The position numbers were made by a program, and so were the translations under genes. The notes beneath the pieces are model-generated. The model did not search any database. It worked only from the letters and a program-made list of their open reading frames with translations, and had not been told where the DNA came from. DNA of 64,000 nt from a virus, in IMG/VR virus record IMGVR_UViG_3300021185_002646, positions 1 through 64,000 of that record; one strand, 5' to 3'. Below are positions 1 to 64,000 of this stretch, in pieces. Position 1 is the stretch's first letter, and each line of letters begins with the position of its first letter.

Positions 1-1173
1 ACAGATATTGTCGGATCACACAAGCGTAAACCTCGAAACCTAAGAAATATTAGACTAAAGGGCAAGGGTTTATATACTCCAACTGCACAAGACCTACAAG
101 AAGGTGCAAGAATTCAGCATTTAGAAGATCTCATCTTATGGGACGGTAGTGCTGGAGCAAAAAAAGCCATTGCTACATTACATCAAGTAGAACAACAACC
201 TAATACTGTTTCTGTTAAATGGGACGGCTCACCAGCAGTTATATTTGGTCGTAATGAAAACGGCGAGTTTATATTAACAGATAAGAGTGGATTTACTGCT
301 AAAGGATATGATGGTAAAGTTACTAGTGCAGATGATTTAGAAGCTATGCTAAAAAACCGTCCAGGTTATGCTAAAAACCCACAAGATTATGGAGCATTTG
401 CAGGCAAAATGAAAGAGATTTGGCCTAAAGTAGAAGCGACAGTACCAGCAGATTTTAGAGGATATGTACACGGAGATTTACTTTGGTTTACAAAACCAGA
501 AGTAAAAGATAACAAGTTTATATTTAAACCTAACACTACAACATATCAAGTAAAACTAGACAGTGATGTAGGTAAAAAAATTGCAGACAGTGATGTAGGT
601 GTTGTTGTACATATGGCAATTGGACTAGACGGCGAAAAAAGTAGTGTTGACATGTCAAGTTTCCAAGGCGGTCCAACATTTATTATGCCACCGGTTATGG
701 TACAAAAATCACCAGGTGTAGATATTCCTGCAATAGACGAATTAGATGCATTTGTAGGAAAACATGCAGGTGCAATTGACAAATTATTTAATGTACCACC
801 AGAATTAAAAATGGCAGACTTTGGTAATATACTTTACACGTATATTAATGCATCAGTTAAAACAGGCGGCTTAGATAAACTAGGCGCAGACTTTATGAGA
901 TGGGTAGACGGTAGTAAACTATCAGCACCTAAAAAGCAAAGACTTGGTGAATATATAAATGCTAATTTAGAAGGCTTTAATGCAACCTTTAATTTTATTA
1001 GAGGAGCAATGAAAGTTAAGAATATGATTATTACTGCATTAGATTCACAAGATGCTGATGTAGAAGCATATACAGGCGGCCAACGAGGCGGTGAAGGATA
1101 TGTAGTAGACAAAGATGTTAAACTAGTAAACAGAGCAGGCTTTACGGCTGCAAATATGGCAAGGAACAACTAA
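1..1173 (+). CDS. 5'-truncated DUF6267-like protein with ligase/nucleotidyltransferase-like KWDG motif
   Basis: Frame is open from base 1, so the ORF-track start at 346 is internal; reads ...DLQEGARIQHLEDL...SVKWDGSPAVIFGR...HGDLL...GGEGYV...KLVNR. Confidence 0.7.
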   Translation, partial: TDIVGSHKRKPRNLRNIRLKGKGLYTPTAQDLQEGARIQHLEDLILWDGSAGAKKAIATLHQVEQQPNTVSVKWDGSPAVIFGRNENGEFILTDKSGFTAKGYDGKVTSADDLEAMLKNRPGYAKNPQDYGAFAGKMKEIWPKVEATVPADFRGYVHGDLLWFTKPEVKDNKFIFKPNTTTYQVKLDSDVGKKIADSDVGVVVHMAIGLDGEKSSVDMSSFQGGPTFIMPPVMVQKSPGVDIPAIDELDAFVGKHAGAIDKLFNVPPELKMADFGNILYTYINASVKTGGLDKLGADFMRWVDGSKLSAPKKQRLGEYINANLEGFNATFNFIRGAMKVKNMIITALDSQDADVEAYTGGQRGGEGYVVDKDVKLVNRAGFTAANMARNN

Positions 1174-1371
1174 ATGTTAAGTAAGCAATGTAAGTTGCAT
1201 TTAGAAGAGGCGGATATGACACGCTGGCAACACTTTAAACATGCAATGAGTATTGCATGGAAACTAAAACTTGCCGCAGGTGCAGTATTTTTACATGCAT
1301 TTGCTCCACGTTACTTTAAAACATATGCAAGTGAAACTTGTGATACGATAGCAAAAGAGAATAAAAAATGA
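1174..1371 (+). CDS. small hypothetical protein (DUF6356-like)
   Basis: HL...WQHFKHA...FLHAFAP..F...AS pattern. Confidence 0.55.
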   Translation: MLSKQCKLHLEEADMTRWQHFKHAMSIAWKLKLAAGAVFLHAFAPRYFKTYASETCDTIAKENKK

Positions 1372-2126
1372 GTGAACAAAAATATACATTACAACAATAC
1401 GCAGCCATGGAGGGTGGACATGAAATGACACCTGATAATAAAGAATTGTCATTTATCCAGTCATTGGGCGAAGCTCGTATGTTTAAAACAAGACAACAAA
1501 TAAGTTCAGAAGGTGCTAGAGGATTAACAGATCATTTGTTTGTAGGACTACTAAGTCTTTACGCTATGTCAAATGATTACAAATACGCACCAGTGGCTAA
1601 ACAATATGCACGTAGAACAGGAATGTACGGTGGATTTAACAAGCCTAGTCCTAGTGGAACTGATATTTACCAAACAATGTTTACATTAAACAAGCCAGGC
1701 GGGTTAGCTGACTCTGAAGCAGATAAGTTATTACTTGCTAAAGTACAATTTAGTGATACACAAATTAAGCAATTTTTAAAGAAAGTTGAAACTGGACAAG
1801 CAAATCCTGGACAAGCAAAAGCATTCTTTTATAAACTAGAAAAGAACTTAGCTATACAAGATCCAAAATTAAGAGCTGCAAGAAGACTAATAGGAGATTG
1901 GACTAATTTAACTACCCAACAACAACAGTTAGCTTCTACACAACTAAACAAATATTATAGACTAAATGCCAGACGCAGTGATTTAACACCACTGTTTAAA
2001 AAGTTTTCAGATGAAAATAATTTAAATTTAAACCAGAAAGAAAAGAAAACTGTTGGTCAGAAAGTGGCCCGTGCTGCAGGTGCATTTGCTGCCGGTTATG
2101 CTGCTGGTAAAATGACAGGTATGTAA
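1368..2126 (+). CDS. hypothetical protein, probable virion/head-associated
   Basis: 252-aa ORF overlapping the upstream stop; LGE|A site; Gly/Ala-rich C-terminus. Confidence 0.6.
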   Translation: MSEQKYTLQQYAAMEGGHEMTPDNKELSFIQSLGEARMFKTRQQISSEGARGLTDHLFVGLLSLYAMSNDYKYAPVAKQYARRTGMYGGFNKPSPSGTDIYQTMFTLNKPGGLADSEADKLLLAKVQFSDTQIKQFLKKVETGQANPGQAKAFFYKLEKNLAIQDPKLRAARRLIGDWTNLTTQQQQLASTQLNKYYRLNARRSDLTPLFKKFSDENNLNLNQKEKKTVGQKVARAAGAFAAGYAAGKMTGM

Positions 2127-2129
2127 TAA

Positions 2130-2585
2130 ATGGGCACAAGTAGACCAGTAGAGGTGTTAACAGGCTCAACAGATTTTTATACAGTGTATACACTGATAGA
2201 TATAACAGACTCGGGTGTAGTCAGTCCCAAAGCAGACGCTAAAGGATTTTTCCAAGCCCAAAATTTAAATACTTTTATTCAAAGTATAAGTTTAAGATCT
2301 CAACCTGTGTTAAGCAGTGTTGCTAAATTAGATGCAGAAGATGTATCTGATCATGAATTTGGTAGTAGTTTTACTGGATTACATGATGTTTGGATTCTTA
2401 AATTTGCTAGTGAAACAGCAGATGCTTGGGTAAAGGAAAGTAATGATACTTATATGTTAGAAGAGGATTTTAACACAATGCCAGTTCATGTAACATTAGA
2501 TGAAACTGCATTAATTAATCCTGAAAGCGTTGATACACTGACCGTGAACAAAAACACGTACTTTAAATATCAAGAAAACATATAA
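2130..2585 (+). CDS. hypothetical protein
   Basis: 151-aa ORF in a tightly packed operon. Confidence 0.65.
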   Translation: MGTSRPVEVLTGSTDFYTVYTLIDITDSGVVSPKADAKGFFQAQNLNTFIQSISLRSQPVLSSVAKLDAEDVSDHEFGSSFTGLHDVWILKFASETADAWVKESNDTYMLEEDFNTMPVHVTLDETALINPESVDTLTVNKNTYFKYQENI

Positions 2586-2588
2586 ATA
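2581..2588 (+). promoter_or_regulatory. T4-type late promoter box (TATAAATA)
   Basis: Exact T4 late consensus in intergenic DNA; nATAAATA recurs before many genes (about 4796, 8388, 9649, 29791, 34897, 39685, 42855, 51278, 56949, 59251, 59700, 62022). Confidence 0.65.
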
Positions 2589-2665
2589 CATATATAATAA
2601 GTGCAAGGATGTACTTAAATTAAATCAGCTCTATAAGACGCTGCTAAAGATTGTGAGAACAAAAT

Positions 2666-2950
2666 ATGGCAATGAACCAGTCAAGACTTGAGCGTGAAAA
2701 TCTAGAGGCACATGTAGATTTATGTGCGGAGAGATATCGCGTGTTAGAAGAAAAATTAAACAGACTCGAGGCTAAAGTAGACTCGTTAACAGATGCCATG
2801 GCGAAGGTATCAGAAAAACAAACAGCAGCATCACTATCTAGTAATAAACTAGTTATTGGAGCGGCAGCAACAGTTATTGCAGGATTATTATCTACTGTAG
2901 TGTTATTGTTGTTAAATTTAAATACAGTTACACCATTGATAGGACAGTAA
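2666..2950 (+). CDS. coiled-coil protein with C-terminal transmembrane helix
   Basis: LEAHVDLCAERY heptad region followed by hydrophobic LVIGAAATVIAGLLSTVVLLLL. Confidence 0.65.
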   Translation: MAMNQSRLERENLEAHVDLCAERYRVLEEKLNRLEAKVDSLTDAMAKVSEKQTAASLSSNKLVIGAAATVIAGLLSTVVLLLLNLNTVTPLIGQ

Positions 2951-2952
2951 CA

Positions 2953-3240
2953 ATGCTATTAAACGAATCTTACAATACAATCGTTTCTGAAGCTAAAGTA
3001 ATTTTTAGAAAAAGAGGCGATAAAGTCAGTAGAGCTTTTCGTTGTACAGTAGGTCCACGTAAAGGTAGACCAGTTGCAAATCCTAGTCAATGTGCGGCGC
3101 CTATAAATTTAAAAAAGAGATTTGTACTTAGACGTACAAGAGCTCAAAAAGGTGCTCGTATGATGAAGAAAGCACAAAGAACAAAAAGATTAAGCCCAGC
3201 AAGTCGTATTGTTGCAAGGCTAAATAAAGCGAGAGGGTAA
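2953..3240 (+). CDS. very basic small protein, possible prohead core protein
   Basis: MLLNE...VSE|A leader, then Arg/Lys-rich body. Confidence 0.55.
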   Translation: MLLNESYNTIVSEAKVIFRKRGDKVSRAFRCTVGPRKGRPVANPSQCAAPINLKKRFVLRRTRAQKGARMMKKAQRTKRLSPASRIVARLNKARG

Positions 3241-3244
3241 TAAA

Positions 3245-3976
3245 ATGGATGTAATAAACAATAGTACAATTGATACAGTAATAGACTTTGCAAATGTTAA
3301 GTTCGGAATGGAACTTACAAAAGATCAAGTATCAGAACAGTTAAGAAATTTATCCTTTTCACAAACATTAAAACTTATTAATAGTATGAAAGCAGACGAC
3401 AACGATGCTTTCTCAGAAATTATAGACCTAAGTGCAGTAAGCGAAGGTTGGTCAGTACTACCATCAATTGATAGAGAAAAATATCAAGAACGTGATGGAT
3501 TAGAAGGTCCTATTCAAACAAAGAGTGGTAAAACAGTATATTACGATCCAAAAGAAGGCAAGTATTACGATCCAGACAGTGACATTTATTTGTCATATGA
3601 CGAATGGAAAATGTTAGATAGTGAAAACATGCATAAAATTGATATGGAAGAAGAAATTCCAGAAGCATACGGAACTGCCACATCGGCACAACCAAGTAGA
3701 GCCACAATTAGAGCTCAAGGAACTTCACCATCAGGAACAGAAAGACGATATACCAATACAGCACAAGATCAAGCCAGAGATGCAAATGTAATAGCTAGAA
3801 CAGTAGCAGGTTCAAATAAACAACCAACTGGACAAGGTGCAGTAAGAATGGGCAGTGCAGATCCAGATGATATTGAAAGAGCCAATAATGCGGAAGTTTC
3901 ATCTCAAAACCAACAACAAGTAAATATAAACGCACAAGAAATTGAACGCCTAAGACAATTGGCATTGGGGAGATAA
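3245..3976 (+). CDS. hypothetical modular virion protein
   Basis: 243 aa; central GLEGP...YYDPKEGKYYDP module flanked by VSE|G and IPE|A. Confidence 0.6.
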   Translation: MDVINNSTIDTVIDFANVKFGMELTKDQVSEQLRNLSFSQTLKLINSMKADDNDAFSEIIDLSAVSEGWSVLPSIDREKYQERDGLEGPIQTKSGKTVYYDPKEGKYYDPDSDIYLSYDEWKMLDSENMHKIDMEEEIPEAYGTATSAQPSRATIRAQGTSPSGTERRYTNTAQDQARDANVIARTVAGSNKQPTGQGAVRMGSADPDDIERANNAEVSSQNQQQVNINAQEIERLRQLALGR

Positions 3977-4186
3977 ATGAAAAGCATTGAAACCCCAGGC
4001 GGAATTCCAACATTTATTTCACTTCACGAGTGTGCAATGTACGAAAACTTATTAGAACGTACATGCAAAGACGATTTGTCAGAACGTGAAGTTTACCTAA
4101 TTCAAAGCCTAGTTAACAAAAATATTGTTAAAAAGATAGTGGAGAATAATAAAGTATATTATGAACGTATGAAAGGGAGCCTATAA
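3977..4186 (+). CDS. hypothetical protein
   Basis: 69-aa ORF coupled to both neighbours. Confidence 0.6.
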   Translation: MKSIETPGGIPTFISLHECAMYENLLERTCKDDLSEREVYLIQSLVNKNIVKKIVENNKVYYERMKGSL

Positions 4187-4794
4187 TGCCAACAGAAGAA
4201 GTAAAAGGAATGATGGATATCATTGCTAAATTAAACGAAGCAGAAGCAACACCTAGTAGCGTAGCACGAGATAAAGAAACACAAGCAAGTATTAATAAAC
4301 TAGCAGGTGTAAGTAAAGATGCAGCAGGTATGCTAAGTATTTTACAAAAATTAGATGAAGCTACTACAAAAGTTACCAAAGAGATAGTAAAAGAATCAGA
4401 AAATGATATTGAATTATCTGCATTAGATAAAAAAGGTGACACAATTACAGTAAATGATTATCAAATTACAATGGAAAAAACAACTATTGTACCTGGCATT
4501 AGAAAAACATTTTACAATATCAAAGAAGGCAATGAAATTATTCATAAAGAATTGGCATTGTTTGAAACAGCAATGGGTATTATAAAAGGTTTACTATTTG
4601 ATAATGATAGCAAAGTAAATAGACTATTAGAGTTAGATAACAGATATGCAAGCACATTACAAGAAGCAGCTACATACAAAATGAAGTGTAAGACTATTGT
4701 AGAGAGCTATAAGCACGATATTGCTATGGCAAAACAAGGTGCAGCAGTATCTAAGATGAAAGAAATCAAAAAACAAATAAAATCGGCGCTTTAA
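4186..4794 (+). CDS. hypothetical protein, probable head-associated
   Basis: TAATG overlap; IIAKLNE|A motif. Confidence 0.6.
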   Translation: MPTEEVKGMMDIIAKLNEAEATPSSVARDKETQASINKLAGVSKDAAGMLSILQKLDEATTKVTKEIVKESENDIELSALDKKGDTITVNDYQITMEKTTIVPGIRKTFYNIKEGNEIIHKELALFETAMGIIKGLLFDNDSKVNRLLELDNRYASTLQEAATYKMKCKTIVESYKHDIAMAKQGAAVSKMKEIKKQIKSAL

Positions 4795-4837
4795 TCATAA
4801 ATACAATATAATATAAAAACTCTAGTGGGGTAATAAC

Positions 4838-5599
4838 ATGGAATTAAAACAATTAAACGTAAAGAATCTAAACAAATTAGATTCAACACTTAAAGAAGTA
4901 TTTGGAATGAGCTTTGATTTTGCGGCAGGTAATGCCAAACTATCAAAAGTAAAAACAGTTACTGAACAAAAAATTAAAGCACTACGTGAAAGTGGTGTTG
5001 AAGTAAACAATAAGCAATATCAGAAGTTATTGCTAGTTCTAGAAGGTATAAACACAGCTATGGAAAACACACCAGTAATGGAAAATGAACTAGACCAAGC
5101 AGAAGTCCTTTTAGCAGCGAAAAACATGGCAGACGATCTACAAAAAATGGCTGAAAATTTAGCCAGCATGCAAGTAGAAGAATTAATGAGCATTACTAAC
5201 GCAATGAAAGAAGAAGTTGGTACAGCAGAAGCAGATACATTTAATGCATCGGCAGAAGCAGCAATTGGTTCGGCTCTTGAAGCAGTAAAAACAGCAAACG
5301 CACAAGTGGCAGACGCAGTTTTAGTAGCACAAGGTCAAGCACCAGAATCAGACATGTCAACTGACATGGGCGGTGATATGGAAGCAGGACTTGATGACAT
5401 GGGTGGCGATATTGAAATTGAACCAGAAATGGACGATTTTGAAGGCGCCGATGCTGCTAGTGCCGAAACAGACGAAGGCGGAAGAGAAATGAAAGAAGAT
5501 GCATATCTCCAAGCACTAAGTATGGTAAAAGAAGCACAGGCTGACGGTAAAGTTAATAAAGAAATTTTAAAACAAGCATTTGCAGTATTGAAGAAGTAA
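4838..5599 (+). CDS. acidic helical protein, possible scaffold/core protein
   Basis: Late box upstream; Ala/Glu-rich helices and acidic low-complexity tail. Confidence 0.55.
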   Translation: MELKQLNVKNLNKLDSTLKEVFGMSFDFAAGNAKLSKVKTVTEQKIKALRESGVEVNNKQYQKLLLVLEGINTAMENTPVMENELDQAEVLLAAKNMADDLQKMAENLASMQVEELMSITNAMKEEVGTAEADTFNASAEAAIGSALEAVKTANAQVADAVLVAQGQAPESDMSTDMGGDMEAGLDDMGGDIEIEPEMDDFEGADAASAETDEGGREMKEDAYLQALSMVKEAQADGKVNKEILKQAFAVLKK

Positions 5600-5603
5600 T
5601 ACT

Positions 5604-5930
5604 ATGAGATACGCTGATCTTTTTGAATTTTCAGGAATAGATTCAAAGGTAATTGATCTATTATCTGTATTAAGCAGTGAAGGAGTCGAAAGCATTCCAC
5701 TCTCATCGTTAGTTGATGAACTACGAGCAATGGGTGTAGATGTTGACGAAGAATCATTGTTTGATGAGATCACCAATATCTCTATTATTAACAATATTAA
5801 AGATGGTGTTGTTTATTTTAACACATCGAGTTTGGGTGCAACTAACATGAACAAAGTTGACCCTGAGAAGAATAAGAAAAAAGTTAAAGCAATGGCTAAG
5901 AAGCAAGTTGATAAAGAGTTAAGCAAATGA
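5604..5930 (+). CDS. hypothetical protein
   Basis: MRYADLFE leader; 108 aa. Confidence 0.6.
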   Translation: MRYADLFEFSGIDSKVIDLLSVLSSEGVESIPLSSLVDELRAMGVDVDEESLFDEITNISIINNIKDGVVYFNTSSLGATNMNKVDPEKNKKKVKAMAKKQVDKELSK

Positions 5931-6544
5931 GTGTAGGATTAAACGCAGCACAGGCAAGATCAAAAGCATCCCAAGATATGATTGTGTATAAAGAGACACA
6001 ATCAATTATGGAAGAAGTAATTACTCAAAGTGGATTAGGAAACTTTGAAGCAAGTGTTGATGATGGAACTACAATGACAATATCAACACCAAGTGTACAA
6101 AAAATTGGTACAGTTAACAACCCCACAGTTAACGTAGGCGATACACTTATTATTGATGGCAACACAGTAACTCTTGGAACAACAGGAACATCACTTAATG
6201 CCATTATTGCAGATATTAACGATGCAGCGGTTCCAGGTGTAACTGCTTCTAAAGATGCAGGCTACTTAGTATTAACAATAGAAGATAGTGCAGGCGCAAC
6301 ATGGTCATATGAAATTGGAGCCGGAACTGCAAATACATCTCTAGGATTTGTAGCAGGTGTGTACTCACTACCAAATCCTACTAGTATAGATTATTATACA
6401 TCATGGCAAGGTACAAGCACAGACCGTGCTATTCAAAACCAAATGGAACAAGTAATAAAATACTTCTCTGATTTAGGATACAAAATAGAAAGATTAACAA
6501 ACTCTTCCACTAATAGAACTTTTAAATGGTATATCTATTGGTAA
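5927..6544 (+). CDS. putative virion structural protein
   Basis: Thr/Gly-rich beta-type segment GDTLIIDGNTVTL...IIADINDAAVPGVTAS. Confidence 0.55.
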   Translation: MSVGLNAAQARSKASQDMIVYKETQSIMEEVITQSGLGNFEASVDDGTTMTISTPSVQKIGTVNNPTVNVGDTLIIDGNTVTLGTTGTSLNAIIADINDAAVPGVTASKDAGYLVLTIEDSAGATWSYEIGAGTANTSLGFVAGVYSLPNPTSIDYYTSWQGTSTDRAIQNQMEQVIKYFSDLGYKIERLTNSSTNRTFKWYIYW

Positions 6545-6547
6545 GTT

Positions 6548-6925
6548 ATGTCGGATCCATTAGTACATAAGCATATTATACTAAGAATTGAAGCAAACAA
6601 GCCACCAACTGATAGAGAACTAGCCCCATGGGTTTCCAACCTAGTAGAAAAAATAGGAATGAAAATACTTAATGGTCCTATTAGTTCAAATGTAACAACT
6701 ATTCCAGGAAATTGCGGACCAACTTGTGTGTGCATTATAGAGACATCTCATATTGCATGTCATGTATGGAACGAAAAATTTCCTGCATTAATACAACTAG
6801 ATGTATATACATGTGGACCTTTTGATCCAAAAGATGTAATAGAACACATTCAAGTATGGGAACCTACTAAAGTAGAATACAAATATTTAGACAGAGAATT
6901 CGGACTAACAGAAATAGAAATTTAA
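6548..6925 (+). CDS. speD: pyruvoyl-dependent S-adenosylmethionine decarboxylase family protein
   Basis: IIETSHIACHVWNE...QLDVYTCG motifs. Confidence 0.85.
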   Translation: MSDPLVHKHIILRIEANKPPTDRELAPWVSNLVEKIGMKILNGPISSNVTTIPGNCGPTCVCIIETSHIACHVWNEKFPALIQLDVYTCGPFDPKDVIEHIQVWEPTKVEYKYLDREFGLTEIEI

Positions 6926-6926
6926 T

Positions 6927-7685
6927 ATGAAAATAGCATTCATAGGCGATAGTTTTTCTGCATATAGTCAATACGGCCAAGAAAAAAATCATTGGTCTTA
7001 TCTATTAGCAGAACACTTTCCACAACATACATATTACAATTACTCACTAGGTGGTCGAGGTTATGATCATTATCGTGTAGCTATGCTTGATGCAAAAATG
7101 AAAAATGTTGATGTTGTATTAACCAACGAAACATTTAATCAACGAATACTTTCAACTATTACTGGTGACGAATTATTTACTCTTGAAACAGAAGCATCTA
7201 GTAATTATAAAACATTTGTTCTTCGTAACACGTACTGGTACTCTATACATTCTGATGAATTAATGTATTTTGGTGATGAAACAGATAAAGTACCAAAGTC
7301 TATAGAGAACGCATTATTAGAGACACTACGGAATACAGCTGCATCTAGTAGATACTATCTTTATAATACCGAGTGGTGGAATAACGTAGATACTCTTTAT
7401 GATTTTAAACATATAGTAAAATTAAAATTATTAAGAAATCCAAATGAAGCAATAAAAGATGATGTAACAAATGCGTATAGTAGACTTTTATTAGCACATG
7501 GAGTAGAACAAATAATACAAGAAGCATATTTTAAAGGTGAAAGTTTTACAGAAATGCAACAACGACAACTGTATCTTGACAATGATTTAATTATTTCTAT
7601 GGATGATGATCATTGGAGTCCTAAGGCAAATAAATGGGTATTTGATAACTATATTCTGCCAAAAGTCGTTGACATCCTGTCTTAA
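6927..7685 (+). CDS. SGNH/GDSL hydrolase-like protein
   Basis: N-terminal IAFIGDSF, block II GG, C-terminal DDDHWS. Confidence 0.6.
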   Translation: MKIAFIGDSFSAYSQYGQEKNHWSYLLAEHFPQHTYYNYSLGGRGYDHYRVAMLDAKMKNVDVVLTNETFNQRILSTITGDELFTLETEASSNYKTFVLRNTYWYSIHSDELMYFGDETDKVPKSIENALLETLRNTAASSRYYLYNTEWWNNVDTLYDFKHIVKLKLLRNPNEAIKDDVTNAYSRLLLAHGVEQIIQEAYFKGESFTEMQQRQLYLDNDLIISMDDDHWSPKANKWVFDNYILPKVVDILS

Positions 7686-7697
7686 TTATAGTATACT
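7669..7697 (+). promoter_or_regulatory. sigma70-type promoter
   Basis: TTGACA-17bp-TATACT. Confidence 0.75.
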
Positions 7698-7703
7698 TTA
7701 TGT

Positions 7704-8393
7704 ATGCCTAAAATTATAAGCCCTTACCCATATCAAGAATTTAAACGAACTAGTGTAGACGGAAAACGTCTATACCAAAACCCTTGGGGCGATCCTGTTC
7801 CAAGTGTAACCACTATTTTAAGTGATACTCAACCAGCAGAAAAACGCCAAGCATTAGCTAACTGGCGTAAGCGTGTTGGTACAGAAGAAGCACAGCGTAT
7901 TACAACAACTGCCGCAAATCGTGGAACAGTTATGCACAATATATTAGAACATTGGGCATTAGGAGAATACGAAACATATAACCCAGGAAACAACATAGTA
8001 CATCAACAAGCCAAAGCAATGGCACAAGTGGTTGTGGATAACATTGAAAATGATGTTGATGAAATATGGGGTACAGAAGTAAACTTAGTAGCAAAAGAAT
8101 TGTATGCAGGCACAACAGATTTAGTTGGTGTGTACAAAGGCGAAGCAACTATTATGGACTTTAAACAAACAAATAAACCTAAGAAGCGTGAATGGATTGA
8201 TGATTATTTCCTACAAGGAGCCGCATACGCCAACGCACACAATGAGATGTATGGCACTGATATTAGCCGTATTGCTATCTTTATGTGTAGTGGTGATTGC
8301 CAATGGCAACTGTTTGAAAGTGACCCAGAAGATTTTAAAGATTGGGAAATAAAATGGGCTCAAAGGTTAGAAAAATTCTATCGCTTATCATAA
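7704..8393 (+). CDS. PD-(D/E)XK exonuclease (RecB/Cas4-like phage exonuclease)
   Basis: PSVTTIL, RGT.MH, YAGTTD, IMDFKQ, Q.AAYA motifs. Confidence 0.85.
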   Translation: MPKIISPYPYQEFKRTSVDGKRLYQNPWGDPVPSVTTILSDTQPAEKRQALANWRKRVGTEEAQRITTTAANRGTVMHNILEHWALGEYETYNPGNNIVHQQAKAMAQVVVDNIENDVDEIWGTEVNLVAKELYAGTTDLVGVYKGEATIMDFKQTNKPKKREWIDDYFLQGAAYANAHNEMYGTDISRIAIFMCSGDCQWQLFESDPEDFKDWEIKWAQRLEKFYRLS

Positions 8394-8420
8394 ATACATT
8401 AACATAAGGAAGAAATAAAC

Positions 8421-9194
8421 ATGGCAACAATTACATCTAGAATGACAGCACGAAAAGGTTTATTAGCAAACCTCCCAAAATTACTTCCAGGAGAAATTGG
8501 GTTAGTAACTGACTATCAGAGAACATATATGGGACAAGAACCAGTAAAAGGTTCTGTAAGTTCTGCTGATGCAACTGCGGCAACTGTTGAATTTTTATCA
8601 GTATCGGGTAACCCTATTGATTTAGACGAAATTACAACTACTGATTTAGCATATGGCATTACTATAACTGATGCTTCGTCTAATCCTGCAACGCATTTAG
8701 CAGATATACCTGGTGCTGGTATTACCTTTATAGATAACATTGCTACCTTTAATCATACATTATCAGCTGACCCAAGTGGCAATAATGATATAGAGTACCA
8801 TCTTTGGTATAATAAAGAAATTGGCTATCATGCAGAAGCATTTCCTAATCCAGTACAAACAATAACATTTACTGCTAGTGCTTCAGCAACACCTCAAACA
8901 ACAGGAATAGAATTTTTATGTGATAACAAAGAAAGTGTTACAATTAGTTACACATTATCACATGAAGGTACTCCTTCAGCATCTCGTCGCGGCACATTGA
9001 GCATATTATTAGATAATGATGCAAATACTCCAAGTACAAGTTCTATTAAAGATGAGTACGATATTAGTACTGGCACTATTCCAGTTAAATTTAGTTTAAC
9101 AGACAATGGTGTAGATAGATTCATACTTAACTTCGAAACAACTGATACTGTAAACGCACATACATTTACATACGTTCAGAAATCATTTAAGTAA
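8421..9194 (+). CDS. putative tail/virion structural protein
   Basis: N-terminal LPKLLPGEIGLVTD motif typical of tail-fibre attachment domains; late box upstream. Confidence 0.55.
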   Translation: MATITSRMTARKGLLANLPKLLPGEIGLVTDYQRTYMGQEPVKGSVSSADATAATVEFLSVSGNPIDLDEITTTDLAYGITITDASSNPATHLADIPGAGITFIDNIATFNHTLSADPSGNNDIEYHLWYNKEIGYHAEAFPNPVQTITFTASASATPQTTGIEFLCDNKESVTISYTLSHEGTPSASRRGTLSILLDNDANTPSTSSIKDEYDISTGTIPVKFSLTDNGVDRFILNFETTDTVNAHTFTYVQKSFK

Positions 9195-9199
9195 TTTAA

Positions 9200-9634
9200 A
9201 TGAAAGATACATGGCAATTACCGCTGAAATCTAGGCTTCGTAGATGGCGAGAATTAAGAAAAGAAATAGTAAAGTTTTTAGAAAGAAAACAACAACTAAG
9301 AGTTGTAGTTGATTTTTGGAAAACTACACCTATAGGAACTAGAGCCATTGATCCATACGATCACAAATCTTGGCCTAATCCTTGGGACTTGCTAAATACA
9401 AATCACTACGATGAAAATGTTGTAGGTTTGTGTATGGCATACACTCTGCATTACAGTGATATTCCTTGTAGAATATTACATGTACAAAATGTGGATAATA
9501 GTGAAATAAAATTAATAGTTTTGGTTGACGATACGTATATTTTAAACTATAATTATGATAGTATAGACACTATAGACATAACAGATAAGTTCAATGTACT
9601 TGCTGATATTGAAGTAAGTACCTTGGTAAAATAA
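9200..9634 (+). CDS. hypothetical protein
   Basis: 144-aa ORF, WPNPWDLL motif. Confidence 0.6.
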   Translation: MKDTWQLPLKSRLRRWRELRKEIVKFLERKQQLRVVVDFWKTTPIGTRAIDPYDHKSWPNPWDLLNTNHYDENVVGLCMAYTLHYSDIPCRILHVQNVDNSEIKLIVLVDDTYILNYNYDSIDTIDITDKFNVLADIEVSTLVK

Positions 9635-9674
9635 TCCTAAATTAGGATTATAAATAAAAGAAATTGGATGGCGA

Positions 9675-11996
9675 ATGAGTAAAGATATAACAATAGTAAA
9701 ACGTGATGGGTCTCGCGAACAATTAGATCTAGAGAAAATGCATAAAGTCGTATTTTATGCATGTGACGATGTAGCAGGAGTAAGTGCAAGCCAAGTAGAA
9801 TTAAAAAGTCATTTACAATTCTATAACGGAATTGAAAGTGCAAATATTCAAGAAACACTAATTAAAGCAGCAGCTGATCTTATTAGTGAAGAAACTCCAA
9901 ATTATCAATGGGTAGCAGGCAGATTAATCAACTATCATTTGCGAAAGATAGTTTATCAATCTTTTGAGCCTCCTCATCTTAAAGACATTGCACGTAAAAA
10001 TGTTGACCTAGGTTATTACGATAAAAGTTTTTTCTCCGTTTATAGCACCGAAGAAATTGATCAATTAAACAATTACATTAAACACGACAGAGATGAAAAC
10101 ATTACATATGTTGGCATGGAACAGTTTCGTGGAAAATACTTAGTACAGAATCGTGTTACGGGTGAAATTTTTGAAACACCACAAGTTGCATATATGATGA
10201 TAGCCGCAACATTGTTTGCTAAGTATCCAAATGAAACACGTATGAAATACGTTAAAGAATATTATGATGCTATTAGTAATTTTGATATCAGTTTACCTAC
10301 ACCAATTATGGCAGGTTTACGTACACCTCAAAGACAATTTAGTAGTTGTGTACTAATTGAAACAGACGATAGTTTAGATAGTATTAATGCTACAAGTAGT
10401 GCTATTGTTAAGTATGTTTCACAAAAAGCAGGTATTGGAATTGGTGCAGGAAGTATTCGTTCAATAGGAAGTCCAATTAGAAATGGTGACGCATCACATA
10501 CTGGTGTTATTCCATTTTATAAATTATTTCAGAGTTCTGTTAAGTCTTGCTCACAAGGTGGAGTAAGAGGCGGAGCCGCAACACTATATTATCCAATTTG
10601 GCATTTAGAAGTAGAAGAATTACTTGTTCTTAAGAACAACAAAGGTACAGAAGACAACCGTGTAAGACATATGGACTATGGCGTACAGTTTAATAAACTT
10701 ATGTACGAGCGTTTATTAACAGGCGGAGATATTAGTTTATTTTCACCAAATGATGTTCCAGGATTGTATGAAGCTTTTTTTGATGATCAAGATAAATTTA
10801 AAGAATTATATGAAGAAGCAGAACGTACAGTAGAACGAAAAAAAGTTATGCCAGCAGCAGACCTATTTGGTATGTTTATGGAAGAACGTAAAAATACAGG
10901 GCGTATATACCTAATGAATGTTGACCATGCAAATACACACGGTGCATTCAAACCAGACGTAGCACCTATTAAGCAAAGTAACTTATGTTGTGAAATTAAT
11001 TTACCTACAAAACCATTAGAGTTTTTTAATGACAGAGATGGTGAAATTAGTTTATGTACTTTAAGTGCTATTAATTGGGGCAATGTTAAGACGCCAAAAG
11101 ATTTTGAACGTGTATGTAGATTAGCAGTACGTGGGTTAGATGAGTTACTTGATTATCAAAATTATCCAGTAGTTGCAGCAGAACTTAGTACAATGAAAAG
11201 ACGTCCATTAGGTATTGGTATTATTAATTTTGCATTTTGGTTAGCAAAGAATGATTTAAATTATCAAGATATAGATAAAAAAGGATTAACTAAAGTAGAC
11301 GAGTGGGCAGAAGCATGGAGCTATTATTTAATTAAAGCAAGTGCAGATTTGGCCATTGAAAAAGGAAATATTGATGGCGTATACGAAACAAAATATGGAG
11401 ATGGAATTACACCTAATCAAACATATAAACAAGAAGTAGACGAATTAGTAGCTCACAAAGAACGACAAGACTGGAAAGGTTTACGTAAACAGTTAAAAGA
11501 TACAGGTATTCGTAATTCAACACTAATGGCACTTATGCCTGCTGAAACATCAGCACAAATTAGTAATAGTACTAACGGAGTTGAACCACCACGTGCCTTT
11601 GTAAGTGTTAAGCAATCAAAACATGGTGTTTTGAAACAGGTTGTACCGGGTTATCCTAGGTTAAAGAATAAATATGACTTGTTATGGGATCAACGTAGCC
11701 CAGAGGGTTACTTAAAGATTATGGCTGTATTACAAAAATATATTGATCAAGGTATTTCTGTAAACACAAGTTATAACCCAGAATTTTATGAAGAAGAAAA
11801 GATTCCTATGAGTATAATGTTACAACATCTTGTAATGTTTTATAAGTATGGAGGCAAGCAATTGTATTATTTTAATACACATGACGGTCAAGGTGAGATT
11901 AACTTTGATAAGAAAAATGAAGAAGAATTACTACAAAGAGATAGTTTTGCTTCAGACGAAGAATATGACGACTACTGCGAAAGTTGTATAATTTAA
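9675..11996 (+). CDS. nrdA: ribonucleoside-diphosphate reductase class Ia alpha subunit
   Basis: ATP cone VKRDG, QFSSC, SNLCCEI, LYY and C-terminal CESC. Confidence 0.97.
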   Translation: MSKDITIVKRDGSREQLDLEKMHKVVFYACDDVAGVSASQVELKSHLQFYNGIESANIQETLIKAAADLISEETPNYQWVAGRLINYHLRKIVYQSFEPPHLKDIARKNVDLGYYDKSFFSVYSTEEIDQLNNYIKHDRDENITYVGMEQFRGKYLVQNRVTGEIFETPQVAYMMIAATLFAKYPNETRMKYVKEYYDAISNFDISLPTPIMAGLRTPQRQFSSCVLIETDDSLDSINATSSAIVKYVSQKAGIGIGAGSIRSIGSPIRNGDASHTGVIPFYKLFQSSVKSCSQGGVRGGAATLYYPIWHLEVEELLVLKNNKGTEDNRVRHMDYGVQFNKLMYERLLTGGDISLFSPNDVPGLYEAFFDDQDKFKELYEEAERTVERKKVMPAADLFGMFMEERKNTGRIYLMNVDHANTHGAFKPDVAPIKQSNLCCEINLPTKPLEFFNDRDGEISLCTLSAINWGNVKTPKDFERVCRLAVRGLDELLDYQNYPVVAAELSTMKRRPLGIGIINFAFWLAKNDLNYQDIDKKGLTKVDEWAEAWSYYLIKASADLAIEKGNIDGVYETKYGDGITPNQTYKQEVDELVAHKERQDWKGLRKQLKDTGIRNSTLMALMPAETSAQISNSTNGVEPPRAFVSVKQSKHGVLKQVVPGYPRLKNKYDLLWDQRSPEGYLKIMAVLQKYIDQGISVNTSYNPEFYEEEKIPMSIMLQHLVMFYKYGGKQLYYFNTHDGQGEINFDKKNEEELLQRDSFASDEEYDDYCESCII

Positions 11997-12008
11997 GGAA
12001 ACATATGA

Positions 12009-13136
12009 ATGACAATTTTAAATACCAAAAATGACAAATATCATACAGAAGCAAACTCATTCTTAGATGGCCGACTTGGTTTTCAAAGATACGATACTGT
12101 AAAGTATAAACAATTTGATAAATTAACTGATAAACAATTAGGTTTCTTTTGGAGACCAGAAGAAGTTGATGTTAGTAAAGATTCACAAGACTTTAAAAAT
12201 CTTACTGAGCATGAACAACATATTTTTACAAGTAATCTAAAAAGACAAATCCTACTAGATAGTGTTCAGGGCAGAGCACCAGTAGAAGCATTTGGTCCTA
12301 TAGTTAGTTTACCAGAATTAGAAAATTGGATTATGACTTGGACATTTAGTGAAACAATCCATTCTCGTAGTTATACACATATTATTCGTAACATTTATTC
12401 TAATCCTACTATTGTATTTGACGAATTAACTGATAGTAAAGAAATTACAGAATGTGGTGATGATATTTCAAAATACTATGATGAGTTAATTGAACTAACA
12501 AGTTATTATAATTTACTAGGAACAGGTAAGCATAAAGTAAATGGTAAAACAATTGAAGTAGATGAATATGAATTAAAAAAGAAAATTTGGTTAACATTAA
12601 ATAGTGTTAACATTTTAGAAGGAATTCGCTTCTATGTGAGTTTTGCTTGCTCTTGGGCATTTGCAGAACTTAAGAAGATGGAAGGTAATGCAAAAATTAT
12701 TAAATTTATTGCACGTGATGAAAACGTACACTTAGCAAGCACACAATACTTGCTATCAAAAGTATTAACAAAAGAAGACCCAGACTTCCTAAAAATTGCA
12801 GAAGAATGTAAAGACGAAGTAACAAAAATGTTTGTAGACGCAGTTGAACAAGAAAAAGAATGGGCTGAGTATTTGTTTAAGGATGGATCAATGATTGGTC
12901 TAAATGCACAATTATTAAGCGATTACATTGAATGGATTTGTTGTAAACGTATGACTGCATTAGGAATGAAATGTCCATATACAACATCACAAGCCAACCC
13001 ACTGCCATGGACACAAAAATGGATCAGTGGAGCAGAAGTACAAGTAGCACCACAAGAAACAGAGATTAGTTCTTATATTATTGGTGGTGTTAAAAAAGAC
13101 GTATCAGAAGATACATTTTCGGGGATGAGTTTATGA
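12009..13136 (+). CDS. nrdB: ribonucleoside-diphosphate reductase class Ia beta subunit
   Basis: FFWRPEE, ETIHSRSY, EGIRFY, RDENVH, VAPQETEISSY. Confidence 0.97.
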   Translation: MTILNTKNDKYHTEANSFLDGRLGFQRYDTVKYKQFDKLTDKQLGFFWRPEEVDVSKDSQDFKNLTEHEQHIFTSNLKRQILLDSVQGRAPVEAFGPIVSLPELENWIMTWTFSETIHSRSYTHIIRNIYSNPTIVFDELTDSKEITECGDDISKYYDELIELTSYYNLLGTGKHKVNGKTIEVDEYELKKKIWLTLNSVNILEGIRFYVSFACSWAFAELKKMEGNAKIIKFIARDENVHLASTQYLLSKVLTKEDPDFLKIAEECKDEVTKMFVDAVEQEKEWAEYLFKDGSMIGLNAQLLSDYIEWICCKRMTALGMKCPYTTSQANPLPWTQKWISGAEVQVAPQETEISSYIIGGVKKDVSEDTFSGMSL

Positions 13137-13384
13137 TTACAATTTATGGAAAAACACAATGCGGTTACTGTGATGCTGCTAAAAGATTATGTGAATCTAG
13201 AGGATTAGATTTTGAATACAAACAGTTAGACAAAGATTTTACAAGAGAAGTTATGGTAGAGGAATTTCCAACTGCCAGAACATTCCCACAGATTGTTGTC
13301 AGTGGCAACAAAATAGGTGGGTACGATCAATTAGTCAAGTACATTGAAGATACAAATTACACAGGTACTGGCGACACACTATAA
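13133..13384 (+). CDS. glutaredoxin
   Basis: CGYC, TFPQI, IGGYDQL. Confidence 0.92.
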   Translation: MITIYGKTQCGYCDAAKRLCESRGLDFEYKQLDKDFTREVMVEEFPTARTFPQIVVSGNKIGGYDQLVKYIEDTNYTGTGDTL

Positions 13385-13394
13385 AGGATAATAT

Positions 13395-13694
13395 ATGTTA
13401 GTAGAATCACAATACAAAACGGGTGATATAATCAGTATCAAACTTTCGTCAGGTGAAGAAATGATTGCACGTTTTGAAGATGAAAATGGCGAAGTTATTA
13501 CAATTGTTAAACCTTATATCTTAATTGCGGCACAGAATGGAATGGCATTAGCACCATATATGTTTACTATTTCGCCTGATACCAAAGTACAATTAAAGAT
13601 AAATAATGTTATATGCATAGTTAAATCGGCAAAAGATGCCGCTGATATGTATATTAAACAAAGCACAGGAATAGCAATTGCCTCAGGTACATAG
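13395..13694 (+). CDS. conserved phage protein (Sm-like beta fold likely)
   Basis: GDIISIKLSSGEEMIAR pattern. Confidence 0.6.
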   Translation: MLVESQYKTGDIISIKLSSGEEMIARFEDENGEVITIVKPYILIAAQNGMALAPYMFTISPDTKVQLKINNVICIVKSAKDAADMYIKQSTGIAIASGT

Positions 13695-13968
13695 AAACGG
13701 AGACTCACGTAGTTGTGGTGCAAGTACAAATGCATCCGCACATAAAAACGTGTATGTAAATAATCAGCCAATCAGTGTTGATAGTGATCCAAATAGTCAT
13801 GGCGGTGGTGAACTAAATGCCGCATGCAAGAATGTATATGTTGGCAATAAATTAGTGGTAATTGTTGGCAATAGTGCAGCTCCAGATAATAAATGCCCAC
13901 TACCGGGCGGAGCTCATTGTAATCCGAAGTCAACTTCGGGTAGTCCAAATGTGCATATAGGACAGTAA
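13678..13968 (+). CDS. PAAR-like baseplate spike tip protein
   Basis: R.GD...CG, NVYVNN, GSPNVHIG repeats with Cys/His ligands. Confidence 0.85.
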   Translation: MPQVHRNGDSRSCGASTNASAHKNVYVNNQPISVDSDPNSHGGGELNAACKNVYVGNKLVVIVGNSAAPDNKCPLPGGAHCNPKSTSGSPNVHIGQ

Positions 13969-13969
13969 C

Positions 13970-15688
13970 ATGAGTGATTTTGTAAATGATTTAAAAGATG
14001 CTAGTGATTATCTTAACTCAACTAAGGTAGATATACCTACTGGTAAGTTTGATGTAGATCCAGAATCAGGCACTGTAACCCCTCAAACACAAGCATACAG
14101 CTTGAAAGAAATCATTTGTAGCCTATTAGCCGGAAACGGTATAAAACTCCCAAATTTGCAAATATGTTTAAAGGTTAATATAGGTAGACTAATACCTGAG
14201 ATACCTGCAGGTTTAGAAGAATTAAAAGGAGCATTAGAAGAGGCTGAAAAAGCTCTTGATGAATTTATTGCTCACACTAATATTGATAATGCATTAGGCA
14301 GACTAAATGCCGCGGTGGCAGAATTTGCCGCGATTGCTAACATGATTAATTTTTGTGGAACACCAGTAATACCACGTGCTATCCCAAATGTACTAAAAGA
14401 TTCAATGGGTAGTTTCTTAGGTGCTGGTAAAGATATACTAGACACATTAGGTACTATGGCTGACAGTGATATAGGTGGATGTATTGGCACTGATGGGAAC
14501 TTTAGTCCAGATTTATTTACAGGTGGATTATTAAAACAATTAGGTAATAATTTTAATAATCTTCTTGGAATGCCAGAAGCATTAAAACAAAGTATTACTA
14601 ACGATTTAAAAGCATTCAAAACAGATATAGAAAATCTTATAGAGTTTGAAAATAATTTCGCAGGTACACAAGGTACTGGTGGTAGTATGTTTGCACCAAA
14701 CGACAGAGTAAACACTAGCGTTGGTATGGCAGTAGATCCAAACTTAACATTATCAAAAAGTCAACAGTATGCAAGTACTATACAATCATTGTATAATAGT
14801 TTAAAAGGCTATCCAGTAGATGCAGCTGGTAATGATATTTTTTATTATTTACTAGAGCCAGAAATATTAGCAAAATTACAAAACAATGGTGACCTAACTG
14901 TACCTTTAGCAGAAAGAGAACCAGTATACGATCACTGTAATAGAATAACTGGCTACACAGAACGTACAATACAAACAGTACAACAATCTAGTACAGGTGC
15001 AGAAAAATTAAATACAATACAACCAGGTGTTACAGGACTAGCAGAAAGTGGAGTAGTTTTAACTAGTCCACCAGCAACTACAACAAACTTAGGAAGTGGC
15101 GGAACTACTACAACAACAACTAGTAGCGGTACTGTTGATCTAAGTGCATATTCTACTACTGCACAAATGCAGGCGGCAGATGCAGCCGTTACTACTGCAT
15201 TTAATTTAGCAGATACAACTGCAACAACAGATAGAGCAGCAATTCGTAGTGAATTTACATCAGCTGATGCTGTACTTCGAGCAGACATCGATACAAATTC
15301 AGCTTTAATTACAACTAACACAAATAACATTGTAACTAACACTTCTGATATCGCAACTAATACATCAGACATTGCAACTAATACGGCAGCCATTACTGCA
15401 TTGCAAAGTGGAGGTGGATTACCTGCAAACGCAACATTTACGAATCTTACCACAACAAACTTTACAGTAACAGGAACTGGTAGTATAACACTCGCAAGTG
15501 GAAATGATTTATCATTAACTGCTACAGATAGAGTAAAAGTAACAGGAACTACTCCGTTTAAACTTGCTAACATGACAACAACAGAACGTAATGCAATTTC
15601 ATTGCCAGAAAATGGTGATATGATTTATAACACAACAGACAACAAGTTCCAAGGGTATGCTAACAGCGTATGGGTGGACTTGCATTAA
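13970..15688 (+). CDS. virion structural protein with trimeric coiled-coil stalk
   Basis: TNTSDIA heptad repeats; C-terminal MTTTERNAI...GDMIYNTT motif seen in tail-fibre proteins. Confidence 0.6.
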   Translation: MSDFVNDLKDASDYLNSTKVDIPTGKFDVDPESGTVTPQTQAYSLKEIICSLLAGNGIKLPNLQICLKVNIGRLIPEIPAGLEELKGALEEAEKALDEFIAHTNIDNALGRLNAAVAEFAAIANMINFCGTPVIPRAIPNVLKDSMGSFLGAGKDILDTLGTMADSDIGGCIGTDGNFSPDLFTGGLLKQLGNNFNNLLGMPEALKQSITNDLKAFKTDIENLIEFENNFAGTQGTGGSMFAPNDRVNTSVGMAVDPNLTLSKSQQYASTIQSLYNSLKGYPVDAAGNDIFYYLLEPEILAKLQNNGDLTVPLAEREPVYDHCNRITGYTERTIQTVQQSSTGAEKLNTIQPGVTGLAESGVVLTSPPATTTNLGSGGTTTTTTSSGTVDLSAYSTTAQMQAADAAVTTAFNLADTTATTDRAAIRSEFTSADAVLRADIDTNSALITTNTNNIVTNTSDIATNTSDIATNTAAITALQSGGGLPANATFTNLTTTNFTVTGTGSITLASGNDLSLTATDRVKVTGTTPFKLANMTTTERNAISLPENGDMIYNTTDNKFQGYANSVWVDLH

Positions 15689-17232
15689 TGGAAAAAGAAT
15701 ACATTGTTATATTAAATCCTGATATTGATTTTGATCAATTTAATCAGGAAATGATTAGTAATACAGGTGCAGGTGTTATTCCAGACAGAACTGTTGATAT
15801 AGCAAATCCTAGGACAGGTAGTCAACGAAGTACACACTATTCACTAACAGACGAAGAAGCAGAACAACTAAAAAATGATCCTAGAGTACGTGATGTAGAA
15901 ATACCACCCGATCAACGAGATGATATTGAAATTGGACTTTTTGCATCTCAATCCGGAGACTTTACAAAAACTACATCTGATAGCGGAAGTCAACTTAATT
16001 GGGGTATGCGTAGATGTATTGAAAATGCAAATCCATACGGCTCAAGTAATTCTGATCCAGGAGGAGACTTTACATATACATTAGATGGCGAAGGCGTAGA
16101 TGTTGTTATACAAGACAGTGGACTACAAGTAGATCATCCAGAATTTAATGATGAAGATGGTAATAGTAGAGTTCAGCAAATAAATTGGTATACAGAGAGT
16201 GGATTAAGTGGAACACAAAGTTCAAATCATTATAGAGATTATGACGGACATGGAACACACGTTGCCGGAACGGCAGCTGGCCTAACTTATGGTTGGGCAA
16301 AAAATGCCAGAATTTATTCAGTTAAAGTAGGTGGACTAGAAGGAAGCGGTGATAGTGGTACAGGAATAAGTATATCAAATTGTTTTGATGTAATTAAAGA
16401 ATGGCATAATAATAAACCAATTGATCCAAATACAGGATTTAAAAGACCAACTATAGTTAATATGAGTTGGGGATATAGTGGTGGAGTATCAGGGATTACA
16501 AGTATTGTTTACAGAGGTACAACTTATAGTTCTGGTAATGATTCTAATTTTTCTAGCTCACCTAATACACATATGGCTAGTACATATGGATTGTATCCAT
16601 ATTTTGCCGGAGTTGGTTACAGATATCCAGTAAGAGTATCAAGTGTAGATTCAGACGTAGAAGAACTTATTGCAGCCGGTGTACATGTTTGTATTGCCGC
16701 TGGTAACAATCGTTTTAAAGCAGATGTTGTTGGTGGACTTGATTACGATAATCGTTGGAATAGTACACGTTACTATCACAGAGGCAGTTCGCCTTATAGC
16801 GATAATGCAATGATGGTAGGTAGTATTGATTCAACAACTTCTTCTGGAACTGATCAAATTAGTAGTTTTACTACAAAAGGTCCTGGTGTTACATTATTTG
16901 CTCCAGGAAGTAATATTAGAAGTTCATTTAGCAATACCAATAGACATAATGATTCTACTTATTATCTAAATTCATCATTTAAGCAAGGAAGTATATCAGG
17001 TACTAGCATGGCTAGTCCACAAGTATGTGGATTAGGAGCAACTGTTTTACAACTAAATCCATACCTAACACCAGCACAATTACAGTTAAAATTAACGAAT
17101 TTAGCGTCAAATAACGTGTTATACACTACTAATTCGGGTATTGACTATGCTGACAACAGATCGTTGCTAAATGCCCCTAATAAACTGCTATACACCCCCT
17201 TTAATAGCAGTAATGTCTTATCAGCATCATAA
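15688..17232 (+). CDS. subtilisin-family (S8) serine protease
   Basis: VIQDSG (Asp), HGTHVAGT (His), AAGN, GTSMASP (Ser); likely start is the TAATG overlap at 15688. Confidence 0.92.
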   Translation: MEKEYIVILNPDIDFDQFNQEMISNTGAGVIPDRTVDIANPRTGSQRSTHYSLTDEEAEQLKNDPRVRDVEIPPDQRDDIEIGLFASQSGDFTKTTSDSGSQLNWGMRRCIENANPYGSSNSDPGGDFTYTLDGEGVDVVIQDSGLQVDHPEFNDEDGNSRVQQINWYTESGLSGTQSSNHYRDYDGHGTHVAGTAAGLTYGWAKNARIYSVKVGGLEGSGDSGTGISISNCFDVIKEWHNNKPIDPNTGFKRPTIVNMSWGYSGGVSGITSIVYRGTTYSSGNDSNFSSSPNTHMASTYGLYPYFAGVGYRYPVRVSSVDSDVEELIAAGVHVCIAAGNNRFKADVVGGLDYDNRWNSTRYYHRGSSPYSDNAMMVGSIDSTTSSGTDQISSFTTKGPGVTLFAPGSNIRSSFSNTNRHNDSTYYLNSSFKQGSISGTSMASPQVCGLGATVLQLNPYLTPAQLQLKLTNLASNNVLYTTNSGIDYADNRSLLNAPNKLLYTPFNSSNVLSAS

Positions 17233-17256
17233 ATTGCAAAAAATAAGACATTTCGG

Positions 17257-17285
17257 TTGACAAAACCGCATCTTACTAGTATATT
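17257..17285 (+). promoter_or_regulatory. sigma70-type early promoter
   Basis: TTGACA-17bp-TATATT; spacer holds half-site CATCTTACT. Confidence 0.7.
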
Positions 17286-17346
17286 AGTACTTAATAAGCG
17301 TAAAACCTTATTATAAAACAATTAAACACATTAATATGGTAAAAAA

Positions 17347-17628
17347 ATGAGAGCAACAGAATATAAGGATGGGATAAAGCGAATTAAAGCCAAGATTGAA
17401 GTTCCAATGAGTGAACTTGATGTTGGTAATTATGTATTAAGTGCTCTTACGCATAATGCAGTTAATTTGACACAGATACAAAAACTTAATAAACGCGAAT
17501 TGTTACAATTAGCAAAAAATGAAGTTAAAGAAAAAGGTATTAGATCAGTTTCTATTGAATCAGTTGATAATGACACTAAAGTTATCGTAAGAAATTACAT
17601 AAAACAAATGTTCCCCGAACTACAGTAA
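17347..17628 (+). CDS. hypothetical protein
   Basis: 93-aa ORF after promoter. Confidence 0.6.
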   Translation: MRATEYKDGIKRIKAKIEVPMSELDVGNYVLSALTHNAVNLTQIQKLNKRELLQLAKNEVKEKGIRSVSIESVDNDTKVIVRNYIKQMFPELQ

Positions 17629-17801
17629 TGGGTCACGATTATTATGATAAAGATGCAGTCTTTAATTCATATATAAAAGACTTGGCTACTGAAGAAGGTT
17701 GGGAAGAGCCGTTTACTACTATGACTGTAAATGAAGATTCACTTGGTCCAGATGTACTAAAAAATGTTGAAAAAGTACACGAACAAATAGTATCTGCATA
17801 A
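17628..17801 (+). CDS. small acidic hypothetical protein (not in ORF track)
   Basis: TAATG overlap; 57 aa MGHDYYDKDAVF...EQIVSA. Confidence 0.55.
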   Translation: MGHDYYDKDAVFNSYIKDLATEEGWEEPFTTMTVNEDSLGPDVLKNVEKVHEQIVSA

Positions 17802-17823
17802 ATAACATAGTAGTTAATAATAT

Positions 17824-17899
17824 GCCGGTATAGCTCAGTTGGTAGAGCATCTGATTTGTAATCAGGAGGTCGAGTGTTCAAATCATTCTGCCGGCACCA
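17824..17899 (+). tRNA. tRNA-Thr(TGT)
   Basis: Cloverleaf, anticodon loop TT-TGT-AA, encoded CCA. Confidence 0.95.
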
Positions 17900-18086
17900 T
17901 TAACAAGAATAGTTTGCTAACTTTACAGCACGAATACGCCCTAGGTTAGGTAATCAAAGGACAAAGTACAGGACACATAAAATATAATAAATAAAAAGAC
18001 AAACGAGAGAGAGGCACAGGACGCCCAACTGTAACAAGTTGTAATCGGAAATACAAATAGACAGAATAAAAAAGAAAGATATATAA

Positions 18087-18302
18087 ATGAAACTTAGAAA
18101 TGAGATGTTAAAAACAGCTATACAACACGCAGACGGTGAAATTCAATTACATAAAATGAATGTTGAAGTATATTTAACTAATCCTGCAGGTATAGGCGAA
18201 CACAGTGATGTAATGGAAGCTATTCAAGTTGAACTTGATAAGATGTCTACTGCACACGATCGCAAAGAAATGCTGACTAAGTATTTTAAATTGGGGGATT
18301 AG
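18087..18302 (+). CDS. conserved phage hypothetical protein
   Basis: NVEVYLTNPAGIGEHSD motif; 3' end overlaps tRNA-Ala. Confidence 0.7.
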   Translation: MKLRNEMLKTAIQHADGEIQLHKMNVEVYLTNPAGIGEHSDVMEAIQVELDKMSTAHDRKEMLTKYFKLGD

Positions 18303-18368
18303 CTCAGCTGGGAGAGCGTCTGGTTTGCATCCAGAAGGTCAGCAGTTCGATCCTGCTATCCTCCACCA
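18293..18368 (+). tRNA. tRNA-Ala(TGC)
   Basis: G3:U70 pair, loop TT-TGC-AT, encoded CCA. Confidence 0.95.
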
Positions 18369-18374
18369 AAATTT

Positions 18375-18398
18375 AACCCAGCCTTAGTGCTGGGTTTT
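18375..18398 (+). terminator. intrinsic terminator
   Basis: AACCCAGC/GCTGGGTT hairpin followed by T run. Confidence 0.7.
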
Positions 18399-18418
18399 CA
18401 CTAACTAGGAAACAATTC

Positions 18419-19285
18419 ATGGACATAGCAATTTACCAAAATGACACAGGAAGTGCACCAGCAATACATTGGTGGCTTTCACAAGAAACTAATATAGGAC
18501 CAGAAGTATATGATTTTAATACAGGTTACTGTACGCCAAGTGGGCATCACGTAGGTGCTATTGTCATTGAGAATGAACAATCAAAACATCATAATTTACA
18601 TACACAATCGATTCAATTATTAGATAACTCAACAAACGGTATTATTGATGTTATGTCTCCGTTTGATGATATAAGAAAAGATTATGAGCATCTTGTATGG
18701 AGTAATTATAGTAGCAACCTAAGTAATCCAGATAATATTATTAAAGCAGATAAGACTATTTTAGTTGATAATAGTCCCGAAGAACAATTATTTTTTTATA
18801 TTAGCCAATATGCATTTTCTTGGTTGGAATCTATAGAAGATATAGCACAACAAACAAATAATTGGGCAAATGAACATAATATTGAAAACTGGAAAGAAGT
18901 ATGGGATAAAAAGTATGCTAAAAACTTTGAACAATCATTTGTTGATGGAAAACTAAAATATATGTGGCAACTTAATTTTGCACATCATGATTTAATGGAT
19001 CAACTTGCAAAAGGTAATGATGATATAACTTTAGTTGACGCAGATGACCATGCTAGATTATTTGATAAACAAAAAGAAGATTTCACAGATACATTATTTG
19101 CATATGCTAACTCAGAAGCAGATCATTTAATTGTAGGTGACGATTGGTTTGAAAATTATGAAAGTATAATTGATTATTTAGAAATAGAAAGTTCTTTTAG
19201 ATTAAAAAAGTTTAGAATTGATTATATGAAATTGTATAAACGCAAAAAGCAATTATACATAGATACATTTTCAAAATACCTATGA
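18419..19285 (+). CDS. hypothetical protein, paralog of 19282..20199
   Basis: Shared IAIYQ...APAIHWWL and GKL.YMWQLNFAH motifs. Confidence 0.7.
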   Translation: MDIAIYQNDTGSAPAIHWWLSQETNIGPEVYDFNTGYCTPSGHHVGAIVIENEQSKHHNLHTQSIQLLDNSTNGIIDVMSPFDDIRKDYEHLVWSNYSSNLSNPDNIIKADKTILVDNSPEEQLFFYISQYAFSWLESIEDIAQQTNNWANEHNIENWKEVWDKKYAKNFEQSFVDGKLKYMWQLNFAHHDLMDQLAKGNDDITLVDADDHARLFDKQKEDFTDTLFAYANSEADHLIVGDDWFENYESIIDYLEIESSFRLKKFRIDYMKLYKRKKQLYIDTFSKYL

Positions 19286-20199
19286 ACATAGCAATATATC
19301 AAACTGTAAATGCACACGCACCAGCAATACATTGGTGGCTTGCACAAGATAAACGTTTTGGACCACAGTTGTACAACGGATTAGAGCCACTTTGTAATGG
19401 TGATCAAATAGGAAGTATTGTACAAGAAATACGAGATGAAGATATTGATGCTGATTTATATAACATTCATCAAGAAAGTCTTAGAGAAATGGAAAATAAA
19501 GAAGCTGTAAATGGAATAGTTGATTGTACTTCTTCTTATTTTAATAGTATAAACAATTATGAATATCCAGTATGGAGTAATTATTTTGGTTGCACAAAAT
19601 ATCCTAATTCAGTACCTTTAAGTGATAAACTTTTATTTGCTAAGTCAACTATAAAAGATGATGCTATGTTTTATATAACACAGTACGCATTTATTAAACT
19701 ATCTATTGATGAAATCAACGATCATAGTAAAATATGGTGGGAAGATCATAAACTAATGGATGGCAAGGTGTTAGATAGTTGGAAGGAAATATGGTACAGA
19801 GATTATCATGATCAATGTATAGCAGACTTTCATAATGGTAAATTGCAATACATGTGGCAATTAAATTTTGCACATTGGGATTTGCATAATATGTTAGTAG
19901 AAAATAAAAGTAAATTTACGTTAGATTATTCAATAGAAAGATTGTTTAAGGAAAAACATAAAACTGATGATTTTAATGCAGAGCAAAATGCAATAAAATT
20001 AATGACTGATAATACTATAGATCATTTGTTAGTTGATGTAGAATGGTTTAACAATACTGATGTTATACTTGATTATTTAGGTATTAAAAATAGCAAAGCA
20101 TTAGATGATGCGGCATTACTATACAATGAGCGTTATAAAATTGTTTGTAAAGCCTACGAAGAATTATCTAATAAATACTACAAAGGAATTATATTATGA
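19282..20199 (+). CDS. hypothetical protein, paralog of 18419..19285
   Basis: Same shared motifs; ATGA overlap. Confidence 0.7.
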   Translation: MNIAIYQTVNAHAPAIHWWLAQDKRFGPQLYNGLEPLCNGDQIGSIVQEIRDEDIDADLYNIHQESLREMENKEAVNGIVDCTSSYFNSINNYEYPVWSNYFGCTKYPNSVPLSDKLLFAKSTIKDDAMFYITQYAFIKLSIDEINDHSKIWWEDHKLMDGKVLDSWKEIWYRDYHDQCIADFHNGKLQYMWQLNFAHWDLHNMLVENKSKFTLDYSIERLFKEKHKTDDFNAEQNAIKLMTDNTIDHLLVDVEWFNNTDVILDYLGIKNSKALDDAALLYNERYKIVCKAYEELSNKYYKGIIL

Positions 20200-20678
20200 A
20201 TAGAAATATAGGTAGAGGTTTAATAGTATTAGGAATGTTAATGTTAGGCGTTCTTTTTGCAAATACAAGTTTGTCTGCAGAAAGAAAATCTACAGGAAAA
20301 GAAGTTGAAATGGTTGTTTACGACTATGAGGTAACTAGAGTAATTGACGGAGATACTGTAGCCTTTAGAGCAGACTTTTTGCCAGAGCCACTTAAACAAG
20401 AACTAAGCATTCGTGTTTATGGAGTTGACACACCCGAAAAGAGTTGGAGAGCAGAATGCGACTCTGAAGCAGCTTGGGGTGAACAAGCAAGTCAGTTTAC
20501 AAAAGACCAATTAAATGGTGCAACAGTTATACAAGTAGCCATTTACAAGTGGGATAAGTTTGGTGGGCGAGTATTGGGTGATATTATTATTGATGGAAAT
20601 AGCCTAAGACATATGCTTATTGAGAACGGATTCGCACGTGAGTATTATGGTGATAAAAAAGAATCTTGGTGTTCTTGA
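20196..20678 (+). CDS. thermonuclease (SNase family) with signal/anchor peptide
   Basis: RVIDGDTV, RVYGVDTPE, DKFGGRVLG; hydrophobic N-terminus. Confidence 0.9.
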   Translation: MNRNIGRGLIVLGMLMLGVLFANTSLSAERKSTGKEVEMVVYDYEVTRVIDGDTVAFRADFLPEPLKQELSIRVYGVDTPEKSWRAECDSEAAWGEQASQFTKDQLNGATVIQVAIYKWDKFGGRVLGDIIIDGNSLRHMLIENGFAREYYGDKKESWCS

Positions 20679-20703
20679 CAATTATCAAAAGTTAATATAT
20701 AAT
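20675..20703 (+). promoter_or_regulatory. sigma70 promoter for tRNA pair
   Basis: TTGACA-17bp-TATAAT. Confidence 0.8.
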
Positions 20704-20716
20704 AAGAACTAATTTA

Positions 20717-20793
20717 GGGGGTGTAGCTCAGTTGGTTAGAGCACCTGCCTGTCACGCAGGGGGCCGAGGGTTCGAGTCCCTTCACTCCCGCCA
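20717..20793 (+). tRNA. tRNA-Asp(GTC)
   Basis: Cloverleaf, loop CT-GTC-AC, encoded CCA. Confidence 0.95.
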
Positions 20794-20796
20794 AAT

Positions 20797-20871
20797 GCAC
20801 CGTTCGTCTATCGGTTAGGACACCGGGTTTTCATCCCGGCAAGAGGGGTTCGATTCCCCTACGGTGTACCA
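20797..20871 (+). tRNA. tRNA-Glu(TTC)
   Basis: Cloverleaf, loop TT-TTC-AT, encoded CCA. Confidence 0.95.
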
Positions 20872-20886
20872 ACAGAAAGGAAGTAT

Positions 20887-21129
20887 ATGAAGATTAGATA
20901 CTATAAAGACATCGACGGAATGCGTTGGTTGGGCTTTGTATTAGCAATGTTAAGTGCGTACCTACTAAGTGGCGGAGAAGTTGAATATCAATACATAGGT
21001 TGGGGAGTAGCCTGTTTTAGTTGTAGTATATGGCTATACATGGGTTACAAAGATAAAGACATTCCAAGAGCATTAATGGAATTAATGTATCTAGCATTAG
21101 CAATACGAGGCGTTATTAATTGGTTATAG
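20887..21129 (+). CDS. small membrane protein
   Basis: Three hydrophobic segments in 80 aa; RBS AAGGAA. Confidence 0.65.
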   Translation: MKIRYYKDIDGMRWLGFVLAMLSAYLLSGGEVEYQYIGWGVACFSCSIWLYMGYKDKDIPRALMELMYLALAIRGVINWL

Positions 21130-21178
21130 TTTCTCCGGTTTCTAATAAATAATTGTATCATACTAGGAAATAATAAAC

Positions 21179-21961
21179 ATGGCGGCACACAAAGAAACAG
21201 TTTTATCAGTAACACATTACACAGATACATTATTCCACATAACAACAACACGTGACAGTGGAGTTCGTTTTAGAGATGGAGAATTTATGATGATTGGACT
21301 AGACAACTGGTCTGAAAAACTACAAAAGAATAAACCTATAATGAGAGCTTATTCAGTAGCAAGTCCTAACCATCAAGAAACACTAGAATTTTATAGTATC
21401 AAAGTACAAGACGGTCCACTTACAAGTAAATTGCAACATGTAAAAGTAGGTGATGAGATACTAGTTAATCCTAAAGCAGTAGGCACCCTAGTACACGCAA
21501 ATTTAAAGCCTGGACGCAATCTGTACTTACTGGCTACCGGAACAGGAATCGCCCCTTTTATGAGTATTGTACGCGGCGTAGACACGTATGAACACTATGA
21601 TAATGTTATTGTAGTATGGGGTACTAGAATAGCCAAGGAACTAGCGTTTAAAGAGCTCATAGACGGGTTAAACGGCGATGAAATATACAGTCAAGTAACT
21701 GAAGGAAAACTTAAAACATACTTTACATGTACACGTGAAGATTACGAAAATACAGGTCGTGTAACAACGGCAATGTATAATGGAGACGTACAAAGCAAAC
21801 TAGGACTAGAAGATTTATCACCTATACATGATAGAGTAATGATATGTGGTTCAATGCCTATGAACGCAGAACTTATAGAATATTTAGAAGGTCAGGGATT
21901 TACAGAAGGCGATAGTAAAACACCAGGTGAGTATGTAGTAGAGAAAGCATTTGTAGGATGA
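21179..21961 (+). CDS. fpr: ferredoxin/flavodoxin-NADP+ reductase
   Basis: RAYSVAS, DGPLTS, TGTGIAPF, MICGS, EKAF. Confidence 0.93.
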   Translation: MAAHKETVLSVTHYTDTLFHITTTRDSGVRFRDGEFMMIGLDNWSEKLQKNKPIMRAYSVASPNHQETLEFYSIKVQDGPLTSKLQHVKVGDEILVNPKAVGTLVHANLKPGRNLYLLATGTGIAPFMSIVRGVDTYEHYDNVIVVWGTRIAKELAFKELIDGLNGDEIYSQVTEGKLKTYFTCTREDYENTGRVTTAMYNGDVQSKLGLEDLSPIHDRVMICGSMPMNAELIEYLEGQGFTEGDSKTPGEYVVEKAFVG

Positions 21962-22653
21962 GAACAGAAGCACAAAAGAAAGCAATAACTGATAGGTACG
22001 AAAGTGCAACATTACATAAAAATATTGTAAGTCAAGGTTTCATTGATTATTTGCTTAACCAATTTCAAAAATCAGATAAAATTGATAAAAAAACTGGACC
22101 AGTTGTAATGAATTATAGTCCAGATAGGGATGGATATAAAGAATGGTTTGAACCTGTACAAAAATTTGTTGATAACTTAATTGGTGAAAGTTTAGTGTGG
22201 GGCAGTAATATATTTAGAGCTGAGTATCCACATATTGTACACAACGATGATTATCACGAAAAGGTTTATGACATATTTAAGACTGTGGTTATTCCTCTAG
22301 AAATATCTAAGCCAACTAACTTTATTGTATTTGATCAATATTATTTAGATGGCCCTGTTAAATGTTTCAAAGGATGGAAAGATGTACCAGACAGTTACTA
22401 TAATAAGAGCTTAACAGATTATAGTGATATTTTCAATATCACAGACAAGCCATTCGACAAGCAAATATATAATGAATATTTGACCCATGTACCGTATGAA
22501 TCACTGCATGGATTAACAGTAGAATCAATTATAAGATGGCAACCAGGTGATGCAATTACATTTGATATGGGAAAATTACACTCTGCTACTAATTTTGCAG
22601 AGAATGGAATAGATTATAAAATAGGTTATAGTATTTTTACTGCTAAATACTAG
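21958..22653 (+). CDS. putative 2OG-Fe(II) oxygenase
   Basis: HND (HxD) and distal LHS in WQPGDAITFD context. Confidence 0.55.
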   Translation: MRTEAQKKAITDRYESATLHKNIVSQGFIDYLLNQFQKSDKIDKKTGPVVMNYSPDRDGYKEWFEPVQKFVDNLIGESLVWGSNIFRAEYPHIVHNDDYHEKVYDIFKTVVIPLEISKPTNFIVFDQYYLDGPVKCFKGWKDVPDSYYNKSLTDYSDIFNITDKPFDKQIYNEYLTHVPYESLHGLTVESIIRWQPGDAITFDMGKLHSATNFAENGIDYKIGYSIFTAKY

Positions 22654-22745
22654 TAAGTAAAAAATACTTTGGCCCAGTAAATGTTCAGAGTTTACTATAG
22701 GACAGTGCCAGCGGACATATTTTTTATTTAATACTAAAAGGAGTT

Positions 22746-23009
22746 TTGAATATGTCAGACTTATTTGGTCACAATAGTGGAAATAAAAAATTTATTATTA
22801 ACATTAGCGATCTTTACGATGAAAAAGAACGCAAACAAAAAGAACTTGAGTTCTACACACAAGAACTTGATAAGTTAATGCTTAGACTAGGAATGTTACA
22901 ACACGAAATAGGCGTTACTGAAACTATCATAAATATGATAGAAGGTGAATATTTAGTAGACCTCAAACAAGCTATTGAACAAAGGAAGAGAATAAAAGGA
23001 ATAAAATGA
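22746..23009 (+). CDS. coiled-coil hypothetical protein
   Basis: AAGGAG RBS; RKQKELEFY...L..L heptads. Confidence 0.65.
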   Translation: MNMSDLFGHNSGNKKFIINISDLYDEKERKQKELEFYTQELDKLMLRLGMLQHEIGVTETIINMIEGEYLVDLKQAIEQRKRIKGIK

Positions 23010-23776
23010 ACACATTATATTTAATATGTAGTCACAGTTGTTTAAGTCAAATGGAAGTTCCATACTTGCTTAATAACAGCCCTATGCTACACGGTGAAAG
23101 CCAAGCAGGAGAACATTGGGCATCATATGAACTAGATGGAAAAGAAGTAGATCACGAACCAGGTCCGTTGGGAAAGATTCGTGTACATGATGATTATTGG
23201 AATATTTCAGATGAAGATAGAGAATGGTATAACTATGATGTTAGAAATACTATGGAAATATCTACAGAGCAATTAGATGGATTATTAAATTTAGTTAAAG
23301 ATAAAAGTATAGCAGTTTTGCTACATGCACAAAATTATGAAGATATTTGGAAGTGGAGTAGAAACTTACCTGTAATGATGATTAGAACATCAGTTGATAG
23401 TTGGGATGGAGATATTGTTAGTTGGGCAGCACGTGAATATAATTACTTAATGGAAGATGACAGAAATGCAAATTATAGTGATGATGATCATAGTTGGCCA
23501 GGTGTAGAAACAATTGTTGATAATTTTATATCTAAAAAGAAATTTAATAATGGAATATACGATGAAAATTCACCACACGATCATGGCGATATTTTATTAC
23601 ATCAAAGTCAATGGTCAACAATGTCAGGATTAAATACATTATGGAATTGTGTAGGAATTGAATCACCTGATCAAAATTGGATACATCAATACTATGAAGA
23701 TTTCCAACAACATCAAGAAATTAACGAAGAACTAGCCAAGGAACTAACTGATGCCTACAATAAAAGACAGCAATAA
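23006..23776 (+). CDS. acidic hypothetical protein
   Basis: 256-aa ORF, ATGA overlap. Confidence 0.6.
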   Translation: MNTLYLICSHSCLSQMEVPYLLNNSPMLHGESQAGEHWASYELDGKEVDHEPGPLGKIRVHDDYWNISDEDREWYNYDVRNTMEISTEQLDGLLNLVKDKSIAVLLHAQNYEDIWKWSRNLPVMMIRTSVDSWDGDIVSWAAREYNYLMEDDRNANYSDDDHSWPGVETIVDNFISKKKFNNGIYDENSPHDHGDILLHQSQWSTMSGLNTLWNCVGIESPDQNWIHQYYEDFQQHQEINEELAKELTDAYNKRQQ

Positions 23777-24134
23777 CGTAGTACTATTTTCAGATCCTTT
23801 TAAAGTATATCTTTTTAAAGATAAAAAAAGAGTAAAACTTTCATTTAAAATAACTGACTATGTAGTTGTTAACAGAGAATTTAGTCAGGAAGACTTTGAA
23901 TACATACTAGATCATTGGAAAGAAGAAGATGGTGTAGAAGGAAATATAAGAGATATAGATAATAATAAAATATGGTGGTACCATAGCAAGTTTGGTCCTA
24001 GACCCGAATGCGAACCTGCAGATTTTGTAGGTATTAACTTCAATAGATATAGTTTTAGATTCTCAGTAAAAGATATGGAATCCTTAGAAAATGCGTATTT
24101 TCACCAAAAAAACAACAAAATGCATTGGGATTAA
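23751..24134 (+). CDS. hypothetical protein
   Basis: 127-aa ORF with AAGGA RBS. Confidence 0.6.
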   Translation: MPTIKDSNNVVLFSDPFKVYLFKDKKRVKLSFKITDYVVVNREFSQEDFEYILDHWKEEDGVEGNIRDIDNNKIWWYHSKFGPRPECEPADFVGINFNRYSFRFSVKDMESLENAYFHQKNNKMHWD

Positions 24135-24159
24135 TTAAAAAAATAATTAAAAAACTTAT

Positions 24160-24186
24160 AAACCCTTGTTTTACAAGGGTTTTTTT
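24160..24186 (+). terminator. intrinsic terminator (part of repeated cassette)
   Basis: AAACCCTTGT/ACAAGGGTTT hairpin and T run; near copy at 27153-27181. Confidence 0.8.
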
Positions 24187-24204
24187 ATGGCTTTTTTATG
24201 CTCT

Positions 24205-24259
24205 AAAGGTTGACAAGTAAGACATCTTACTGTATACTGTAAGTATAGTTAATAAAAAA
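24205..24259 (+). repeat. 55-bp early promoter repeat, copy 1 (TTGACA-17-TATACT)
   Basis: Identical to 25459..25513. Confidence 0.9.
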
Positions 24260-24273
24260 AGGAGTTAATAAAG

Positions 24274-24690
24274 ATGGCATATATTAGAACAAACGAAGTA
24301 GCAGAAATTAGAAAAGCACTAAAAGAGAAGTTTGGTAAATCACTAAAATTTAGTGTAAGACGTCAGCATTATTCAAGTGTTGATGTTTCTATTGTATCCG
24401 GTGATGTTGACTTCTATGATGGAAGTATGGATAGCACAGACAAATATAATGGACAAGTTCATAAGTTTGATGGACATGCACAAATTAACGAATACCATAC
24501 TCATTTTTATGGAAAACACGAACAACTATTTACAGACATTGTTAAAATTATGAAGACTGCTCCTGCTTTAGCAGAAGGTGGTAGAGCTTGGTATGATAAT
24601 TCAGATGCAATGACTGACTATTTTGATACTGCTTATTACACTCATGTTAGTGTTGGTAAGTGGAATAAACCATACGAACATAAATCTTAA
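24274..24690 (+). CDS. early hypothetical protein (LPD29-like)
   Basis: IRKALKEKF...KFSVR...YSSVDVSI; D.MTDYFD. Confidence 0.6.
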   Translation: MAYIRTNEVAEIRKALKEKFGKSLKFSVRRQHYSSVDVSIVSGDVDFYDGSMDSTDKYNGQVHKFDGHAQINEYHTHFYGKHEQLFTDIVKIMKTAPALAEGGRAWYDNSDAMTDYFDTAYYTHVSVGKWNKPYEHKS

Positions 24691-24701
24691 GAAAGGAAAC
24701 A

Positions 24702-25055
24702 ATGATAGAATACAAAAAAGACAATCCACACCAAGATATAGGAAAGCAGAAATTTAGAGTTAAAAAATACTTTTCTGCGTGGGTTGAATATGATGTAATT
24801 GCTGATTCAAAAGATGAAGCCGAAGATAAAGTTATTGAACACGGTGGAATTGATAGAATTGAATGGCAAGATGGTTGTTTAGGTGATGCAGAAGTTTATG
24901 CATGTGATCATAATTTTGAAGACTCAGGTGATACAGTAAAAGTAGAAGAATGTGTACCATATGAAGATACAGATATTGACACAGGCGAAGACATGCTAAA
25001 TTATGAAGATCCAGATTGGACTTCAGATGAATATAGATGGAAAAAGGAAATATAA
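24702..25055 (+). CDS. acidic early hypothetical protein
   Basis: RBS AAGGA; 117 aa. Confidence 0.65.
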   Translation: MIEYKKDNPHQDIGKQKFRVKKYFSAWVEYDVIADSKDEAEDKVIEHGGIDRIEWQDGCLGDAEVYACDHNFEDSGDTVKVEECVPYEDTDIDTGEDMLNYEDPDWTSDEYRWKKEI

Positions 25056-25056
25056 T

Positions 25057-25236
25057 ATGAAAACATTCACATTTGAAAATCATTTAGGTGACACGTTTAT
25101 AGCTAAAGCAGAAAACGGTCTTGATCTAATGGAAGATGCAAATCGCAAAATATTGTGGCCAAACTGGAAAGATGGAATGTGGCAACAAGTAAGCGAAACA
25201 AAGTTTGTTTGGGTTTTAGGTAATTTTTTTGATTAA
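25057..25236 (+). CDS. small early hypothetical protein
   Basis: Likely start MKTFTF after AAGGA. Confidence 0.55.
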   Translation: MKTFTFENHLGDTFIAKAENGLDLMEDANRKILWPNWKDGMWQQVSETKFVWVLGNFFD

Positions 25237-25246
25237 GGAGAATAAT

Positions 25247-25456
25247 ATGAAAACAGTAATAAAATTTAATGAAGTAACAAACATAGAACTAGGTGGCGTT
25301 GATATGAACGACTACCCAGATTTCTGTGATGCATATGTAGAAAGTGCAGAAAAGTTAGATGGTACTCCACTAACTGATGTTGAACTAGAAGCGTTTAGCG
25401 AACTAGAAGAAACTGCATCTTATATTAATGAAAATGCATACGAAAGTTTATTTTAA
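25247..25456 (+). CDS. small early hypothetical protein
   Basis: AAGGAG RBS; DYPDFCDAYVESA motif. Confidence 0.65.
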   Translation: MKTVIKFNEVTNIELGGVDMNDYPDFCDAYVESAEKLDGTPLTDVELEAFSELEETASYINENAYESLF

Positions 25457-25458
25457 AA

Positions 25459-25513
25459 AAAGGTTGACAAGTAAGACATCTTACTGTATACTGTAAGTAT
25501 AGTTAATAAAAAA
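25459..25513 (+). repeat. 55-bp early promoter repeat, copy 2
   Basis: Identical to 24205..24259. Confidence 0.9.
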
Positions 25514-25526
25514 GAAGGAGAAAAAT

Positions 25527-25868
25527 ATGGAATACACGGTAAATGAAATTAAAAACATTCTTAATAAGGCAAAAACAGCAGCCTATGAAGCAGGTGGCGA
25601 TTATTTTGTTGAGAAGTTAGATAGTAAAGATAATTATCCTTGTGGGTTTGCATGGGTTAACATTCATGGAATTAAAGGTAATACCAAATTGGGTAGGGCT
25701 ATGAAAGCCGCTGGTATTGAAAAAGACTACAGTGGTTCATATAAGATTTGGAATCCATCAGGTATTAACGTGCAAAACGTAGATGTAAAAGAAGTTGGCG
25801 CCGAAGCAGCGGCAGACGTATTTACAAGTTACGGTTTTAAAGCATATGCTGGTTCGAGGTTAGACTAA
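25527..25868 (+). CDS. conserved early phage protein
   Basis: CGFAWV ... SRLD motif; AAGGAG RBS. Confidence 0.7.
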   Translation: MEYTVNEIKNILNKAKTAAYEAGGDYFVEKLDSKDNYPCGFAWVNIHGIKGNTKLGRAMKAAGIEKDYSGSYKIWNPSGINVQNVDVKEVGAEAAADVFTSYGFKAYAGSRLD

Positions 25869-25869
25869 A

Positions 25870-26031
25870 TTGGATCAAGCAACAATAAAATTATACGAAC
25901 GCAGAATTGATAACTGCGTTCGTACTGCTAATCAAAATCCCAAAGACAGTTGGGCATATAATTTTTGGATGACAACTGCTGGAACACTTTTACGAAAACT
26001 AACAAGGAGTACAAATGCAAAATATAACTAA
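25870..26031 (+). CDS. small hypothetical protein (TTG start, not in ORF track)
   Basis: 53 aa ...ERRIDNC...WAYNFW...; fills the intergenic gap. Confidence 0.5.
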   Translation: MDQATIKLYERRIDNCVRTANQNPKDSWAYNFWMTTAGTLLRKLTRSTNAKYN

Positions 26032-27139
26032 ACTACCAACTCTTTTCAAACGTGATACAACTGGTAAAATCCGTCAATGGGAAGTTGAATACGGCGAAGA
26101 AAATGGTTCTGCAGGTACAAGAACTATTAGTGGATTAACTGATGGACAAAAAGTCATTAGTGAATGGAATCTAAGTACTCCAAAAAATGTTGGTAAAGTA
26201 AATGAAACTACAAGTTTAAGTCAAGCACAGGCCGAAGCCCAAGCATTATGGGACAAGCGTTCTGAAAAAGAGTATTTTGAAAACGTAGGGGACGTTGACT
26301 CTTATGAACAATTTAAGCCAATGCTTGCACATGATTATACTAAGCGTCCACAAAGTGAAGGTTGGAGTCAACCTAAACTAGATGGAATTCGTTGTGTAGT
26401 TGATAGTAGAGGTATGTGGACACGTGCTGGTAAACCTATTACAAGTTGTCCTCATATTTGGGAATCACTAAAAGGTTATATGGAACAAAATCCACATCAC
26501 ATTTTAGATGGAGAACTTTACAATCATGAACTAAAAGCAAACTTCAATAAAATTACAAGTTTAGTTCGTAAGTTAAAAAGCACACCAGAAGATATGGCTG
26601 AAGCAAAAACACTAGTTGAATATCATGTTTATGATATGTATGATAAATCAGCACCAGATATGAAGTTTACTAATCGTGTTAAACAAGCATATTGGACAAA
26701 TAACGATTATGTAAAAATTGTAAAAACTGATTACTGTGAATCACAAGATCAACTAGATGCATTGTATAGTGAATACATGGAACAAGGCTATGAAGGTCAA
26801 ATGGTGCGTAATGATGCAACATATGACAACAAGCGTAGCAAAAATCTTCTAAAGCGTAAAGAGTTTAAAACTGAAGAATATGAAGTTATCCAAGTACTAG
26901 AAGGTCAAGGTAATTGGAGTGGATATGCTAAACGTTTTATTTTACGTGACAAAGCAGGTAAAGAATTTGGTAGTGGTGTTAGAGGGCAACAAGCACAATT
27001 AAAAGAATTGTGGAATATGCGTGATACTGCTAAAGGAATGCCAAATTGGGCAACATGTAGATTCTTTGATTTAACACCAGATGGAGTTCCACGTTTTCCA
27101 GTAATTATTGATTATGGGCATGGAATTAGGCAAGATTAA
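26015..27139 (+). CDS. ATP-dependent DNA ligase
   Basis: QPKLDGIRC, LDGELY, YEGQMVR, KRS..LLKRK, PRFPV. Confidence 0.93.
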   Translation: MQNITKLPTLFKRDTTGKIRQWEVEYGEENGSAGTRTISGLTDGQKVISEWNLSTPKNVGKVNETTSLSQAQAEAQALWDKRSEKEYFENVGDVDSYEQFKPMLAHDYTKRPQSEGWSQPKLDGIRCVVDSRGMWTRAGKPITSCPHIWESLKGYMEQNPHHILDGELYNHELKANFNKITSLVRKLKSTPEDMAEAKTLVEYHVYDMYDKSAPDMKFTNRVKQAYWTNNDYVKIVKTDYCESQDQLDALYSEYMEQGYEGQMVRNDATYDNKRSKNLLKRKEFKTEEYEVIQVLEGQGNWSGYAKRFILRDKAGKEFGSGVRGQQAQLKELWNMRDTAKGMPNWATCRFFDLTPDGVPRFPVIIDYGHGIRQD

Positions 27140-27152
27140 TTCAAATTAATTT

Positions 27153-27181
27153 AAAAACCCTTGAAATACAAGGGTTTTTTT
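27153..27181 (+). terminator. intrinsic terminator (repeated cassette)
   Basis: AAAAACCCTTG/CAAGGGTTTTT hairpin. Confidence 0.8.
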
Positions 27182-27189
27182 ATGGCTAT

Positions 27190-27244
27190 AAAGGTTGACA
27201 ACCAAGACATCTTATCGTATACTATATGTATAGTTAATAAAAAA
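27190..27244 (+). repeat. early promoter repeat, diverged copy 3 (TTGACA-17-TATACT)
   Basis: Same layout as copies 1 and 2; keeps AAGACATCTT and GTATAGTTAATAAAAAA. Confidence 0.85.
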
Positions 27245-27256
27245 CAGGAGTTAAAA

Positions 27257-27607
27257 ATGCAAACACAAATAGAAACATTAAAAAGTAAAATTAAAGCAGA
27301 CTACATTAGATGGACTACTAAAGGTGGTACAGAAGAACTGTCAGGTTACTTTAAAGAAACTGTTGATAAGTTTGATGATAGTATAACTGTTAAAGCTGGT
27401 AAAAAATATACAAAGATCATTAGAGATAATGGTGTTTGGGGTTTTATTGCTAATGATGATTTTGTAACGTCAAATGGTAAAGCATTTAAGAAAGGCGATA
27501 TTCTTAAAGCGGCTGGTTGGCAAGCACCTGCACTAAACAGTGCAAGAGGAAACATTTTTGATGATGATTATTCCATTGCATGGACTGGTCCTCATTACTT
27601 AAAATAG
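27257..27607 (+). CDS. conserved early phage protein
   Basis: AGGAG RBS gives start MQTQIE; GKKYTKI...GDILKAAGWQAPALNSARGNI. Confidence 0.75.
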   Translation: MQTQIETLKSKIKADYIRWTTKGGTEELSGYFKETVDKFDDSITVKAGKKYTKIIRDNGVWGFIANDDFVTSNGKAFKKGDILKAAGWQAPALNSARGNIFDDDYSIAWTGPHYLK

Positions 27608-27616
27608 GAAATAAAA

Positions 27617-28129
27617 ATGGACGTTATTCAAAAAGCAGATTTGTTCGCTAGTGTGGCTCATGCCGCAATTGGACAAAAACGCAAATACAGTGGAGTGGAC
27701 TATATAGTTCACCCACGCAGAGTATCTAAAATGGTTGCTGATTACGAAGGCACAAAAGAAATGATAGCGGCCGCATTGTTGCATGATGTGTTGGAAGATA
27801 CATATGTAACCAGTGAAATGATTGCCGAAGAGTTTGGTTGGAAGATCCACAAGTTAGTTGTTGAGCTTACTGATGTCAGCAAGCCAGAAGATGGAAACCG
27901 TGCAAAGCGTAAGGCAATTGATGCAGAGCGTTTGAGTCATGCAAGTTACGAAGCACAAATTGTTAAACTTGCAGATCTCATAGACAACAGTGATGACATT
28001 GAAGCAAACGATCCAAGTTTTGCTAAAGTGTTCTTAAAAGAAAAAGCACACCTTATTGAAGTTATGGATAAAGTACATTTGCATCCTTTATATCCCATAG
28101 CACTTGGTGTAGTCAACGGAGGTAAATAG
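27617..28129 (+). CDS. HD-domain hydrolase, Mesh1/SpoT-like ((p)ppGpp hydrolase family)
   Basis: H...Q.RK.SG..YI.HP, AALLHDVLEDT, VKLAD.IDN. Confidence 0.85.
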   Translation: MDVIQKADLFASVAHAAIGQKRKYSGVDYIVHPRRVSKMVADYEGTKEMIAAALLHDVLEDTYVTSEMIAEEFGWKIHKLVVELTDVSKPEDGNRAKRKAIDAERLSHASYEAQIVKLADLIDNSDDIEANDPSFAKVFLKEKAHLIEVMDKVHLHPLYPIALGVVNGGK

Positions 28130-28133
28130 TAGT

Positions 28134-28349
28134 ATGGTAGGACTAGATTTAATGATTATATTGGGCGTGTTTACAGTAGCATGTGCATATTTCAGTCAAC
28201 GAACTGGATATAAACAAGGTGTAAATGAAGGTATGGAATCAACCCTAAAACTTTTGGAAGCAGGTGGTTATATTAAAGTTGTTGAAGATGAATCAACAGG
28301 CCTACAAGAGATACAAAGGGTACCAAATGGAAACAACACCAACACATAA
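28134..28349 (+). CDS. small membrane-anchored protein
   Basis: N-terminal TM helix. Confidence 0.6.
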   Translation: MVGLDLMIILGVFTVACAYFSQRTGYKQGVNEGMESTLKLLEAGGYIKVVEDESTGLQEIQRVPNGNNTNT

Positions 28350-29172
28350 ATTATTCACCTTAGAACAATTACAAGATTATCAGCAAGCAGGTAAATGGCC
28401 ACTTGCTGATTCTACATTGTTGTCTACAAAATATGCAGACCGATGGGAAATGTCTAAGAGACTACATGATACAGTAGATTTAGATTTTTTTAAAAAACAT
28501 AATACTAGGAAAGAAATTGATTCCTGGCATGATGATATTATTCCTAATAAAATTTATTCTAATCTACATTCAGGAAATGTTTTTGGATGGGATGAAGATT
28601 TTATGGCAGGACCAACTGCATGGGCAAACAATGATATTCATTCAGATGAAGTTGTAATGAGAAGTAAAGTATATTTTTATCCATGGTCAGAAGAAGAAAT
28701 TAATTCGTCTGTGCCAGAAGAGTTTAGTTATTTTATAGAAATGCACAAAGATTTTAAACCTGTGCTAGAACATTATTTGTATGAAAACTATTCAGACCAA
28801 TCTGAATTATGGGAAGATTTAGTTCTTTACAAATTGATGATTATCAAGTATAATACTCCTAGTGCTACAGAAAAAAATCGTACAGAACATAGAAAACATA
28901 ATTCTATACGATTTGGAGATGAGCATTGCGACGAAACTCTAGCAGGTTTGCACTTAGGTGAAAATTATTCAGAGTTTTGGGCAAAGAATACTAAAACAAA
29001 CGAACGAGATATGATTACAGAACTAGCAGATAATAAAATGTTAATTATGCATGGACAACATTCAGAGCAAAGTGGGTGGATTCCAACATATCATGGAATG
29101 CAACATAATCCACAAGAAGACCTCGGAGATAGGTATAGTATAATTATGGATTTACAAGTAAGATATAAATAG
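28327..29172 (+). CDS. putative 2OG-Fe(II) oxygenase (IPNS-like)
   Basis: HCD ... TYHG ... RYS arrangement; likely start METTPT. Confidence 0.55.
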
Positions 29173-29180
29173 GAGATAAT

Positions 29181-29768
29181 ATGTTAATACCAACAGTAAT
29201 TGAGACAACAGGCAGAGGCGAACGTGCATACGACATTTATAGTCGTTTGTTAAAAGATCGTATTGTAATGCTTAACGGAGAAGTTAACGACCATACAGCA
29301 AATTTAGTAGTTGCACAAATGCTATTTTTGGAATCACAAAATAGTGCAGAAGATATTAATTTTTACATTAATAGTCCAGGCGGTGCAGTAACTTCGGGAC
29401 TAGGTATATATGATACAATGCAATTTATTAAATCTCCAGTAAGCACAATTGTAATGGGTCAAGCATGTAGTATGGGTAGTTTCCTTGCTATGGCAGGTGA
29501 GCCGGGCAAACGTTTGGTGTTGCCAAATTCACGTACAATGATTCACCAACCTAGTGGTGGTGCAGGCGGACAAGCAACTGATATGCAAATTCAAGTTGAA
29601 GAGATTCTTAAAATGAAAAAGAACCTAACAGAAATTTATGTCAAACATAATAGTGTAGGTAAAACATATGAAGAATTGGCATCAGCTATGGAACGTGATA
29701 ATTTTATGTCAGCACAAGAAGCCGTAGATTTTGGTCTTGCTGATAAAGTTGTTGTTAGAAAAACATAA
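29181..29768 (+). CDS. clpP: ATP-dependent Clp protease proteolytic subunit
   Basis: [33 protein letters not shown]. Confidence 0.97.
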
Positions 29769-29803
29769 TATATTTGTAATACTATATTTGTATAAATAAT
29801 AGT

Positions 29804-30493
29804 ATGAAGATACATGATATATTAGAAGAACAACAAGTACTAGAAGGTCCAAACGATCCTCATATATTTAAAGCAGTATTCTTGGCAGGCGGACCAGGTG
29901 CTGGTAAAAGCTATGTGGCAGGAAGGTTATTGTCTGGACAAGGATTGAGGCCTTTAAATAGTGATGACGTATACGAGTATCTTGCTAAAAAACATAATAT
30001 GGATTTAGGGGACCCTGATGTTGTTGGAAGCGACAAGGGACAAGAAATCCGTAACCGTGCTAAAGAAATTACTAAGACACGAGAAGATTTATATCTAGAT
30101 GGTCGTTTAGGATTAATTATTGATGGCACTGGTAAAGACATTACTAAAGTATCACAAGCTAAAAATCAGTTAAATGAATTAGGTTATGATACAATGATGT
30201 TATTTGTTAACACAAGTGAAGAGGTAGCTCAAGAGCGTAATCTTCAAAGACCACGAACTATACCAGCAGAAATGGTAACAAAGATGTGGCAACGTGTACA
30301 ACAAAATATAATGAAATTCCAACAAGTCTTTGGAGCCGCAAGGTTTCATGTAGTAGACAACAGTGGTGGACTGGAAGATCCAGATCGTAAAGAAAACTTT
30401 GATGCTGTTTACAGAGAAGTAAGAAAGTTTTTAGGTGAACCACCTTCCAAAAGAGCCGCTAAAGCCTGGTTAGACAAGAATACTAAAACATAG
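29804..30493 (+). CDS. P-loop kinase (zeta toxin/PNK-like)
   Basis: AGGPGAGKS, LNSDD, IIDGTG, ERN..R.R; MKIHDILE leader; late box at 29791. Confidence 0.75.
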   Translation: MKIHDILEEQQVLEGPNDPHIFKAVFLAGGPGAGKSYVAGRLLSGQGLRPLNSDDVYEYLAKKHNMDLGDPDVVGSDKGQEIRNRAKEITKTREDLYLDGRLGLIIDGTGKDITKVSQAKNQLNELGYDTMMLFVNTSEEVAQERNLQRPRTIPAEMVTKMWQRVQQNIMKFQQVFGAARFHVVDNSGGLEDPDRKENFDAVYREVRKFLGEPPSKRAAKAWLDKNTKT

Positions 30494-30567
30494 TATATAA
30501 GTGTCGCCAAAATCAGCATAAATATTAAGCAGTTCAAATATAACTGTTTTATATAAAAAGGAATTTT

Positions 30568-30921
30568 ATGTATACATACAACGCAAAATTAGTAAGAGTC
30601 ATAAACGGTGATACTTTGGACATTGAGATCGATCTAGGTTTTGATATTATAATCAAACAACGATTAAAACTATTTGGAATTGATACTCCTGATAGTAGAT
30701 CAACAAACACAGAAATTAAACAAAAAGGTCTTGATGTAAAGCAACGACTTATGGATTTATTAACAAAAGAATTTAAAGTAGAAACTATGCTTAACAAACG
30801 TGGAAAGTATGGTCGTATACTTGGCAATATATATGTTACTGATAACAAAGGTAACGAGATTTGTATAAACGAATTGTTAGTCTCAGAAGGACTAGCAGTG
30901 CGTTATAACATCGGGAAATAA
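30568..30921 (+). CDS. SNase-family nuclease (second, cytoplasmic)
   Basis: RVINGDT, LFGIDTP, GKYGRILG. Confidence 0.85.
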   Translation: MYTYNAKLVRVINGDTLDIEIDLGFDIIIKQRLKLFGIDTPDSRSTNTEIKQKGLDVKQRLMDLLTKEFKVETMLNKRGKYGRILGNIYVTDNKGNEICINELLVSEGLAVRYNIGK

Positions 30922-30922
30922 T

Positions 30923-32419
30923 ATGAAGTTATTTGGTATTTGGACAATATTTGTAGCCTTATCTATCAGTGCAGTGGCGGCCTACTACAGCATTGTTGGA
31001 CTTGTGGCTATTTTTGCCAGTGCCGTAATACCGATTATTATCATGGGGTCTGTGCTAGAAGTAGGCAAGCTAACATCAGCTGTTTGGTTGCACATGAACT
31101 GGAAATCAGCTCCATTTTTAATTAGAACGTATCTCACTATAGCCGTCATAATGCTTATGTTTATTACAAGCATGGGTATCTTTGGATTTTTATCTAAAGC
31201 ACATATTGAACAAACTAGTGCGGCTAGTGAGAACGTTGCCCAAATTGAACGAATTGAAGAAAACATTGTACGAAATAAACTAATTATTACAAAATCAGAA
31301 GATAAAATTATTAAACTAGAAGAAGTTGATATTTCTTTAGATGATGGAATACAAGAAAAAATACGCATTGAAGAAGAAAGAATTGCAAATGCATACACAG
31401 GTGTGCAACCATCAATTGATGAACAAAATGCAATTATAGAAGCAGAACAAAATGCCAAAGCAAATGCTATAGCACCATTTGAAACACAAATTGCAAACAT
31501 TGATAGAAAAATAGCATTAATGGACGAATACTCAATGAATAATGAAGTTGAGAAAATGCAAGGATTATTAGGTGTTAGACAAGATGGTATACTTGGATGG
31601 AATACTAGAGAAGCATTAAAAAAGTTTAAAGAAGATAATACCAAGGCTAGACAAATGGCACTTTTCCAACTAAATAAAGTAAGAGAAGAATTTGATAGTT
31701 CAGTTATCACTAGTGCTAGAGCTGAGATTAAACGAATTCGAATGTTAGCAGAGCAACAGATTGCCGACTCTAACTCATTAGTAACTAGACTTAGATCACA
31801 ACTTGGTCAAGGTCAACAAGAAGATAATACTGCATTAATTGATGCACAACGTATCTTAATTGAAACATCAGAAAATAAACTAAATGAATTATACACTACA
31901 AAATATGAACTTGAAGGCGAAAGCAGAAAACTAGAAGCAGAAGTTGGACCAGTTAAATATATTGCAGAGTTAGTTTATGGACAAGATCCAAGCAGAAATA
32001 TCTTGGAAGAAACAGTAAGATATGTTATACTAATACTTGTGTTTGTATTTGATCCATTAGCGGTTGTACTTGTTCTTGCAGGTATATCTGGATTAGGATT
32101 ACGCAAACCAATAAAGGAAATATATGAACCCAAAAAAGAACCCAAAAAAGATGAAGTTAGTGCAAATACCAAAGATGTCGCCAGCACTAAGAAAAATGAT
32201 TTGGGTAATAAAAAGAACAGCAAAACTACCAAAAAACCTGTTGTTCAAAATGAAGTATATGAAGATTACGAAGTAAAAAACGATGAAGTAATCCATGTTG
32301 ATTCAAAAGGTAAAGAATATACAATTGATGTACATGGAAATAGAAAATATCTCATTGAACAACTACAATACGACCTCAACGATAAATCAAAAAAATTACA
32401 ACAAAAAAAGAAAAATTAA
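30923..32419 (+). CDS. membrane coiled-coil protein with embedded peptidoglycan-binding motif
   Basis: Three N-terminal TM helices, long coiled coil, QGLLGVRQDGILGWNT motif, C-terminal TM. Confidence 0.7.
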   Translation: MKLFGIWTIFVALSISAVAAYYSIVGLVAIFASAVIPIIIMGSVLEVGKLTSAVWLHMNWKSAPFLIRTYLTIAVIMLMFITSMGIFGFLSKAHIEQTSAASENVAQIERIEENIVRNKLIITKSEDKIIKLEEVDISLDDGIQEKIRIEEERIANAYTGVQPSIDEQNAIIEAEQNAKANAIAPFETQIANIDRKIALMDEYSMNNEVEKMQGLLGVRQDGILGWNTREALKKFKEDNTKARQMALFQLNKVREEFDSSVITSARAEIKRIRMLAEQQIADSNSLVTRLRSQLGQGQQEDNTALIDAQRILIETSENKLNELYTTKYELEGESRKLEAEVGPVKYIAELVYGQDPSRNILEETVRYVILILVFVFDPLAVVLVLAGISGLGLRKPIKEIYEPKKEPKKDEVSANTKDVASTKKNDLGNKKNSKTTKKPVVQNEVYEDYEVKNDEVIHVDSKGKEYTIDVHGNRKYLIEQLQYDLNDKSKKLQQKKKN

Positions 32420-32869
32420 ATGAAAATTGATAATAGTAGTTATACAGTAACGCCCCCAGACCTTTATATGACAGAACATGGAATAAGTATTTTTATTTCA
32501 AGTACTAATAATGATTTAATTAATCCAGTAAAAGAATTATTTGAAAAGTTTATTGCAACAAGTGTTGTTTTTCTTGTTCAAAACAATAAAACAAATTCAG
32601 AGACATTACCATGGATGTGGAATGTATCTAAAACATGCGACTTTATGGTCATCGATGTTGATACGTGTGCATGGGAAGATATCATGGCAGGACTTTTAAA
32701 GTCAAGAGAAGAAGAAAATACAGTGCTATTTTACAGCGATAAATACAAGCGAAGAGAAACTGTAAAATTAATAAATGCTACAGGCACTAATCTAGTTGTT
32801 AGATCAATAGCTGATATTAACAATTATGTGAAGTTACAAATGAGTCCAGAATATTTTAATGACATCTAG
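32420..32869 (+). CDS. hypothetical protein
   Basis: 149-aa ORF in operon. Confidence 0.6.
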   Translation: MKIDNSSYTVTPPDLYMTEHGISIFISSTNNDLINPVKELFEKFIATSVVFLVQNNKTNSETLPWMWNVSKTCDFMVIDVDTCAWEDIMAGLLKSREEENTVLFYSDKYKRRETVKLINATGTNLVVRSIADINNYVKLQMSPEYFNDI

Positions 32870-34067
32870 TATCACGATATGTAATTTTTGTTCCAAAGAC
32901 ACAACACAAGTAAAGAAACTACTAGCAGGTGAAGGTGGTGTTCATATTTGTATTGATTGTGTTGAGCTTTGTCACGGCATTGTTACCAAAGAAACAGAAC
33001 GTTCTATAAAAAAGAATAATATATTTAATGTACCTACTCCTAGAAAAATACACGATAATTTAAATGAACATGTAATTAGTCAAGAGCGTGCAAAAAAGAC
33101 TTTAAGTGTAGCAATATATAATCATTATAAAAGAGTTACATCTAAAACAAAAACAAAATTACAAAAGAGCAATGTGTTATTAGCAGGTCCTACAGGAACA
33201 GGTAAAACATTATTAGCTCAAACACTTTCAAACTTTTTAGGTGTGCCTATGGTTATTACTGATGCAACAGTTATTACAGAAAGTGGATATGCTGGAGACG
33301 ATGCAGAAGTATTAATACATAAACTATTTCAAGCGGCAGACTATAATAAAGAAAAAGCAGAGCAAGGTATTATATATGTTGATGAAATTGATAAGAAAGC
33401 AAAACGTAATGACTATGTAAGTCTTAGCAGAGACGTATCTGGAGAAGGTGTGCAACAGAGCCTTTTAAAGCTCATGGAAGGTACTACAGTACCGGTTCCG
33501 AACAAACCGCAACATAACCCGGAGAAGGTGGATATTGACACCAGTAACATACTATTTGTAGTAGGTGGAGCCTTTGTTGGCCTACAAGATGTTGTGGTCA
33601 ATCGCCTTGGTAAAGCAAAGATAGGATTTAACGACGATTTAGACGCCGATGTAGAACAGTGGGAAACACACTTACAAACACGTGATTTAGTGAAATATGG
33701 ACTTATACCCGAATTTGTGGGTAGATTACCGTCTGTAAACGTCTTAAAGCCGTTAAATAAGAACGATCTACTTAGAATACTAACAGAACCAAAAGACAGT
33801 ATAATAGATCAAATAAAAGAGCTTTTTCTACTTGACAAAATACAAATAGAGTTTACAATAACAGCATTGGAAGAAATTACAGATATTGCCATAAAAGAAG
33901 AATTGGGTGCTAGAGGGTTACGTAAGATTTTAGACGAAAAACTACTTGAAACGCAATATCATTTACCAGAATTGTATAAAAAAGGAATAAGAAAAATTAT
34001 AATAAATGAACAAGTTATTTCTAGAAACGCAAAACCGCAACTCATCAAAGGTGAAGATGCAGAATAG
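32859..34067 (+). CDS. clpX: ATP-dependent Clp protease ATPase ClpX
   Basis: C4 zinc finger, GPTGTGKT, DEIDK, RDVSGEGVQQ, IGF loop, GARGLR. Confidence 0.95.
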   Translation: MTSSITICNFCSKDTTQVKKLLAGEGGVHICIDCVELCHGIVTKETERSIKKNNIFNVPTPRKIHDNLNEHVISQERAKKTLSVAIYNHYKRVTSKTKTKLQKSNVLLAGPTGTGKTLLAQTLSNFLGVPMVITDATVITESGYAGDDAEVLIHKLFQAADYNKEKAEQGIIYVDEIDKKAKRNDYVSLSRDVSGEGVQQSLLKLMEGTTVPVPNKPQHNPEKVDIDTSNILFVVGGAFVGLQDVVVNRLGKAKIGFNDDLDADVEQWETHLQTRDLVKYGLIPEFVGRLPSVNVLKPLNKNDLLRILTEPKDSIIDQIKELFLLDKIQIEFTITALEEITDIAIKEELGARGLRKILDEKLLETQYHLPELYKKGIRKIIINEQVISRNAKPQLIKGEDAE

Positions 34068-34605
34068 AAATAAAGGATATAAAAAGCGTAATACAGGACC
34101 GTTTGTAATCTCAAACGAACGTATAAGAGCAAAAGAAGTTAGAGTAAACTTTCCAGACGGTGAGAGCCAAGTGCTGTCTTTAAAGGATGCTTTGAATGAA
34201 GCAAAGTCGTTATATTTAGATTTAGTGTTGATCGCCGAAAAGGCAGATCCACCGGTATGTAAAATTATCGATCTAAATAAACATTTGTATTCATTAAAGC
34301 AAAAAGAAAAACTGGCTAAGAAGAAGCAACGCGAAAGTGTTGTAGAGAACAAAGAAATACGTATGGGACTAAATATTGATTCGCATGATTTAGAAACTAA
34401 GGCCAAAGCGGCTCGTAAATTTTTGGATAAAAATAACAAAGTAACAGTTACAGTTGTTTTGAGAGGTAGAGAACGTGGAAGACGAGACAGTGCAAAGGAA
34501 TTGCTAAATACTTTTGCTTACTTATTAGAAGTAGAGTACGAACAAATCTCAACACAGAACAATCGTGTATCTGGAAAAATAGAAGGAAAAAATGGGAAAC
34601 TATAA
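34057..34605 (+). CDS. infC: translation initiation factor IF-3
   Basis: NERIRAKEVR, LDLV...PPVCKI, KEIR...HDLETK, RGRE; likely start MQNRNK. Confidence 0.92.
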   Translation: MQNRNKGYKKRNTGPFVISNERIRAKEVRVNFPDGESQVLSLKDALNEAKSLYLDLVLIAEKADPPVCKIIDLNKHLYSLKQKEKLAKKKQRESVVENKEIRMGLNIDSHDLETKAKAARKFLDKNNKVTVTVVLRGRERGRRDSAKELLNTFAYLLEVEYEQISTQNNRVSGKIEGKNGKL

Positions 34606-34864
34606 CAATAATAGAAATAATAGACGTGACGATAAACAAGGTTTTGGTAATGGACTTTCTGTAGAAGTTAGAAATGGCAATGTAGAACAAGCCATTAGAA
34701 AACTTAAAAAGTTAGTTATGAAAACTGGACTTCTGAACGAAATACGTGAACGTAGATATTTTATCAGTAATACTGAAAAAAGACTTAAAGCACAGGCGGC
34801 AGGCCGAGCTAGAAGACGTAGAGAAATAGCTAAAGATTCTGTAGAGAAGAAAAGACTATATTAA
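34592..34864 (+). CDS. rpsU: ribosomal protein bS21
   Basis: VEVRNGNVEQAIRKLKK...GLL.E.RER.Y. Confidence 0.88.
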   Translation: MGNYNNNRNNRRDDKQGFGNGLSVEVRNGNVEQAIRKLKKLVMKTGLLNEIRERRYFISNTEKRLKAQAAGRARRRREIAKDSVEKKRLY

Positions 34865-34906
34865 TACGTTATAACTGAATTTGTTCACATATGTGGATAA
34901 ATAACA

Positions 34907-34985
34907 ATGTATACAACAGGACTGATTCCTACTGTATACATAGAACGCCGAAAGGGTTCTAAATAATCTTGCTTAATAAAGGAGA
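34907..34985 (+). promoter_or_regulatory. ROSE-like RNA thermometer leader of hsp20
   Basis: Two upstream hairpins, then TCTTGCTT pairing with SD AAGGAGA with a bulged G. Confidence 0.6.
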
Positions 34986-34991
34986 AAAGAT

Positions 34992-35414
34992 ATGACTAGA
35001 TTAACAACACTAAATCTTCCGGATTTTTATAAAACTACAATAGGATTTGATAGTATGTTTGATGAGATGTTGAATAACTTCGCAACAAACACAGGCGGTT
35101 ACCCACCTTACAACATTGTAAAGGAAAGTGACAGTAGCTATACAATTAGCCTAGCAGTAGCTGGTTTCGATAAAGACGAAATTAAAATCCAACAAGACGG
35201 TAATGCACTTTCAATCAACGCTGAAAAGAAAACAAGCGAAGAAGAGATTGAATATTTACACAAAGGCATTGGAACTAGAAACTTTACAAAAGAATTTAGT
35301 TTAGCTGATTATGTAGAAGTGACATCATCGAAGTTAGATAACGGAATCTTAGTAGTTACATTGGAACAAAATATTCCAGACGAAAAGAAACCACGTACTA
35401 TTAACATCGACTAA
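34992..35414 (+). CDS. small heat shock protein (Hsp20/IbpA family)
   Basis: IGFD, YPPYNI, LAVAGF, YLHKGI..R.F, L.NGIL, IPDEKKPR.I. Confidence 0.95.
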   Translation: MTRLTTLNLPDFYKTTIGFDSMFDEMLNNFATNTGGYPPYNIVKESDSSYTISLAVAGFDKDEIKIQQDGNALSINAEKKTSEEEIEYLHKGIGTRNFTKEFSLADYVEVTSSKLDNGILVVTLEQNIPDEKKPRTINID

Positions 35415-35427
35415 TATAAGGTAAAAA

Positions 35428-35730
35428 ATGACTCAAGCATCAACAGGTAGCGTAGCAGATATTGTTAAATTAAAAACACCATCACGATACAATGTAGTAT
35501 TGTTAAATGATGATTCTACTCCGCAGGAGTTTGTAGTAAATATCTTACAGACGATTTTTAATAGATCGACAGAACAGGCAAACTCTGTGATGCTTGAGGT
35601 ACACGAAAAAGGCCGAGGCATAGCAGGCACATACAGTTACGAAGTAGCTGAACAAAAATGTGTAGAAACAATAACTAACGCAAGACAAAGTTCTTATCCG
35701 TTAGATGTTACAATAGAAAAAGCAGAATAA
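35428..35730 (+). CDS. clpS: Clp protease adaptor ClpS
   Basis: YNVVLLNDD.TP.EFV, MLEVHEKG, YEVAEQK, YPL. Confidence 0.93.
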   Translation: MTQASTGSVADIVKLKTPSRYNVVLLNDDSTPQEFVVNILQTIFNRSTEQANSVMLEVHEKGRGIAGTYSYEVAEQKCVETITNARQSSYPLDVTIEKAE

Positions 35731-35738
35731 ACAATTAA

Positions 35739-36308
35739 ATGAAAATAGCAATCACGCAACGTGTGATTGAATTTCGAAACGGACCTTACGATAGCATAGA
35801 TCATGGATTCTATGAAATGTTTTCAGGTCATACATTGTTGCCAATACCAAACCATTTAGAACATTACCAAACAGATACTATAGTCAATAGTGACGTAGTA
35901 GTATTTACAGGTGGTAATAGCATGATGCCGGGCAATTGGCAATACAGTGAAAATCGTTTACGAGTTGAGAAACACACGTTAGATTTAGCAAAACTATATA
36001 ATAAACCAATATTAGGAATTAGCAGAGGCTGTCAGTTTCTGACAGTTGCTCATGGCGGAAGTTTAGAAAAAAACGGTAGACATCACATTAATCATAGTGT
36101 AAACTATAAGGGTAGTAATGTAGAAGTATGCAGTAGGCATGAAGAAATTTTAAAAACTATACCTACTGGTGCAACATGTTTAGCTACAGACGAATATGGA
36201 TCGTGTGAGAGTTGGAAGTTAGATAATATAATCACTGTATTATGGAATCCAGAAAGAATGAAAACACACTGGCTACCATATGAAGCATATGGAATATTAG
36301 GTTTATGA
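35739..36308 (+). CDS. class I glutamine amidotransferase/peptidase C26-like protein with degenerate triad
   Basis: TGG, PILGISRGCQ (canonical GICRG), WNPER (canonical WHPE). Confidence 0.75.
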   Translation: MKIAITQRVIEFRNGPYDSIDHGFYEMFSGHTLLPIPNHLEHYQTDTIVNSDVVVFTGGNSMMPGNWQYSENRLRVEKHTLDLAKLYNKPILGISRGCQFLTVAHGGSLEKNGRHHINHSVNYKGSNVEVCSRHEEILKTIPTGATCLATDEYGSCESWKLDNIITVLWNPERMKTHWLPYEAYGILGL

Positions 36309-36712
36309 TGCAAGAAGAAATAAAAGACGCAATACAAGAAGAAGTTAAAGAACAGTACAAAGACAGTCAAATGACCAAAGCTGGAAAGCTGGCTATGGAA
36401 CTTGGTGCTGAGCGTAAGCGTCTTAAAAAAGAATTATCAGAATTACAAACAGAAGTAGAAGACCTTACTCCTACAACACCAGTTGGTACAACAGACTGGT
36501 ATATTAAATGGGCGGCAATGGGACTTGCAGTTGCAGGCGTATTTTTAATGAGTGCAGGACTAACAACATATGGACAAATTGCATATATTATTAGTAGTGT
36601 TGGTTGGGTAGCAGTTGGAATGGCTTGGGGAGATAGAGCTATTATGATAGGAAGTGCTATAACTGGAACCGCAGTTGCAATGAATTTTGTAGAAAGGTTA
36701 CTGTCATTATGA
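36305..36712 (+). CDS. membrane protein (DUF6552-like C-terminus)
   Basis: Coiled coil, then DWYIKW and three TM helices. Confidence 0.6.
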   Translation: MMQEEIKDAIQEEVKEQYKDSQMTKAGKLAMELGAERKRLKKELSELQTEVEDLTPTTPVGTTDWYIKWAAMGLAVAGVFLMSAGLTTYGQIAYIISSVGWVAVGMAWGDRAIMIGSAITGTAVAMNFVERLLSL

Positions 36713-37104
36713 AAATAAATGAATGGGCAGACAACTTAAACATGTTTGATGATGGCACAGAAAGACTTGCTTATCTAGTTGAACTAGCAAAAAAGTCTAC
36801 AACACTACCTAAAGAACTACGTACTGATGATAGACTTGTAGGTGGGTGTATGTCAAAGATTTGGATTGATGTAGGAGTTGTAGAAGATAAAGTAAAAGTA
36901 TACTATGACAGTGATGCAATGATTACTAAAGGTATTACTAGTATTGTTGCAGATTGTTTTACAGATATTCCCCTTGCAGAAGCAAAGAAAATTACACATG
37001 ATGATTTTCAAAGTTTAAACATTGCACAATTACTTACACAACAACGTAGAAACGGATTAGGAAACTTAATTGAAACTATTAGACAAAAGGTATATGTATT
37101 ATGA
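36709..37104 (+). CDS. sufE: SufE family sulfur-acceptor protein
   Basis: V.GC.S.IW, DSDA.I.KG, LT..R.NG. Confidence 0.9.
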   Translation: MKINEWADNLNMFDDGTERLAYLVELAKKSTTLPKELRTDDRLVGGCMSKIWIDVGVVEDKVKVYYDSDAMITKGITSIVADCFTDIPLAEAKKITHDDFQSLNIAQLLTQQRRNGLGNLIETIRQKVYVL

Positions 37105-37511
37105 AGATAGGATTTACATGCAGTACATTTGATTTATTACATGCAGGACATGTACAAATGTTAAGAGAAGCAAAAGAACAATGTGATTATTTAATATGTG
37201 GATTACAAATGGACCCAAGTATTGATAGAGATACTAAAAATCCACCAATACAATCAGTTGTAGAACGTTATACACAACTTAATGCAGTACAGTATGTAGA
37301 CGAAATTATTCCATACGCATTAGAAAAAGATTTAGAAGATATCCTAGAAATGTATCACATTGATGTACGCATACTAGGTGATGAATACAGAGAAAAAGAT
37401 TTTACAGGAAAAGACATTTGTAAAAGACTAGATATTGATCTACACTTTAATAAAAGAGATCACAGATTTAGTACAACAGATTTAAGAAAAAGGGTATGCA
37501 ACACTGACTGA
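37101..37511 (+). CDS. cytidylyltransferase (TagD-like)
   Basis: TFDLLHAGH, YVDE, R.H.FSTT. Confidence 0.9.
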   Translation: MKIGFTCSTFDLLHAGHVQMLREAKEQCDYLICGLQMDPSIDRDTKNPPIQSVVERYTQLNAVQYVDEIIPYALEKDLEDILEMYHIDVRILGDEYREKDFTGKDICKRLDIDLHFNKRDHRFSTTDLRKRVCNTD

Positions 37512-37656
37512 GAATCAAGTAAGAAACGAATATAGAGAACATAGAAAAGACCCAGTATTTGCTGAGCTTTGGCCAGACACAAACAGAGCTTTTTATGAAT
37601 GGTGTTCGCAATATTTAGATTATATGCACATAAAGGATAAAAGAGATGAGAATTGA
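37504..37656 (+). CDS. possible small protein (CTG start, not in ORF track)
   Basis: 50-codon open frame fills the gap (…[17 protein letters not shown]…FYEWC…); no ATG start. Confidence 0.35.
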
Positions 37657-38755
37657 TCAAGACATTAAACTAGACTACAGTGACGTTTTAATTCGTCCAA
37701 AGCGTAGTACATTAAGTTCACGCAAACAAGTAAGACTTGAACGCAAGTTTAAATTTAGAAACAGCAGACATGAGTACGAAGGTATTCCTATTATGGCTGC
37801 TAACATGGATGGTGTTGGAACATTTGAAATGGCAGATGAACTTGCACAACAAAATATATTTACATGTTTAGTAAAAACATATTCAGTGGAAGAACTTGTA
37901 GATTTTTTTAACAATGATTATCCAGATAATAGAAGAACACAAAACATTGCTATGAGCATTGGTACCGGAACAATAGACTTTGATAAGTTAGAAGCCGTGT
38001 ATAATAAAGTAAGCAATAAACTAAAATATGTATGTATGGATATTGCAAATGGTTACAGTGATCACTTTGCACAACATGTTAAAAAAGTTCGTAATGCATT
38101 TCCTAATTTAGTAATTATAGCAGGTAATGTAGTAACTGGAGAGATGACAGAGGAGTTAATTTTAAATGGAGCAGACATCGTTAAAGTCGGAATTGGACCA
38201 GGAAGCGTGTGTACAACACGAATCCAAACAGGAGTCGGGTATCCGCAACTTAGTGCAGTCATTGAATGTGCAGATGCGGCACATGGACTTGGTGGACATA
38301 TTATTGCTGATGGGGGCTGTAACTCTAGTGGTGATGTGGCTAAAGCATTTGCTGGCGGTGCCGATTATGTAATGCTAGGCGGTATGCTTGCAGGACACGA
38401 TCAAGGTGGCGGCGAAGTTATTAGTAAGATGTATGCAACTAATGAATGGCTCACAGCAGAAAAACCTTTACTTGAACAAAAACAGTTTGTGGCTTTTTAC
38501 GGAATGAGTAGTGATGCAGCAAATACAAAACACTTTGGAGGACTAAAAGACTATCGTGCAAGCGAAGGACGAGAAGTACTAGTTCCATACAGAGGTGCAG
38601 TACAGCACACCATACAAGCAATCTTAGGTGGGTTGCGTAGTACTTGTACATATGCAGGTGCAATGAAATTAAAACAATTGAGCAAGTGTACAACATTCGT
38701 TCGTGTTAATAATCAATTTAATCGTACATACGAAAGTACAACAACAAAAATTTAA
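37646..38755 (+). CDS. guaC: GMP reductase
   Basis: [48 protein letters not shown]. Confidence 0.93.
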
Positions 38756-38836
38756 GCTATGTTTGTAATGCAGATCGGAATTGCATAAATAAAACGGCTA
38801 AAAACATTTATCTTAGATAAATAAAAGTGTATTAAG

Positions 38837-39042
38837 AATAGCACAACGTTGTGTTATTATTTTCATATACAAAGTAGTATAGAGCGACCTCGGCTCAGAA
38901 AAAAAGAGCGGCAGTTAGTGCCACGCTAACTGACTCTGGGAAAGACCAGGGCATAACCCATGCCTTACAAGCGATACATTATGAGGTATCGTGGTAGCAG
39001 CCAGGAGAGACTGGCAAAACGGATGCTTTCCCAAAAACATCC
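38837..39042 (+). ncRNA. candidate structured RNA/leader upstream of small-protein operon
   Basis: GC-enriched intergenic DNA with six consecutive hairpins and an 8-nt complementarity between two of them. Confidence 0.55.
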
Positions 39043-39067
39043 ACATAAAATATAAACGGAGAATAAA

Positions 39068-39262
39068 ATGACTACGACATTTTTTAATGCATGGTCAAGG
39101 TTGTTCAACGGGCACCGTCGAAGTGTGGCCTATAGCAAAAACCTTATGACATATGCAAAAACTGAATATGGTAATGATTGGCTATATGCCTACACCTATA
39201 TGTTAGAACATGATGGCCAAGCACCAAAGTCTTGGCATACAAAGAAGGTAACAATAAAATGA
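39068..39262 (+). CDS. small hypothetical protein
   Basis: GGAG RBS; YAKTEYGNDW.YAY. Confidence 0.65.
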   Translation: MTTTFFNAWSRLFNGHRRSVAYSKNLMTYAKTEYGNDWLYAYTYMLEHDGQAPKSWHTKKVTIK

Positions 39263-39450
39263 CAACAACATTAATATATAAACAAACATGCGAAGTTTGT
39301 GAAAAGATTAAAAACGCAACTCTAACAGTGCTATTGGCACTTTGGGCATTTGGTGAATCATGTGGACGTGCAAGAGCGGCTGCACAGTTACATCGTGATG
39401 GGTTTCATGAAGAAGCAAAAAGTTTATACATGGATAATAAAAATGATTAA
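39259..39450 (+). CDS. small hypothetical protein
   Basis: ATGA overlap; G.ARAAAQL.R.G..EEAK.L. Confidence 0.65.
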   Translation: MTTTLIYKQTCEVCEKIKNATLTVLLALWAFGESCGRARAAAQLHRDGFHEEAKSLYMDNKND

Positions 39451-39628
39451 TACTATAACAAACAAATTAGGCTGGTTAAAACGTGCATATAGTCGCACTC
39501 AAAGTAGAAAACAAACTGAAAAGGCATTATCAGATTTAACTGATTTTGAATTGAATGATATTGGATTATGCAGAGGCGATATTAGATCAGTAGCACGTGG
39601 CGAAAAAGTTTATAGAAAGACATACTAA
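39443..39628 (+). CDS. DUF1127 family small protein
   Basis: R.T...LSDLTD.EL.DIGL.RGDI; likely start MINTIT. Confidence 0.85.
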   Translation: MINTITNKLGWLKRAYSRTQSRKQTEKALSDLTDFELNDIGLCRGDIRSVARGEKVYRKTY

Positions 39629-39697
39629 ATGTGGCCTTATACTGAAGAAGAATTAGACTTTATTAATAAGTAGAGTTTTAATCGTATAAATAGCTGT

Positions 39698-40675
39698 ATG
39701 AGTAAAGTACATCTATTATCAGAATTAATAACACGTTTGCAGAGTTTTGACACACAAGTTGATAAACTAGAACTCTTGCAGACGTATCGAAAAGAACCTA
39801 TATTTAAACGAATAATTACTATTGCATATAATCCATGGATAGATTTTGAAATGCAAGATTTCACTCCAAGACGCATGGGTAAGCAGTTTGGTATGGGACT
39901 AACTAAGTTCTTACATATTTTAACAGATATTATTGATGAAAAATATGATGAAAGAGAAAAGAACTTTTCTTGTCAAATGGCAATGAATCATATAGACGAA
40001 CGTGATGCTGCACTATTTGTTAGTTTGTTAAGACAAGATTTAGATCTAGGACTAGAGCCTGAAACAATTAACAAAGTATGGCCTGGATTAATTATGGTGT
40101 ATCCACTAAGTACACCAACAGTAGCAGATTATAAAACATTTCACAAATATCCAGCAGCAGTACAACCAATCAGTAGAGGTCTACGAGTTAATGTAATTGT
40201 TCATAAAGGATTAGTTAGTTACAAAGATAAAGAAGGTAACAATATTGAAGGTTGGAATATGTACGATGAGCAGTTTATTAATTTAGCACAAAACAATAGC
40301 ACAGTATTTGATGGCCATGCAGTTGTGGCAAATGGAATAACTATTGTAGAAACTGACAATCAAAAAGTATTAGAAGCAGACCCAGAAAATGTTAAGTTTG
40401 TATTTTGGGATATTATACGTTATGATGGATTTGTAAAAGGTGAAGATTCACGTATAGGTTATAACTGGCGACATAATGGACTTGAGCATATGATTATGCT
40501 TGCATTTGATAAAAACAAAACACCTTGTTATGATATTGTAAAAGCTGACCTTGTTGGAAGTGATGAACAGTTAGAATTAACTGTTAAAAAGTTTGCAAAT
40601 AAATGTGTTATAAAACGTTTAGATGGAACATGGATACGTGGAAACGATCCAACGCAAGTTATTTACGAGTCTTAA
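39698..40675 (+). CDS. T4 gp30-like DNA ligase homolog lacking catalytic lysine and OB domain
   Basis: AYNP, DL.LG...TINKVWPGLI, QPISRGLRV in place of KxDG, VFDGH, FWDII. Confidence 0.7.
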   Translation: MSKVHLLSELITRLQSFDTQVDKLELLQTYRKEPIFKRIITIAYNPWIDFEMQDFTPRRMGKQFGMGLTKFLHILTDIIDEKYDEREKNFSCQMAMNHIDERDAALFVSLLRQDLDLGLEPETINKVWPGLIMVYPLSTPTVADYKTFHKYPAAVQPISRGLRVNVIVHKGLVSYKDKEGNNIEGWNMYDEQFINLAQNNSTVFDGHAVVANGITIVETDNQKVLEADPENVKFVFWDIIRYDGFVKGEDSRIGYNWRHNGLEHMIMLAFDKNKTPCYDIVKADLVGSDEQLELTVKKFANKCVIKRLDGTWIRGNDPTQVIYES

Positions 40676-41411
40676 TTTTCTTAATATATTGATTTCCAAA
40701 GTGGTCATATAATCCATCAAAGAACTGAAACTTACTAAATGCTTTACCAGTTCCTTTCATTCTATCTTTAAATCGTTGCCACCATGTTACTTTGGTTTTA
40801 ATATGTACATCATATGTAATATATTGTATTTGCCCTACATGTTTGTAATATCCAAAGAATGGAACTCTAGTAACAAGATCATTATTGTTAACAAAACGAT
40901 ATGCCGCAATATCTTTAAACTGTTCGCCCCATGTTCTATCACCTACTTTTGGTGATCCATATGTATATAATTCTAAATCTGCACCCAATTGGTGAAATCT
41001 AGTAGCACATATAGTTGCCATTGCAGCTCCCAAACTATGTCCAGTAATTACTATTTTTTTAGTAGTTAGTTTTTTACCCAACCACTTAATAATTTCAGGA
41101 TATAGTTTATCTAGTTCATGCTTAAACCCAGAATGTACTGTACCTGTTGTATCAGCACCTGCTGGCCAAGCCTTAATATCTGCTATTAAGTCGCCTATTT
41201 GAGCGCCTTCAGTGCCCCTAAAAGCAACGATCACATAGTCATGCATAACAATGCCATAACCTTGTGCGTTTTCTTTTTCAAAGAATTTAACACTTGAATG
41301 TTTTATTTTATTATCTTTTAGGAATTTAACTACCTCTGGTTTTTCGCCATATACTACTTTTGATATATCAATACATAGTTCTGCTAATTTCCAGTTTATT
41401 TGTTTGTTCAT
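40659..41411 (-). CDS. class 3 lipase
   Basis: VAFRGTE, VHSGF, GHSLG, YGSPKVG, DLVTRVP. Confidence 0.9.
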   Translation of the reverse strand: MNKQINWKLAELCIDISKVVYGEKPEVVKFLKDNKIKHSSVKFFEKENAQGYGIVMHDYVIVAFRGTEGAQIGDLIADIKAWPAGADTTGTVHSGFKHELDKLYPEIIKWLGKKLTTKKIVITGHSLGAAMATICATRFHQLGADLELYTYGSPKVGDRTWGEQFKDIAAYRFVNNNDLVTRVPFFGYYKHVGQIQYITYDVHIKTKVTWWQRFKDRMKGTGKAFSKFQFFDGLYDHFGNQYIKKIKTRK

Positions 41412-41734
41412 TATTTTTTAACCTTTGGATCGTTAACTAGTTTTTCTAGTCTATGTGTAGGTATGCGTGTATTGTAAATGTATCTCCATACTTTACCTCT
41501 GCCGTTATCAATTTCAAATATAGTTTCTCGCATGCCTATATTAATAATAGTAGCTCTTTCACCGTCAAGATATACTTCGTCACCCGGCTCAAACCCAGGT
41601 TTCATTTTCCAACGTATACTTGCTACAAAATCACCTACTAGTTCTTTAAACCATAGAACTATGATCGCGGTAACACCTAACCCAATTAATGGCTCTAAAA
41701 GCTGTGAAATTTCTAATGCTTGTTGTTCTAACAT
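41411..41734 (-). CDS. MscS-like small membrane protein (TM + beta domain)
   Basis: TM helix then FEPGDEVYLDG..A.I..IG.R.T.F; minus-strand AATAAATA upstream. Confidence 0.6.
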   Translation of the reverse strand: MLEQQALEISQLLEPLIGLGVTAIIVLWFKELVGDFVASIRWKMKPGFEPGDEVYLDGERATIINIGMRETIFEIDNGRGKVWRYIYNTRIPTHRLEKLVNDPKVKK

Positions 41735-41768
41735 ACTATAACTATTTATTTAAAATTGACAAAAATTG

Positions 41769-41797
41769 TTGACAAACAGACAATAATATACTATAAT
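41769..41797 (+). promoter_or_regulatory. sigma70 promoter
   Basis: TTGACA-17bp-TATAAT. Confidence 0.8.
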
Positions 41798-41825
41798 TAC
41801 ACTATTGAAATGAAAGGAGTTACCA

Positions 41826-42368
41826 ATGAGTAATGAAAACAGTAATGTACCAGCAGTAACATTTATGGTACGAGTACCAGATCCTACAGCAGAAGGAAAT
41901 GCTTGTGAAATTGTACCATCAACGTGGGCAGAGTTAACAACTGGTGAAATTTTTAATAACAAGAAAGTTATTGTGTTTAGTTTGCCAGGTGCGTTTACAC
42001 CAACATGTAGCACGTTCCAATTGCCAGGATTTGAACAAGATGCACAAAAGTTTTATGATAAGGGTGTAGATGATATTTATTGTATTAGTGTTAACGATGC
42101 ATTTGTAATGAATGCATGGCGTGACTCACAAAACTTAAAAAATGTTAAAATTATTCCAGATGGCAACGGCGATTTTACTAAAGGCATGGACATGGATGTC
42201 ACATTTAATAATCGCGGCTTTGGTATTCGTAGTTGGCGTTATGCAATGATTGTTGATAACGGAACTATTACAAAAATGTTTGTAGAGCCAGGAAAAGCAA
42301 TAGATTCAGATCCAGATCCATATGGTGAAACTTCACCTGATAATGTGTTTGCATCTCTACAGGAGTAA
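41826..42368 (+). CDS. peroxiredoxin (Prx5-type)
   Basis: PGAFTPTCS, SVNDAFVMNAW, DGNG, RSWRYAM. Confidence 0.93.
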   Translation: MSNENSNVPAVTFMVRVPDPTAEGNACEIVPSTWAELTTGEIFNNKKVIVFSLPGAFTPTCSTFQLPGFEQDAQKFYDKGVDDIYCISVNDAFVMNAWRDSQNLKNVKIIPDGNGDFTKGMDMDVTFNNRGFGIRSWRYAMIVDNGTITKMFVEPGKAIDSDPDPYGETSPDNVFASLQE

Positions 42369-42863
42369 TTGTTGAAAGTATTTAAATCGTCTATTGATAA
42401 TTTTTTTAGATGGGTTAACTCTAGCGAATTAGTAGAGTTAACTGACATTGATGTAAATGAAGATCCAGTAAGACCTGAACTAGATGTAGAGTTTAGAACA
42501 AGTTATGGTAGAAAAATCTTTGGACTAAAATACAAAAATGATATAGAAGGTATTATATGTGTAGCATTTTGTAATGACTTACCACAAAGTGAACGAGAAC
42601 TTGATTTAATTAGTCAAAACGCATATTTGCGTGACAATGCCAATATTGCAGTTGCGTACACAGTATGGTCACGTAAACGTGGCGCTGGTAAAGAAATTGT
42701 AGCAAAACTAAAAGAGCATATAAAAGAAAAAACAAACATTGAACGAATAGTTACATTATCTCCATTAACACCAATGGCAACACATTTTCATATAAGCAAC
42801 GGTGCTAAATTAATACAACATAATGCAACTACTCAGAATTTTGAGTATAAGTTAGATAAATAG
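42369..42863 (+). CDS. conserved phage protein, GNAT-like
   Basis: EDPVRP, AVAYTVWS..RGAG, VTLSP...A..FH..NGA. Confidence 0.6.
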   Translation: MLKVFKSSIDNFFRWVNSSELVELTDIDVNEDPVRPELDVEFRTSYGRKIFGLKYKNDIEGIICVAFCNDLPQSERELDLISQNAYLRDNANIAVAYTVWSRKRGAGKEIVAKLKEHIKEKTNIERIVTLSPLTPMATHFHISNGAKLIQHNATTQNFEYKLDK

Positions 42864-42884
42864 TATTTCATATAGGAAGAAACT

Positions 42885-43295
42885 ATGGCATATAGCGAAA
42901 AAGTGCTAGACCATTACAATAATCCAAGAAATGTAGGTAAATTTGACCCCAATGAAGAGAATATCGGAACTGGTATGGTAGGTGCACCTGCATGTGGAGA
43001 TGTAATGCGTTTACAAATAAAAGTAGATGACAATGGCATCATAGAAGATGCAAAGTTTAAAACATATGGTTGTGGAAGTGCAATTGCTAGTTCAAGTATG
43101 GTAACAACTATGCTTAAAGGTATGACACTAGACGAAGCACAAGAAATTAAAAATACAACAATTGTTGAAGAACTAGCATTACCACCAGTAAAAATTCACT
43201 GTAGCGTATTGGCAGAAGATGCCATTAAAGCCGCAGTAAGAGATTACGGCGATAAAAAACAAAAAATAAACGCAAAACCGGTTGACATAACTTAG
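42885..43295 (+). CDS. iscU: Fe-S cluster scaffold IscU
   Basis: DHY.NPRNVG, APACGD, GCGSAIAS, LPPVKIHCS. Confidence 0.96.
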   Translation: MAYSEKVLDHYNNPRNVGKFDPNEENIGTGMVGAPACGDVMRLQIKVDDNGIIEDAKFKTYGCGSAIASSSMVTTMLKGMTLDEAQEIKNTTIVEELALPPVKIHCSVLAEDAIKAAVRDYGDKKQKINAKPVDIT

Positions 43296-43318
43296 TTTTG
43301 TGTTATCATAAATAACAT

Positions 43319-43618
43319 GTAACGTTGAAACTTGACTCAACGCATTTCAGGACCTCGGGGCAGTACCGAGCAGCTCCACCATAAACACATCTAGATGAGA
43401 TATTGAATCACTGCTTGGGTGTGCTTATGATGGGGCTGAAACAGGTTCGACTGGAAGGTTAGTAGGTAAGCGGAGTTATCGGGATCTAAGCACCGTTATC
43501 GCGAAGAAAATTTATAATTGCAAACGCAAATTATGAGCCAGAAATGGCATTAGCGGCTTAGTTTTAAGCACGTAGGGGTTTTGTAAGTTGAGCCTGGCAA
43601 CAGAATCAACTTACAACT
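43319..43618 (+). ncRNA. ssrA: circularly permuted (two-piece) tmRNA, alphaproteobacterial type
   Basis: T-arm CTCGG-GGCAGTA-CCGAG plus CAGCTCCACCA (ends 43381) lies before the 5' end GGGGCTG (43432; G3:U70); tag frame 43520-43561 ANANYEPEMALAA*; outer ends approximate. Confidence 0.92.
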
Positions 43619-43669
43619 AGATTATAATTAATATATTTTAGTATAAAAATAAAAATAATAGGAAAAACT

Positions 43670-44254
43670 ATGAAGAAGACTATAATTACAGCGGCATTAG
43701 TTGTCGCTTTAACTGGCGCGGCACAGGCCGACGACTATGACAACACATCAATATCAATGGCGGCTGAATCGGCAACTATGGGTATTTCATTGTCAACAAA
43801 CGATACATCTAGATCAATTGATGTTTATACAATGGGCAGAAGTCTAGATCTTGGAGCAGGAGTAAGTGATAACGGAACTAACCGTGATTATAGCCTATCT
43901 GCTGGAAGAACTATGGACATCATAAACGTAGGTCCTGTAGGAACATACGTTGATGGCGAAGTTGAATACAATTGGGGTGATACGTTTACTAAATCAGAAA
44001 TGCACTTTACTCCAACATTAGGTGGTAAAATGGACCTAGGTATCATTAGCCCATATGCTGAAGTAAATTACTTATTAAAGTCAGTTGAAGGTGACTTCAC
44101 AAGCATTGATAAAGTAAATCCAACAATGACTTTTGGTACAAAAGTTGCGTTGACTACTTCTACTTCATTGAACGCTAAATTAACTAATTCACTTAACAGT
44201 GATTGGAAATCTACGGACAAAGAAGTTAGTGTAGGACTTACAGTTAAGTTTTAA
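43670..44254 (+). CDS. outer-membrane beta-barrel protein
   Basis: Signal peptide ending AQA, alternating beta strands, C-terminal VGLTVKF. Confidence 0.75.
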   Translation: MKKTIITAALVVALTGAAQADDYDNTSISMAAESATMGISLSTNDTSRSIDVYTMGRSLDLGAGVSDNGTNRDYSLSAGRTMDIINVGPVGTYVDGEVEYNWGDTFTKSEMHFTPTLGGKMDLGIISPYAEVNYLLKSVEGDFTSIDKVNPTMTFGTKVALTTSTSLNAKLTNSLNSDWKSTDKEVSVGLTVKF

Positions 44255-44272
44255 ATTTAACAAAAGTAGGTT

Positions 44273-44301
44273 AAAAAGGTCGCTTAATGCGGCCTTTTTT
44301 T
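44273..44301 (+). terminator. intrinsic terminator
   Basis: AAAAAGGTCGC/GCGGCCTTTTT hairpin and T run. Confidence 0.8.
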
Positions 44302-44343
44302 ATGGTCGACAAATCATAATAAATGTTATAATATAGATAATAC

Positions 44344-44420
44344 GGACCCGTAGCTCAGTTGGATAGAGCGTTGGTTTGCGGAACCAAAGGCCAGGAGTTC
44401 GAATCTCTTCGGGTCCGCCA
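44344..44420 (+). tRNA. tRNA-Arg(GCG)
   Basis: Cloverleaf, TTGGT/ACCAA stem, loop TT-GCG-GA, encoded CCA. Confidence 0.92.
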
Positions 44421-44450
44421 AAATAATTTTACAATTCTGTAAAAAAGGTA

Positions 44451-44479
44451 TTGACTTAGATATCCGTTTATCGTATAAT
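44451..44479 (+). promoter_or_regulatory. sigma70 promoter
   Basis: TTGACT-17bp-TATAAT; a second TTGACA-18-TATACT at 44573-44602. Confidence 0.7.
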
Positions 44480-44630
44480 GTATGCATTGTTGTTGGAAAT
44501 AGTCAATTTCATAAACATAGTATATTACGATTTAGCATAACAACTAAACAGTATATATAAGATAAAAAATAGTTGACAGTAATGTGACTATTGTGTTATA
44601 CTAATAACACTAAAACAAGGAAGAGCGGAT

Positions 44631-44861
44631 ATGATTAGTAGTAGACAAATTGTGGAAATCATCAAAGATGAAATGAACAGAGAAGAAAACAGCCAAGAGA
44701 TCCGTATGGCACTGAAAAAAGTTAAGGAACGTATTGAAATTTTGGAAGAAATTGATTATGTGAATACTGTTAAATCGCCTATGTATAATGAAGAACAGGT
44801 GAAGCAACAAAGTAAAGCAAAAGCAAAAGCAACTGAAGAATTTGAGAAATTTTTTAAATAA
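44631..44861 (+). CDS. hypothetical protein
   Basis: 76-aa ORF after promoter. Confidence 0.6.
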   Translation: MISSRQIVEIIKDEMNREENSQEIRMALKKVKERIEILEEIDYVNTVKSPMYNEEQVKQQSKAKAKATEEFEKFFK

Positions 44862-45031
44862 TGACAGAGTTTAGCGAGATAACTAATAAAATTGAAGTAT
44901 CACAAGAATTAATAGAGGTGTTCAAAAGCCGTATCAAGCCAAGTGCTACTGGACACCTTTATACTACAATTAGTACGCTCGAACAATATATAACAGAACT
45001 TGAAAAACAACTAGACGCAATAGAGAAGTAA
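44861..45031 (+). CDS. small hypothetical protein (not in ORF track)
   Basis: TAATG overlap; 56 aa with TGHLYTTISTLE. Confidence 0.6.
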   Translation: MTEFSEITNKIEVSQELIEVFKSRIKPSATGHLYTTISTLEQYITELEKQLDAIEK

Positions 45032-45032
45032 A

Positions 45033-45338
45033 ATGCGATTCAAAGACATAAAAATGTTAGACCAAGGTAAGCCTCACGTAAATGGTAAGCAGGCAATTAT
45101 TGACTTTGGCAAATATAAACTAAGCATAATCTGTAATGACATGTCATATGGTGGCAAATCAGGCATGTACGAAGTAGGTGTGTTTAAAGACTGGGGAACA
45201 GAAGAAGAAAAACTATGTGAACTCCCAGGTATCACAACAGAAGGCGACACAGTCGCTGGATATCTAACTGCATCAAATCTAGATGCAATACTCCAAAAAA
45301 TGTATTTAATTACAGCAGAGGAACCAATACAAATTTAA
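45033..45338 (+). CDS. hypothetical protein
   Basis: SYGG..G.YEV.V...V.GYLT motif. Confidence 0.65.
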   Translation: MRFKDIKMLDQGKPHVNGKQAIIDFGKYKLSIICNDMSYGGKSGMYEVGVFKDWGTEEEKLCELPGITTEGDTVAGYLTASNLDAILQKMYLITAEEPIQI

Positions 45339-45347
45339 ACAGTTTTG

Positions 45348-45424
45348 GTCTCCTTAGCTCAGCTGGATAGAGCAACGGCCTTCTAAGCCGTAGGTCGAGG
45401 GTTCGAATCCTTCAGGGGACGCCA
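45348..45424 (+). tRNA. tRNA-Arg(TCT)
   Basis: Loop CT-TCT-AA, encoded CCA. Confidence 0.95.
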
Positions 45425-45426
45425 AT

Positions 45427-45511
45427 GCTCGCATGATGGAATTGGTAGACATAACAGACTTAAAATCTGTGGCCATATGGCGTCCCGGTTCGAGTCCGGG
45501 TGCGAGTACCA
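45427..45511 (+). tRNA. tRNA-Leu(TAA)
   Basis: Long variable arm, loop CT-TAA-AA, encoded CCA. Confidence 0.95.
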
Positions 45512-45516
45512 AATAT

Positions 45517-45591
45517 ATAGGTGTAGTGTTAATGGTAGCACGTTGGATTCCAAATCCAAAAGTCAGGGTTCAAATCCTTGCACCTATGCCA
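45517..45591 (+). tRNA. tRNA-Trp(CCA)
   Basis: Loop TT-CCA-AA, encoded CCA. Confidence 0.93.
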
Positions 45592-45596
45592 AATAT

Positions 45597-45673
45597 ACTC
45601 TTGTAGCATAGCGGTCTAATGCCACCCGCTCATAACGGGTCGATCACAGGTTCGAATCCTGTCGGGAGTACCA
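45597..45673 (+). tRNA. tRNA with CAT anticodon (elongator Met or Ile2)
   Basis: Loop CT-CAT-AA; paired 1:72 and no GGG/CCC anticodon stem, so not the initiator. Confidence 0.88.
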
Positions 45674-45688
45674 AGAAAGAAAAAGGAA

Positions 45689-45763
45689 TGGAAAGTAGCA
45701 TAACGGTAATGCAGTTGTTTTTGGTACAAAAGATTATAGGTTCGAATCCTATCTTTCCAGCCA
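45689..45763 (+). tRNA. tRNA-Gln(TTG)
   Basis: U1-A72, G73, loop TT-TTG-GT, encoded CCA; 27:43 mismatch. Confidence 0.88.
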
Positions 45764-45778
45764 ATAAAAGGATAGTCA

Positions 45779-46207
45779 ATGTATAAAGTAACAGCATGGT
45801 TTAAAGATAAAAAAATATCACAAGAATTTCACAATGTACTTGATGCTATTGAATATAGAGATGATGTGGACGCACATTATCCAACAAAGGTAATATTTAG
45901 AAAGGTAATATCAATGAGAGAATTTATTTACAACAGTTGGAACGTAGTTATGGATCATGAAAAGAATCCACTATGTAACATTCCAGATTTCAGCACACGG
46001 CACATGATTATGCAAGTATTAGCATGGATGTGGTGTATTGTATTTGCTATTATTGTAGGTAGCATGTGGGCAGGAGTGTTTAGTATGATGCTACACACAC
46101 TATTGCTTGGTGCAATTGCAATTACAGTAGCAACATTTGAAACTGCCAAACGTAAGCCACAATATTTTGGTGGATATGGTCGCGGTAACGGTGGCGAACA
46201 TGAATGA
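45779..46207 (+). CDS. membrane protein
   Basis: QVLAWMWCIVF and a second TM helix. Confidence 0.65.
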   Translation: MYKVTAWFKDKKISQEFHNVLDAIEYRDDVDAHYPTKVIFRKVISMREFIYNSWNVVMDHEKNPLCNIPDFSTRHMIMQVLAWMWCIVFAIIVGSMWAGVFSMMLHTLLLGAIAITVATFETAKRKPQYFGGYGRGNGGEHE

Positions 46208-46257
46208 TAAATAACTATCAAAAAAGATTACATTAGTAATATCAACGATGGAGGGTT

Positions 46258-46401
46258 ATGAAATTATACAAAAATTTTATAGCACACGAATCACAACCAA
46301 AAAAGACAAGTATAGGAAACACACATTCACGAACAAAATTCAGTTCTATGAACAAAAGCAAAAAACGTTCTTATAAAAAATATAAAGGACAAGGTAAGTA
46401 A
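46258..46401 (+). CDS. small basic protein (not in ORF track)
   Basis: GGAGGG RBS; 47 aa ...KKTSIG...SSMNKSKKRSYKKYKGQGK. Confidence 0.65.
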   Translation: MKLYKNFIAHESQPKKTSIGNTHSRTKFSSMNKSKKRSYKKYKGQGK

Positions 46402-46403
46402 TT

Positions 46404-46604
46404 ATGGGATTTAAACCAGCAACAAAGGTACAAAAGCCATTAAACCTTAAACGTTCTTTAAATGGAATTGAAATAAAGCCAACACTATTCATATCAAAAA
46501 ATGGTAAAAAGAAGATGGCTGGAAGTATAGATGGTGAAATAATTGTGGATAAAGATGGTAAAGTACTATCTTTACAACATATAAAGCACAACGGAATACT
46601 TTGA
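46404..46604 (+). CDS. small basic hypothetical protein
   Basis: 66-aa ORF. Confidence 0.55.
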   Translation: MGFKPATKVQKPLNLKRSLNGIEIKPTLFISKNGKKKMAGSIDGEIIVDKDGKVLSLQHIKHNGIL

Positions 46605-46744
46605 TAAATACTTGACACAAGTATAATTCCAGTGTAAACTAATAAATAATATAGTAATATCACTAGGAGATTCCTATGAATCTGCTATATTACAATGTGA
46701 GAAGATTCTCACAATAGACTATATAATATAAAAAGGAGATCAAT

Positions 46745-46912
46745 ATGATTGAATGGATTAAAGATAGACTAAGCGAACGTACATCTTGGGATGGCGGCGC
46801 TCTAATTGCCGTAGGAGTTATTACACTTTTCTTTAGTGCAATTATTCCAGTAAACTTATTAGCCTGGGCAGCCATTGTATATGGTGCTTGGACATTGTTG
46901 AAAAGCGAATAA
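46745..46912 (+). CDS. holin-like small membrane protein (not in ORF track)
   Basis: AAGGAG RBS; 55 aa, RLSERTSWDG then two TM helices; directly upstream of the endolysin. Confidence 0.65.
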   Translation: MIEWIKDRLSERTSWDGGALIAVGVITLFFSAIIPVNLLAWAAIVYGAWTLLKSE

Positions 46913-46917
46913 GTTAA

Positions 46918-47745
46918 ATGCAATTTGATTTTAAAGTAGAGCAAGTCGCAGAACTATTGCCACGTGTTAATGGCCTTTTATGGCATGATGCAATGCAGAG
47001 AGTTTTGCCCAAATGGAATATCAATACTGTTGAAAGAGTTGCAGGGTTTATAGCCCAAACGGCTCACGAATCAGGTGGATATACCGTTCTAACTGAGAAT
47101 CTAAATTACAGTGCCGAAGCACTGGATAAGATTTTTCCAAAGTATTTTAAACGAGCAGGACGAAATGCAAAAGATTATCATAGGCAACCTGAGAAGATTG
47201 CAAATGTAATTTATGCAGGTCGTATGGATAATGGTGATACAGATAGTGGAGATGGCTGGCGCTTTCGAGGTGGCGGCATTCTTCAGTTAACTGGTCGCTA
47301 TAATTATACACAATTTGGTAAAGCAGAAGATATGAGTGCAGAAGAGGCCACAGAGTTTGTTCGCAGTCCTATTGGAGCGTTAGCAAGTGCATGCTGGTTT
47401 TGGAATACAAATAACATTAATAAGTACTGTGATGCCCAAGATATTGTTGGGATGACAAAACGTATTAATGGGGGAACTATTGGACTAGAAGATCGCAAAA
47501 AACATTACGCACATGCGTTAGAAGTGTTAGGTGGACATTATACTCCACGTGAAACTTATGAAACTGTGCGTGTTGGATCTCGAGGTTCAACAGTTGCAAA
47601 ATTACAAGAAGCACTAGGAATTGGTGCAGACGGTATTTTTGGTAAAGGTACAGAAGCATCACTTAAAGAGTGGCAAAGCTCAAAAGGCCTAGTTGCTGAC
47701 GGTGTTGCTGGTCCTAACACATTAGGAATCTTATTTAAAGAGTAA
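46918..47745 (+). CDS. GH19 family endolysin with peptidoglycan-binding domain
   Basis: FIAQTAHES, ENLNYS, FRGGG.LQLTG..NY, RINGG; C-terminal DGIFG/DGVAG. Confidence 0.92.
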   Translation: MQFDFKVEQVAELLPRVNGLLWHDAMQRVLPKWNINTVERVAGFIAQTAHESGGYTVLTENLNYSAEALDKIFPKYFKRAGRNAKDYHRQPEKIANVIYAGRMDNGDTDSGDGWRFRGGGILQLTGRYNYTQFGKAEDMSAEEATEFVRSPIGALASACWFWNTNNINKYCDAQDIVGMTKRINGGTIGLEDRKKHYAHALEVLGGHYTPRETYETVRVGSRGSTVAKLQEALGIGADGIFGKGTEASLKEWQSSKGLVADGVAGPNTLGILFKE

Positions 47746-48980
47746 TGGAAAAGAACACTACGCCTATTAATAAACATAGTGATACATGGTGTCCAATTCC
47801 ATTTAATGCTATTAGCTTTCATCCTACAGGAAGATTAACTCGTTGCATGATGAGTGAAACTGCAATGGGTGAAAGCTATGATAGTGAAGAATTACAAGCC
47901 TTACGTCAAGATATGCTTGACGGCAAGTGGGATAAAGAAGGTTGTGAAACTTGTTACAAGAAAGAACAACATGGAAATATTAGCCAAAGACAGAAATGGC
48001 TATTAAAAGATCCAAATAAATTTAAAAACCAAGACGGATATAACAATCCACAAGTAACAGGTAATCCTGTAAATCACATGTTCATTAATTACAGTAATAT
48101 CTGTAATTTTAAATGCAGAATGTGTAGTCCTTTATACAGTAACGGTCTTATACCAGAATTTAAGCGTCTAGCATCATTAAATATAGTTCCTAACAAATAT
48201 GATCAAAATCCTGGTGTTAAGAATATAAATTCTACCAACAGTTATTTAAAAAACAATCCAAGTAAATTAGATAGTGTAACAAGTATCTGGATTACAGGCG
48301 GAGAGCCGTTTATGGATAATAGTGTTTATGACCTCATGGATATATTAGATGAAAATGATAGATCACGAGAAGTAGACATGTGTGTTACTACAAATGGTTC
48401 AAAGGTTGATCTTAATAAATTACAAAGATGTGAAACATTAGATAATTTTATACTTGATTTAAGTCTTGATGCTCCTAATCATATGTTTGAATATATGCGT
48501 AGTGCAGGTGCATTTACTTGGACTGAAATGGAAAGATTATTAGACGAGTTAAAATATTTTAGAGAGTTAAATAGTAGTTGGTTTAAATTGCATTTAAATT
48601 CTAGCATACAAGCATATAACTTTGATACTATATTAGATTTTGATAAATTATGTAACGAACACAACACTAGTAACAATTCAAGACAACTAGTAAACCCAAG
48701 AGAATTTAGAACTGATGTATTACCAATGGAAATGCGACAGGCAGAAGTAGAAAAATTAGAAAAATACAATGTGAATAATGATGTAAATTCTGCAAGATTA
48801 AAAAGAACATTAGAAGATGCACGTTTAAATTTATTAAAGCCACAGGCAGATATAGAACAGATTAAAAAGTTTGTAAGAAGAACAGTAGAAACAGACAAGT
48901 ATAGAAATATGCATTTGTATGATTATCATAAAGAATTAGGTGACTGGGTTTATAGCACTTATAACAAATACTTTTCTTGA
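47745..48980 (+). CDS. radical SAM protein with Twitch/SPASM-like N-terminus
   Basis: CNFKCRMC, TGGEPF, TTNG; N-terminal CP.P..C...C..C. Confidence 0.88.
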   Translation: MEKNTTPINKHSDTWCPIPFNAISFHPTGRLTRCMMSETAMGESYDSEELQALRQDMLDGKWDKEGCETCYKKEQHGNISQRQKWLLKDPNKFKNQDGYNNPQVTGNPVNHMFINYSNICNFKCRMCSPLYSNGLIPEFKRLASLNIVPNKYDQNPGVKNINSTNSYLKNNPSKLDSVTSIWITGGEPFMDNSVYDLMDILDENDRSREVDMCVTTNGSKVDLNKLQRCETLDNFILDLSLDAPNHMFEYMRSAGAFTWTEMERLLDELKYFRELNSSWFKLHLNSSIQAYNFDTILDFDKLCNEHNTSNNSRQLVNPREFRTDVLPMEMRQAEVEKLEKYNVNNDVNSARLKRTLEDARLNLLKPQADIEQIKKFVRRTVETDKYRNMHLYDYHKELGDWVYSTYNKYFS

Positions 48981-49005
48981 CAAATAGCATAATTTACGCT
49001 ATAAT
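48977..49005 (+). promoter_or_regulatory. sigma70 promoter
   Basis: TTGACA-17bp-TATAAT. Confidence 0.8.
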
Positions 49006-49037
49006 ATAAAAACAATAGATTTACTTTGGAGCGTAAA

Positions 49038-49478
49038 ATGTCAATGCATCTTCTAGGACCAGAAATGTCCACTACTCAATACAGTCGTAAGAAAAACAAA
49101 AAACCAATGACTGTAGCCAAACTAGAAAAACTAAAAGTACAATGGCGACAACATAACAAAGAATGTCGTAGAAAACATATTCATGCCGCACAGTTTGAGA
49201 AGTTTGAAGACTATGTTGCATATGTAAGTGGAACATACAAAGCACCAAAACGAGATTACAAGCCTGCTCCATATCAACCCCCACAACTTAATAGAGAAAC
49301 ACCAGATTATCCTAGCCTTAGTAATAATATTGGCGGGTCAACTGCAAAGAAAGAATCTATGAAATATACAGGTGAGCGTAAACTTGTAGGTATTGCTACA
49401 ATGCACAAAAGTAACATGGTTCCTATTTTTGAAGATAATAAAGAAGAAGCAATTGAGATTGCACGTATGAGACGTTAA
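49038..49478 (+). CDS. conserved phage hypothetical protein
   Basis: GIATMHKSNMVP...MRR motif; GGAG RBS. Confidence 0.7.
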   Translation: MSMHLLGPEMSTTQYSRKKNKKPMTVAKLEKLKVQWRQHNKECRRKHIHAAQFEKFEDYVAYVSGTYKAPKRDYKPAPYQPPQLNRETPDYPSLSNNIGGSTAKKESMKYTGERKLVGIATMHKSNMVPIFEDNKEEAIEIARMRR

Positions 49479-49777
49479 TGACAAAAGTTTGGAGTGTAAC
49501 TATCAAAGGAAAAAATGATACAGTTGTAATGACTGATGAACAAGCAATGATAGTTAAAATGAAGTTTATGCCAGACATTGATATACACGATTTAACTACA
49601 CTACATGGACTAACACCAGAATACTTACACAAAATAGAACGAAATAAATCTTTTGAAGGCGAAGATAAAAGTCTACTTTGGATGAAAAACAGTTTAGAAA
49701 TGGGCGTATATGGCGGCTGGCCAGGCGAATTTGAGAAAGCAGTTTGGGAATATCAAGACCTAATTGACATGAAATAG
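49478..49777 (+). CDS. hypothetical protein
   Basis: TAATG overlap; 99 aa. Confidence 0.6.
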   Translation: MTKVWSVTIKGKNDTVVMTDEQAMIVKMKFMPDIDIHDLTTLHGLTPEYLHKIERNKSFEGEDKSLLWMKNSLEMGVYGGWPGEFEKAVWEYQDLIDMK

Positions 49778-49778
49778 G

Positions 49779-49807
49779 TTGACAAAAGCAAGAACTCTTG
49801 CTATAAT
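49779..49807 (+). promoter_or_regulatory. sigma70 promoter with palindromic operator
   Basis: TTGACA-17bp-TATAAT containing AGCAAGA-AC-TCTTGCT. Confidence 0.8.
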
Positions 49808-49816
49808 ATACACATA

Positions 49817-50422
49817 ATGTTAGAAAAAAGAGGAATAAAGTTGGAAGATAAAATCATACTTACAGATTGCGATGGTGTACTACTTGATTGGGAAAGTGCG
49901 TTTCATAAATGGATGGAATCACATGGACATGTTAAAGTAGCACATGGAATGTACGATATAAGTCAGCAGTATGGGTTTGAGAAAGCTCAAGGTAAACAAC
50001 TAATTAAAATATTTAATGAAAGTGCTTGGATGGGCTATTTAAAAGCGTTCCGTGATGCACGAAGTGGTGTTGCTAAACTATATGAACACGGATATCGTTT
50101 TCATTGTATTACTAGTTTAAGTTTGGATAAGAAAGCAATACGTTTGCGAAAGTACAACTTAGAGAATGTATTTGGTAAAGGTACATTTAAAGAAGTACTA
50201 TGTTTGGATACTGGTGCAGACAAAGACGAAGCATTGGCACCATATGTTGGAAGTGATGCATTTTGGATCGAGGACAAACTCGAAAATGCAGAGTGTGGGG
50301 CTAAGTTAGGATTAAAAAGTATTCTACTAAAACACGATCATAACAAAGATGAAGTCTTAATGGACGGAATAAAAATGGCAGGCAATTGGGCCGATATAGT
50401 TGACATGATTGTCAACAGTTAA
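49817..50422 (+). CDS. HAD-superfamily phosphatase (T4 gp30.2-like)
   Basis: LTDCDGVLLDW, ITS, K, WIED; start may be TTG at 49841. Confidence 0.8.
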   Translation: MLEKRGIKLEDKIILTDCDGVLLDWESAFHKWMESHGHVKVAHGMYDISQQYGFEKAQGKQLIKIFNESAWMGYLKAFRDARSGVAKLYEHGYRFHCITSLSLDKKAIRLRKYNLENVFGKGTFKEVLCLDTGADKDEALAPYVGSDAFWIEDKLENAECGAKLGLKSILLKHDHNKDEVLMDGIKMAGNWADIVDMIVNS

Positions 50423-50423
50423 T

Positions 50424-51158
50424 TTATTCTTCGTCTCCGTAAATAGTTAGAACTTCAGTAACAGCGACATGTCGTTCAACATCACCTTTGGTAAAGCTGA
50501 CAACTCCAATTATATCACTACCTCTTTGTTCTAGTAGTTTTACGAAATTTTTAAGACCGTTGTCTTCGAATCCACGGTCGTGTTGTGCTAAGTCTCCTGT
50601 TACAATAATTTTAGAATTCTCGCCAATGCGTGTTAATAACATCTTCATTTGAGATGGTGTCGCATTTTGCATTTCGTCTGCTATAATCCAAGAATTCTTA
50701 AAAGTTCTACCACGCATGTATGCCAGTGGTGCAATCTCAATAATGTTCTCATTAATCATATGTTCGATTGTGCTTGGTGACCAATATTCTTCCATTACGT
50801 CAAATATAGGTCTTGTCCATGGTGCCATTTTTTCTACTAGTGTTCCTGGTAGAAATCCATGTTGTTCATCAACACTGACAGCAGGTCGTGTAATTACAAT
50901 TTTACTACATAAGTTTGAATTGTATGCGTCGATAGCCGCTAACACGCCTAGCAATGTTTTACCTGTACCAGCAGGTCCCATTGCAAACACAATGTTACGT
51001 TTTTCATCGTCAAGAAGCTCTACATAATCTTCTTGTGCGAGATTACGTGGAACAATTTGTACATGTCTTTTTCTGTGTGCGTTGAGTTGGACTATCTTAT
51101 CCTGTGAATGTTCTTGTTGATATTGTTGTTTTTTTGTTTTTCGAGCTCGTTTAGCCAT
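50424..51158 (-). CDS. phoH: PhoH family ATPase
   Basis: GPAGTGKT, GFLPG, YMRGRT, DEMQN, TGD..QHD. Confidence 0.95.
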   Translation of the reverse strand: MAKRARKTKKQQYQQEHSQDKIVQLNAHRKRHVQIVPRNLAQEDYVELLDDEKRNIVFAMGPAGTGKTLLGVLAAIDAYNSNLCSKIVITRPAVSVDEQHGFLPGTLVEKMAPWTRPIFDVMEEYWSPSTIEHMINENIIEIAPLAYMRGRTFKNSWIIADEMQNATPSQMKMLLTRIGENSKIIVTGDLAQHDRGFEDNGLKNFVKLLEQRGSDIIGVVSFTKGDVERHVAVTEVLTIYGDEE

Positions 51159-51308
51159 GTGTTCTCCTATTTGGATGCTTGGGCCCTTTACTGCCTGCTC
51201 ATAAGTATTTAATAATATATGGTATAAGTTAACTTAGTACTAAAAGAATAAAATAGTTGACACTACGAACCAACTGTCATAAATAAGTATATATTAAAGG
51301 AATTCACA

Positions 51309-51839
51309 ATGGATCAAAATTATATTTTAAACAACCTAAGAGCAAACACTAGTAGAGATAGTGCATTAGAAACACTAATGGACTTTGAACGTGTAATGGA
51401 TACTGCTAACATTTATGCATACAAAAACTGGATGGAAGGCGAAATTGTCGAAGGTCCACATATTGATAGATATTGGGTAACAGTAACATTAATGTATCAT
51501 CAAGCACAAATGCCAGATCCAGAAGGTGCAATGCGTTTAACAAAAAATGGTTGTAAAGTATATTTTGCAGAAGAAGAATACATTACGGCAGCTAAATTAA
51601 AAAGTCCAGACGACAGTGAAGGACAAGACAATGCGGACGGTAAAAGACCAGGTCAATCACGTGCTAAAAGAGTTATTAAGCCTGTTTGGCTAGTAACAAT
51701 AGTAATGCCTAGAAAATACATGGACGATGTAGAGTCTAGCAAATTACGTGTAGATGACCAAGACATAAACAGCGGTGCAGTAGAACAAGCATACACAGAT
51801 GAAATATCAGCAGACAAAGAACCAGGATTAGACTTATGA
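51309..51839 (+). CDS. conserved phage hypothetical protein
   Basis: DFERVMD...Y.NW..GE, MPDP.G; late box upstream. Confidence 0.7.
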   Translation: MDQNYILNNLRANTSRDSALETLMDFERVMDTANIYAYKNWMEGEIVEGPHIDRYWVTVTLMYHQAQMPDPEGAMRLTKNGCKVYFAEEEYITAAKLKSPDDSEGQDNADGKRPGQSRAKRVIKPVWLVTIVMPRKYMDDVESSKLRVDDQDINSGAVEQAYTDEISADKEPGLDL

Positions 51840-52303
51840 GCATACAACAAAACGACTTAATTGACTTAATACAATCAACATTTAGTGTTGATCAATACAA
51901 AAGCAAAGTAGGTGATGATAAAAATGTTGTTGTAGTTGCATTTGATATTAAAGACGGTGATCCTGCTAAAGATTTAAGTCAATTTATTGAATCAGGACAT
52001 GACACTATTGATGTAGATGTGTCACCAGGTCCAGACAAAGAAGGAAACTATAAAGTATTTGTTGAGTTAGAAAGAAATAGTAAATTGTTTGAAACAATTG
52101 ATGCTATACTAAAAGATATAACTCGTGTAGATGAATCAGCAAATAGTTTTATGTTTAATGCATATAAAAGTGACATGCCAGCAAAATGGAGTAAAGAAAA
52201 CTTTGAAGAAAGTGTTTACACAAGCAGTTACGATTACACAATTGCTACTGATCCAGAAGCACATGCTATAACAGAACGCATTAAATTCTTAAACAAGTAT
52301 TAA
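51836..52303 (+). CDS. hypothetical protein
   Basis: ATGA overlap; 155 aa. Confidence 0.65.
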
Positions 52304-52521
52304 TGGCGAAACAAGAAGCAGTTAAATTACAAGGAACAGTTTTAGATTCGCTACCAGGTGCTTTTTTCAAAATAGAACTAGAAAACGGGCACATTGTCAC
52401 TGGTATTATCAGTGGGAAGATAAGAAAAAACAGAATCAGGGTTTTACCCGGAGATAAAGTTGACGTAGAAATGTCACCATACGATTTAGAAAAAGGTCGT
52501 ATAACATTTAGGTACAAATAA
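52303..52521 (+). CDS. infA: translation initiation factor IF-1
   Basis: LENGH...[29 protein letters not shown]. Confidence 0.96.
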
Positions 52522-52522
52522 A

Positions 52523-52999
52523 ATGTTTATATTAGGAAAACTTAAGACATATTTAATCCTTGCAGCCGTATTGGGTGCAGTAGGATTTGGTGCGTGGAAA
52601 TATTATACATACACACAAGAACAAATTCGTGTATATGCCACAAACGCCGCAACTGCCGAACAGGCAGTAGAGTCAACACAAGCCGCACTTGACTCAGTAC
52701 AAAAAGATTTAGAACAAGTGCAGAAACAATTTAATGAGGTGACAGAAGAGTTCGGTAATGCTCAAAAACGTGTCGATACACTAGAAGAAAAATTGAGCGA
52801 ACACGACTTAGGTCAACTTGCACAAGCCAGACCTGGATTAGTTGAAAAAATAATCAACAGTGCCAGCAACGAAGTAGGCAGGTGTATGGAGATACTAAGT
52901 GGATCACCATTAACGGAGAAGGAAATAAATGCAACAAAGCCATCAAAAATCAACAGTGAGTGTCCTGATATTGCTAACCCTAACTATGTTCCTAGGTAG
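52523..52999 (+). CDS. inner-membrane spanin (Rz-like)
   Basis: N-terminal TM plus periplasmic coiled coil; overlaps a lipoprotein gene. Confidence 0.75.
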   Translation: MFILGKLKTYLILAAVLGAVGFGAWKYYTYTQEQIRVYATNAATAEQAVESTQAALDSVQKDLEQVQKQFNEVTEEFGNAQKRVDTLEEKLSEHDLGQLAQARPGLVEKIINSASNEVGRCMEILSGSPLTEKEINATKPSKINSECPDIANPNYVPR

Positions 53000-53378
53000 T
53001 TGTTCTACTTTAACACCAAACGTAGTTTCATACAAATCAGAACCAATTGAAAAACCAGCATTAGTACTACCTGACACATCTGTGTTGGAATTAAGAAATT
53101 CAGACTGGAATATCATTACACCAGAAGAACTCAATGGTATATTTGATAAACTAAAAAAAGACGGTGAACCTGTAGTTATATATGCATTAACTACTGAAGG
53201 GTATTCACAACTTTCTTTGAATTTTGCTGATATACTTAAATTAGTATCACAACAAAAAGCAATAATCGAAGCATACAAAGAATATTACGAACAAACAGAA
53301 AAAAATATCAATGAACACAACAGTAAAGCAAATACTCCTGTCGAAAGTTCAGAATCACTTCTCGACAAAATCTTTTAA
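52929..53378 (+). CDS. outer-membrane spanin lipoprotein (Rz1-like)
   Basis: Lipobox LGSC, Pro-rich segment; overlapped gene architecture. Confidence 0.75.
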   Translation: MQQSHQKSTVSVLILLTLTMFLGSCSTLTPNVVSYKSEPIEKPALVLPDTSVLELRNSDWNIITPEELNGIFDKLKKDGEPVVIYALTTEGYSQLSLNFADILKLVSQQKAIIEAYKEYYEQTEKNINEHNSKANTPVESSESLLDKIF

Positions 53379-53423
53379 AAACACTAGCGTTTAAGGCTCT
53401 TCGTTATGTCAATAAATACTACG

Positions 53424-54095
53424 ATGAAGAAGTTTAAAAACCCTTGGTTTATTCTTGGCCTAGAACCAGGTGCTACTTTAAAAGAGGTCAAACTAGCATA
53501 TAAAAGATTAGCTCTTAAAAATCATCCTGATAAGGGCGGTACTATTGCTGACTGGCTTTCTATAAGTGATGCATATGAATCTATAACAGAAAAGAAACAT
53601 ATACCTATAGTAAAGTCAACAGATACACAAATGATAGATTTGCCACTTACTATTGAACAACAGATTAATGGAGTTAACGATTATGTTGAAATTGACGATT
53701 TATACTTAAAAGTAAATATTCCACCCGGTGTTTTAGCAGGTGATAAGTTTAAAATAACTGATAAGCGAAAAAAATATATAATAAATGTGAAAGAAAAGGC
53801 AAATAAAGTCTTTACAAGATCAGGAAATAATATTATAATGTATAAGACTTTAGACGTTATTGATGTAATGAAACTGAATTCGTTTATGATTATTACACCA
53901 ACAGGAGAACGAGCTGAAATACAAATACCACCAGATACAGTAACAGGTAGTATTATTGTATTAAAGGGACACGGTCTTTTGAATAGAAAGAGTAAAAGAA
54001 AGGGAAATTTAAGGATACATATTAAGGTATCCATACCATACTTAAATAGTACTAACATGGAAGAATTTATAACGAGGTTAAGGACAAATGACTGA
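53424..54095 (+). CDS. DnaJ/CbpA-like co-chaperone
   Basis: J domain with HPD; C-terminal DnaJ_C-like region; no zinc finger. Confidence 0.85.
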   Translation: MKKFKNPWFILGLEPGATLKEVKLAYKRLALKNHPDKGGTIADWLSISDAYESITEKKHIPIVKSTDTQMIDLPLTIEQQINGVNDYVEIDDLYLKVNIPPGVLAGDKFKITDKRKKYIINVKEKANKVFTRSGNNIIMYKTLDVIDVMKLNSFMIITPTGERAEIQIPPDTVTGSIIVLKGHGLLNRKSKRKGNLRIHIKVSIPYLNSTNMEEFITRLRTND

Positions 54096-56340
54096 TATAG
54101 AAAAAATTGTAATCACTGCTATTAATTTAGCAAAAAAATTAAAACACGAATATGTAACAATAGAACATATTGCGGCAGTTCTCTTAGATGATCCACATAT
54201 TCAAGCAATGTGTTACGAAGTAAATGCAGACTTTGAACAATTACAAATTGCACTAGTAGAATACTTAGAAAAAGAATGTGCAGAATTAGTTAAAAATGGA
54301 ACTGAAGAACCTAATCCATATAAAACACAAATGTTAGAACGTGTGTTTAACAGAGCATTAACACAAGCATTATTTCAAGGTAAAAAACATCTTAACCAAT
54401 TAGATCTAGTATTAAGTATACTAGGTGAAGAAAACAGTATAGCAGCTCAATACTCTGAACAATTAGGACTTAATAAAAACAAAGTTATTAAATGGATGCA
54501 AGACGCAAATCAGCAAGAGCATGAACAAATATTTGGACCTGCTGATGGATTGAATGATCCACGCCGAGCAACTGGAATGACACCAAGAGATGTATTGGCA
54601 CAGTTTTGTACTAACATGAACGAGGCATATGATGAATATGATGACTTAATTGGACGTAGAAGTGAATTAAAAGATTTAGTACAAACAGTAGCACGTAAGA
54701 AAAAGTCTAATGCTATTTTAACAGGTGGCAGTGGTGTTGGTAAAACAGCAGTTGTACAAGGACTAGCAAAACTTATTGTAGAAGGACATGTTCCTGATAT
54801 TATTAAAGACAAAGTTGTATGGGAATTAGATATGACTAAGTTAGTAGCTGGTACAAAGTATAGAGGTGATTTTGAAGAACGCATGAAACAGTTAGGCGAA
54901 GCATTAATACAAGAACCTAACATTATTTTATTTGTAGATGAGATACATACAATCATTGGTGCAGGTAGTACAAATGGTACTATGGATGCAGGTAACATGT
55001 TAAAGCCAGCGTTAAGCAATGGTAAACTAAAAGTAATTGGTGCTACAACAGATGAAGAATATAGAAAAGTATTTGAAAAAGAAACAGCACTAGCACGTAG
55101 ATTTACAAAAGTTGTAGTAGATGAACCTAATACAAAAGACGCAAAAGAAGTTGTATACAATTCTTTAGTATCATATGAAGCATTTCACGATGTTACTATT
55201 AGACCAGAAGCAGCAGATCTTTCAGTTGAATTAAGTAATCAATATATCTTTAACAAAAAACTTCCAGATAAAGCATTTGATATTATTGACAGAGCATGTG
55301 CATTTAATAGAATATTACCACCAGAAGAACGATTAGACATATTAGGTGAAGATGAAATTAAAGCAGAGGTGGCAAGATTAACTGGTATTCCAAAAGAACA
55401 TTTAGGAAAAACAGATGATAAAGAAACTGCAAACAAGCACAGTGAAGTAAGAGAATTTTTAGAAAGTACTGTATTTGGTCAACAAGTGGCAATTGATTGC
55501 GTAGTTGATAGTATTACAGTTAGCATGGCAGGTCTTAAAGATCCTATTAAACCTATTGCAAGTTATTTGCTTACAGGACCAACTGGTGTTGGTAAAACAG
55601 AACTTGCTAAACGTTTAGCACAATCAATGAGTATGAAACTATGTAGATACGATATGGCAGAATATCAAGAACGTCATACAGTGTCAAAACTAATTGGTTC
55701 ACCTCCAGGTTATGTAGGACACGCAGATGGTAAAGCAGGAGATGGATTACTTATTAATCAATTAGAAGATAATCCAAATTGTGTACTGTTACTTGACGAA
55801 GTAGAAAAAGCACACCCAGATTTAATGAGTGTATTGTTAAGTTTATTAGACGAAGGTACAATTACAAGTAGCACAGGTAAAGTAGTAAGTGCCAAGAACG
55901 CTATTATTATTATGACAAGTAACCTTGGAGCCAGAGATGCTGCAATTAAGAGCATTGGCTTTAATGAAGAAACATATAATGCAAAAGCAGTAGATGACGC
56001 AGTAAACAATTATTTTGCACCAGAGTTCCGTAACAGACTAGACGGTGTTGTTAAGTTTAATTCTTTAACAAGAAACGACATGAAGCGTATTGTTATTAAG
56101 TTCTTAGGTGAACTTGAAACATATGTAGAAGGTAGACATATTGTAATTAATTGGGGTCCTGAACTAGTAGCAATGCTAGAAGATAAAGGATACGATCCGG
56201 CAATGGGTGCAAGACCGTTAGCAAGACTAATCAATGAAACTGTAAAACTTCCGTTAGCAAAATATTTACTTGATAATAACAAAGATTATACATTGGACAT
56301 TGATTGGAAAAAAGATAAGTTAACAATTAATGCAAAATAA
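54088..56340 (+). CDS. clpA: ATP-dependent Clp protease ATPase ClpA
   Basis: Clp N domain, two AAA modules (GSGVGKT, GPTGVGKT), IGF loop, no ClpB middle domain. Confidence 0.93.
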   Translation: MTDIEKIVITAINLAKKLKHEYVTIEHIAAVLLDDPHIQAMCYEVNADFEQLQIALVEYLEKECAELVKNGTEEPNPYKTQMLERVFNRALTQALFQGKKHLNQLDLVLSILGEENSIAAQYSEQLGLNKNKVIKWMQDANQQEHEQIFGPADGLNDPRRATGMTPRDVLAQFCTNMNEAYDEYDDLIGRRSELKDLVQTVARKKKSNAILTGGSGVGKTAVVQGLAKLIVEGHVPDIIKDKVVWELDMTKLVAGTKYRGDFEERMKQLGEALIQEPNIILFVDEIHTIIGAGSTNGTMDAGNMLKPALSNGKLKVIGATTDEEYRKVFEKETALARRFTKVVVDEPNTKDAKEVVYNSLVSYEAFHDVTIRPEAADLSVELSNQYIFNKKLPDKAFDIIDRACAFNRILPPEERLDILGEDEIKAEVARLTGIPKEHLGKTDDKETANKHSEVREFLESTVFGQQVAIDCVVDSITVSMAGLKDPIKPIASYLLTGPTGVGKTELAKRLAQSMSMKLCRYDMAEYQERHTVSKLIGSPPGYVGHADGKAGDGLLINQLEDNPNCVLLLDEVEKAHPDLMSVLLSLLDEGTITSSTGKVVSAKNAIIIMTSNLGARDAAIKSIGFNEETYNAKAVDDAVNNYFAPEFRNRLDGVVKFNSLTRNDMKRIVIKFLGELETYVEGRHIVINWGPELVAMLEDKGYDPAMGARPLARLINETVKLPLAKYLLDNNKDYTLDIDWKKDKLTINAK

Positions 56341-56950
56341 CGAAATAACAATTTTACCTACAGAAACTGTATTTTACAGAGAATTTGATACACGTATCAA
56401 ACTGATAAAATTGCCTCGTAAATTTCATTTCAATTATGGTAGATTTGATGATAAAGGCAATTCTAGATTTAGGGTAGTAAAAATATATAGAAGTAGACAT
56501 GAATATGATTGTAATCTTTACACATCTAGTCTTGATATTATACAAAACATACTAACTGATCCCGAACTGCAAGTAACAGAAATAACACAACCTTTAAACG
56601 ACACTCACAGAGAATTGTTACATAAACGTGACAGAAAAGTAGTTATCCGCAACAAGTTATGGTTTAACAGATACAAGCATAAAATATCAGCATGGCATAA
56701 TTGGGACAAACCAACAACCCGTGATGAAAGTTTAACTATGATTAAATGGGTATACGAACATTTTCCCAAAGGTGAAAATAGAGTTGTATCAACCTCATAT
56801 GGTTCATATTTTGGTAGTACTAGAGTAGTACAACCACCAACAATCTTTACAAATAGCGAAGATACTATGATGTTATTCAAATTAGCATATGGCGACATGC
56901 TTCGTATGACTATGGAAACCTGTATCACGCTTCAAGAACTCGATAATTGA
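56330..56950 (+). CDS. hypothetical protein
   Basis: 206-aa ORF. Confidence 0.6.
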   Translation: MQNNEITILPTETVFYREFDTRIKLIKLPRKFHFNYGRFDDKGNSRFRVVKIYRSRHEYDCNLYTSSLDIIQNILTDPELQVTEITQPLNDTHRELLHKRDRKVVIRNKLWFNRYKHKISAWHNWDKPTTRDESLTMIKWVYEHFPKGENRVVSTSYGSYFGSTRVVQPPTIFTNSEDTMMLFKLAYGDMLRMTMETCITLQELDN

Positions 56951-56981
56951 TAAATACTTGTAAGATTAAAGGAGATTATTA

Positions 56982-57353
56982 ATGTCTAGTTCTAATATAG
57001 TTCTAACAAATAAAAACGAACTTTCATATACAAGTGACCCTGTTAAGGGCGACGGTTACTATGGATTTGCTGATGGTTTACATACTATGAGTTTTCATGT
57101 AAGTAACTTTACTGGGAGAATTCACCTAGAAGCAACAATTGTAGAACAACCAGCAGAATCTGATTGGTTTCCTATTGATTTAGATAGTATTACACCTTAT
57201 TTACAATTTACTGCACAAACTACTACCAAAGGTACAAGTTTTGAAGGTAATTTTGTTTACTTACGTGTTAAGGTTGACAGATCATATTTAGGTGCAGGAT
57301 CATATGATGCTGCATTACACGGCGCACTTGATAAAGTAGTCGTACTAATATAA
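56982..57353 (+). CDS. putative virion structural protein
   Basis: Late box and AAGGAG RBS; beta-rich. Confidence 0.6.
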   Translation: MSSSNIVLTNKNELSYTSDPVKGDGYYGFADGLHTMSFHVSNFTGRIHLEATIVEQPAESDWFPIDLDSITPYLQFTAQTTTKGTSFEGNFVYLRVKVDRSYLGAGSYDAALHGALDKVVVLI

Positions 57354-57366
57354 AGGAGAAATACAC

Positions 57367-59244
57367 TTGGCAATTAAAGCATTCAGTGGCGGTATACAAC
57401 AGTTCCCTATACCAGATTTCGTTTTAACGGAAAGCATTGCTGATGGCGATATTTTAGTTTATAGAGATATAGACAAAGCCTTTCACAATGAAACAGGTAA
57501 TTTTACAACATTAGCAGAAGTTAATGCCTTAATAGCAAACATTAACAGCGGTGGTAGTATTGATTTAAGCGATTATGTCACAACCACAGCATTAGCAACA
57601 CAGGTAGCAACACTTAACACATCAATTGGAACTAAAGCAGATACTACATATGTAGATGCTCAAATAGCCGCTATACCTGGCACAGATTTAAGTAATTATG
57701 TAACCAATGCATCATTGGCAGGTACAATAGCAAATTACGACTTGTCTTCAGAAGTAACAAGCAAGATTAATACTGCAATTGCAAACGCTTCATTTTTTGA
57801 TGGTGATTATAATAATCTTACTAATACTCCAGTAATTCCAGATTTAACAGGATATGCAACACAGACTTGGGTACAAAATCAAATAGCAAACACAACACTT
57901 GGTTCATTGTCTGATGTAAGCAGTACTGCACCAAGCACAGGTCAAGTACTTAAATGGAACGGTACAACATGGGCACCTGCAGCAGATGTTACATCTGGCG
58001 GAGGCGGAACTGATGCAGACACATTAGATAGTCAAGATGGCACTTACTATTTAGATTATAATAATTTTACTAACACACCAACATTATTTGATGGAGCATA
58101 TGGCTCTTTAACTGGTGCACCAACTATACCAGCAGACATAAGTGATTTAACTGATACAACAAATTTATTAACTGGTGCAGCTTATACTGATGCTAGTGTT
58201 GATACACATCTTAACAGAAGTTCAGCAACAACGAATCAAGTATTAAGTTGGAGTGGAACAGATTATGCCTGGGTTGCTCAAACAGGTGGCAGTGGTGGAG
58301 CAACTACATTAGGTGGATTATCAGACGTAAGTAGTACATCTCCAACAAATGGTCAAGTACTTAAATGGAATAGTACAAATTCAGAATGGGAACCAGCAGT
58401 AGATGCCACTTCGGGTGTTGGCGGAAGTAGTTATGCCACAGAAGCATATGTAGATCAAAAATTATTAGAACGTGGTGAACACTTTAGTGGTGACTATAAT
58501 GATTTAACTAATGCACCAACATTGTTTAGTGGAAACTTTGTAGACTTAAATGGTAAGCCAACTACAATTGCAGGTTATGGAATTACAGATTCACCAGATA
58601 GCCTTTTAGATTTAAATATAGTAGATGGTACAAATGGACAAGTATTAACAACAGACGGTTCAGGAAACTTTACATTTACAAATGCAGGATCATTTAACGG
58701 TGATTATAATTCATTAATTAACTTACCTAATTTGTTTAGTGGTAACTATAATGACCTAGCAAATCAACCTTACATTCCAAGTATAGCAGGATTGGCTTCA
58801 ACAACATATGTTGATAATAAAGTACAAGAACCTAATGTAAGCAAATATGTAAAAGTATCTAATGTAGTATTAGCACAACATGATAATTTTGTTATGTCAA
58901 TAGAAACAACAGATGCAACTCCAACAGAAGCATTATTAACTACTGGAAGCAGAATAGTAGTTGACGATGATAGTACAGTTATGTATAAAGTACACATAAT
59001 TGGTGCAGATGGAACTGATAATTATGGTATTAAATTACAAGGTATTATTGATAGAACTAGTGGAACATTAGCATTAATTGGTACTCCAAGTAAAGAAACC
59101 CTAGCAGATACCACAAGTGATACGTGGTCAGGTAGCGTTTCTGCTGATACTACAAACAATAGTTTAAAGATTTTAGTCACAGGCGAAGCATCAAAAACAG
59201 TAAATTGGACTATTTTTGTTGAACAAAACGTGGTAAAAAGATAG
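57367..59244 (+). CDS. tail fibre-like protein
   Basis: Repeated FSGDYNDL.N.P, DL..Y.T and LSDV...P..GQVLKWN motifs. Confidence 0.75.
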   Translation: MAIKAFSGGIQQFPIPDFVLTESIADGDILVYRDIDKAFHNETGNFTTLAEVNALIANINSGGSIDLSDYVTTTALATQVATLNTSIGTKADTTYVDAQIAAIPGTDLSNYVTNASLAGTIANYDLSSEVTSKINTAIANASFFDGDYNNLTNTPVIPDLTGYATQTWVQNQIANTTLGSLSDVSSTAPSTGQVLKWNGTTWAPAADVTSGGGGTDADTLDSQDGTYYLDYNNFTNTPTLFDGAYGSLTGAPTIPADISDLTDTTNLLTGAAYTDASVDTHLNRSSATTNQVLSWSGTDYAWVAQTGGSGGATTLGGLSDVSSTSPTNGQVLKWNSTNSEWEPAVDATSGVGGSSYATEAYVDQKLLERGEHFSGDYNDLTNAPTLFSGNFVDLNGKPTTIAGYGITDSPDSLLDLNIVDGTNGQVLTTDGSGNFTFTNAGSFNGDYNSLINLPNLFSGNYNDLANQPYIPSIAGLASTTYVDNKVQEPNVSKYVKVSNVVLAQHDNFVMSIETTDATPTEALLTTGSRIVVDDDSTVMYKVHIIGADGTDNYGIKLQGIIDRTSGTLALIGTPSKETLADTTSDTWSGSVSADTTNNSLKILVTGEASKTVNWTIFVEQNVVKR

Positions 59245-59313
59245 AATTTAGATAAATAAAAGTAGTGCAACAGCACAGAACTTTAAAAATAAACATTATT
59301 AGGAGAATATATA

Positions 59314-59619
59314 ATGGCAACAAGAAATCCAGCAAACGAAATTGAATTCGGTAAATTCAACTACGGTGCAACAATTACTTCATGGACTATCACAGCAGCA
59401 GCAGACGTTTCTGCAGAAGTTAATCCAGGTGAAGAAATGGAAGCAATTCTAGAGTGTGTAGCTCAAAAAGGTACAGTAATTGGTCTTTCTGATCACGCAA
59501 CAGGTGGTACTGTATTTACAGTAGCAGTTGAAAACAGCTCATGGGCTGACGCTTCAGAACTACAAACGGCTCTACAAGCATTATCACTAGCAACTGCCGG
59601 TGCAATGACAGTAGCGTAA
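59314..59619 (+). CDS. small virion protein (possibly abundant)
   Basis: Own late box, AGGAG RBS and terminator. Confidence 0.6.
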   Translation: MATRNPANEIEFGKFNYGATITSWTITAAADVSAEVNPGEEMEAILECVAQKGTVIGLSDHATGGTVFTVAVENSSWADASELQTALQALSLATAGAMTVA

Positions 59620-59644
59620 GTTACTTAGTTAATACAATTTAAAG

Positions 59645-59679
59645 AAAACCCAGTTTTAGAAATAGAACTGGGTTTTTTT
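59645..59679 (+). terminator. intrinsic terminator
   Basis: AAAACCCAGTT...AACTGGGTTTTTTT. Confidence 0.85.
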
Positions 59680-59731
59680 ATGACCAATATTATAAATTGG
59701 ATAAATACAATTATACAAGGAGATACAGATA

Positions 59732-60088
59732 ATGGCAAACACAGATTTAAACAATGACGGTAAAATATCATGGATGGAAGCATTTCCATATTGGTTTGAT
59801 AGATTACGTTTATTCCCTCGTGCATTTATTAGTATGTACATTTATTTACTATACAGAGTAACAGAATGGTTTATGGCACTGCCAGACCCAAGTATGCCAC
59901 AAGCAGGATTAGTTAGTGTTGTAGTTGGAGCAGGTGCGGCATGGTTTGGTCTCTATGTAAACAGTACTAGTGAAAACGATCAAAAGATCGTAGTGCAAAC
60001 TGATACTTCCACTTCAGGAACCCGTGCTAGTTATAGCGGTTCAGCAAGTGCAGAAGCAGATTATTCTACTAAAAAGAGCAAATACTAA
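59732..60088 (+). CDS. two-TM membrane protein
   Basis: RLFPR...WFM.L..P...QAGLVSVVVGAGAAWFGLY. Confidence 0.65.
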   Translation: MANTDLNNDGKISWMEAFPYWFDRLRLFPRAFISMYIYLLYRVTEWFMALPDPSMPQAGLVSVVVGAGAAWFGLYVNSTSENDQKIVVQTDTSTSGTRASYSGSASAEADYSTKKSKY

Positions 60089-60652
60089 ATGTATCAACAT
60101 CATATATTATTAAAAACAGCAGAACCTTTAGACAGTGAAACTGCAATGGACTGGTTGGGAATTTGCAAACGTTTCGCACCAGAGGGAGTTGTTTTCTCAT
60201 ATAATAAAGTAGTAAATGATCACGTAGAAGTTGCTATGGAATACGGCACAGATGATAACTGTCCTGAATTCCCACACACATACATAGTTCCACTAACAAG
60301 AGATTTAACCCAAGAAGAAACTGCAATAGTTGTTGCGGCTTGGGATTATAAATTTATTCCTGATTTTAATATTGAAATATCAAACATGTACGATGAAATG
60401 CAAGACGTAGAACTTGATATAGATCCTGAAATAGTAGAAAGTGCTACAATAGATTTAAACAAGTGGCATCACAATAGATGGCGTGATGAAATGCTTAGAG
60501 AAGGATGGCACTATGGATTGTATTTTAGCGAAAGTAAAAAATCACACCCAGCTCTTAGAGATTGGGATTCATTACCAGAAAGTCATAGACGCAGCCCGCA
60601 ATTTGATAACAAAGAAATATACGAATGGCTTCGTAAAAACGGCGTCAAATAA
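60089..60652 (+). CDS. RyR-repeat domain protein
   Basis: HNRW...GW.YG...K.HP.L..WD.LPE. Confidence 0.75.
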   Translation: MYQHHILLKTAEPLDSETAMDWLGICKRFAPEGVVFSYNKVVNDHVEVAMEYGTDDNCPEFPHTYIVPLTRDLTQEETAIVVAAWDYKFIPDFNIEISNMYDEMQDVELDIDPEIVESATIDLNKWHHNRWRDEMLREGWHYGLYFSESKKSHPALRDWDSLPESHRRSPQFDNKEIYEWLRKNGVK

Positions 60653-60656
60653 CAGG

Positions 60657-60685
60657 TTGACATAGCACACTAACCTTGCTATAAT
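60657..60685 (+). promoter_or_regulatory. sigma70 promoter
   Basis: TTGACA-17bp-TATAAT. Confidence 0.8.
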
Positions 60686-60715
60686 ATATACATAATTTTA
60701 CAATTAGAGGTATAT

Positions 60716-61732
60716 ATGGTAGGCAAAGTAGGTTTCGCGTGTAAGTATTTGCACCCCGATCAAACACAAAAGAAAAAGATACTTGAAGAAATTCAAAGAC
60801 CTCTAACAGAAAAAAGCACAACTATTCGTTGGCTTAATGAACAACATAAAGATGTAGCAGAACAGCGTTTGTGGGATATTATGGTACATAATACACAAGC
60901 AGTTTACAATCTTGTAGAGTATGTAGGTAATCTTCCAGAGAATCAACGCATGGTACGTTTAGGCAGTAATCAATTACCAGCCGCAACACACCCAGACTGG
61001 AGTTGGTATTGGAAACGAGCAGATGTAGTAGATTACGCATCTAAGCATTATGCAAGAGCAGGTGAGCTTGCACGACAATTAGGTGTGCGTCTTAGTATGC
61101 ACCCAGGTCAGTTTGTTGTACTAGCAAGCGATACACCAGAAATAGTAGAACGCAGTATAGAGGAGTTTGAATATCATGCGGATATCATCAGGTACATGGG
61201 TTACGGTAAGGAGTGGCAAGACTTCAAGTGTAACGTCCACATCTCCGGTAGACAAGGTCCAGCCGGTATCAAAGCCGCACTTCAACGATTGTCTCCAGAA
61301 GCACGAAACTGTATTACTATCGAAAATGACGAAAACGCATGGGGCCTTGATGCCTCACTCGAACTTGAAAAGGAGGTAGCACTAGTTGTCGACATACACC
61401 ACCACTGGGTTCATAGCGCCGGAGAATATATTACTCCAAGCGACGACCGTATTAAACGTGTCATTGATAGTTGGCGGGGCGTTCGTCCTGCTTGTCATTA
61501 TAGCGTTAGCCGTCAAGCTCTTTTGGAAGGACACCCAATAGATGTCAAGCCAGATTACAAAGCACTAATTGAACAAGGTTACAAAAAAGCAAAACTAAGA
61601 GCACACAGTGATCTTATGTGGAATACTGCCGTAAACGAATGGGCTGGTACTTTCCGTAAAGACTTTGACATTATGGTAGAAGCAAAAAGCAAAAACTTAG
61701 CAAGTATACCATTTGAGGAATCCACAAATTGA
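60716..61732 (+). CDS. uvsE: UV damage endonuclease
   Basis: GFAC, RLSMHPGQF.VL.S, IENDE, DIHHH, HYS, AHSD, MVEAK.K. Confidence 0.92.
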   Translation: MVGKVGFACKYLHPDQTQKKKILEEIQRPLTEKSTTIRWLNEQHKDVAEQRLWDIMVHNTQAVYNLVEYVGNLPENQRMVRLGSNQLPAATHPDWSWYWKRADVVDYASKHYARAGELARQLGVRLSMHPGQFVVLASDTPEIVERSIEEFEYHADIIRYMGYGKEWQDFKCNVHISGRQGPAGIKAALQRLSPEARNCITIENDENAWGLDASLELEKEVALVVDIHHHWVHSAGEYITPSDDRIKRVIDSWRGVRPACHYSVSRQALLEGHPIDVKPDYKALIEQGYKKAKLRAHSDLMWNTAVNEWAGTFRKDFDIMVEAKSKNLASIPFEESTN

Positions 61733-62004
61733 ATAAAATAATTAATTTTTTTAAACAAAGCTATGCAAACGATCGCATGGCTTTTTACGCAGAAATAGTA
61801 GAAACAACAGTTCTTATTATAGCAAGTGCAGTATTAAGTTTTACAATACTTGATCCTGCTACAACAATATTCGTTCCACTGTACCTAGTAGGAAGTATAC
61901 TAGCAGTATTCAGTACATATAGACGTGGAAGTAGTGCTATTGTGTTATGCACATGGTTTACTATTATGAATTCTTGGGCATTCGTACAACTTTTTATATT
62001 GTAA
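61729..62004 (+). CDS. small membrane protein
   Basis: Three hydrophobic segments. Confidence 0.6.
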   Translation: MNKIINFFKQSYANDRMAFYAEIVETTVLIIASAVLSFTILDPATTIFVPLYLVGSILAVFSTYRRGSSAIVLCTWFTIMNSWAFVQLFIL

Positions 62005-62050
62005 ACATAATTTAACATTTTGATAAATACTACAATAGGAGTTTATCATT

Positions 62051-63385
62051 ATGAGATTAGACAGTTTTACACATAAAGAAGTACCAGCAGATACAATTTT
62101 AAAAGAAATAGGCGTACCTAAAGACGAGCGAGAAGTTATATTAGAATTCTTGCCACTAATACCTGTTGCTTTATGGGCCGGTGGTGCGGCATGGACTGCC
62201 TATGATACATATCAAGCTAAAAAACAATTAGATGCAGGTAAAATAACACAAGCTCAATTTGCCGCTAGAGTAGGTACAGATGTAGCAATTGGTGTTGCAG
62301 GCGGTGTACTAGGTAAAATAGCTGGTAAAGGCTTTAAAGTAGGTAAAGAAATCTACAAAAGTAAAAAAGCAGCCAGGGCAGCTCAAAAGAAAACTGCTGA
62401 TATTCCAACTCCCAAAGATGCAGCAATCCCCCCAACAGGTATCAATGTAGTAGCAAATGCAGCCACAGATACTGCAACAGCTTCATCTAAAAAAGTTGTA
62501 CAAACTGCAAATCCAGGTGATACTATAAAAACTGCCAAAGGCGAATTCCTTGCAGGTGTAGATGGTAAAGCAACTACAACTAGAGTAAGTGCTCCTAACG
62601 CCTCAGCAGTCAAAGATCAAATATTAAAAATTGCTAATCCAGATTCATCTACTGCGGTAGCAGTAGTAAAACAAACAGATGATGCAGCCGAGATTGCGGC
62701 TAAAAGATCAGCTGCAACTACAGGTGGTGATGATTATGCACGTAACTATGTTAGAAATACTGCATTAGATAGAATGAAAGATTTACCAGCTGCAGGCCAA
62801 AAATCATTTATTAAATCTCTTGAAAAAGCACATCCTGGCATTGCAAAAGAATTAGGTGTTGATAATTTATTAGCACCAGCGGCTTCAGTGGCAACTAAGA
62901 CTGCTACTAAAACTACTACACAAGGAATAACTAGAGCACAACGTAACGCTATATCAAACATGGATAACGTACCAACTTCAAGTGCAACAAGAAACTCTGC
63001 ATCAGGAACAGGAGCTTCAGTGGTAGCGAAAACAGGTGATGATGTAGCATCAGCAGGTGCAAAGAAAGTTGATAATGTTACTCCAACTGGTACAGCACTA
63101 GCAAAAACAGGTGATGATGTAGCATCAGCAGGTGCAAAGAAAGTTGATAATGCTACTCCAACTGGTACAGCACTAGCAAAAACAGGTGATGATGTAGCAG
63201 CCGCGGCAGCAAAGAAAGCCGACGATGTTAAAGTTAAAGGTAAGGGCAAAGGCGACAAACCTGATAAACCTAATGCTAAACAAAAAGCTAAAGCAAGAAT
63301 GCGTGGATACTTTAGTAACTTAAACAAAGGCAACTATTGGGACACAGATTTAACAGGTGTTGCACAAAAATATGGATCTTTCTAA
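62051..63385 (+). CDS. Ala/Thr/Lys-rich protein, candidate internal virion/ejection protein
   Basis: Late box; VILE|FLPLIPVALWAGGAAW; low-complexity repeats. Confidence 0.6.
   Translation: MRLDSFTHKEVPADTILKEIGVPKDEREVILEFLPLIPVALWAGGAAWTAYDTYQAKKQLDAGKITQAQFAARVGTDVAIGVAGGVLGKIAGKGFKVGKEIYKSKKAARAAQKKTADIPTPKDAAIPPTGINVVANAATDTATASSKKVVQTANPGDTIKTAKGEFLAGVDGKATTTRVSAPNASAVKDQILKIANPDSSTAVAVVKQTDDAAEIAAKRSAATTGGDDYARNYVRNTALDRMKDLPAAGQKSFIKSLEKAHPGIAKELGVDNLLAPAASVATKTATKTTTQGITRAQRNAISNMDNVPTSSATRNSASGTGASVVAKTGDDVASAGAKKVDNVTPTGTALAKTGDDVASAGAKKVDNATPTGTALAKTGDDVAAAAAKKADDVKVKGKGKGDKPDKPNAKQKAKARMRGYFSNLNKGNYWDTDLTGVAQKYGSF
63024..63199 (+). repeat. 75-bp in-frame tandem repeat (about 2.3 copies)
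   Basis: Encodes AKTGDDVASAGAKKVDNxTPTGTAL. Confidence 0.9.
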
Positions 63386-64000
63386 ATGCTTATTAATGAA
63401 GTACTTATATATGAAGAACGATTAAATGCAAAGCCTATCATTAGTCCTGCTATAACAACTCTCGACAAAGTATTCAAAGACAACAATCACGAAATGCGTA
63501 TAGTAGGTGGTGCAGTAAGAGATATTGCATTAGGTAAATCACCCAAAGACATTGACTTTGCCACAGACGCTACTCCAGACGAAATGATGGCTATACTTGA
63601 TAAAGCAGGTATTAGACACAAACCTACAGGATTAGAACACGGTACTATTACTGCAATCCTAAACAACGAACCATTTGAAATCACAACACTAAGAGCAGAT
63701 ACAGAAACTGATGGCAGACATGCCAAAGTAGAGTTTGTTAAAAGTTGGGAAGAAGATGCTAAACGCAGAGACTTAACATACAATGCTATGAGCATGGACA
63801 TTGAAGGTAATGTTTATGACTACTTTGGCGGTATGGATGACTTACAAGATAAAGTAAGTAAGTTTGTTGGCGATGCAGAAGAAAGAATTACAGAAGATTA
63901 TTTACGCATATTGCGTTACTTCCGTTTCCAAGGTAGACTATCAAAACCTACCTGGGATGGTGATACACTAGAAGCAATTACAAAACACGCCAAAGGACTA
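63386..64000 (+). CDS. cca: CCA-adding tRNA nucleotidyltransferase (class II), 3'-truncated; not in ORF track
   Basis: MLINEVLIYEE...IVGGAVRD...KDIDFAT...EITTLR...EDAKRRDLTYNA...EDYLRILRYFRF. Confidence 0.92.
   Translation, partial: MLINEVLIYEERLNAKPIISPAITTLDKVFKDNNHEMRIVGGAVRDIALGKSPKDIDFATDATPDEMMAILDKAGIRHKPTGLEHGTITAILNNEPFEITTLRADTETDGRHAKVEFVKSWEEDAKRRDLTYNAMSMDIEGNVYDYFGGMDDLQDKVSKFVGDAEERITEDYLRILRYFRFQGRLSKPTWDGDTLEAITKHAKGL

Follow-up and report, generated by a model that had tools for sequence, protein, structure and literature searches.

What does a phage do with a Clp protease and a tmRNA of its own? Translation genes recur in huge phages, among them those for IF1, IF3, S21, tRNAs, a CCA-adding enzyme and tmRNA (Al-Shayeb et al. 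2020, PMC7162821). Clp genes have been described in large phages as well: Atu_ph07 (MF403008) is listed with ClpX, ClpP, ClpA, ClpS and DnaJ (Attai et al. 2018, PMC6102473), the Sinorhizobium phage AP-J-162 has six Clp ORFs, a clpX adjoining IF-3, an Hsp20, a DnaJ and one tmRNA (PMC11242549), and phage G combines a tmRNA with ClpP and ClpX (PMC12484599).

Here, we analysed a 64-kb stretch (the window) of an 80-kb IMG/VR contig, ~23% complete, from a marine jumbo phage with an estimated genome of ~350 kb; complete relatives measure 328 and 365 kb and carry terminal repeats. ClpP, ClpX, ClpS, Hsp20, a DnaJ-like protein beside ClpA and a tmRNA were all found within positions 29181-56340, where an initial annotation had placed them. 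Its suggestion that the co-occurrence of the complete set is what stands out did not hold up, the same set being annotated or published in PA5oct, Atu_ph07, AP-J-162 and Phosso. Since cultured giant phages have it annotated in almost the same gene order, and since host partners are still needed, we regard the set as real and conserved, not new.

The Clp genes and their neighbours

The Clp genes fall into two groups:

29164..29171, + strand: TATAAATA motif, matching the T4-type late-promoter consensus and ending 9 nt before the clpP start codon
29181..29768, + strand: clpP, 195 aa; Pfam PF00574 (CLP_protease), E 3.4e-79, profile positions 2-181 of 182
30923..32419, + strand: 498-aa protein annotated without a function; hydrophobic segments at the N terminus and near the C terminus flank a charged middle
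32859..34067, + strand: clpX, 402 aa; Pfam C4 zinc finger and AAA module, Walker A/B
34006..34605, + strand: infC (IF3), overlapping the 3' end of clpX; Pfam IF3_N 2e-21, IF3_C 1e-19
34592..34864, + strand: rpsU (ribosomal protein bS21); Pfam Ribosomal_S21, 1.6e-12
34992..35414, + strand: hsp20 (small heat-shock protein); Pfam HSP20, 6e-20; C-terminal I-N-I motif
35428..35730, + strand: clpS, 100 aa; Pfam ClpS, 7e-29
50424..51158, - strand: phoH; Pfam PhoH, 4e-69; synteny marker upstream of dnaJ-clpA
52303..52521, + strand: infA (IF1); Pfam eIF-1a, 9e-23
53406..54095, + strand: J-domain protein, 229 aa; Pfam DnaJ 3e-8, DnaJ_C 4e-16; HPD motif
54088..56340, + strand: clpA, 750 aa; Pfam N domain and two AAA+ modules; KYRG and GYVG pore loops

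The proteolytic machinery appears intact, as had been read from the motifs. The catalytic Ser (GQACSMG), His (MIHQP) and Asp (ERDNF) motifs of ClpP align with those of solved ClpP (E 4e-76); the protein lacks a propeptide, and clpP shows a dN/dS of 0.09-0.17 against relatives. The residues that we take to line its docking pocket are only partly conserved (Tyr60 to Asn, Phe112 to Leu). The IGF tripeptide of ClpX occupies residues 255-257 and, in a PDB alignment, falls on the docking loop of solved ClpX. Phage ClpA aligns end to end with its E. coli counterpart (E 1e-163), and its IGF (residues 623-625) pairs there with the IGL loop. Ahead of clpP, TATAAATA is a candidate late promoter. The motif occurs five times in the 64 kb, against 13.4 copies expected by chance, and always on the + strand; the copy at 29791 ends 5 nt before the start codon of a zeta-like kinase (29804), the one at 9649 ends 18 nt ahead of an ORF starting at 9675, and the one at 39685 ends 5 nt ahead of an ORF starting at 39698.

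Best matched among solved structures by PDB 3dnj, presumably Caulobacter ClpS, the phage ClpS retains the N-degron pocket residues, and a clade comparison shows its gatekeeper Met replaced by Gln. Its gene stands beside hsp20 in distant relatives, too. The J-domain protein has a single DnaJ C-terminal domain and neither zinc finger nor G/F region; the final 8 bases of its gene overlap the clpA start, bearing out the reported adjacency. This pair is kept in Atu_ph07, PA5oct and a 335-kb relative, while a peptide deformylase gene lies between its members in Phosso; phoH precedes it in the same order in the PA5oct annotation and the 335-kb relative. ClpA is 83-94% identical in eight related contigs.

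The 498-aa protein matched no Pfam or PHROG family. It has a dN/dS of about 0.3, and many relatives have it upstream of clpX. Where ClpX identity is merely 42-47%, a homologue still precedes clpX by 1.2-1.7 kb, and several of these relatives preserve the order of this gene, clpX, hsp20 and clpS, with clpP at most 10 kb away where found. The span additionally holds genes for IF3, bS21, IF1, IscU and SufE and six of the ten tRNAs of the window, which the initial annotation had passed over.

Across the large marine phage clade, the Clp-set genes are conserved; they are intact, with dN/dS values of 0.09-0.31 that indicate purifying selection. The gene set is also present in marine metatranscriptome libraries from several studies, including an identical RNA-library contig over 43208-43566, the tmRNA region, although such contigs may stem from carried-over DNA and hold no timing information. 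Together, these features suggest that the phage very probably produces its own ClpXP, ClpAP/ClpS and tmRNA. To this extent the proposal that it supplies its own pathway stands; independence from the host does not. SmpB, noted before as missing from the window, was not found in the entire 80-kb contig, 36 related records (7 complete) or four isolates, and SspB and DnaK were not found in the contig and four related records (two complete). Since none of the three turned up in the contig or in the complete relatives searched for it, a self-contained circuit is not supported, and "near-complete trans-translation" is too strong, the RNA being its sole phage-encoded component.

A two-piece tmRNA and the reading of its tag

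Between the two groups of Clp genes lie the following elements:

43282..43309, + strand: sigma-70-like promoter, TTGACA-16 nt-TG-TATCAT, just before the tmRNA; consensus scan, 11/12 matches
43289..43652, + strand: two-piece (permuted) alpha-type tmRNA gene; ARAGORN; Rfam RF01849 (alpha_tmRNA) 105 bits, RF04321 (tmRNA_permuted) 107 bits
44344..45763, + strand: tRNA cluster Arg-GCG, Arg-TCT, Leu-TAA, Trp, Met, Gln; ARAGORN, Rfam

The acceptor piece of the tmRNA ends in an encoded CCA at 43381 and the coding piece begins with GGGGCUG at 43432. Among eight relatives, compensatory changes occur at 14 base pairs, and G3.U70 never varies. The sigma-70-like element is a putative promoter that would drive the tmRNA; its -10 region (GTGT-TATCAT-AAATAA), the part covered by a five-sequence alignment beginning 3' of TTGACA, is identical in three sequences and diverged in two. 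The tag reading frame (43520-43561) encodes ANANYEPEMALAA followed by a stop and ends in LAA, as initially described. Relatives conserve the 13-residue tag in length and end. It looks like a cellular alphaproteobacterial tag (ANDNEMALAA) into which YxP has been inserted, and since its end is the MALAA common among them, host proteases should read the tag as well.

Is the tag matched to the phage's own unfoldase? In a comparison of 50 phage ClpX sequences and 120 database clusters, the pore-1 loop of the phage protein reads GYAG and the RKH loop position NKPQHNP (RKH to QHN). Fei et al. (2020) named six residues with which E. coli ClpX contacts ssrA. Four of the six are substituted here (V154A, T199S, R228Q, H230N), and these changes are fixed in all 120 nearest clusters. 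Because these contacts are altered throughout the marine clade, it is doubtful that phage ClpX reads the LAA tag, an argument that carries E. coli mutational data onto a protein ~50% identical; a GYAG/QHN channel might nonetheless bind an Ala-Ala end. The idea of a retuned specificity is plausible in view of the ClpX loops and the ClpS gatekeeper, but the direction of the change is away from the LAA tag.

Nor do the two systems share a history. The tmRNA is of alpha type here and in Phosso, at different positions, and of beta type in the relatives G018, G023 and G034; none was found in the genomes of Atu_ph07 or PA5oct, both of which have the Clp set. Acquisition of the tmRNA, and its place in the genome, are independent of the Clp genes. 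Together with the loss of four ClpX contacts, this speaks against a tag matched to the protease.

An inherited toolkit and its alternatives

We think it rather probable that the window comes from a marine jumbo phage of ~350 kb in a lineage shared with PA5oct, Atu_ph07, Phosso and AP-J-162, and that its Clp/tmRNA set represents an inherited toolkit instead of a circuit built for one purpose. The host is probably an alphaproteobacterium. Such a toolkit would comprise two Clp modules, both old and syntenic, (clpP)...unknown-clpX-infC-rpsU-hsp20-clpS and phoH...dnaJ-clpA, with a host-type tmRNA and tRNAs, acquired separately, between them. Each functional step is predicted from sequence. Phage ClpP would form the peptidase barrel on which phage ClpX and ClpA dock via their IGF loops; ClpS would pass N-degron proteins to ClpA, Hsp20 would keep hold of unfolded proteins and the J-protein would recruit host DnaK. 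Transcribed from its own sigma-70-type promoter and processed to two pieces, the tmRNA would be charged by host AlaRS and delivered by host SmpB and EF-Tu, free ribosomes stalled on broken mRNAs and append a tag ending in ALAA. Tagged fragments could then be destroyed by any protease reading this end, host ClpXP and the ClpAP of phage or host being the likeliest, while phage ClpX, with its altered pore-1 and RKH loops, would probably favour other substrates. The net effect may be to sustain ribosomes, amino-acid supply and folding throughout the prolonged infection of a host that is slow and nutrient-poor.

Alternatively, the phage might run a dedicated circuit of tagging, unfolding and degradation, its tag matched to its own ClpX and ClpA and the specificity retuned against host defence proteins or the products of RNase-stalled ribosomes. 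All components lie within 27 kb, the clade conserves tag length and end and has its own changes in the substrate-binding elements of ClpX and ClpS, and tmRNA was captured repeatedly in the lineage. Yet we judge this unlikely: the tmRNA does not track the Clp set and varies in position among relatives, the ClpX changes remove rather than reinforce contacts known to read the Ala-Ala end, MALAA should be readable by host proteases, and neither SmpB nor SspB was found in the contig and relatives searched.

Similarly improbable is that the Clp ATPases and J-protein serve mainly in virion morphogenesis, for example by unfolding or translocating head or tail proteins, or are packaged. Here as in PA5oct and Atu_ph07, dnaJ-clpA directly precedes structural or tail-fibre genes, ClpA and ClpX have been proposed as translocases or assembly aids (Iyer et al. 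2021), and a late-type motif precedes clpP. However, the PA5oct mass spectrometry annotation marks neighbours of ClpA and DnaJ, not these themselves, as virion proteins, clpX is surrounded by translation and chaperone genes instead of structural ones, and a ClpS adaptor together with an intact ClpP triad and docking loops favours real regulated proteolysis. That a cellular or chimeric contig was misnamed viral, its genes being ordinary bacterial housekeeping ones, is very hard to credit: cellular homologues exist for all the genes and two relatives were binned with bacteria, in published MAGs labelled as Neomarinimicrobiota and Rickettsiales, but both MAG contigs show the phoH...dnaJ-clpA order of the phage together with phage-like hydrolases and a tmRNA of phage type, one, at 335 kb, is as large as the complete relatives, cultured phages share the gene order, nearly all window genes lie on one strand alongside phage-type RNR, ligase, PhoH and tail-fibre-like matches, and cellular alpha tmRNAs score 180-274 bits in the Rfam model, as opposed to mostly 99-123 for the phage ones (145 in the 335-kb relative).

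Comparison with known systems

Cultured phages of the lineage carry comparable sets. PA5oct (vB_PaeM_PA5oct, MK797984, Arenbergviridae, 287 kb) has clpX, clpS, clpP and dnaJ-clpA within ~26 kb; phoH lies upstream on the other strand, clpA is followed by structural genes, and its ClpA is 40% identical to the one described here over 97% of the length. Unlike our phage, it infects a gammaproteobacterium (Pseudomonas) and lacks a tmRNA; its ClpX retains GYVG, with RKH missing in another manner. In Atu_ph07, an Agrobacterium phage and hence one with an alphaproteobacterial host, DnaJ likewise adjoins ClpA and an Hsp20 gene has been published as well, but the genome is 490 kb, the clp genes are far apart except for the dnaJ-clpA pair, ClpB is also present, no tmRNA was found and ClpX has GYVG and GGRKNP. 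The Sinorhizobium phage Phosso (PV764938) encodes ClpP, ClpX, ClpS, a DnaJ-like protein and ClpA as well as a permuted tmRNA of alpha type (108 bits), and SmpB was not found in it; its tmRNA, however, lies ~31 kb away on the opposite side of clpX, and its ClpX retains GYVG and GGRKNP. Both Phosso and AP-J-162 are soil phages of ~470 kb. Phage G differs in its Gram-positive host, and ClpA/ClpS are not reported for it. Certain huge phages encode SmpB (Al-Shayeb et al. 2020, PMC7162821), whereas none of the relatives tested here does.

With the bacterial ClpXP/ClpAPS and tmRNA-SmpB systems of E. coli and Caulobacter, the phage shares the protein families, their catalytic, ATPase and docking motifs and a two-piece alphaproteobacterial tmRNA architecture. 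It departs from them in that no SmpB or SspB was found, in the GYAG and QHN loops of ClpX, in the Gln gatekeeper of ClpS and in the YxP insertion of its tag. Finally, clpP and clpX are adjacent in bacteria, whereas four other genes separate them in the phage.

Clp and chaperone genes of a marine jumbo phage

Gene content, estimated size and matches in marine metagenomes identify the window as DNA of a marine jumbo phage. It covers positions 1 to 64,000 of a linear IMG/VR virus record of 80,277 bp, whose CheckV completeness of 23% implies a genome of ~350 kb, and near-identical sequence occurs in at least 14 metagenome runs of seawater or marine origin that stem from different studies. GC content ranges from 31 to 39%, and the + strand holds nearly all long ORFs. 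PHROG and Pfam searches matched a class I ribonucleotide reductase, two ATP-dependent ligase-like genes and PhoH, as well as endolysin-like and tail-fibre-like proteins, a CCA-adding enzyme and radical SAM proteins. The CCA-adding tRNA nucleotidyltransferase domain is fused to a 5'-3' deoxyribonucleotidase-like domain in one protein of 751 aa (window 63386-64000; 3386-5641 of L001, one of the stretches examined).

Does this phage supply a near-complete trans-translation and Clp proteolysis circuit, as the initial annotation had proposed for 29181-56340? The observation itself was confirmed, every gene named being recovered by Pfam searches, alignments, ARAGORN or Rfam; the interpretation was only partly borne out. 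The features are:

29181-29768, clpP: PF00574, E 3.4e-79, full length (profile positions 2-181 of 182)
30923-32419, 498-aa protein with no family match, upstream of clpX and separated from it by a 149-aa ORF
32859-34067, clpX: PF06689, 5e-13 (N-terminal C4 zinc-binding domain); PF07724, 1e-28 (AAA+ module)
34992-35414, hsp20: PF00011, 6e-20, residues 43-139
35428-35730, clpS: PF02617, 7e-29
36709-37104, SufE
41826-42368, peroxiredoxin
42885-43295, IscU-type scaffold: E 4e-53
43289-43652, permuted tmRNA of alphaproteobacterial type: ARAGORN; RF01849, 105 bits (cut-off 50); RF04321, 107 bits
53406-54095, J-domain protein, 229 aa: J domain, 3e-8; DnaJ_C, 4e-16
54088-56340, clpA: Pfam Clp_N, AAA, AAA_2

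ClpP belongs to peptidase family S14 by its full-length profile match and by a catalytic triad, Ser (GQACSMG), His (MIHQP) and Asp (ERDNF), that aligns with solved ClpP; the positions that we take to form the docking pocket of E. coli ClpP are partly conserved in the alignment. ClpX unites the C4 zinc-binding domain with an AAA+ module bearing Walker A and B motifs, and its GPTGTGKT, IIYVDEIDK and docking-loop IGF (residues 255-257) align with solved ClpX. ClpA, comprising a Clp N domain and two AAA+ modules with canonical pore loops (D1 KYRG, D2 GYVG), aligns over its whole length, N domain to C terminus, with residues 12-743 of E. coli ClpA (E 1e-163), its IGF facing the IGL loop, such that the ClpP-docking loops ascribed to both ATPases stand. 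Hsp20 consists of an alpha-crystallin domain and a C-terminal IxI motif (I-N-I within TINID). The J-domain protein, whose gene overlaps the clpA start by 8 bases, has HPD at residues 40-42; on reading its sequence we saw neither CxxCxGxG repeats nor a G/F region, and it is thus not of class A.

The span additionally contains IF1, IscU, SufE, a peroxiredoxin and six tRNAs, with IF3 and bS21 between clpX and hsp20; iron-sulfur and redox genes (SufE, peroxiredoxin, IscU-type) are interleaved with the proteostasis genes. Two further candidates were dropped: the ClpX-sized ORF 47745-48980 (411 aa) is a radical SAM protein and no Clp ATPase, and a GrpE match in ORF 52523-52999 was weak (E 0.005) and stood amid many coiled-coil matches. 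The 498-aa protein is charged in its middle and has hydrophobic segments at the N terminus and near the C terminus; about 12 relatives with a ClpX identity of only 42-47% have a homologue ahead of clpX. In the complete 328-kb relative G018, ClpA is extended to 1111 aa (G018:C1:213000-216600, ORF 151-3486) by an insertion of ~350 aa where the second AAA+ module begins, containing a LAGLIDADG homing-endonuclease domain (residues 712-767). This is probably an intein, placed at or adjoining the D2 nucleotide-binding (P-loop) region because the AAA_2 match restarts only at profile position 16.

The tmRNA, its tag and the host

Apart from its match to both Rfam models, the two-piece tmRNA displays G3.U70, an encoded 3' CCA, a T-arm and a tag frame closed by a stop, with ANANYEPEMALAA as the tag predicted by ARAGORN. 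Within an eight-relative alignment, 14 of the 68 predicted pairs show compensatory changes, the T-arm and two acceptor-stem pairs included, and the third acceptor pair is an invariant G.U, presumably the alanine identity element.

Length and end of the tag are kept in relatives (ANDNYSPEMALAA, ANNNYAPAMALAA and ANNNYEPEMAMAA). It resembles ANDNEMALAA with YxP inserted ahead of EMALAA, and the phage tag therefore has an ordinary cellular end. Small-genome alphaproteobacteria, cellular relatives of one metagenome-assembled genome (MAG), have the tags ANDNEMALAA, ANDNKMALAA and ANDNMALAA, and since the first of these is spread widely over many alphaproteobacterial groups, the tag does not allow a fine host call. 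The gene is not a recent copy: cellular alpha tmRNAs score 180-274 bits with the Rfam model and phage tmRNAs mostly 99-123 (145 in a 335-kb relative), and the best blastn identity is only ~60-68% against 132 loci, most of them cellular tmRNA loci.

Only two matches to the phage tag pattern emerged among 185,579 species genomes, both on MAG contigs: PBPT01000016.1 (335,231 bp, 'Candidatus Neomarinimicrobiota') and PALK01000009.1 ('Rickettsiales'). Each has a phage-type tmRNA among phage-like neighbours, and the former also holds phoH...dnaJ-clpA; from this content, we read the two as mis-binned jumbo-phage contigs. Host identification by this route accordingly failed, with the practical by-product that at least two published bacterial MAGs appear to include contigs of these phages. 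The tmRNA type points to a marine alphaproteobacterium as the host. One relative (G043) has two extra phage-like tmRNAs besides its own.

Partners, substrate loops and the role of the gene set

What could this gene set do during infection? A self-contained circuit would include the obligate tmRNA partner SmpB. This protein was not found in the 80,277-bp contig (~23% of the genome), 36 related virus records (7 complete) or four cultured relatives, a control search being positive in 10 of 14 reference genomes. Neither SspB nor DnaK was found in the contig and four related records (two complete). With SmpB and DnaK not found, the tmRNA and the J-protein must use the SmpB, EF-Tu, AlaRS and DnaK of the host. 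We regard an inherited maintenance toolkit that works through host partners as the probable role: phage ClpXP, ClpAPS, Hsp20 and the J-protein would raise the capacity for protein turnover and folding, ribosomes would be kept productive by IF1, IF3, bS21, the tRNAs and the tmRNA, and tmRNA-tagged fragments would be removed mostly by host ClpXP and by ClpAP.

The weakest link of the earlier proposal was the step from LAA as the ClpX degron to phage ClpX reading the phage tag. In E. coli ClpX, six residues contact the ssrA tag and are important for degrading it (Tyr153, Val154, Thr199, Val202, Arg228 and His230); H230A, T199A, T199V and V202A strongly raise KM, T199S does so only ~4-fold, R228A alters specificity, and human ClpX, in which Thr199 and His230 are missing, does not degrade ssrA-tagged proteins (Fei et al. 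2020, PMC7652416). The window protein departs from these canonical channel loops: its pore-1 loop is GYAG in place of GYVG, Thr199 is replaced by Ser with Val202 retained, and QHN substitutes for RKH in a loop shortened by three residues. This GYAG/QHN variant recurs in 23 of 23 close IMG/VR relatives and in 120 of 120 nearest database clusters; more distant huge-phage proteins, including those of the cultured phages Atu_ph07 (Agrobacterium) and Phosso (Sinorhizobium), retain GYVG and show GGRK(H/N)P, some other loop or a deletion at the RKH position. If the E. coli mutational data transfer, the phage loops would have changed away from ssrA reading.

ClpS has the adaptor fold and N-degron pocket residues (the NDD.TP motif and His), its LNDDSTPQEF and EVHEKG aligning with PDB 3dnj and 2w9r, which we take to be Caulobacter and E. 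coli ClpS, respectively. At the gatekeeper position, presumably Met53 in the former and Met40 in the latter, the window protein has Gln. This residue is fixed within the clade (26 of 26 relatives at ≥65% ClpS identity), remoter phage ClpS having Met, Phe or Val.

Taken together, the two changes might reflect a division of labour in this abundant marine clade, wherein ClpX has been re-specified away from ssrA-type Ala-Ala ends and the ClpS gate has been altered, so that tagged fragments would be cleared by host ClpXP or phage ClpAP, and phage ClpX-ClpP and ClpS-ClpA would act on a private substrate set among the host proteins, perhaps regulators or defence factors, and remove it. We consider this a tentative possibility, rather unlikely on present evidence. 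If true, the repeated independent capture of host-type tmRNAs, alpha and beta, within one phage lineage would identify ribosome rescue as a step that recurrently limits giant-phage infection.

The tmRNA has a history of its own. Atu_ph07 and PA5oct (Pseudomonas) have the Clp set without a tmRNA, and in Phosso an alpha-type tmRNA lies ~31 kb off, on the other side of clpX. Rfam assigns the permuted tmRNAs of three distant relatives, the complete genomes G018 and G023 and the 32% complete G034, to the betaproteobacterial model (cut-off 84), with G023 and G034 scoring 126-145 bits and G018 falling below at 66 bits, albeit passing the tmRNA_permuted model at 96 bits. Their tags are ENDEIFALAA, ANADTFALVA and ANNEMFALVA, and 60-87 kb separate tmRNA and clpX in G018 and G023. 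One phage lineage thus holds two-piece tmRNAs of two cellular types, and given the Clp sets lacking a tmRNA, the two types and the differing positions, the most parsimonious interpretation is that a lineage with the Clp genes already in place repeatedly captured a host-type tmRNA. A dedicated circuit aimed at host defence, with its parts inherited together and its tag matched to the phage protease or to SspB, would account for the presence of all components in one span. The same observations on tmRNA type, position and absence argue against it, however, as do the SspB searches and the altered ClpX loops, and we deem it improbable.

Are these genes expressed? Contigs of four marine metatranscriptome runs span most of 36.3-56.3 kb, the tmRNA and ClpA included, and RNA-library contigs are identical to 43208-43566 (spanning the tmRNA) and 54449-54812 (within clpA). 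Such contigs, which lack strand, level and timing and may stem from DNA carry-over, weakly favour expression. Their summed depth peaks at a non-coding/small-ORF island (38342-39675; 187 and 110 in run X17) and at the tRNA cluster (45012-45678; 679 in run X19), peaks that serve as a pointer only, as contig depths cannot rank genes. The PA5oct omics paper makes no statement on Clp genes, and the PhageExpressionAtlas text on clpP and clpX refers to host genes. Scans of the window for sigma-70 promoters and terminators gave overall no excess over shuffled expectation, a site ahead of the tmRNA alone being kept as a candidate; the end of the IscU-type ORF falls within this putative promoter region.

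The T4-type late-promoter consensus TATAAATA occurs five times against 13.4 copies expected by chance, always on the + strand (2581, 9649, 29164, 29791 and 39685). Four copies end 5-18 nt ahead of ORF starts (9675, clpP at 29181, a zeta-like kinase at 29804, and 39698) and the one at 2581 overlaps the end of ORF 2130-2585, a placement compatible with a T4-type late promoter. The copy 9 nt ahead of clpP would suit a mainly morphogenetic or virion-associated role, as would the structural genes abutting dnaJ-clpA and the precedent of phage G, which encodes a tmRNA and ClpXP and has ClpP and ClpX in its virions (PMC12484599). We judge this role as improbable as the dedicated circuit. A small remaining probability falls to roles outside those weighed here.

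A trait shared with cultured relatives

Searching IMG/VR with ClpX gave 49 loci. Throughout the close clade (ClpX identity 63-90%), gene order is conserved in full: clpP, kinase-like, nuclease, two unknown genes, clpX, infC, rpsU, hsp20, clpS and amidotransferase. Several relatives at 42-47% ClpX identity retain the core of unknown gene, clpX, hsp20 and clpS, most with clpP at most 10 kb away. Of 36 records, 24 contain ClpS, 14 an alpha-type tmRNA above the Rfam cut-off and eight ClpA (83-94% identity). The nearest 120 ClpX clusters in a 5.8-billion-protein collection (sources Tara, JGI, ENA and Logan; contigs up to 335 kb) are all at least 70% identical and either unnamed or called just 'ClpX', and at 90% identity the marine phage lineage comprises at least 120 clusters. 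Compared with four related contigs, dN/dS is 0.09-0.31 for clpP, clpX, infC, rpsU, clpS and the unknown gene upstream of clpX, and 0.09-0.18 for hsp20, reaching 0.41 in the most distant pair.

In a widespread ocean phage lineage, purifying selection thus preserves a full Clp set together with chaperones, initiation factors and a ribosome-rescue RNA, in support of the view that giant phages maintain the protein-synthesis and protein-turnover capacity of their hosts during infection. No new mechanism is opened hereby, the gene set being already annotated in cultured relatives, yet the clade-fixed changes in the ClpX channel and the ClpS gatekeeper and the repeated capture of a tmRNA without SmpB offer seeds for focused study.

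The co-occurrence of the whole set, put forward as the notable point, has precedents in PA5oct (MK797984), Atu_ph07 (MF403008), Phosso (PV764938) and AP-J-162 (Sinorhizobium); the gene set is a trait of the lineage and no peculiarity of the window phage. Clp components, IF1, IF3, S21 and tmRNA recur in jumbo and huge phages (Iyer et al. 2021; Al-Shayeb et al. 2020, PMC7162821), and the moraphage paper, on a different lineage with Bacteroidota hosts, only confirms ClpA and PhoH as core genes of other large phages. The gene list of Atu_ph07 includes ClpX, ClpP, ClpA, ClpB, ClpS and DnaJ (Attai et al. 2018, PMC6102473), and AP-J-162 has six Clp ORFs, clpX beside IF-3, Hsp20, DnaJ and one tmRNA (PMC11242549). 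Our searches of Phosso yielded ClpP, ClpX, ClpS, a DnaJ-like protein, ClpA and the alpha-type tmRNA; its dnaJ and clpA are one gene apart, with a peptide deformylase between them, whereas dnaJ adjoins clpA in Atu_ph07 as in the window. PA5oct shares the layout of the window, with clpX (169.7 kb), clpS (172.6 kb), clpP (180.4 kb) and dnaJ-clpA (192.9-195.8 kb), phoH upstream on the other strand and structural genes downstream of clpA.

Follow-up and report, generated by a model that had tools for sequence, protein, structure and literature searches.

A modular array of AGA-loop hairpins in the putative late-mRNA leader of a microprotein operon of uncultured marine phages

Introduction

What is the structured stretch that precedes three very small genes in an uncultured marine phage, and what might it do there? 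An original prediction, made from the sequence alone, had described it as a non-coding RNA of many hairpins at the head of an operon that ends in a DUF1127 gene, and had proposed a loop-loop switch near the ribosome-binding site. In this study, we analyzed this locus in a 64,000-nt stretch (hereafter, the window), which is part of an 80-kb IMG/VR viral record with an estimated completeness of 23%. The best explanation of region 38830-39067 is that it is the untranslated leader, about 240 nt long, of a late phage mRNA that carries three coupled microprotein genes.

The window is AT-rich, its large genes all lie on the plus strand, and it contains ten tRNAs and one permuted tmRNA. The phage encodes IF-1, IF-3, bS21 and tmRNA of its own. 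The two-piece tmRNA was located by ARAGORN at 43289-43652 and its tag is ANANYEPEMALAA. This permuted type, the sole hint of a host that was found, is characteristic of Alphaproteobacteria and a small number of other groups. Neither the region nor the first microprotein has a DNA or protein match among GenBank phages, which leaves the locus without a cultured relative or a host.

Results

A late-promoter-like box precedes the leader

The leader sits between a GMP-reductase-like gene, which ends at 38755, and an ORF of 64 amino acids, which starts at 39068. Its G+C content is 0.43-0.48 over 38850-39049, as compared with 0.27-0.30 in the flanks. A T4-type late-promoter-like box, GATAAATA, is located at 38816-38823 on the plus strand and was recognized by its motif, its strand bias and its conservation in relatives. 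In the window, [TG]ATAAATA boxes occur 16 times on the plus strand and never on the minus strand; by sequence, these 16 boxes look like T4-type late promoters. One of them, at 39685-39692, is placed 6 nt upstream of a ligase-like gene at 39698. In all relatives examined, the extended box GATAAATA(A/G)A(A/T)GTGTAA was found upstream of the leader. A T4-type late transcription unit has a TATAAATA-like box shortly 5′ of its transcript, and GATAAATA is such a box; its late-promoter role is an assumption that we take from established knowledge of T4 late promoters. Because the box at 38816-38823 is conserved and strand-biased, the transcript probably starts at about 38829-38830, with GATAAATA as the predicted late promoter.

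The leader is predicted to fold into an array of short hairpins

The minimum free energy of the plus strand was -61.7 kcal/mol (z = -4.92), and none of 200 shuffled sequences gave an equally good fold. The z-score of the minus strand was -2.96. All hairpins of the original prediction were recovered in place (H2 spans 38936-38949), and its view of the region as a structured non-coding RNA was borne out by the fold z-score of -4.92, by compensatory changes and by indels that are not multiples of three. All features described below are on the plus strand.

The first element is a 5′ hairpin at 38837-38858, a 22-nt palindrome with a 9-bp stem and an ACGU loop. Its arms vary in relatives but still pair (GUACAACGUUGUAC, ACACAAAGGUGUGU). 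The 22-bp palindrome noticed earlier is thus present at this position; however, it is not a separate DNA element, but a hairpin inside the transcript, 3′ of the promoter. In three relatives (L155, L003 and L129), the 5′ hairpin is missing and the promoter adjoins the hairpin H1 directly. A further hairpin that had been overlooked, H0 (UAUAC AAAGUA GUAUA), is located at 38866-38881 and occurs in three compensated versions (UAUAC/GUAUA, UGUAC/GUACA and UGUGC/GCACA). By sequence comparison, the 5′ hairpin and H0 are clade-specific insertions into the 5′ end of the leader.

The 5′ module (38882-38908) follows and consists of H1 at 38882-38896 (GAGC, loop GACCUCG, GCUC), an A-run at 38897-38905 and GAG at 38906-38908. 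Its consensus is RAGC, loop GACCUCR, GCUY, followed by an 8-9-nt A-run and by GAG, which never varies. H1 is closed by G-C in 19 sequences and by A-U in 18, and this pair is intact in all of them. The GAG can pair with CUC in the loop (38889-38891), and this pairing would give an H-type pseudoknot with an A-rich third loop. CUC and GAG are both invariant, and the R of the loop changes together with the base before GAG: A occurs with U (29 sequences) or G with A (8), never mixed. This A:U to G:A switch beside CUC/GAG is suggestive, and may represent one evolutionary event.

An inserted hairpin at 38912-38932 (CAGUUAGUG CCA CGCUAACUG) is confined to the clade of the window; it is missing from 9 of 24 close relatives and shows compensatory changes in three of its nine pairs. 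H2 at 38936-38949 (CUGG GAAAGA CCAG) is the first hallmark hairpin, with three of four pairs compensated. H3 at 38950-38964 (GGCAU AACCC AUGCC) is invariant among close relatives and is replaced in the wider family by variants that also pair (GGCGU/ACGCC, GGCUG/CAGCC, CGGAU/AUCCG and AGCAU/AUGCU). In H4 (38965-38997), an outer stem, UUAC/GUAG, encloses an inner hairpin at 38971-38992, which varies in length and is missing from short forms; 7 of 11 pairs are changed on both sides among close relatives. H5 at 39000-39015 (GCCAG GAGAGA CUGGC) is the second hallmark hairpin, with four of five pairs compensated, a loop of the class NARAGA and a G-C closing pair. The final hairpin, H6, at 39021-39042 (GGAUG CUUUCCCAAAAA CAUCC) contains the pyrimidine motif UUCC. 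It is invariant in the clade of the window and homologous to GGUAUUGCUUYCCUCAAGCAUCC of other clades; its stem covaries in L059 and L060 (GGAUUC/GAAUCC versus GGAUGC/GUAUCC). The Shine-Dalgarno sequence of the first microprotein gene, GGAG, is at 39058-39061, 6 nt before the ATG at 39068.

Because the leader has gained and lost whole hairpins and carries non-triplet indels, for example a 2-nt AT insertion after 39017, it is non-coding. On the same grounds, a small ORF inside it (38960-39055) was ruled out as a coding sequence. No plus-strand terminator was found between the leader and the first ORF in the window. In one relative (L110:10871-10986, minus strand), the leader and the ribosome-binding site are separated by an additional perfect hairpin (CACAGCUAGUGAGUAGCUGUG) and a U-rich tract. 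Judged from its sequence, this element may be a terminator, which would make the leader a separate RNA in that phage.

Stems covary and loops are conserved among 83 leaders

Relatives were recovered by protein-guided and motif-guided scans of IMG/VR. In total, 83 distinct leader sequences were obtained, on uncultured marine viral contigs. In every one of them, the RNA precedes the operon, at a fixed position between the late promoter and the ribosome-binding site and on the strand of the operon. Among 24 close relatives, 96.5% of the pair cells are standard pairs, versus 25-38% when the partners are slid. Conservation with compensatory changes was found at two levels: both sides are changed in 18 of 47 pairs among the 24 relatives and, in a model-fitted family alignment of 72 distinct rows, in 19 of 20. 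The latter alignment is biased towards the model. Only the plus strand is compatible with the conserved G·U pairs (for example, in 24 of 24 and 17 of 24 relatives). A covariance model built from ten short forms of the leader gave 88 matches in 97 sources, exactly one per locus and on the strand of the small ORFs; the window, and likewise the complete 80-kb record, contained a single match.

When the window is compared with its relatives, the identity of the leader is 93-99%, whereas the DNA of the adjacent first ORF reaches just 65-84%. This points to constraint on sequence as well as structure, and fits either a conserved partner (protein or RNA) or a recent lateral spread of the module; the high identity even in stems could reflect such horizontal spread.

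AGA-loop hairpins are the hallmark of a modular family

The G-C-closed GA(A/G)AGA loops that had been noticed in two hairpins, H2 and H5, proved to be real and to be the hallmark of the whole family. Each of the 83 leaders contains one to four AGA-loop hairpins, whose loops have 6-7 nt and end in AGA. The closing pair is G-C in 153 of 157 and the loops are carried by 40 different stems. GAAAGA is the most frequent loop (48), followed by AAAAGA (24), GAGAGA (21), GAUAGA (19), CAAAGA (14) and others. UGAC often stands directly 5′ of these hairpins. GGA spans the border of stem and loop in GGGAAAGA and AGGAGAGA; it is missing from the 14 CAAAGA loops and from part of the AAAAGA loops.

The other parts of the leader are exchangeable to different degrees. 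The final hairpin with UUCC is common to most members, in the form given above for other clades or as GGAUGCUUUCCCAAAAACAUCC in the clade of the window, and is followed by an AU-rich spacer and the Shine-Dalgarno sequence. In L026, L046 and L047, the UUCC loop is lost (AACCAUA). Many members possess a GGCAU...AUGCC hairpin and a UUACAAG junction, which has room for one more variable hairpin. The 5′ module does not belong to the family core, because other clades have in its place a long, unrelated hairpin with a CA-rich linker. Measured from the promoter box, leader length ranges from 79 to 226 nt across the family.

The leader has no counterpart in Rfam and no cellular copy was found

The leader was compared with Rfam 15, with E-values up to 10 admitted, on 2.5 kb and on 195 nt, and only chance-level matches were obtained. 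The best plus-strand scores were 9-15 bits, against gathering thresholds of 34-60 (E = 3.6-5 on 195 nt). No known family matched, and the predicted novelty of the RNA stands. The match to Flavi_CRE (14.6 bits, E = 3.6) was rejected as a coincidental CUGGGAAAGACCAG hairpin. It should be mentioned that CUGGGAAAGACCAG at 38936-38949 agrees letter for letter with the first hairpin of this Rfam family from the flavivirus 3′ UTR, almost certainly by coincidence; the likeness shows that RNAs without any relationship can share this G-C-closed GAAAGA hexaloop.

A cellular copy of the RNA was not found when 185,579 prokaryote genomes were scanned for exact motifs. The nine matches to the 5′ motif were attributed to chance and comprised archaeal tRNA antisense sequences followed by an A-run and two GC-rich Myxococcota sites. 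The archaeal cases, L092-L098, are Marine Group III MAGs in which the 25-nt 5′ motif coincides with the antisense of the 5′ half of a tRNA, followed by an A-run; these matches come from one lineage and their number is the expected rate for a scan of 596 Gb. The 3′ motif gave seven chance matches and three phage-like contigs binned into MAGs. In the latter (L209, which is PBPT01000016.1 of 335,231 bp, L204 and L206), the late promoter, the leader and the microprotein module are all present in full. Their bins are assigned to Neomarinimicrobiota and Flavobacteriales; the contigs are probably giant phage genomes that were mis-binned, and the 335-kb contig may be near complete.

The leader is a new, phage-only family of modular hairpin-array RNAs, with a possible overlap with the 8,495 unnamed candidate RNAs predicted in a survey of IMG/VR in 2023 (PMC10690425).

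The leader is followed by a variable cassette of microproteins

As predicted, three coupled ORFs of about 60 codons are located downstream of the leader on the plus strand. Microprotein A (39068-39262, 64 aa) belongs to the family with the motif AKTEYGNDW, microprotein B (39259-39450, 63 aa) has the pattern CxxC ... GRARAA..L.R.G.H.EAK, and microprotein C (39443-39628, 61 aa) is a DUF1127 protein. A and B overlap by ATGA (39259-39262), and B and C by 8 nt (39443-39450). The assignment of the last ORF to DUF1127 was confirmed by a match to PF06568 (E = 1.5e-9), which scores 37.8 bits, above the curated cut-off of 23.3, and covers profile positions 2-37 of 37. Microprotein A does not match any Pfam family; its relatives are encoded at 64 viral loci, and a back-translation scan for the exact AKTEYGNDW motif found none in the 185,579 prokaryote genomes. 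Its AF2 model consists of two helices (pLDDT 69.5) and is too plain for a structure search. Homologue and Atlas searches with A and B yielded unnamed viral or metagenomic proteins only; for B, the ESM Atlas contained viral hypothetical clusters only. The B family recurs in most of the related operons.

Five microprotein families recur 3′ of the leader, in operons whose proteins have 50-90 aa: A (AKTEYGNDW), B (CxxC ... GRARAA..L.R.GYH.EAK), C (DUF1127), D (VDLVDLERRQ ... NLKGWI) and E (AMEYRSYCM). Typical gene orders are A-B-C, as in the window, A-C-B(-E) and A-D-B. None of the families is universal among the related operons, DUF1127 included. For example, A is missing from five operons that begin with C (L103, L117, L152, L163 and L132), B is missing from L003, L129 and L155, and C is replaced by D in about a dozen operons. 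Because no microprotein family is universal, the RNA goes with the cassette as a whole rather than with DUF1127; a role of DUF1127 as a required partner is unsupported, given its absence from the A-D-B operons.

Microproteins of families A, C and D share the C-terminal motif N(x)NL(K/R)G(W/F)(V/I), which was found in small ORFs of L103, L152, L112, L145, L164, L052 and L166. The sequence of this motif hints at a common docking or sorting signal. In the window, the gene after the cassette encodes a T4-ligase-like protein of 325 aa. In several relatives (L102, L130, L164, L169 and L126), genes for a cupredoxin and a DoxX-like membrane protein often follow; the cupredoxin is pseudoazurin/plastocyanin-like with the motif MLNKRDDGAKMVYS...GHNVEF, and these genes are found 1-1.5 kb 3′ of the leader.

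The complementary loops do not covary

The original prediction had noted that UGGGAAAG (38937-38944) is exactly complementary to CUUUCCCA (39026-39033). This is correct for the window. However, the 8-bp kissing loop or switch derived from it did not hold in the family, where the two partners vary independently and without compensation. The H2 loop occurs as GGGAAAG, GGAAAG, GGCAAAG and GGGAUAG, and the final loop as CUUUCCC, UUCCCUC, UUUCCUC, CUCUCCUC, UUUUACUU and AACCAUA; several lineages keep just 2-4 possible pairs of this type. In the single-sequence minimum free energy structure, the UGGGAAAG/CUUUCCCA helix closes a multi-branch fold, whereas the consensus fold favours local hairpins. 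The predicted unpaired probability of the Shine-Dalgarno sequence was 0.48, as compared with 0.45 when the leader was dinucleotide-shuffled (n = 58, not significant), and its sequestration was rejected. A riboswitch has a fixed aptamer and an expression platform. The leaders contain one to four hallmark hairpins in 79-226 nt with two unrelated 5′ modules, and neither a terminator nor a sequestered Shine-Dalgarno sequence was seen. Thus, because there is no compensation, no sequestration and no plus-strand terminator, a kissing-loop or riboswitch mechanism is unsupported.

Leader and genes occur together in marine RNA libraries

The leader-operon stretch was present in six marine metatranscriptome runs from different studies, four of which were examined. 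In these four, RNA contigs extend from 38969 in the leader through all three ORFs into the next gene, and one starts at 38850; no contig covers 38744-38847. These contigs come from RNA libraries in which carry-over of DNA is possible. In three metatranscriptomes, leader unitigs had a depth of 38-162x, versus 5-10x for the ORF contigs. The k-mers of the leader are common to co-occurring strains (loose ends of L006-, L109- and L145-type variants were seen). Because several strains share them, the excess in depth cannot be read as a released small RNA.

Discussion

Among the closest known systems are the CIN1 loci (cuckoo/CcsR/NfeR, Rfam ar14; ccaF1-ccsR1-4 of Rhodobacter sphaeroides), in which a multi-hairpin RNA with pyrimidine-rich loops is co-transcribed with a small DUF1127 protein. 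The phage RNA differs in several respects. It lies 5′ of the genes, whereas CIN1 sRNAs are located in the 3′ UTR of the DUF1127 gene. Purines predominate in its hallmark loops (NARAGA), while those of cuckoo/CcsR RNAs are CCUCCUCCC; this motif was not found in the phage leader, whose loops are GACCUCG, GAAAGA, GAGAGA and CUUUCCCAAAAA. DUF1127 is dispensable in many phage operons, and two to four other microprotein families are involved. Moreover, the phage RNA has no match to the Rfam model, and the 185,579 prokaryote genomes did not yield a cellular copy. In other words, the phage RNA is a variation on a theme, namely a small-protein gene co-transcribed with a multi-hairpin RNA.

The sponge sRNAs CsrB, RsmY and RsmZ present GGA loops and CrcZ presents A-rich motifs. 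The phage leader resembles them in having a variable number of short hairpins, one fixed loop motif and covarying stems. However, its loops end in AGA, with GGA in only part of them, and it belongs to an mRNA leader without a known partner protein; the likeness to Csr/Rsm RNAs is architectural only. The leader of T4 gene 32 contains a pseudoknot that is bound by the encoded protein for autoregulation. It shares with our RNA the position in a phage leader, a possible H-type pseudoknot at the 5′ end and an accessible ribosome-binding site 3′ of it. The sequences are unrelated, however, the downstream proteins are not related to gp32, and the putative pseudoknot described here can be exchanged for a plain hairpin. 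In topology, the 5′ module (a 4-5-bp stem, a 7-nt loop and GAG after an A-run of 8-9 nt) is also similar to preQ1-I and SAM-II/SAM-V riboswitches, but it has no covariance-model match and no expression platform, and many family members lack it.

We tentatively propose, as a plausible rather than an established reading, that the leader is a putative protein-binding array, which would control the stability or translation of the late operon mRNA, rather than a metabolite sensor. A late transcript from the T4-type promoter would carry the leader and the microprotein cassette; the repeated, sequence-invariant AGA loops would be docking sites for a protein, which could be a co-encoded microprotein (for example, of the RNA-binding DUF1127 type) or a host factor; and docking would determine how stable the operon mRNA is and how well it is translated. 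We favour this reading because a loop sequence that stays fixed while its stems covary and its copy number changes is the pattern of a protein-docking array, and because DUF1127 proteins are RNA binders whose genes, in Alphaproteobacteria, share transcripts with multi-hairpin sRNAs: CcaF1 binds RNA and helps to mature the sRNAs co-transcribed with it (PMC8034643). That the leader belongs to the operon mRNA is supported by the lack of a terminator before the first ORF and by the RNA contigs that span the leader and all three ORFs. Against a protein-binding leader stands the finding that no microprotein family is present in every operon. The predicted accessibility of the Shine-Dalgarno sequence, which is the same with a shuffled leader, argues against a simple translational effect, none being visible in silico; and the extra hairpin and U-tract of L110 suggest that the RNA can end before the genes.

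The main rival reading, possible but less likely, is that the leader is cut from the mRNA, as CcsR is from the ccaF1 transcript, and acts in trans as a stable RNA. Such an RNA could sponge a host RNA-binding protein through the repeated loops, or base-pair with host mRNAs or ribosome-binding sites through the pyrimidine loops GACCUCR and UUCCC. The near-invariant sequence, beyond what structure demands, is as expected for contacts in trans, the CCUC and UUCC loops resemble anti-Shine-Dalgarno seeds, and the RNA does not depend on the presence of any single downstream protein family; the terminator-like hairpin of L110 and the depth of the leader unitigs (38-162x versus 5-10x in three metatranscriptomes, a comparison confounded by the k-mers common to several strains) point the same way. 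However, the window contains neither a terminator nor a mapped processing site, and the loops that would do the pairing are missing from some members: UUCC is lost in L026, L046 and L047, and whole clades lack the GACCUCR module. Further from our expectation, and unlikely, is that the leader and the microproteins together form a phage-made RNP. The AGA array would be released, loaded with DUF1127 or other microproteins and used for retargeting a host RNA machine late in infection, for which the RNase E degradosome or the 30S initiation site may be the target. If true, this RNP would be a new class of phage RNA-protein device for host takeover, specific to giant marine phages.

Sensing by the RNA itself appears very unlikely. 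A ligand or temperature would toggle the leader between its local hairpins and the UGGGAAAG/CUUUCCCA helix and thereby gate translation of the first ORF. The exact 8-nt complementarity in the window, the energetic plausibility of two states (a long-range helix in the single-sequence structure versus local hairpins in the consensus) and the resemblance of the 5′ module to ligand-binding H-type pseudoknots with an A-rich loop 3 are compatible with such a switch. Nevertheless, the partner loops lack compensation, the number of hallmark hairpins varies from one to four beside an exchangeable 5′ module, unlike in a fixed aptamer, an expression platform was not seen, no Rfam riboswitch model matches even at E = 10 on 195 nt, and the downstream genes give no metabolic hint. 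The least probable reading is that the element works as DNA, as a promoter or operator cluster, a replication origin, a packaging site or a recombination hot spot. Near-identical DNA does adjoin diverged genes, inverted repeats could bind dimeric proteins, and a clade-specific palindrome adjoins the promoter. These features are outweighed by strand-specific G·U pairs that are kept, a fold z-score that differs by strand (-4.92 versus -2.96), many stems with compensated changes around fixed loops, a fixed position between promoter and ribosome-binding site, and the presence of the region in RNA libraries.

Few non-coding elements in a large group of uncultured giant marine phages are as well conserved as this leader. 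Its rate of evolution is below that of the adjacent genes, and yet it has no catalogued relative. The covariance model can be used for annotating the family in ocean viromes and metatranscriptomes, and the [TG]ATAAATA boxes are a possible guide for mapping the late transcription units of this phage. With a minimal RNA of about 90 nt and proteins of 50-90 aa, the locus offers a small, defined system for questions of how DUF1127 and other microproteins interact with RNA. Moreover, this system could show how late phage mRNAs are stabilized or translated in oligotrophic marine hosts.
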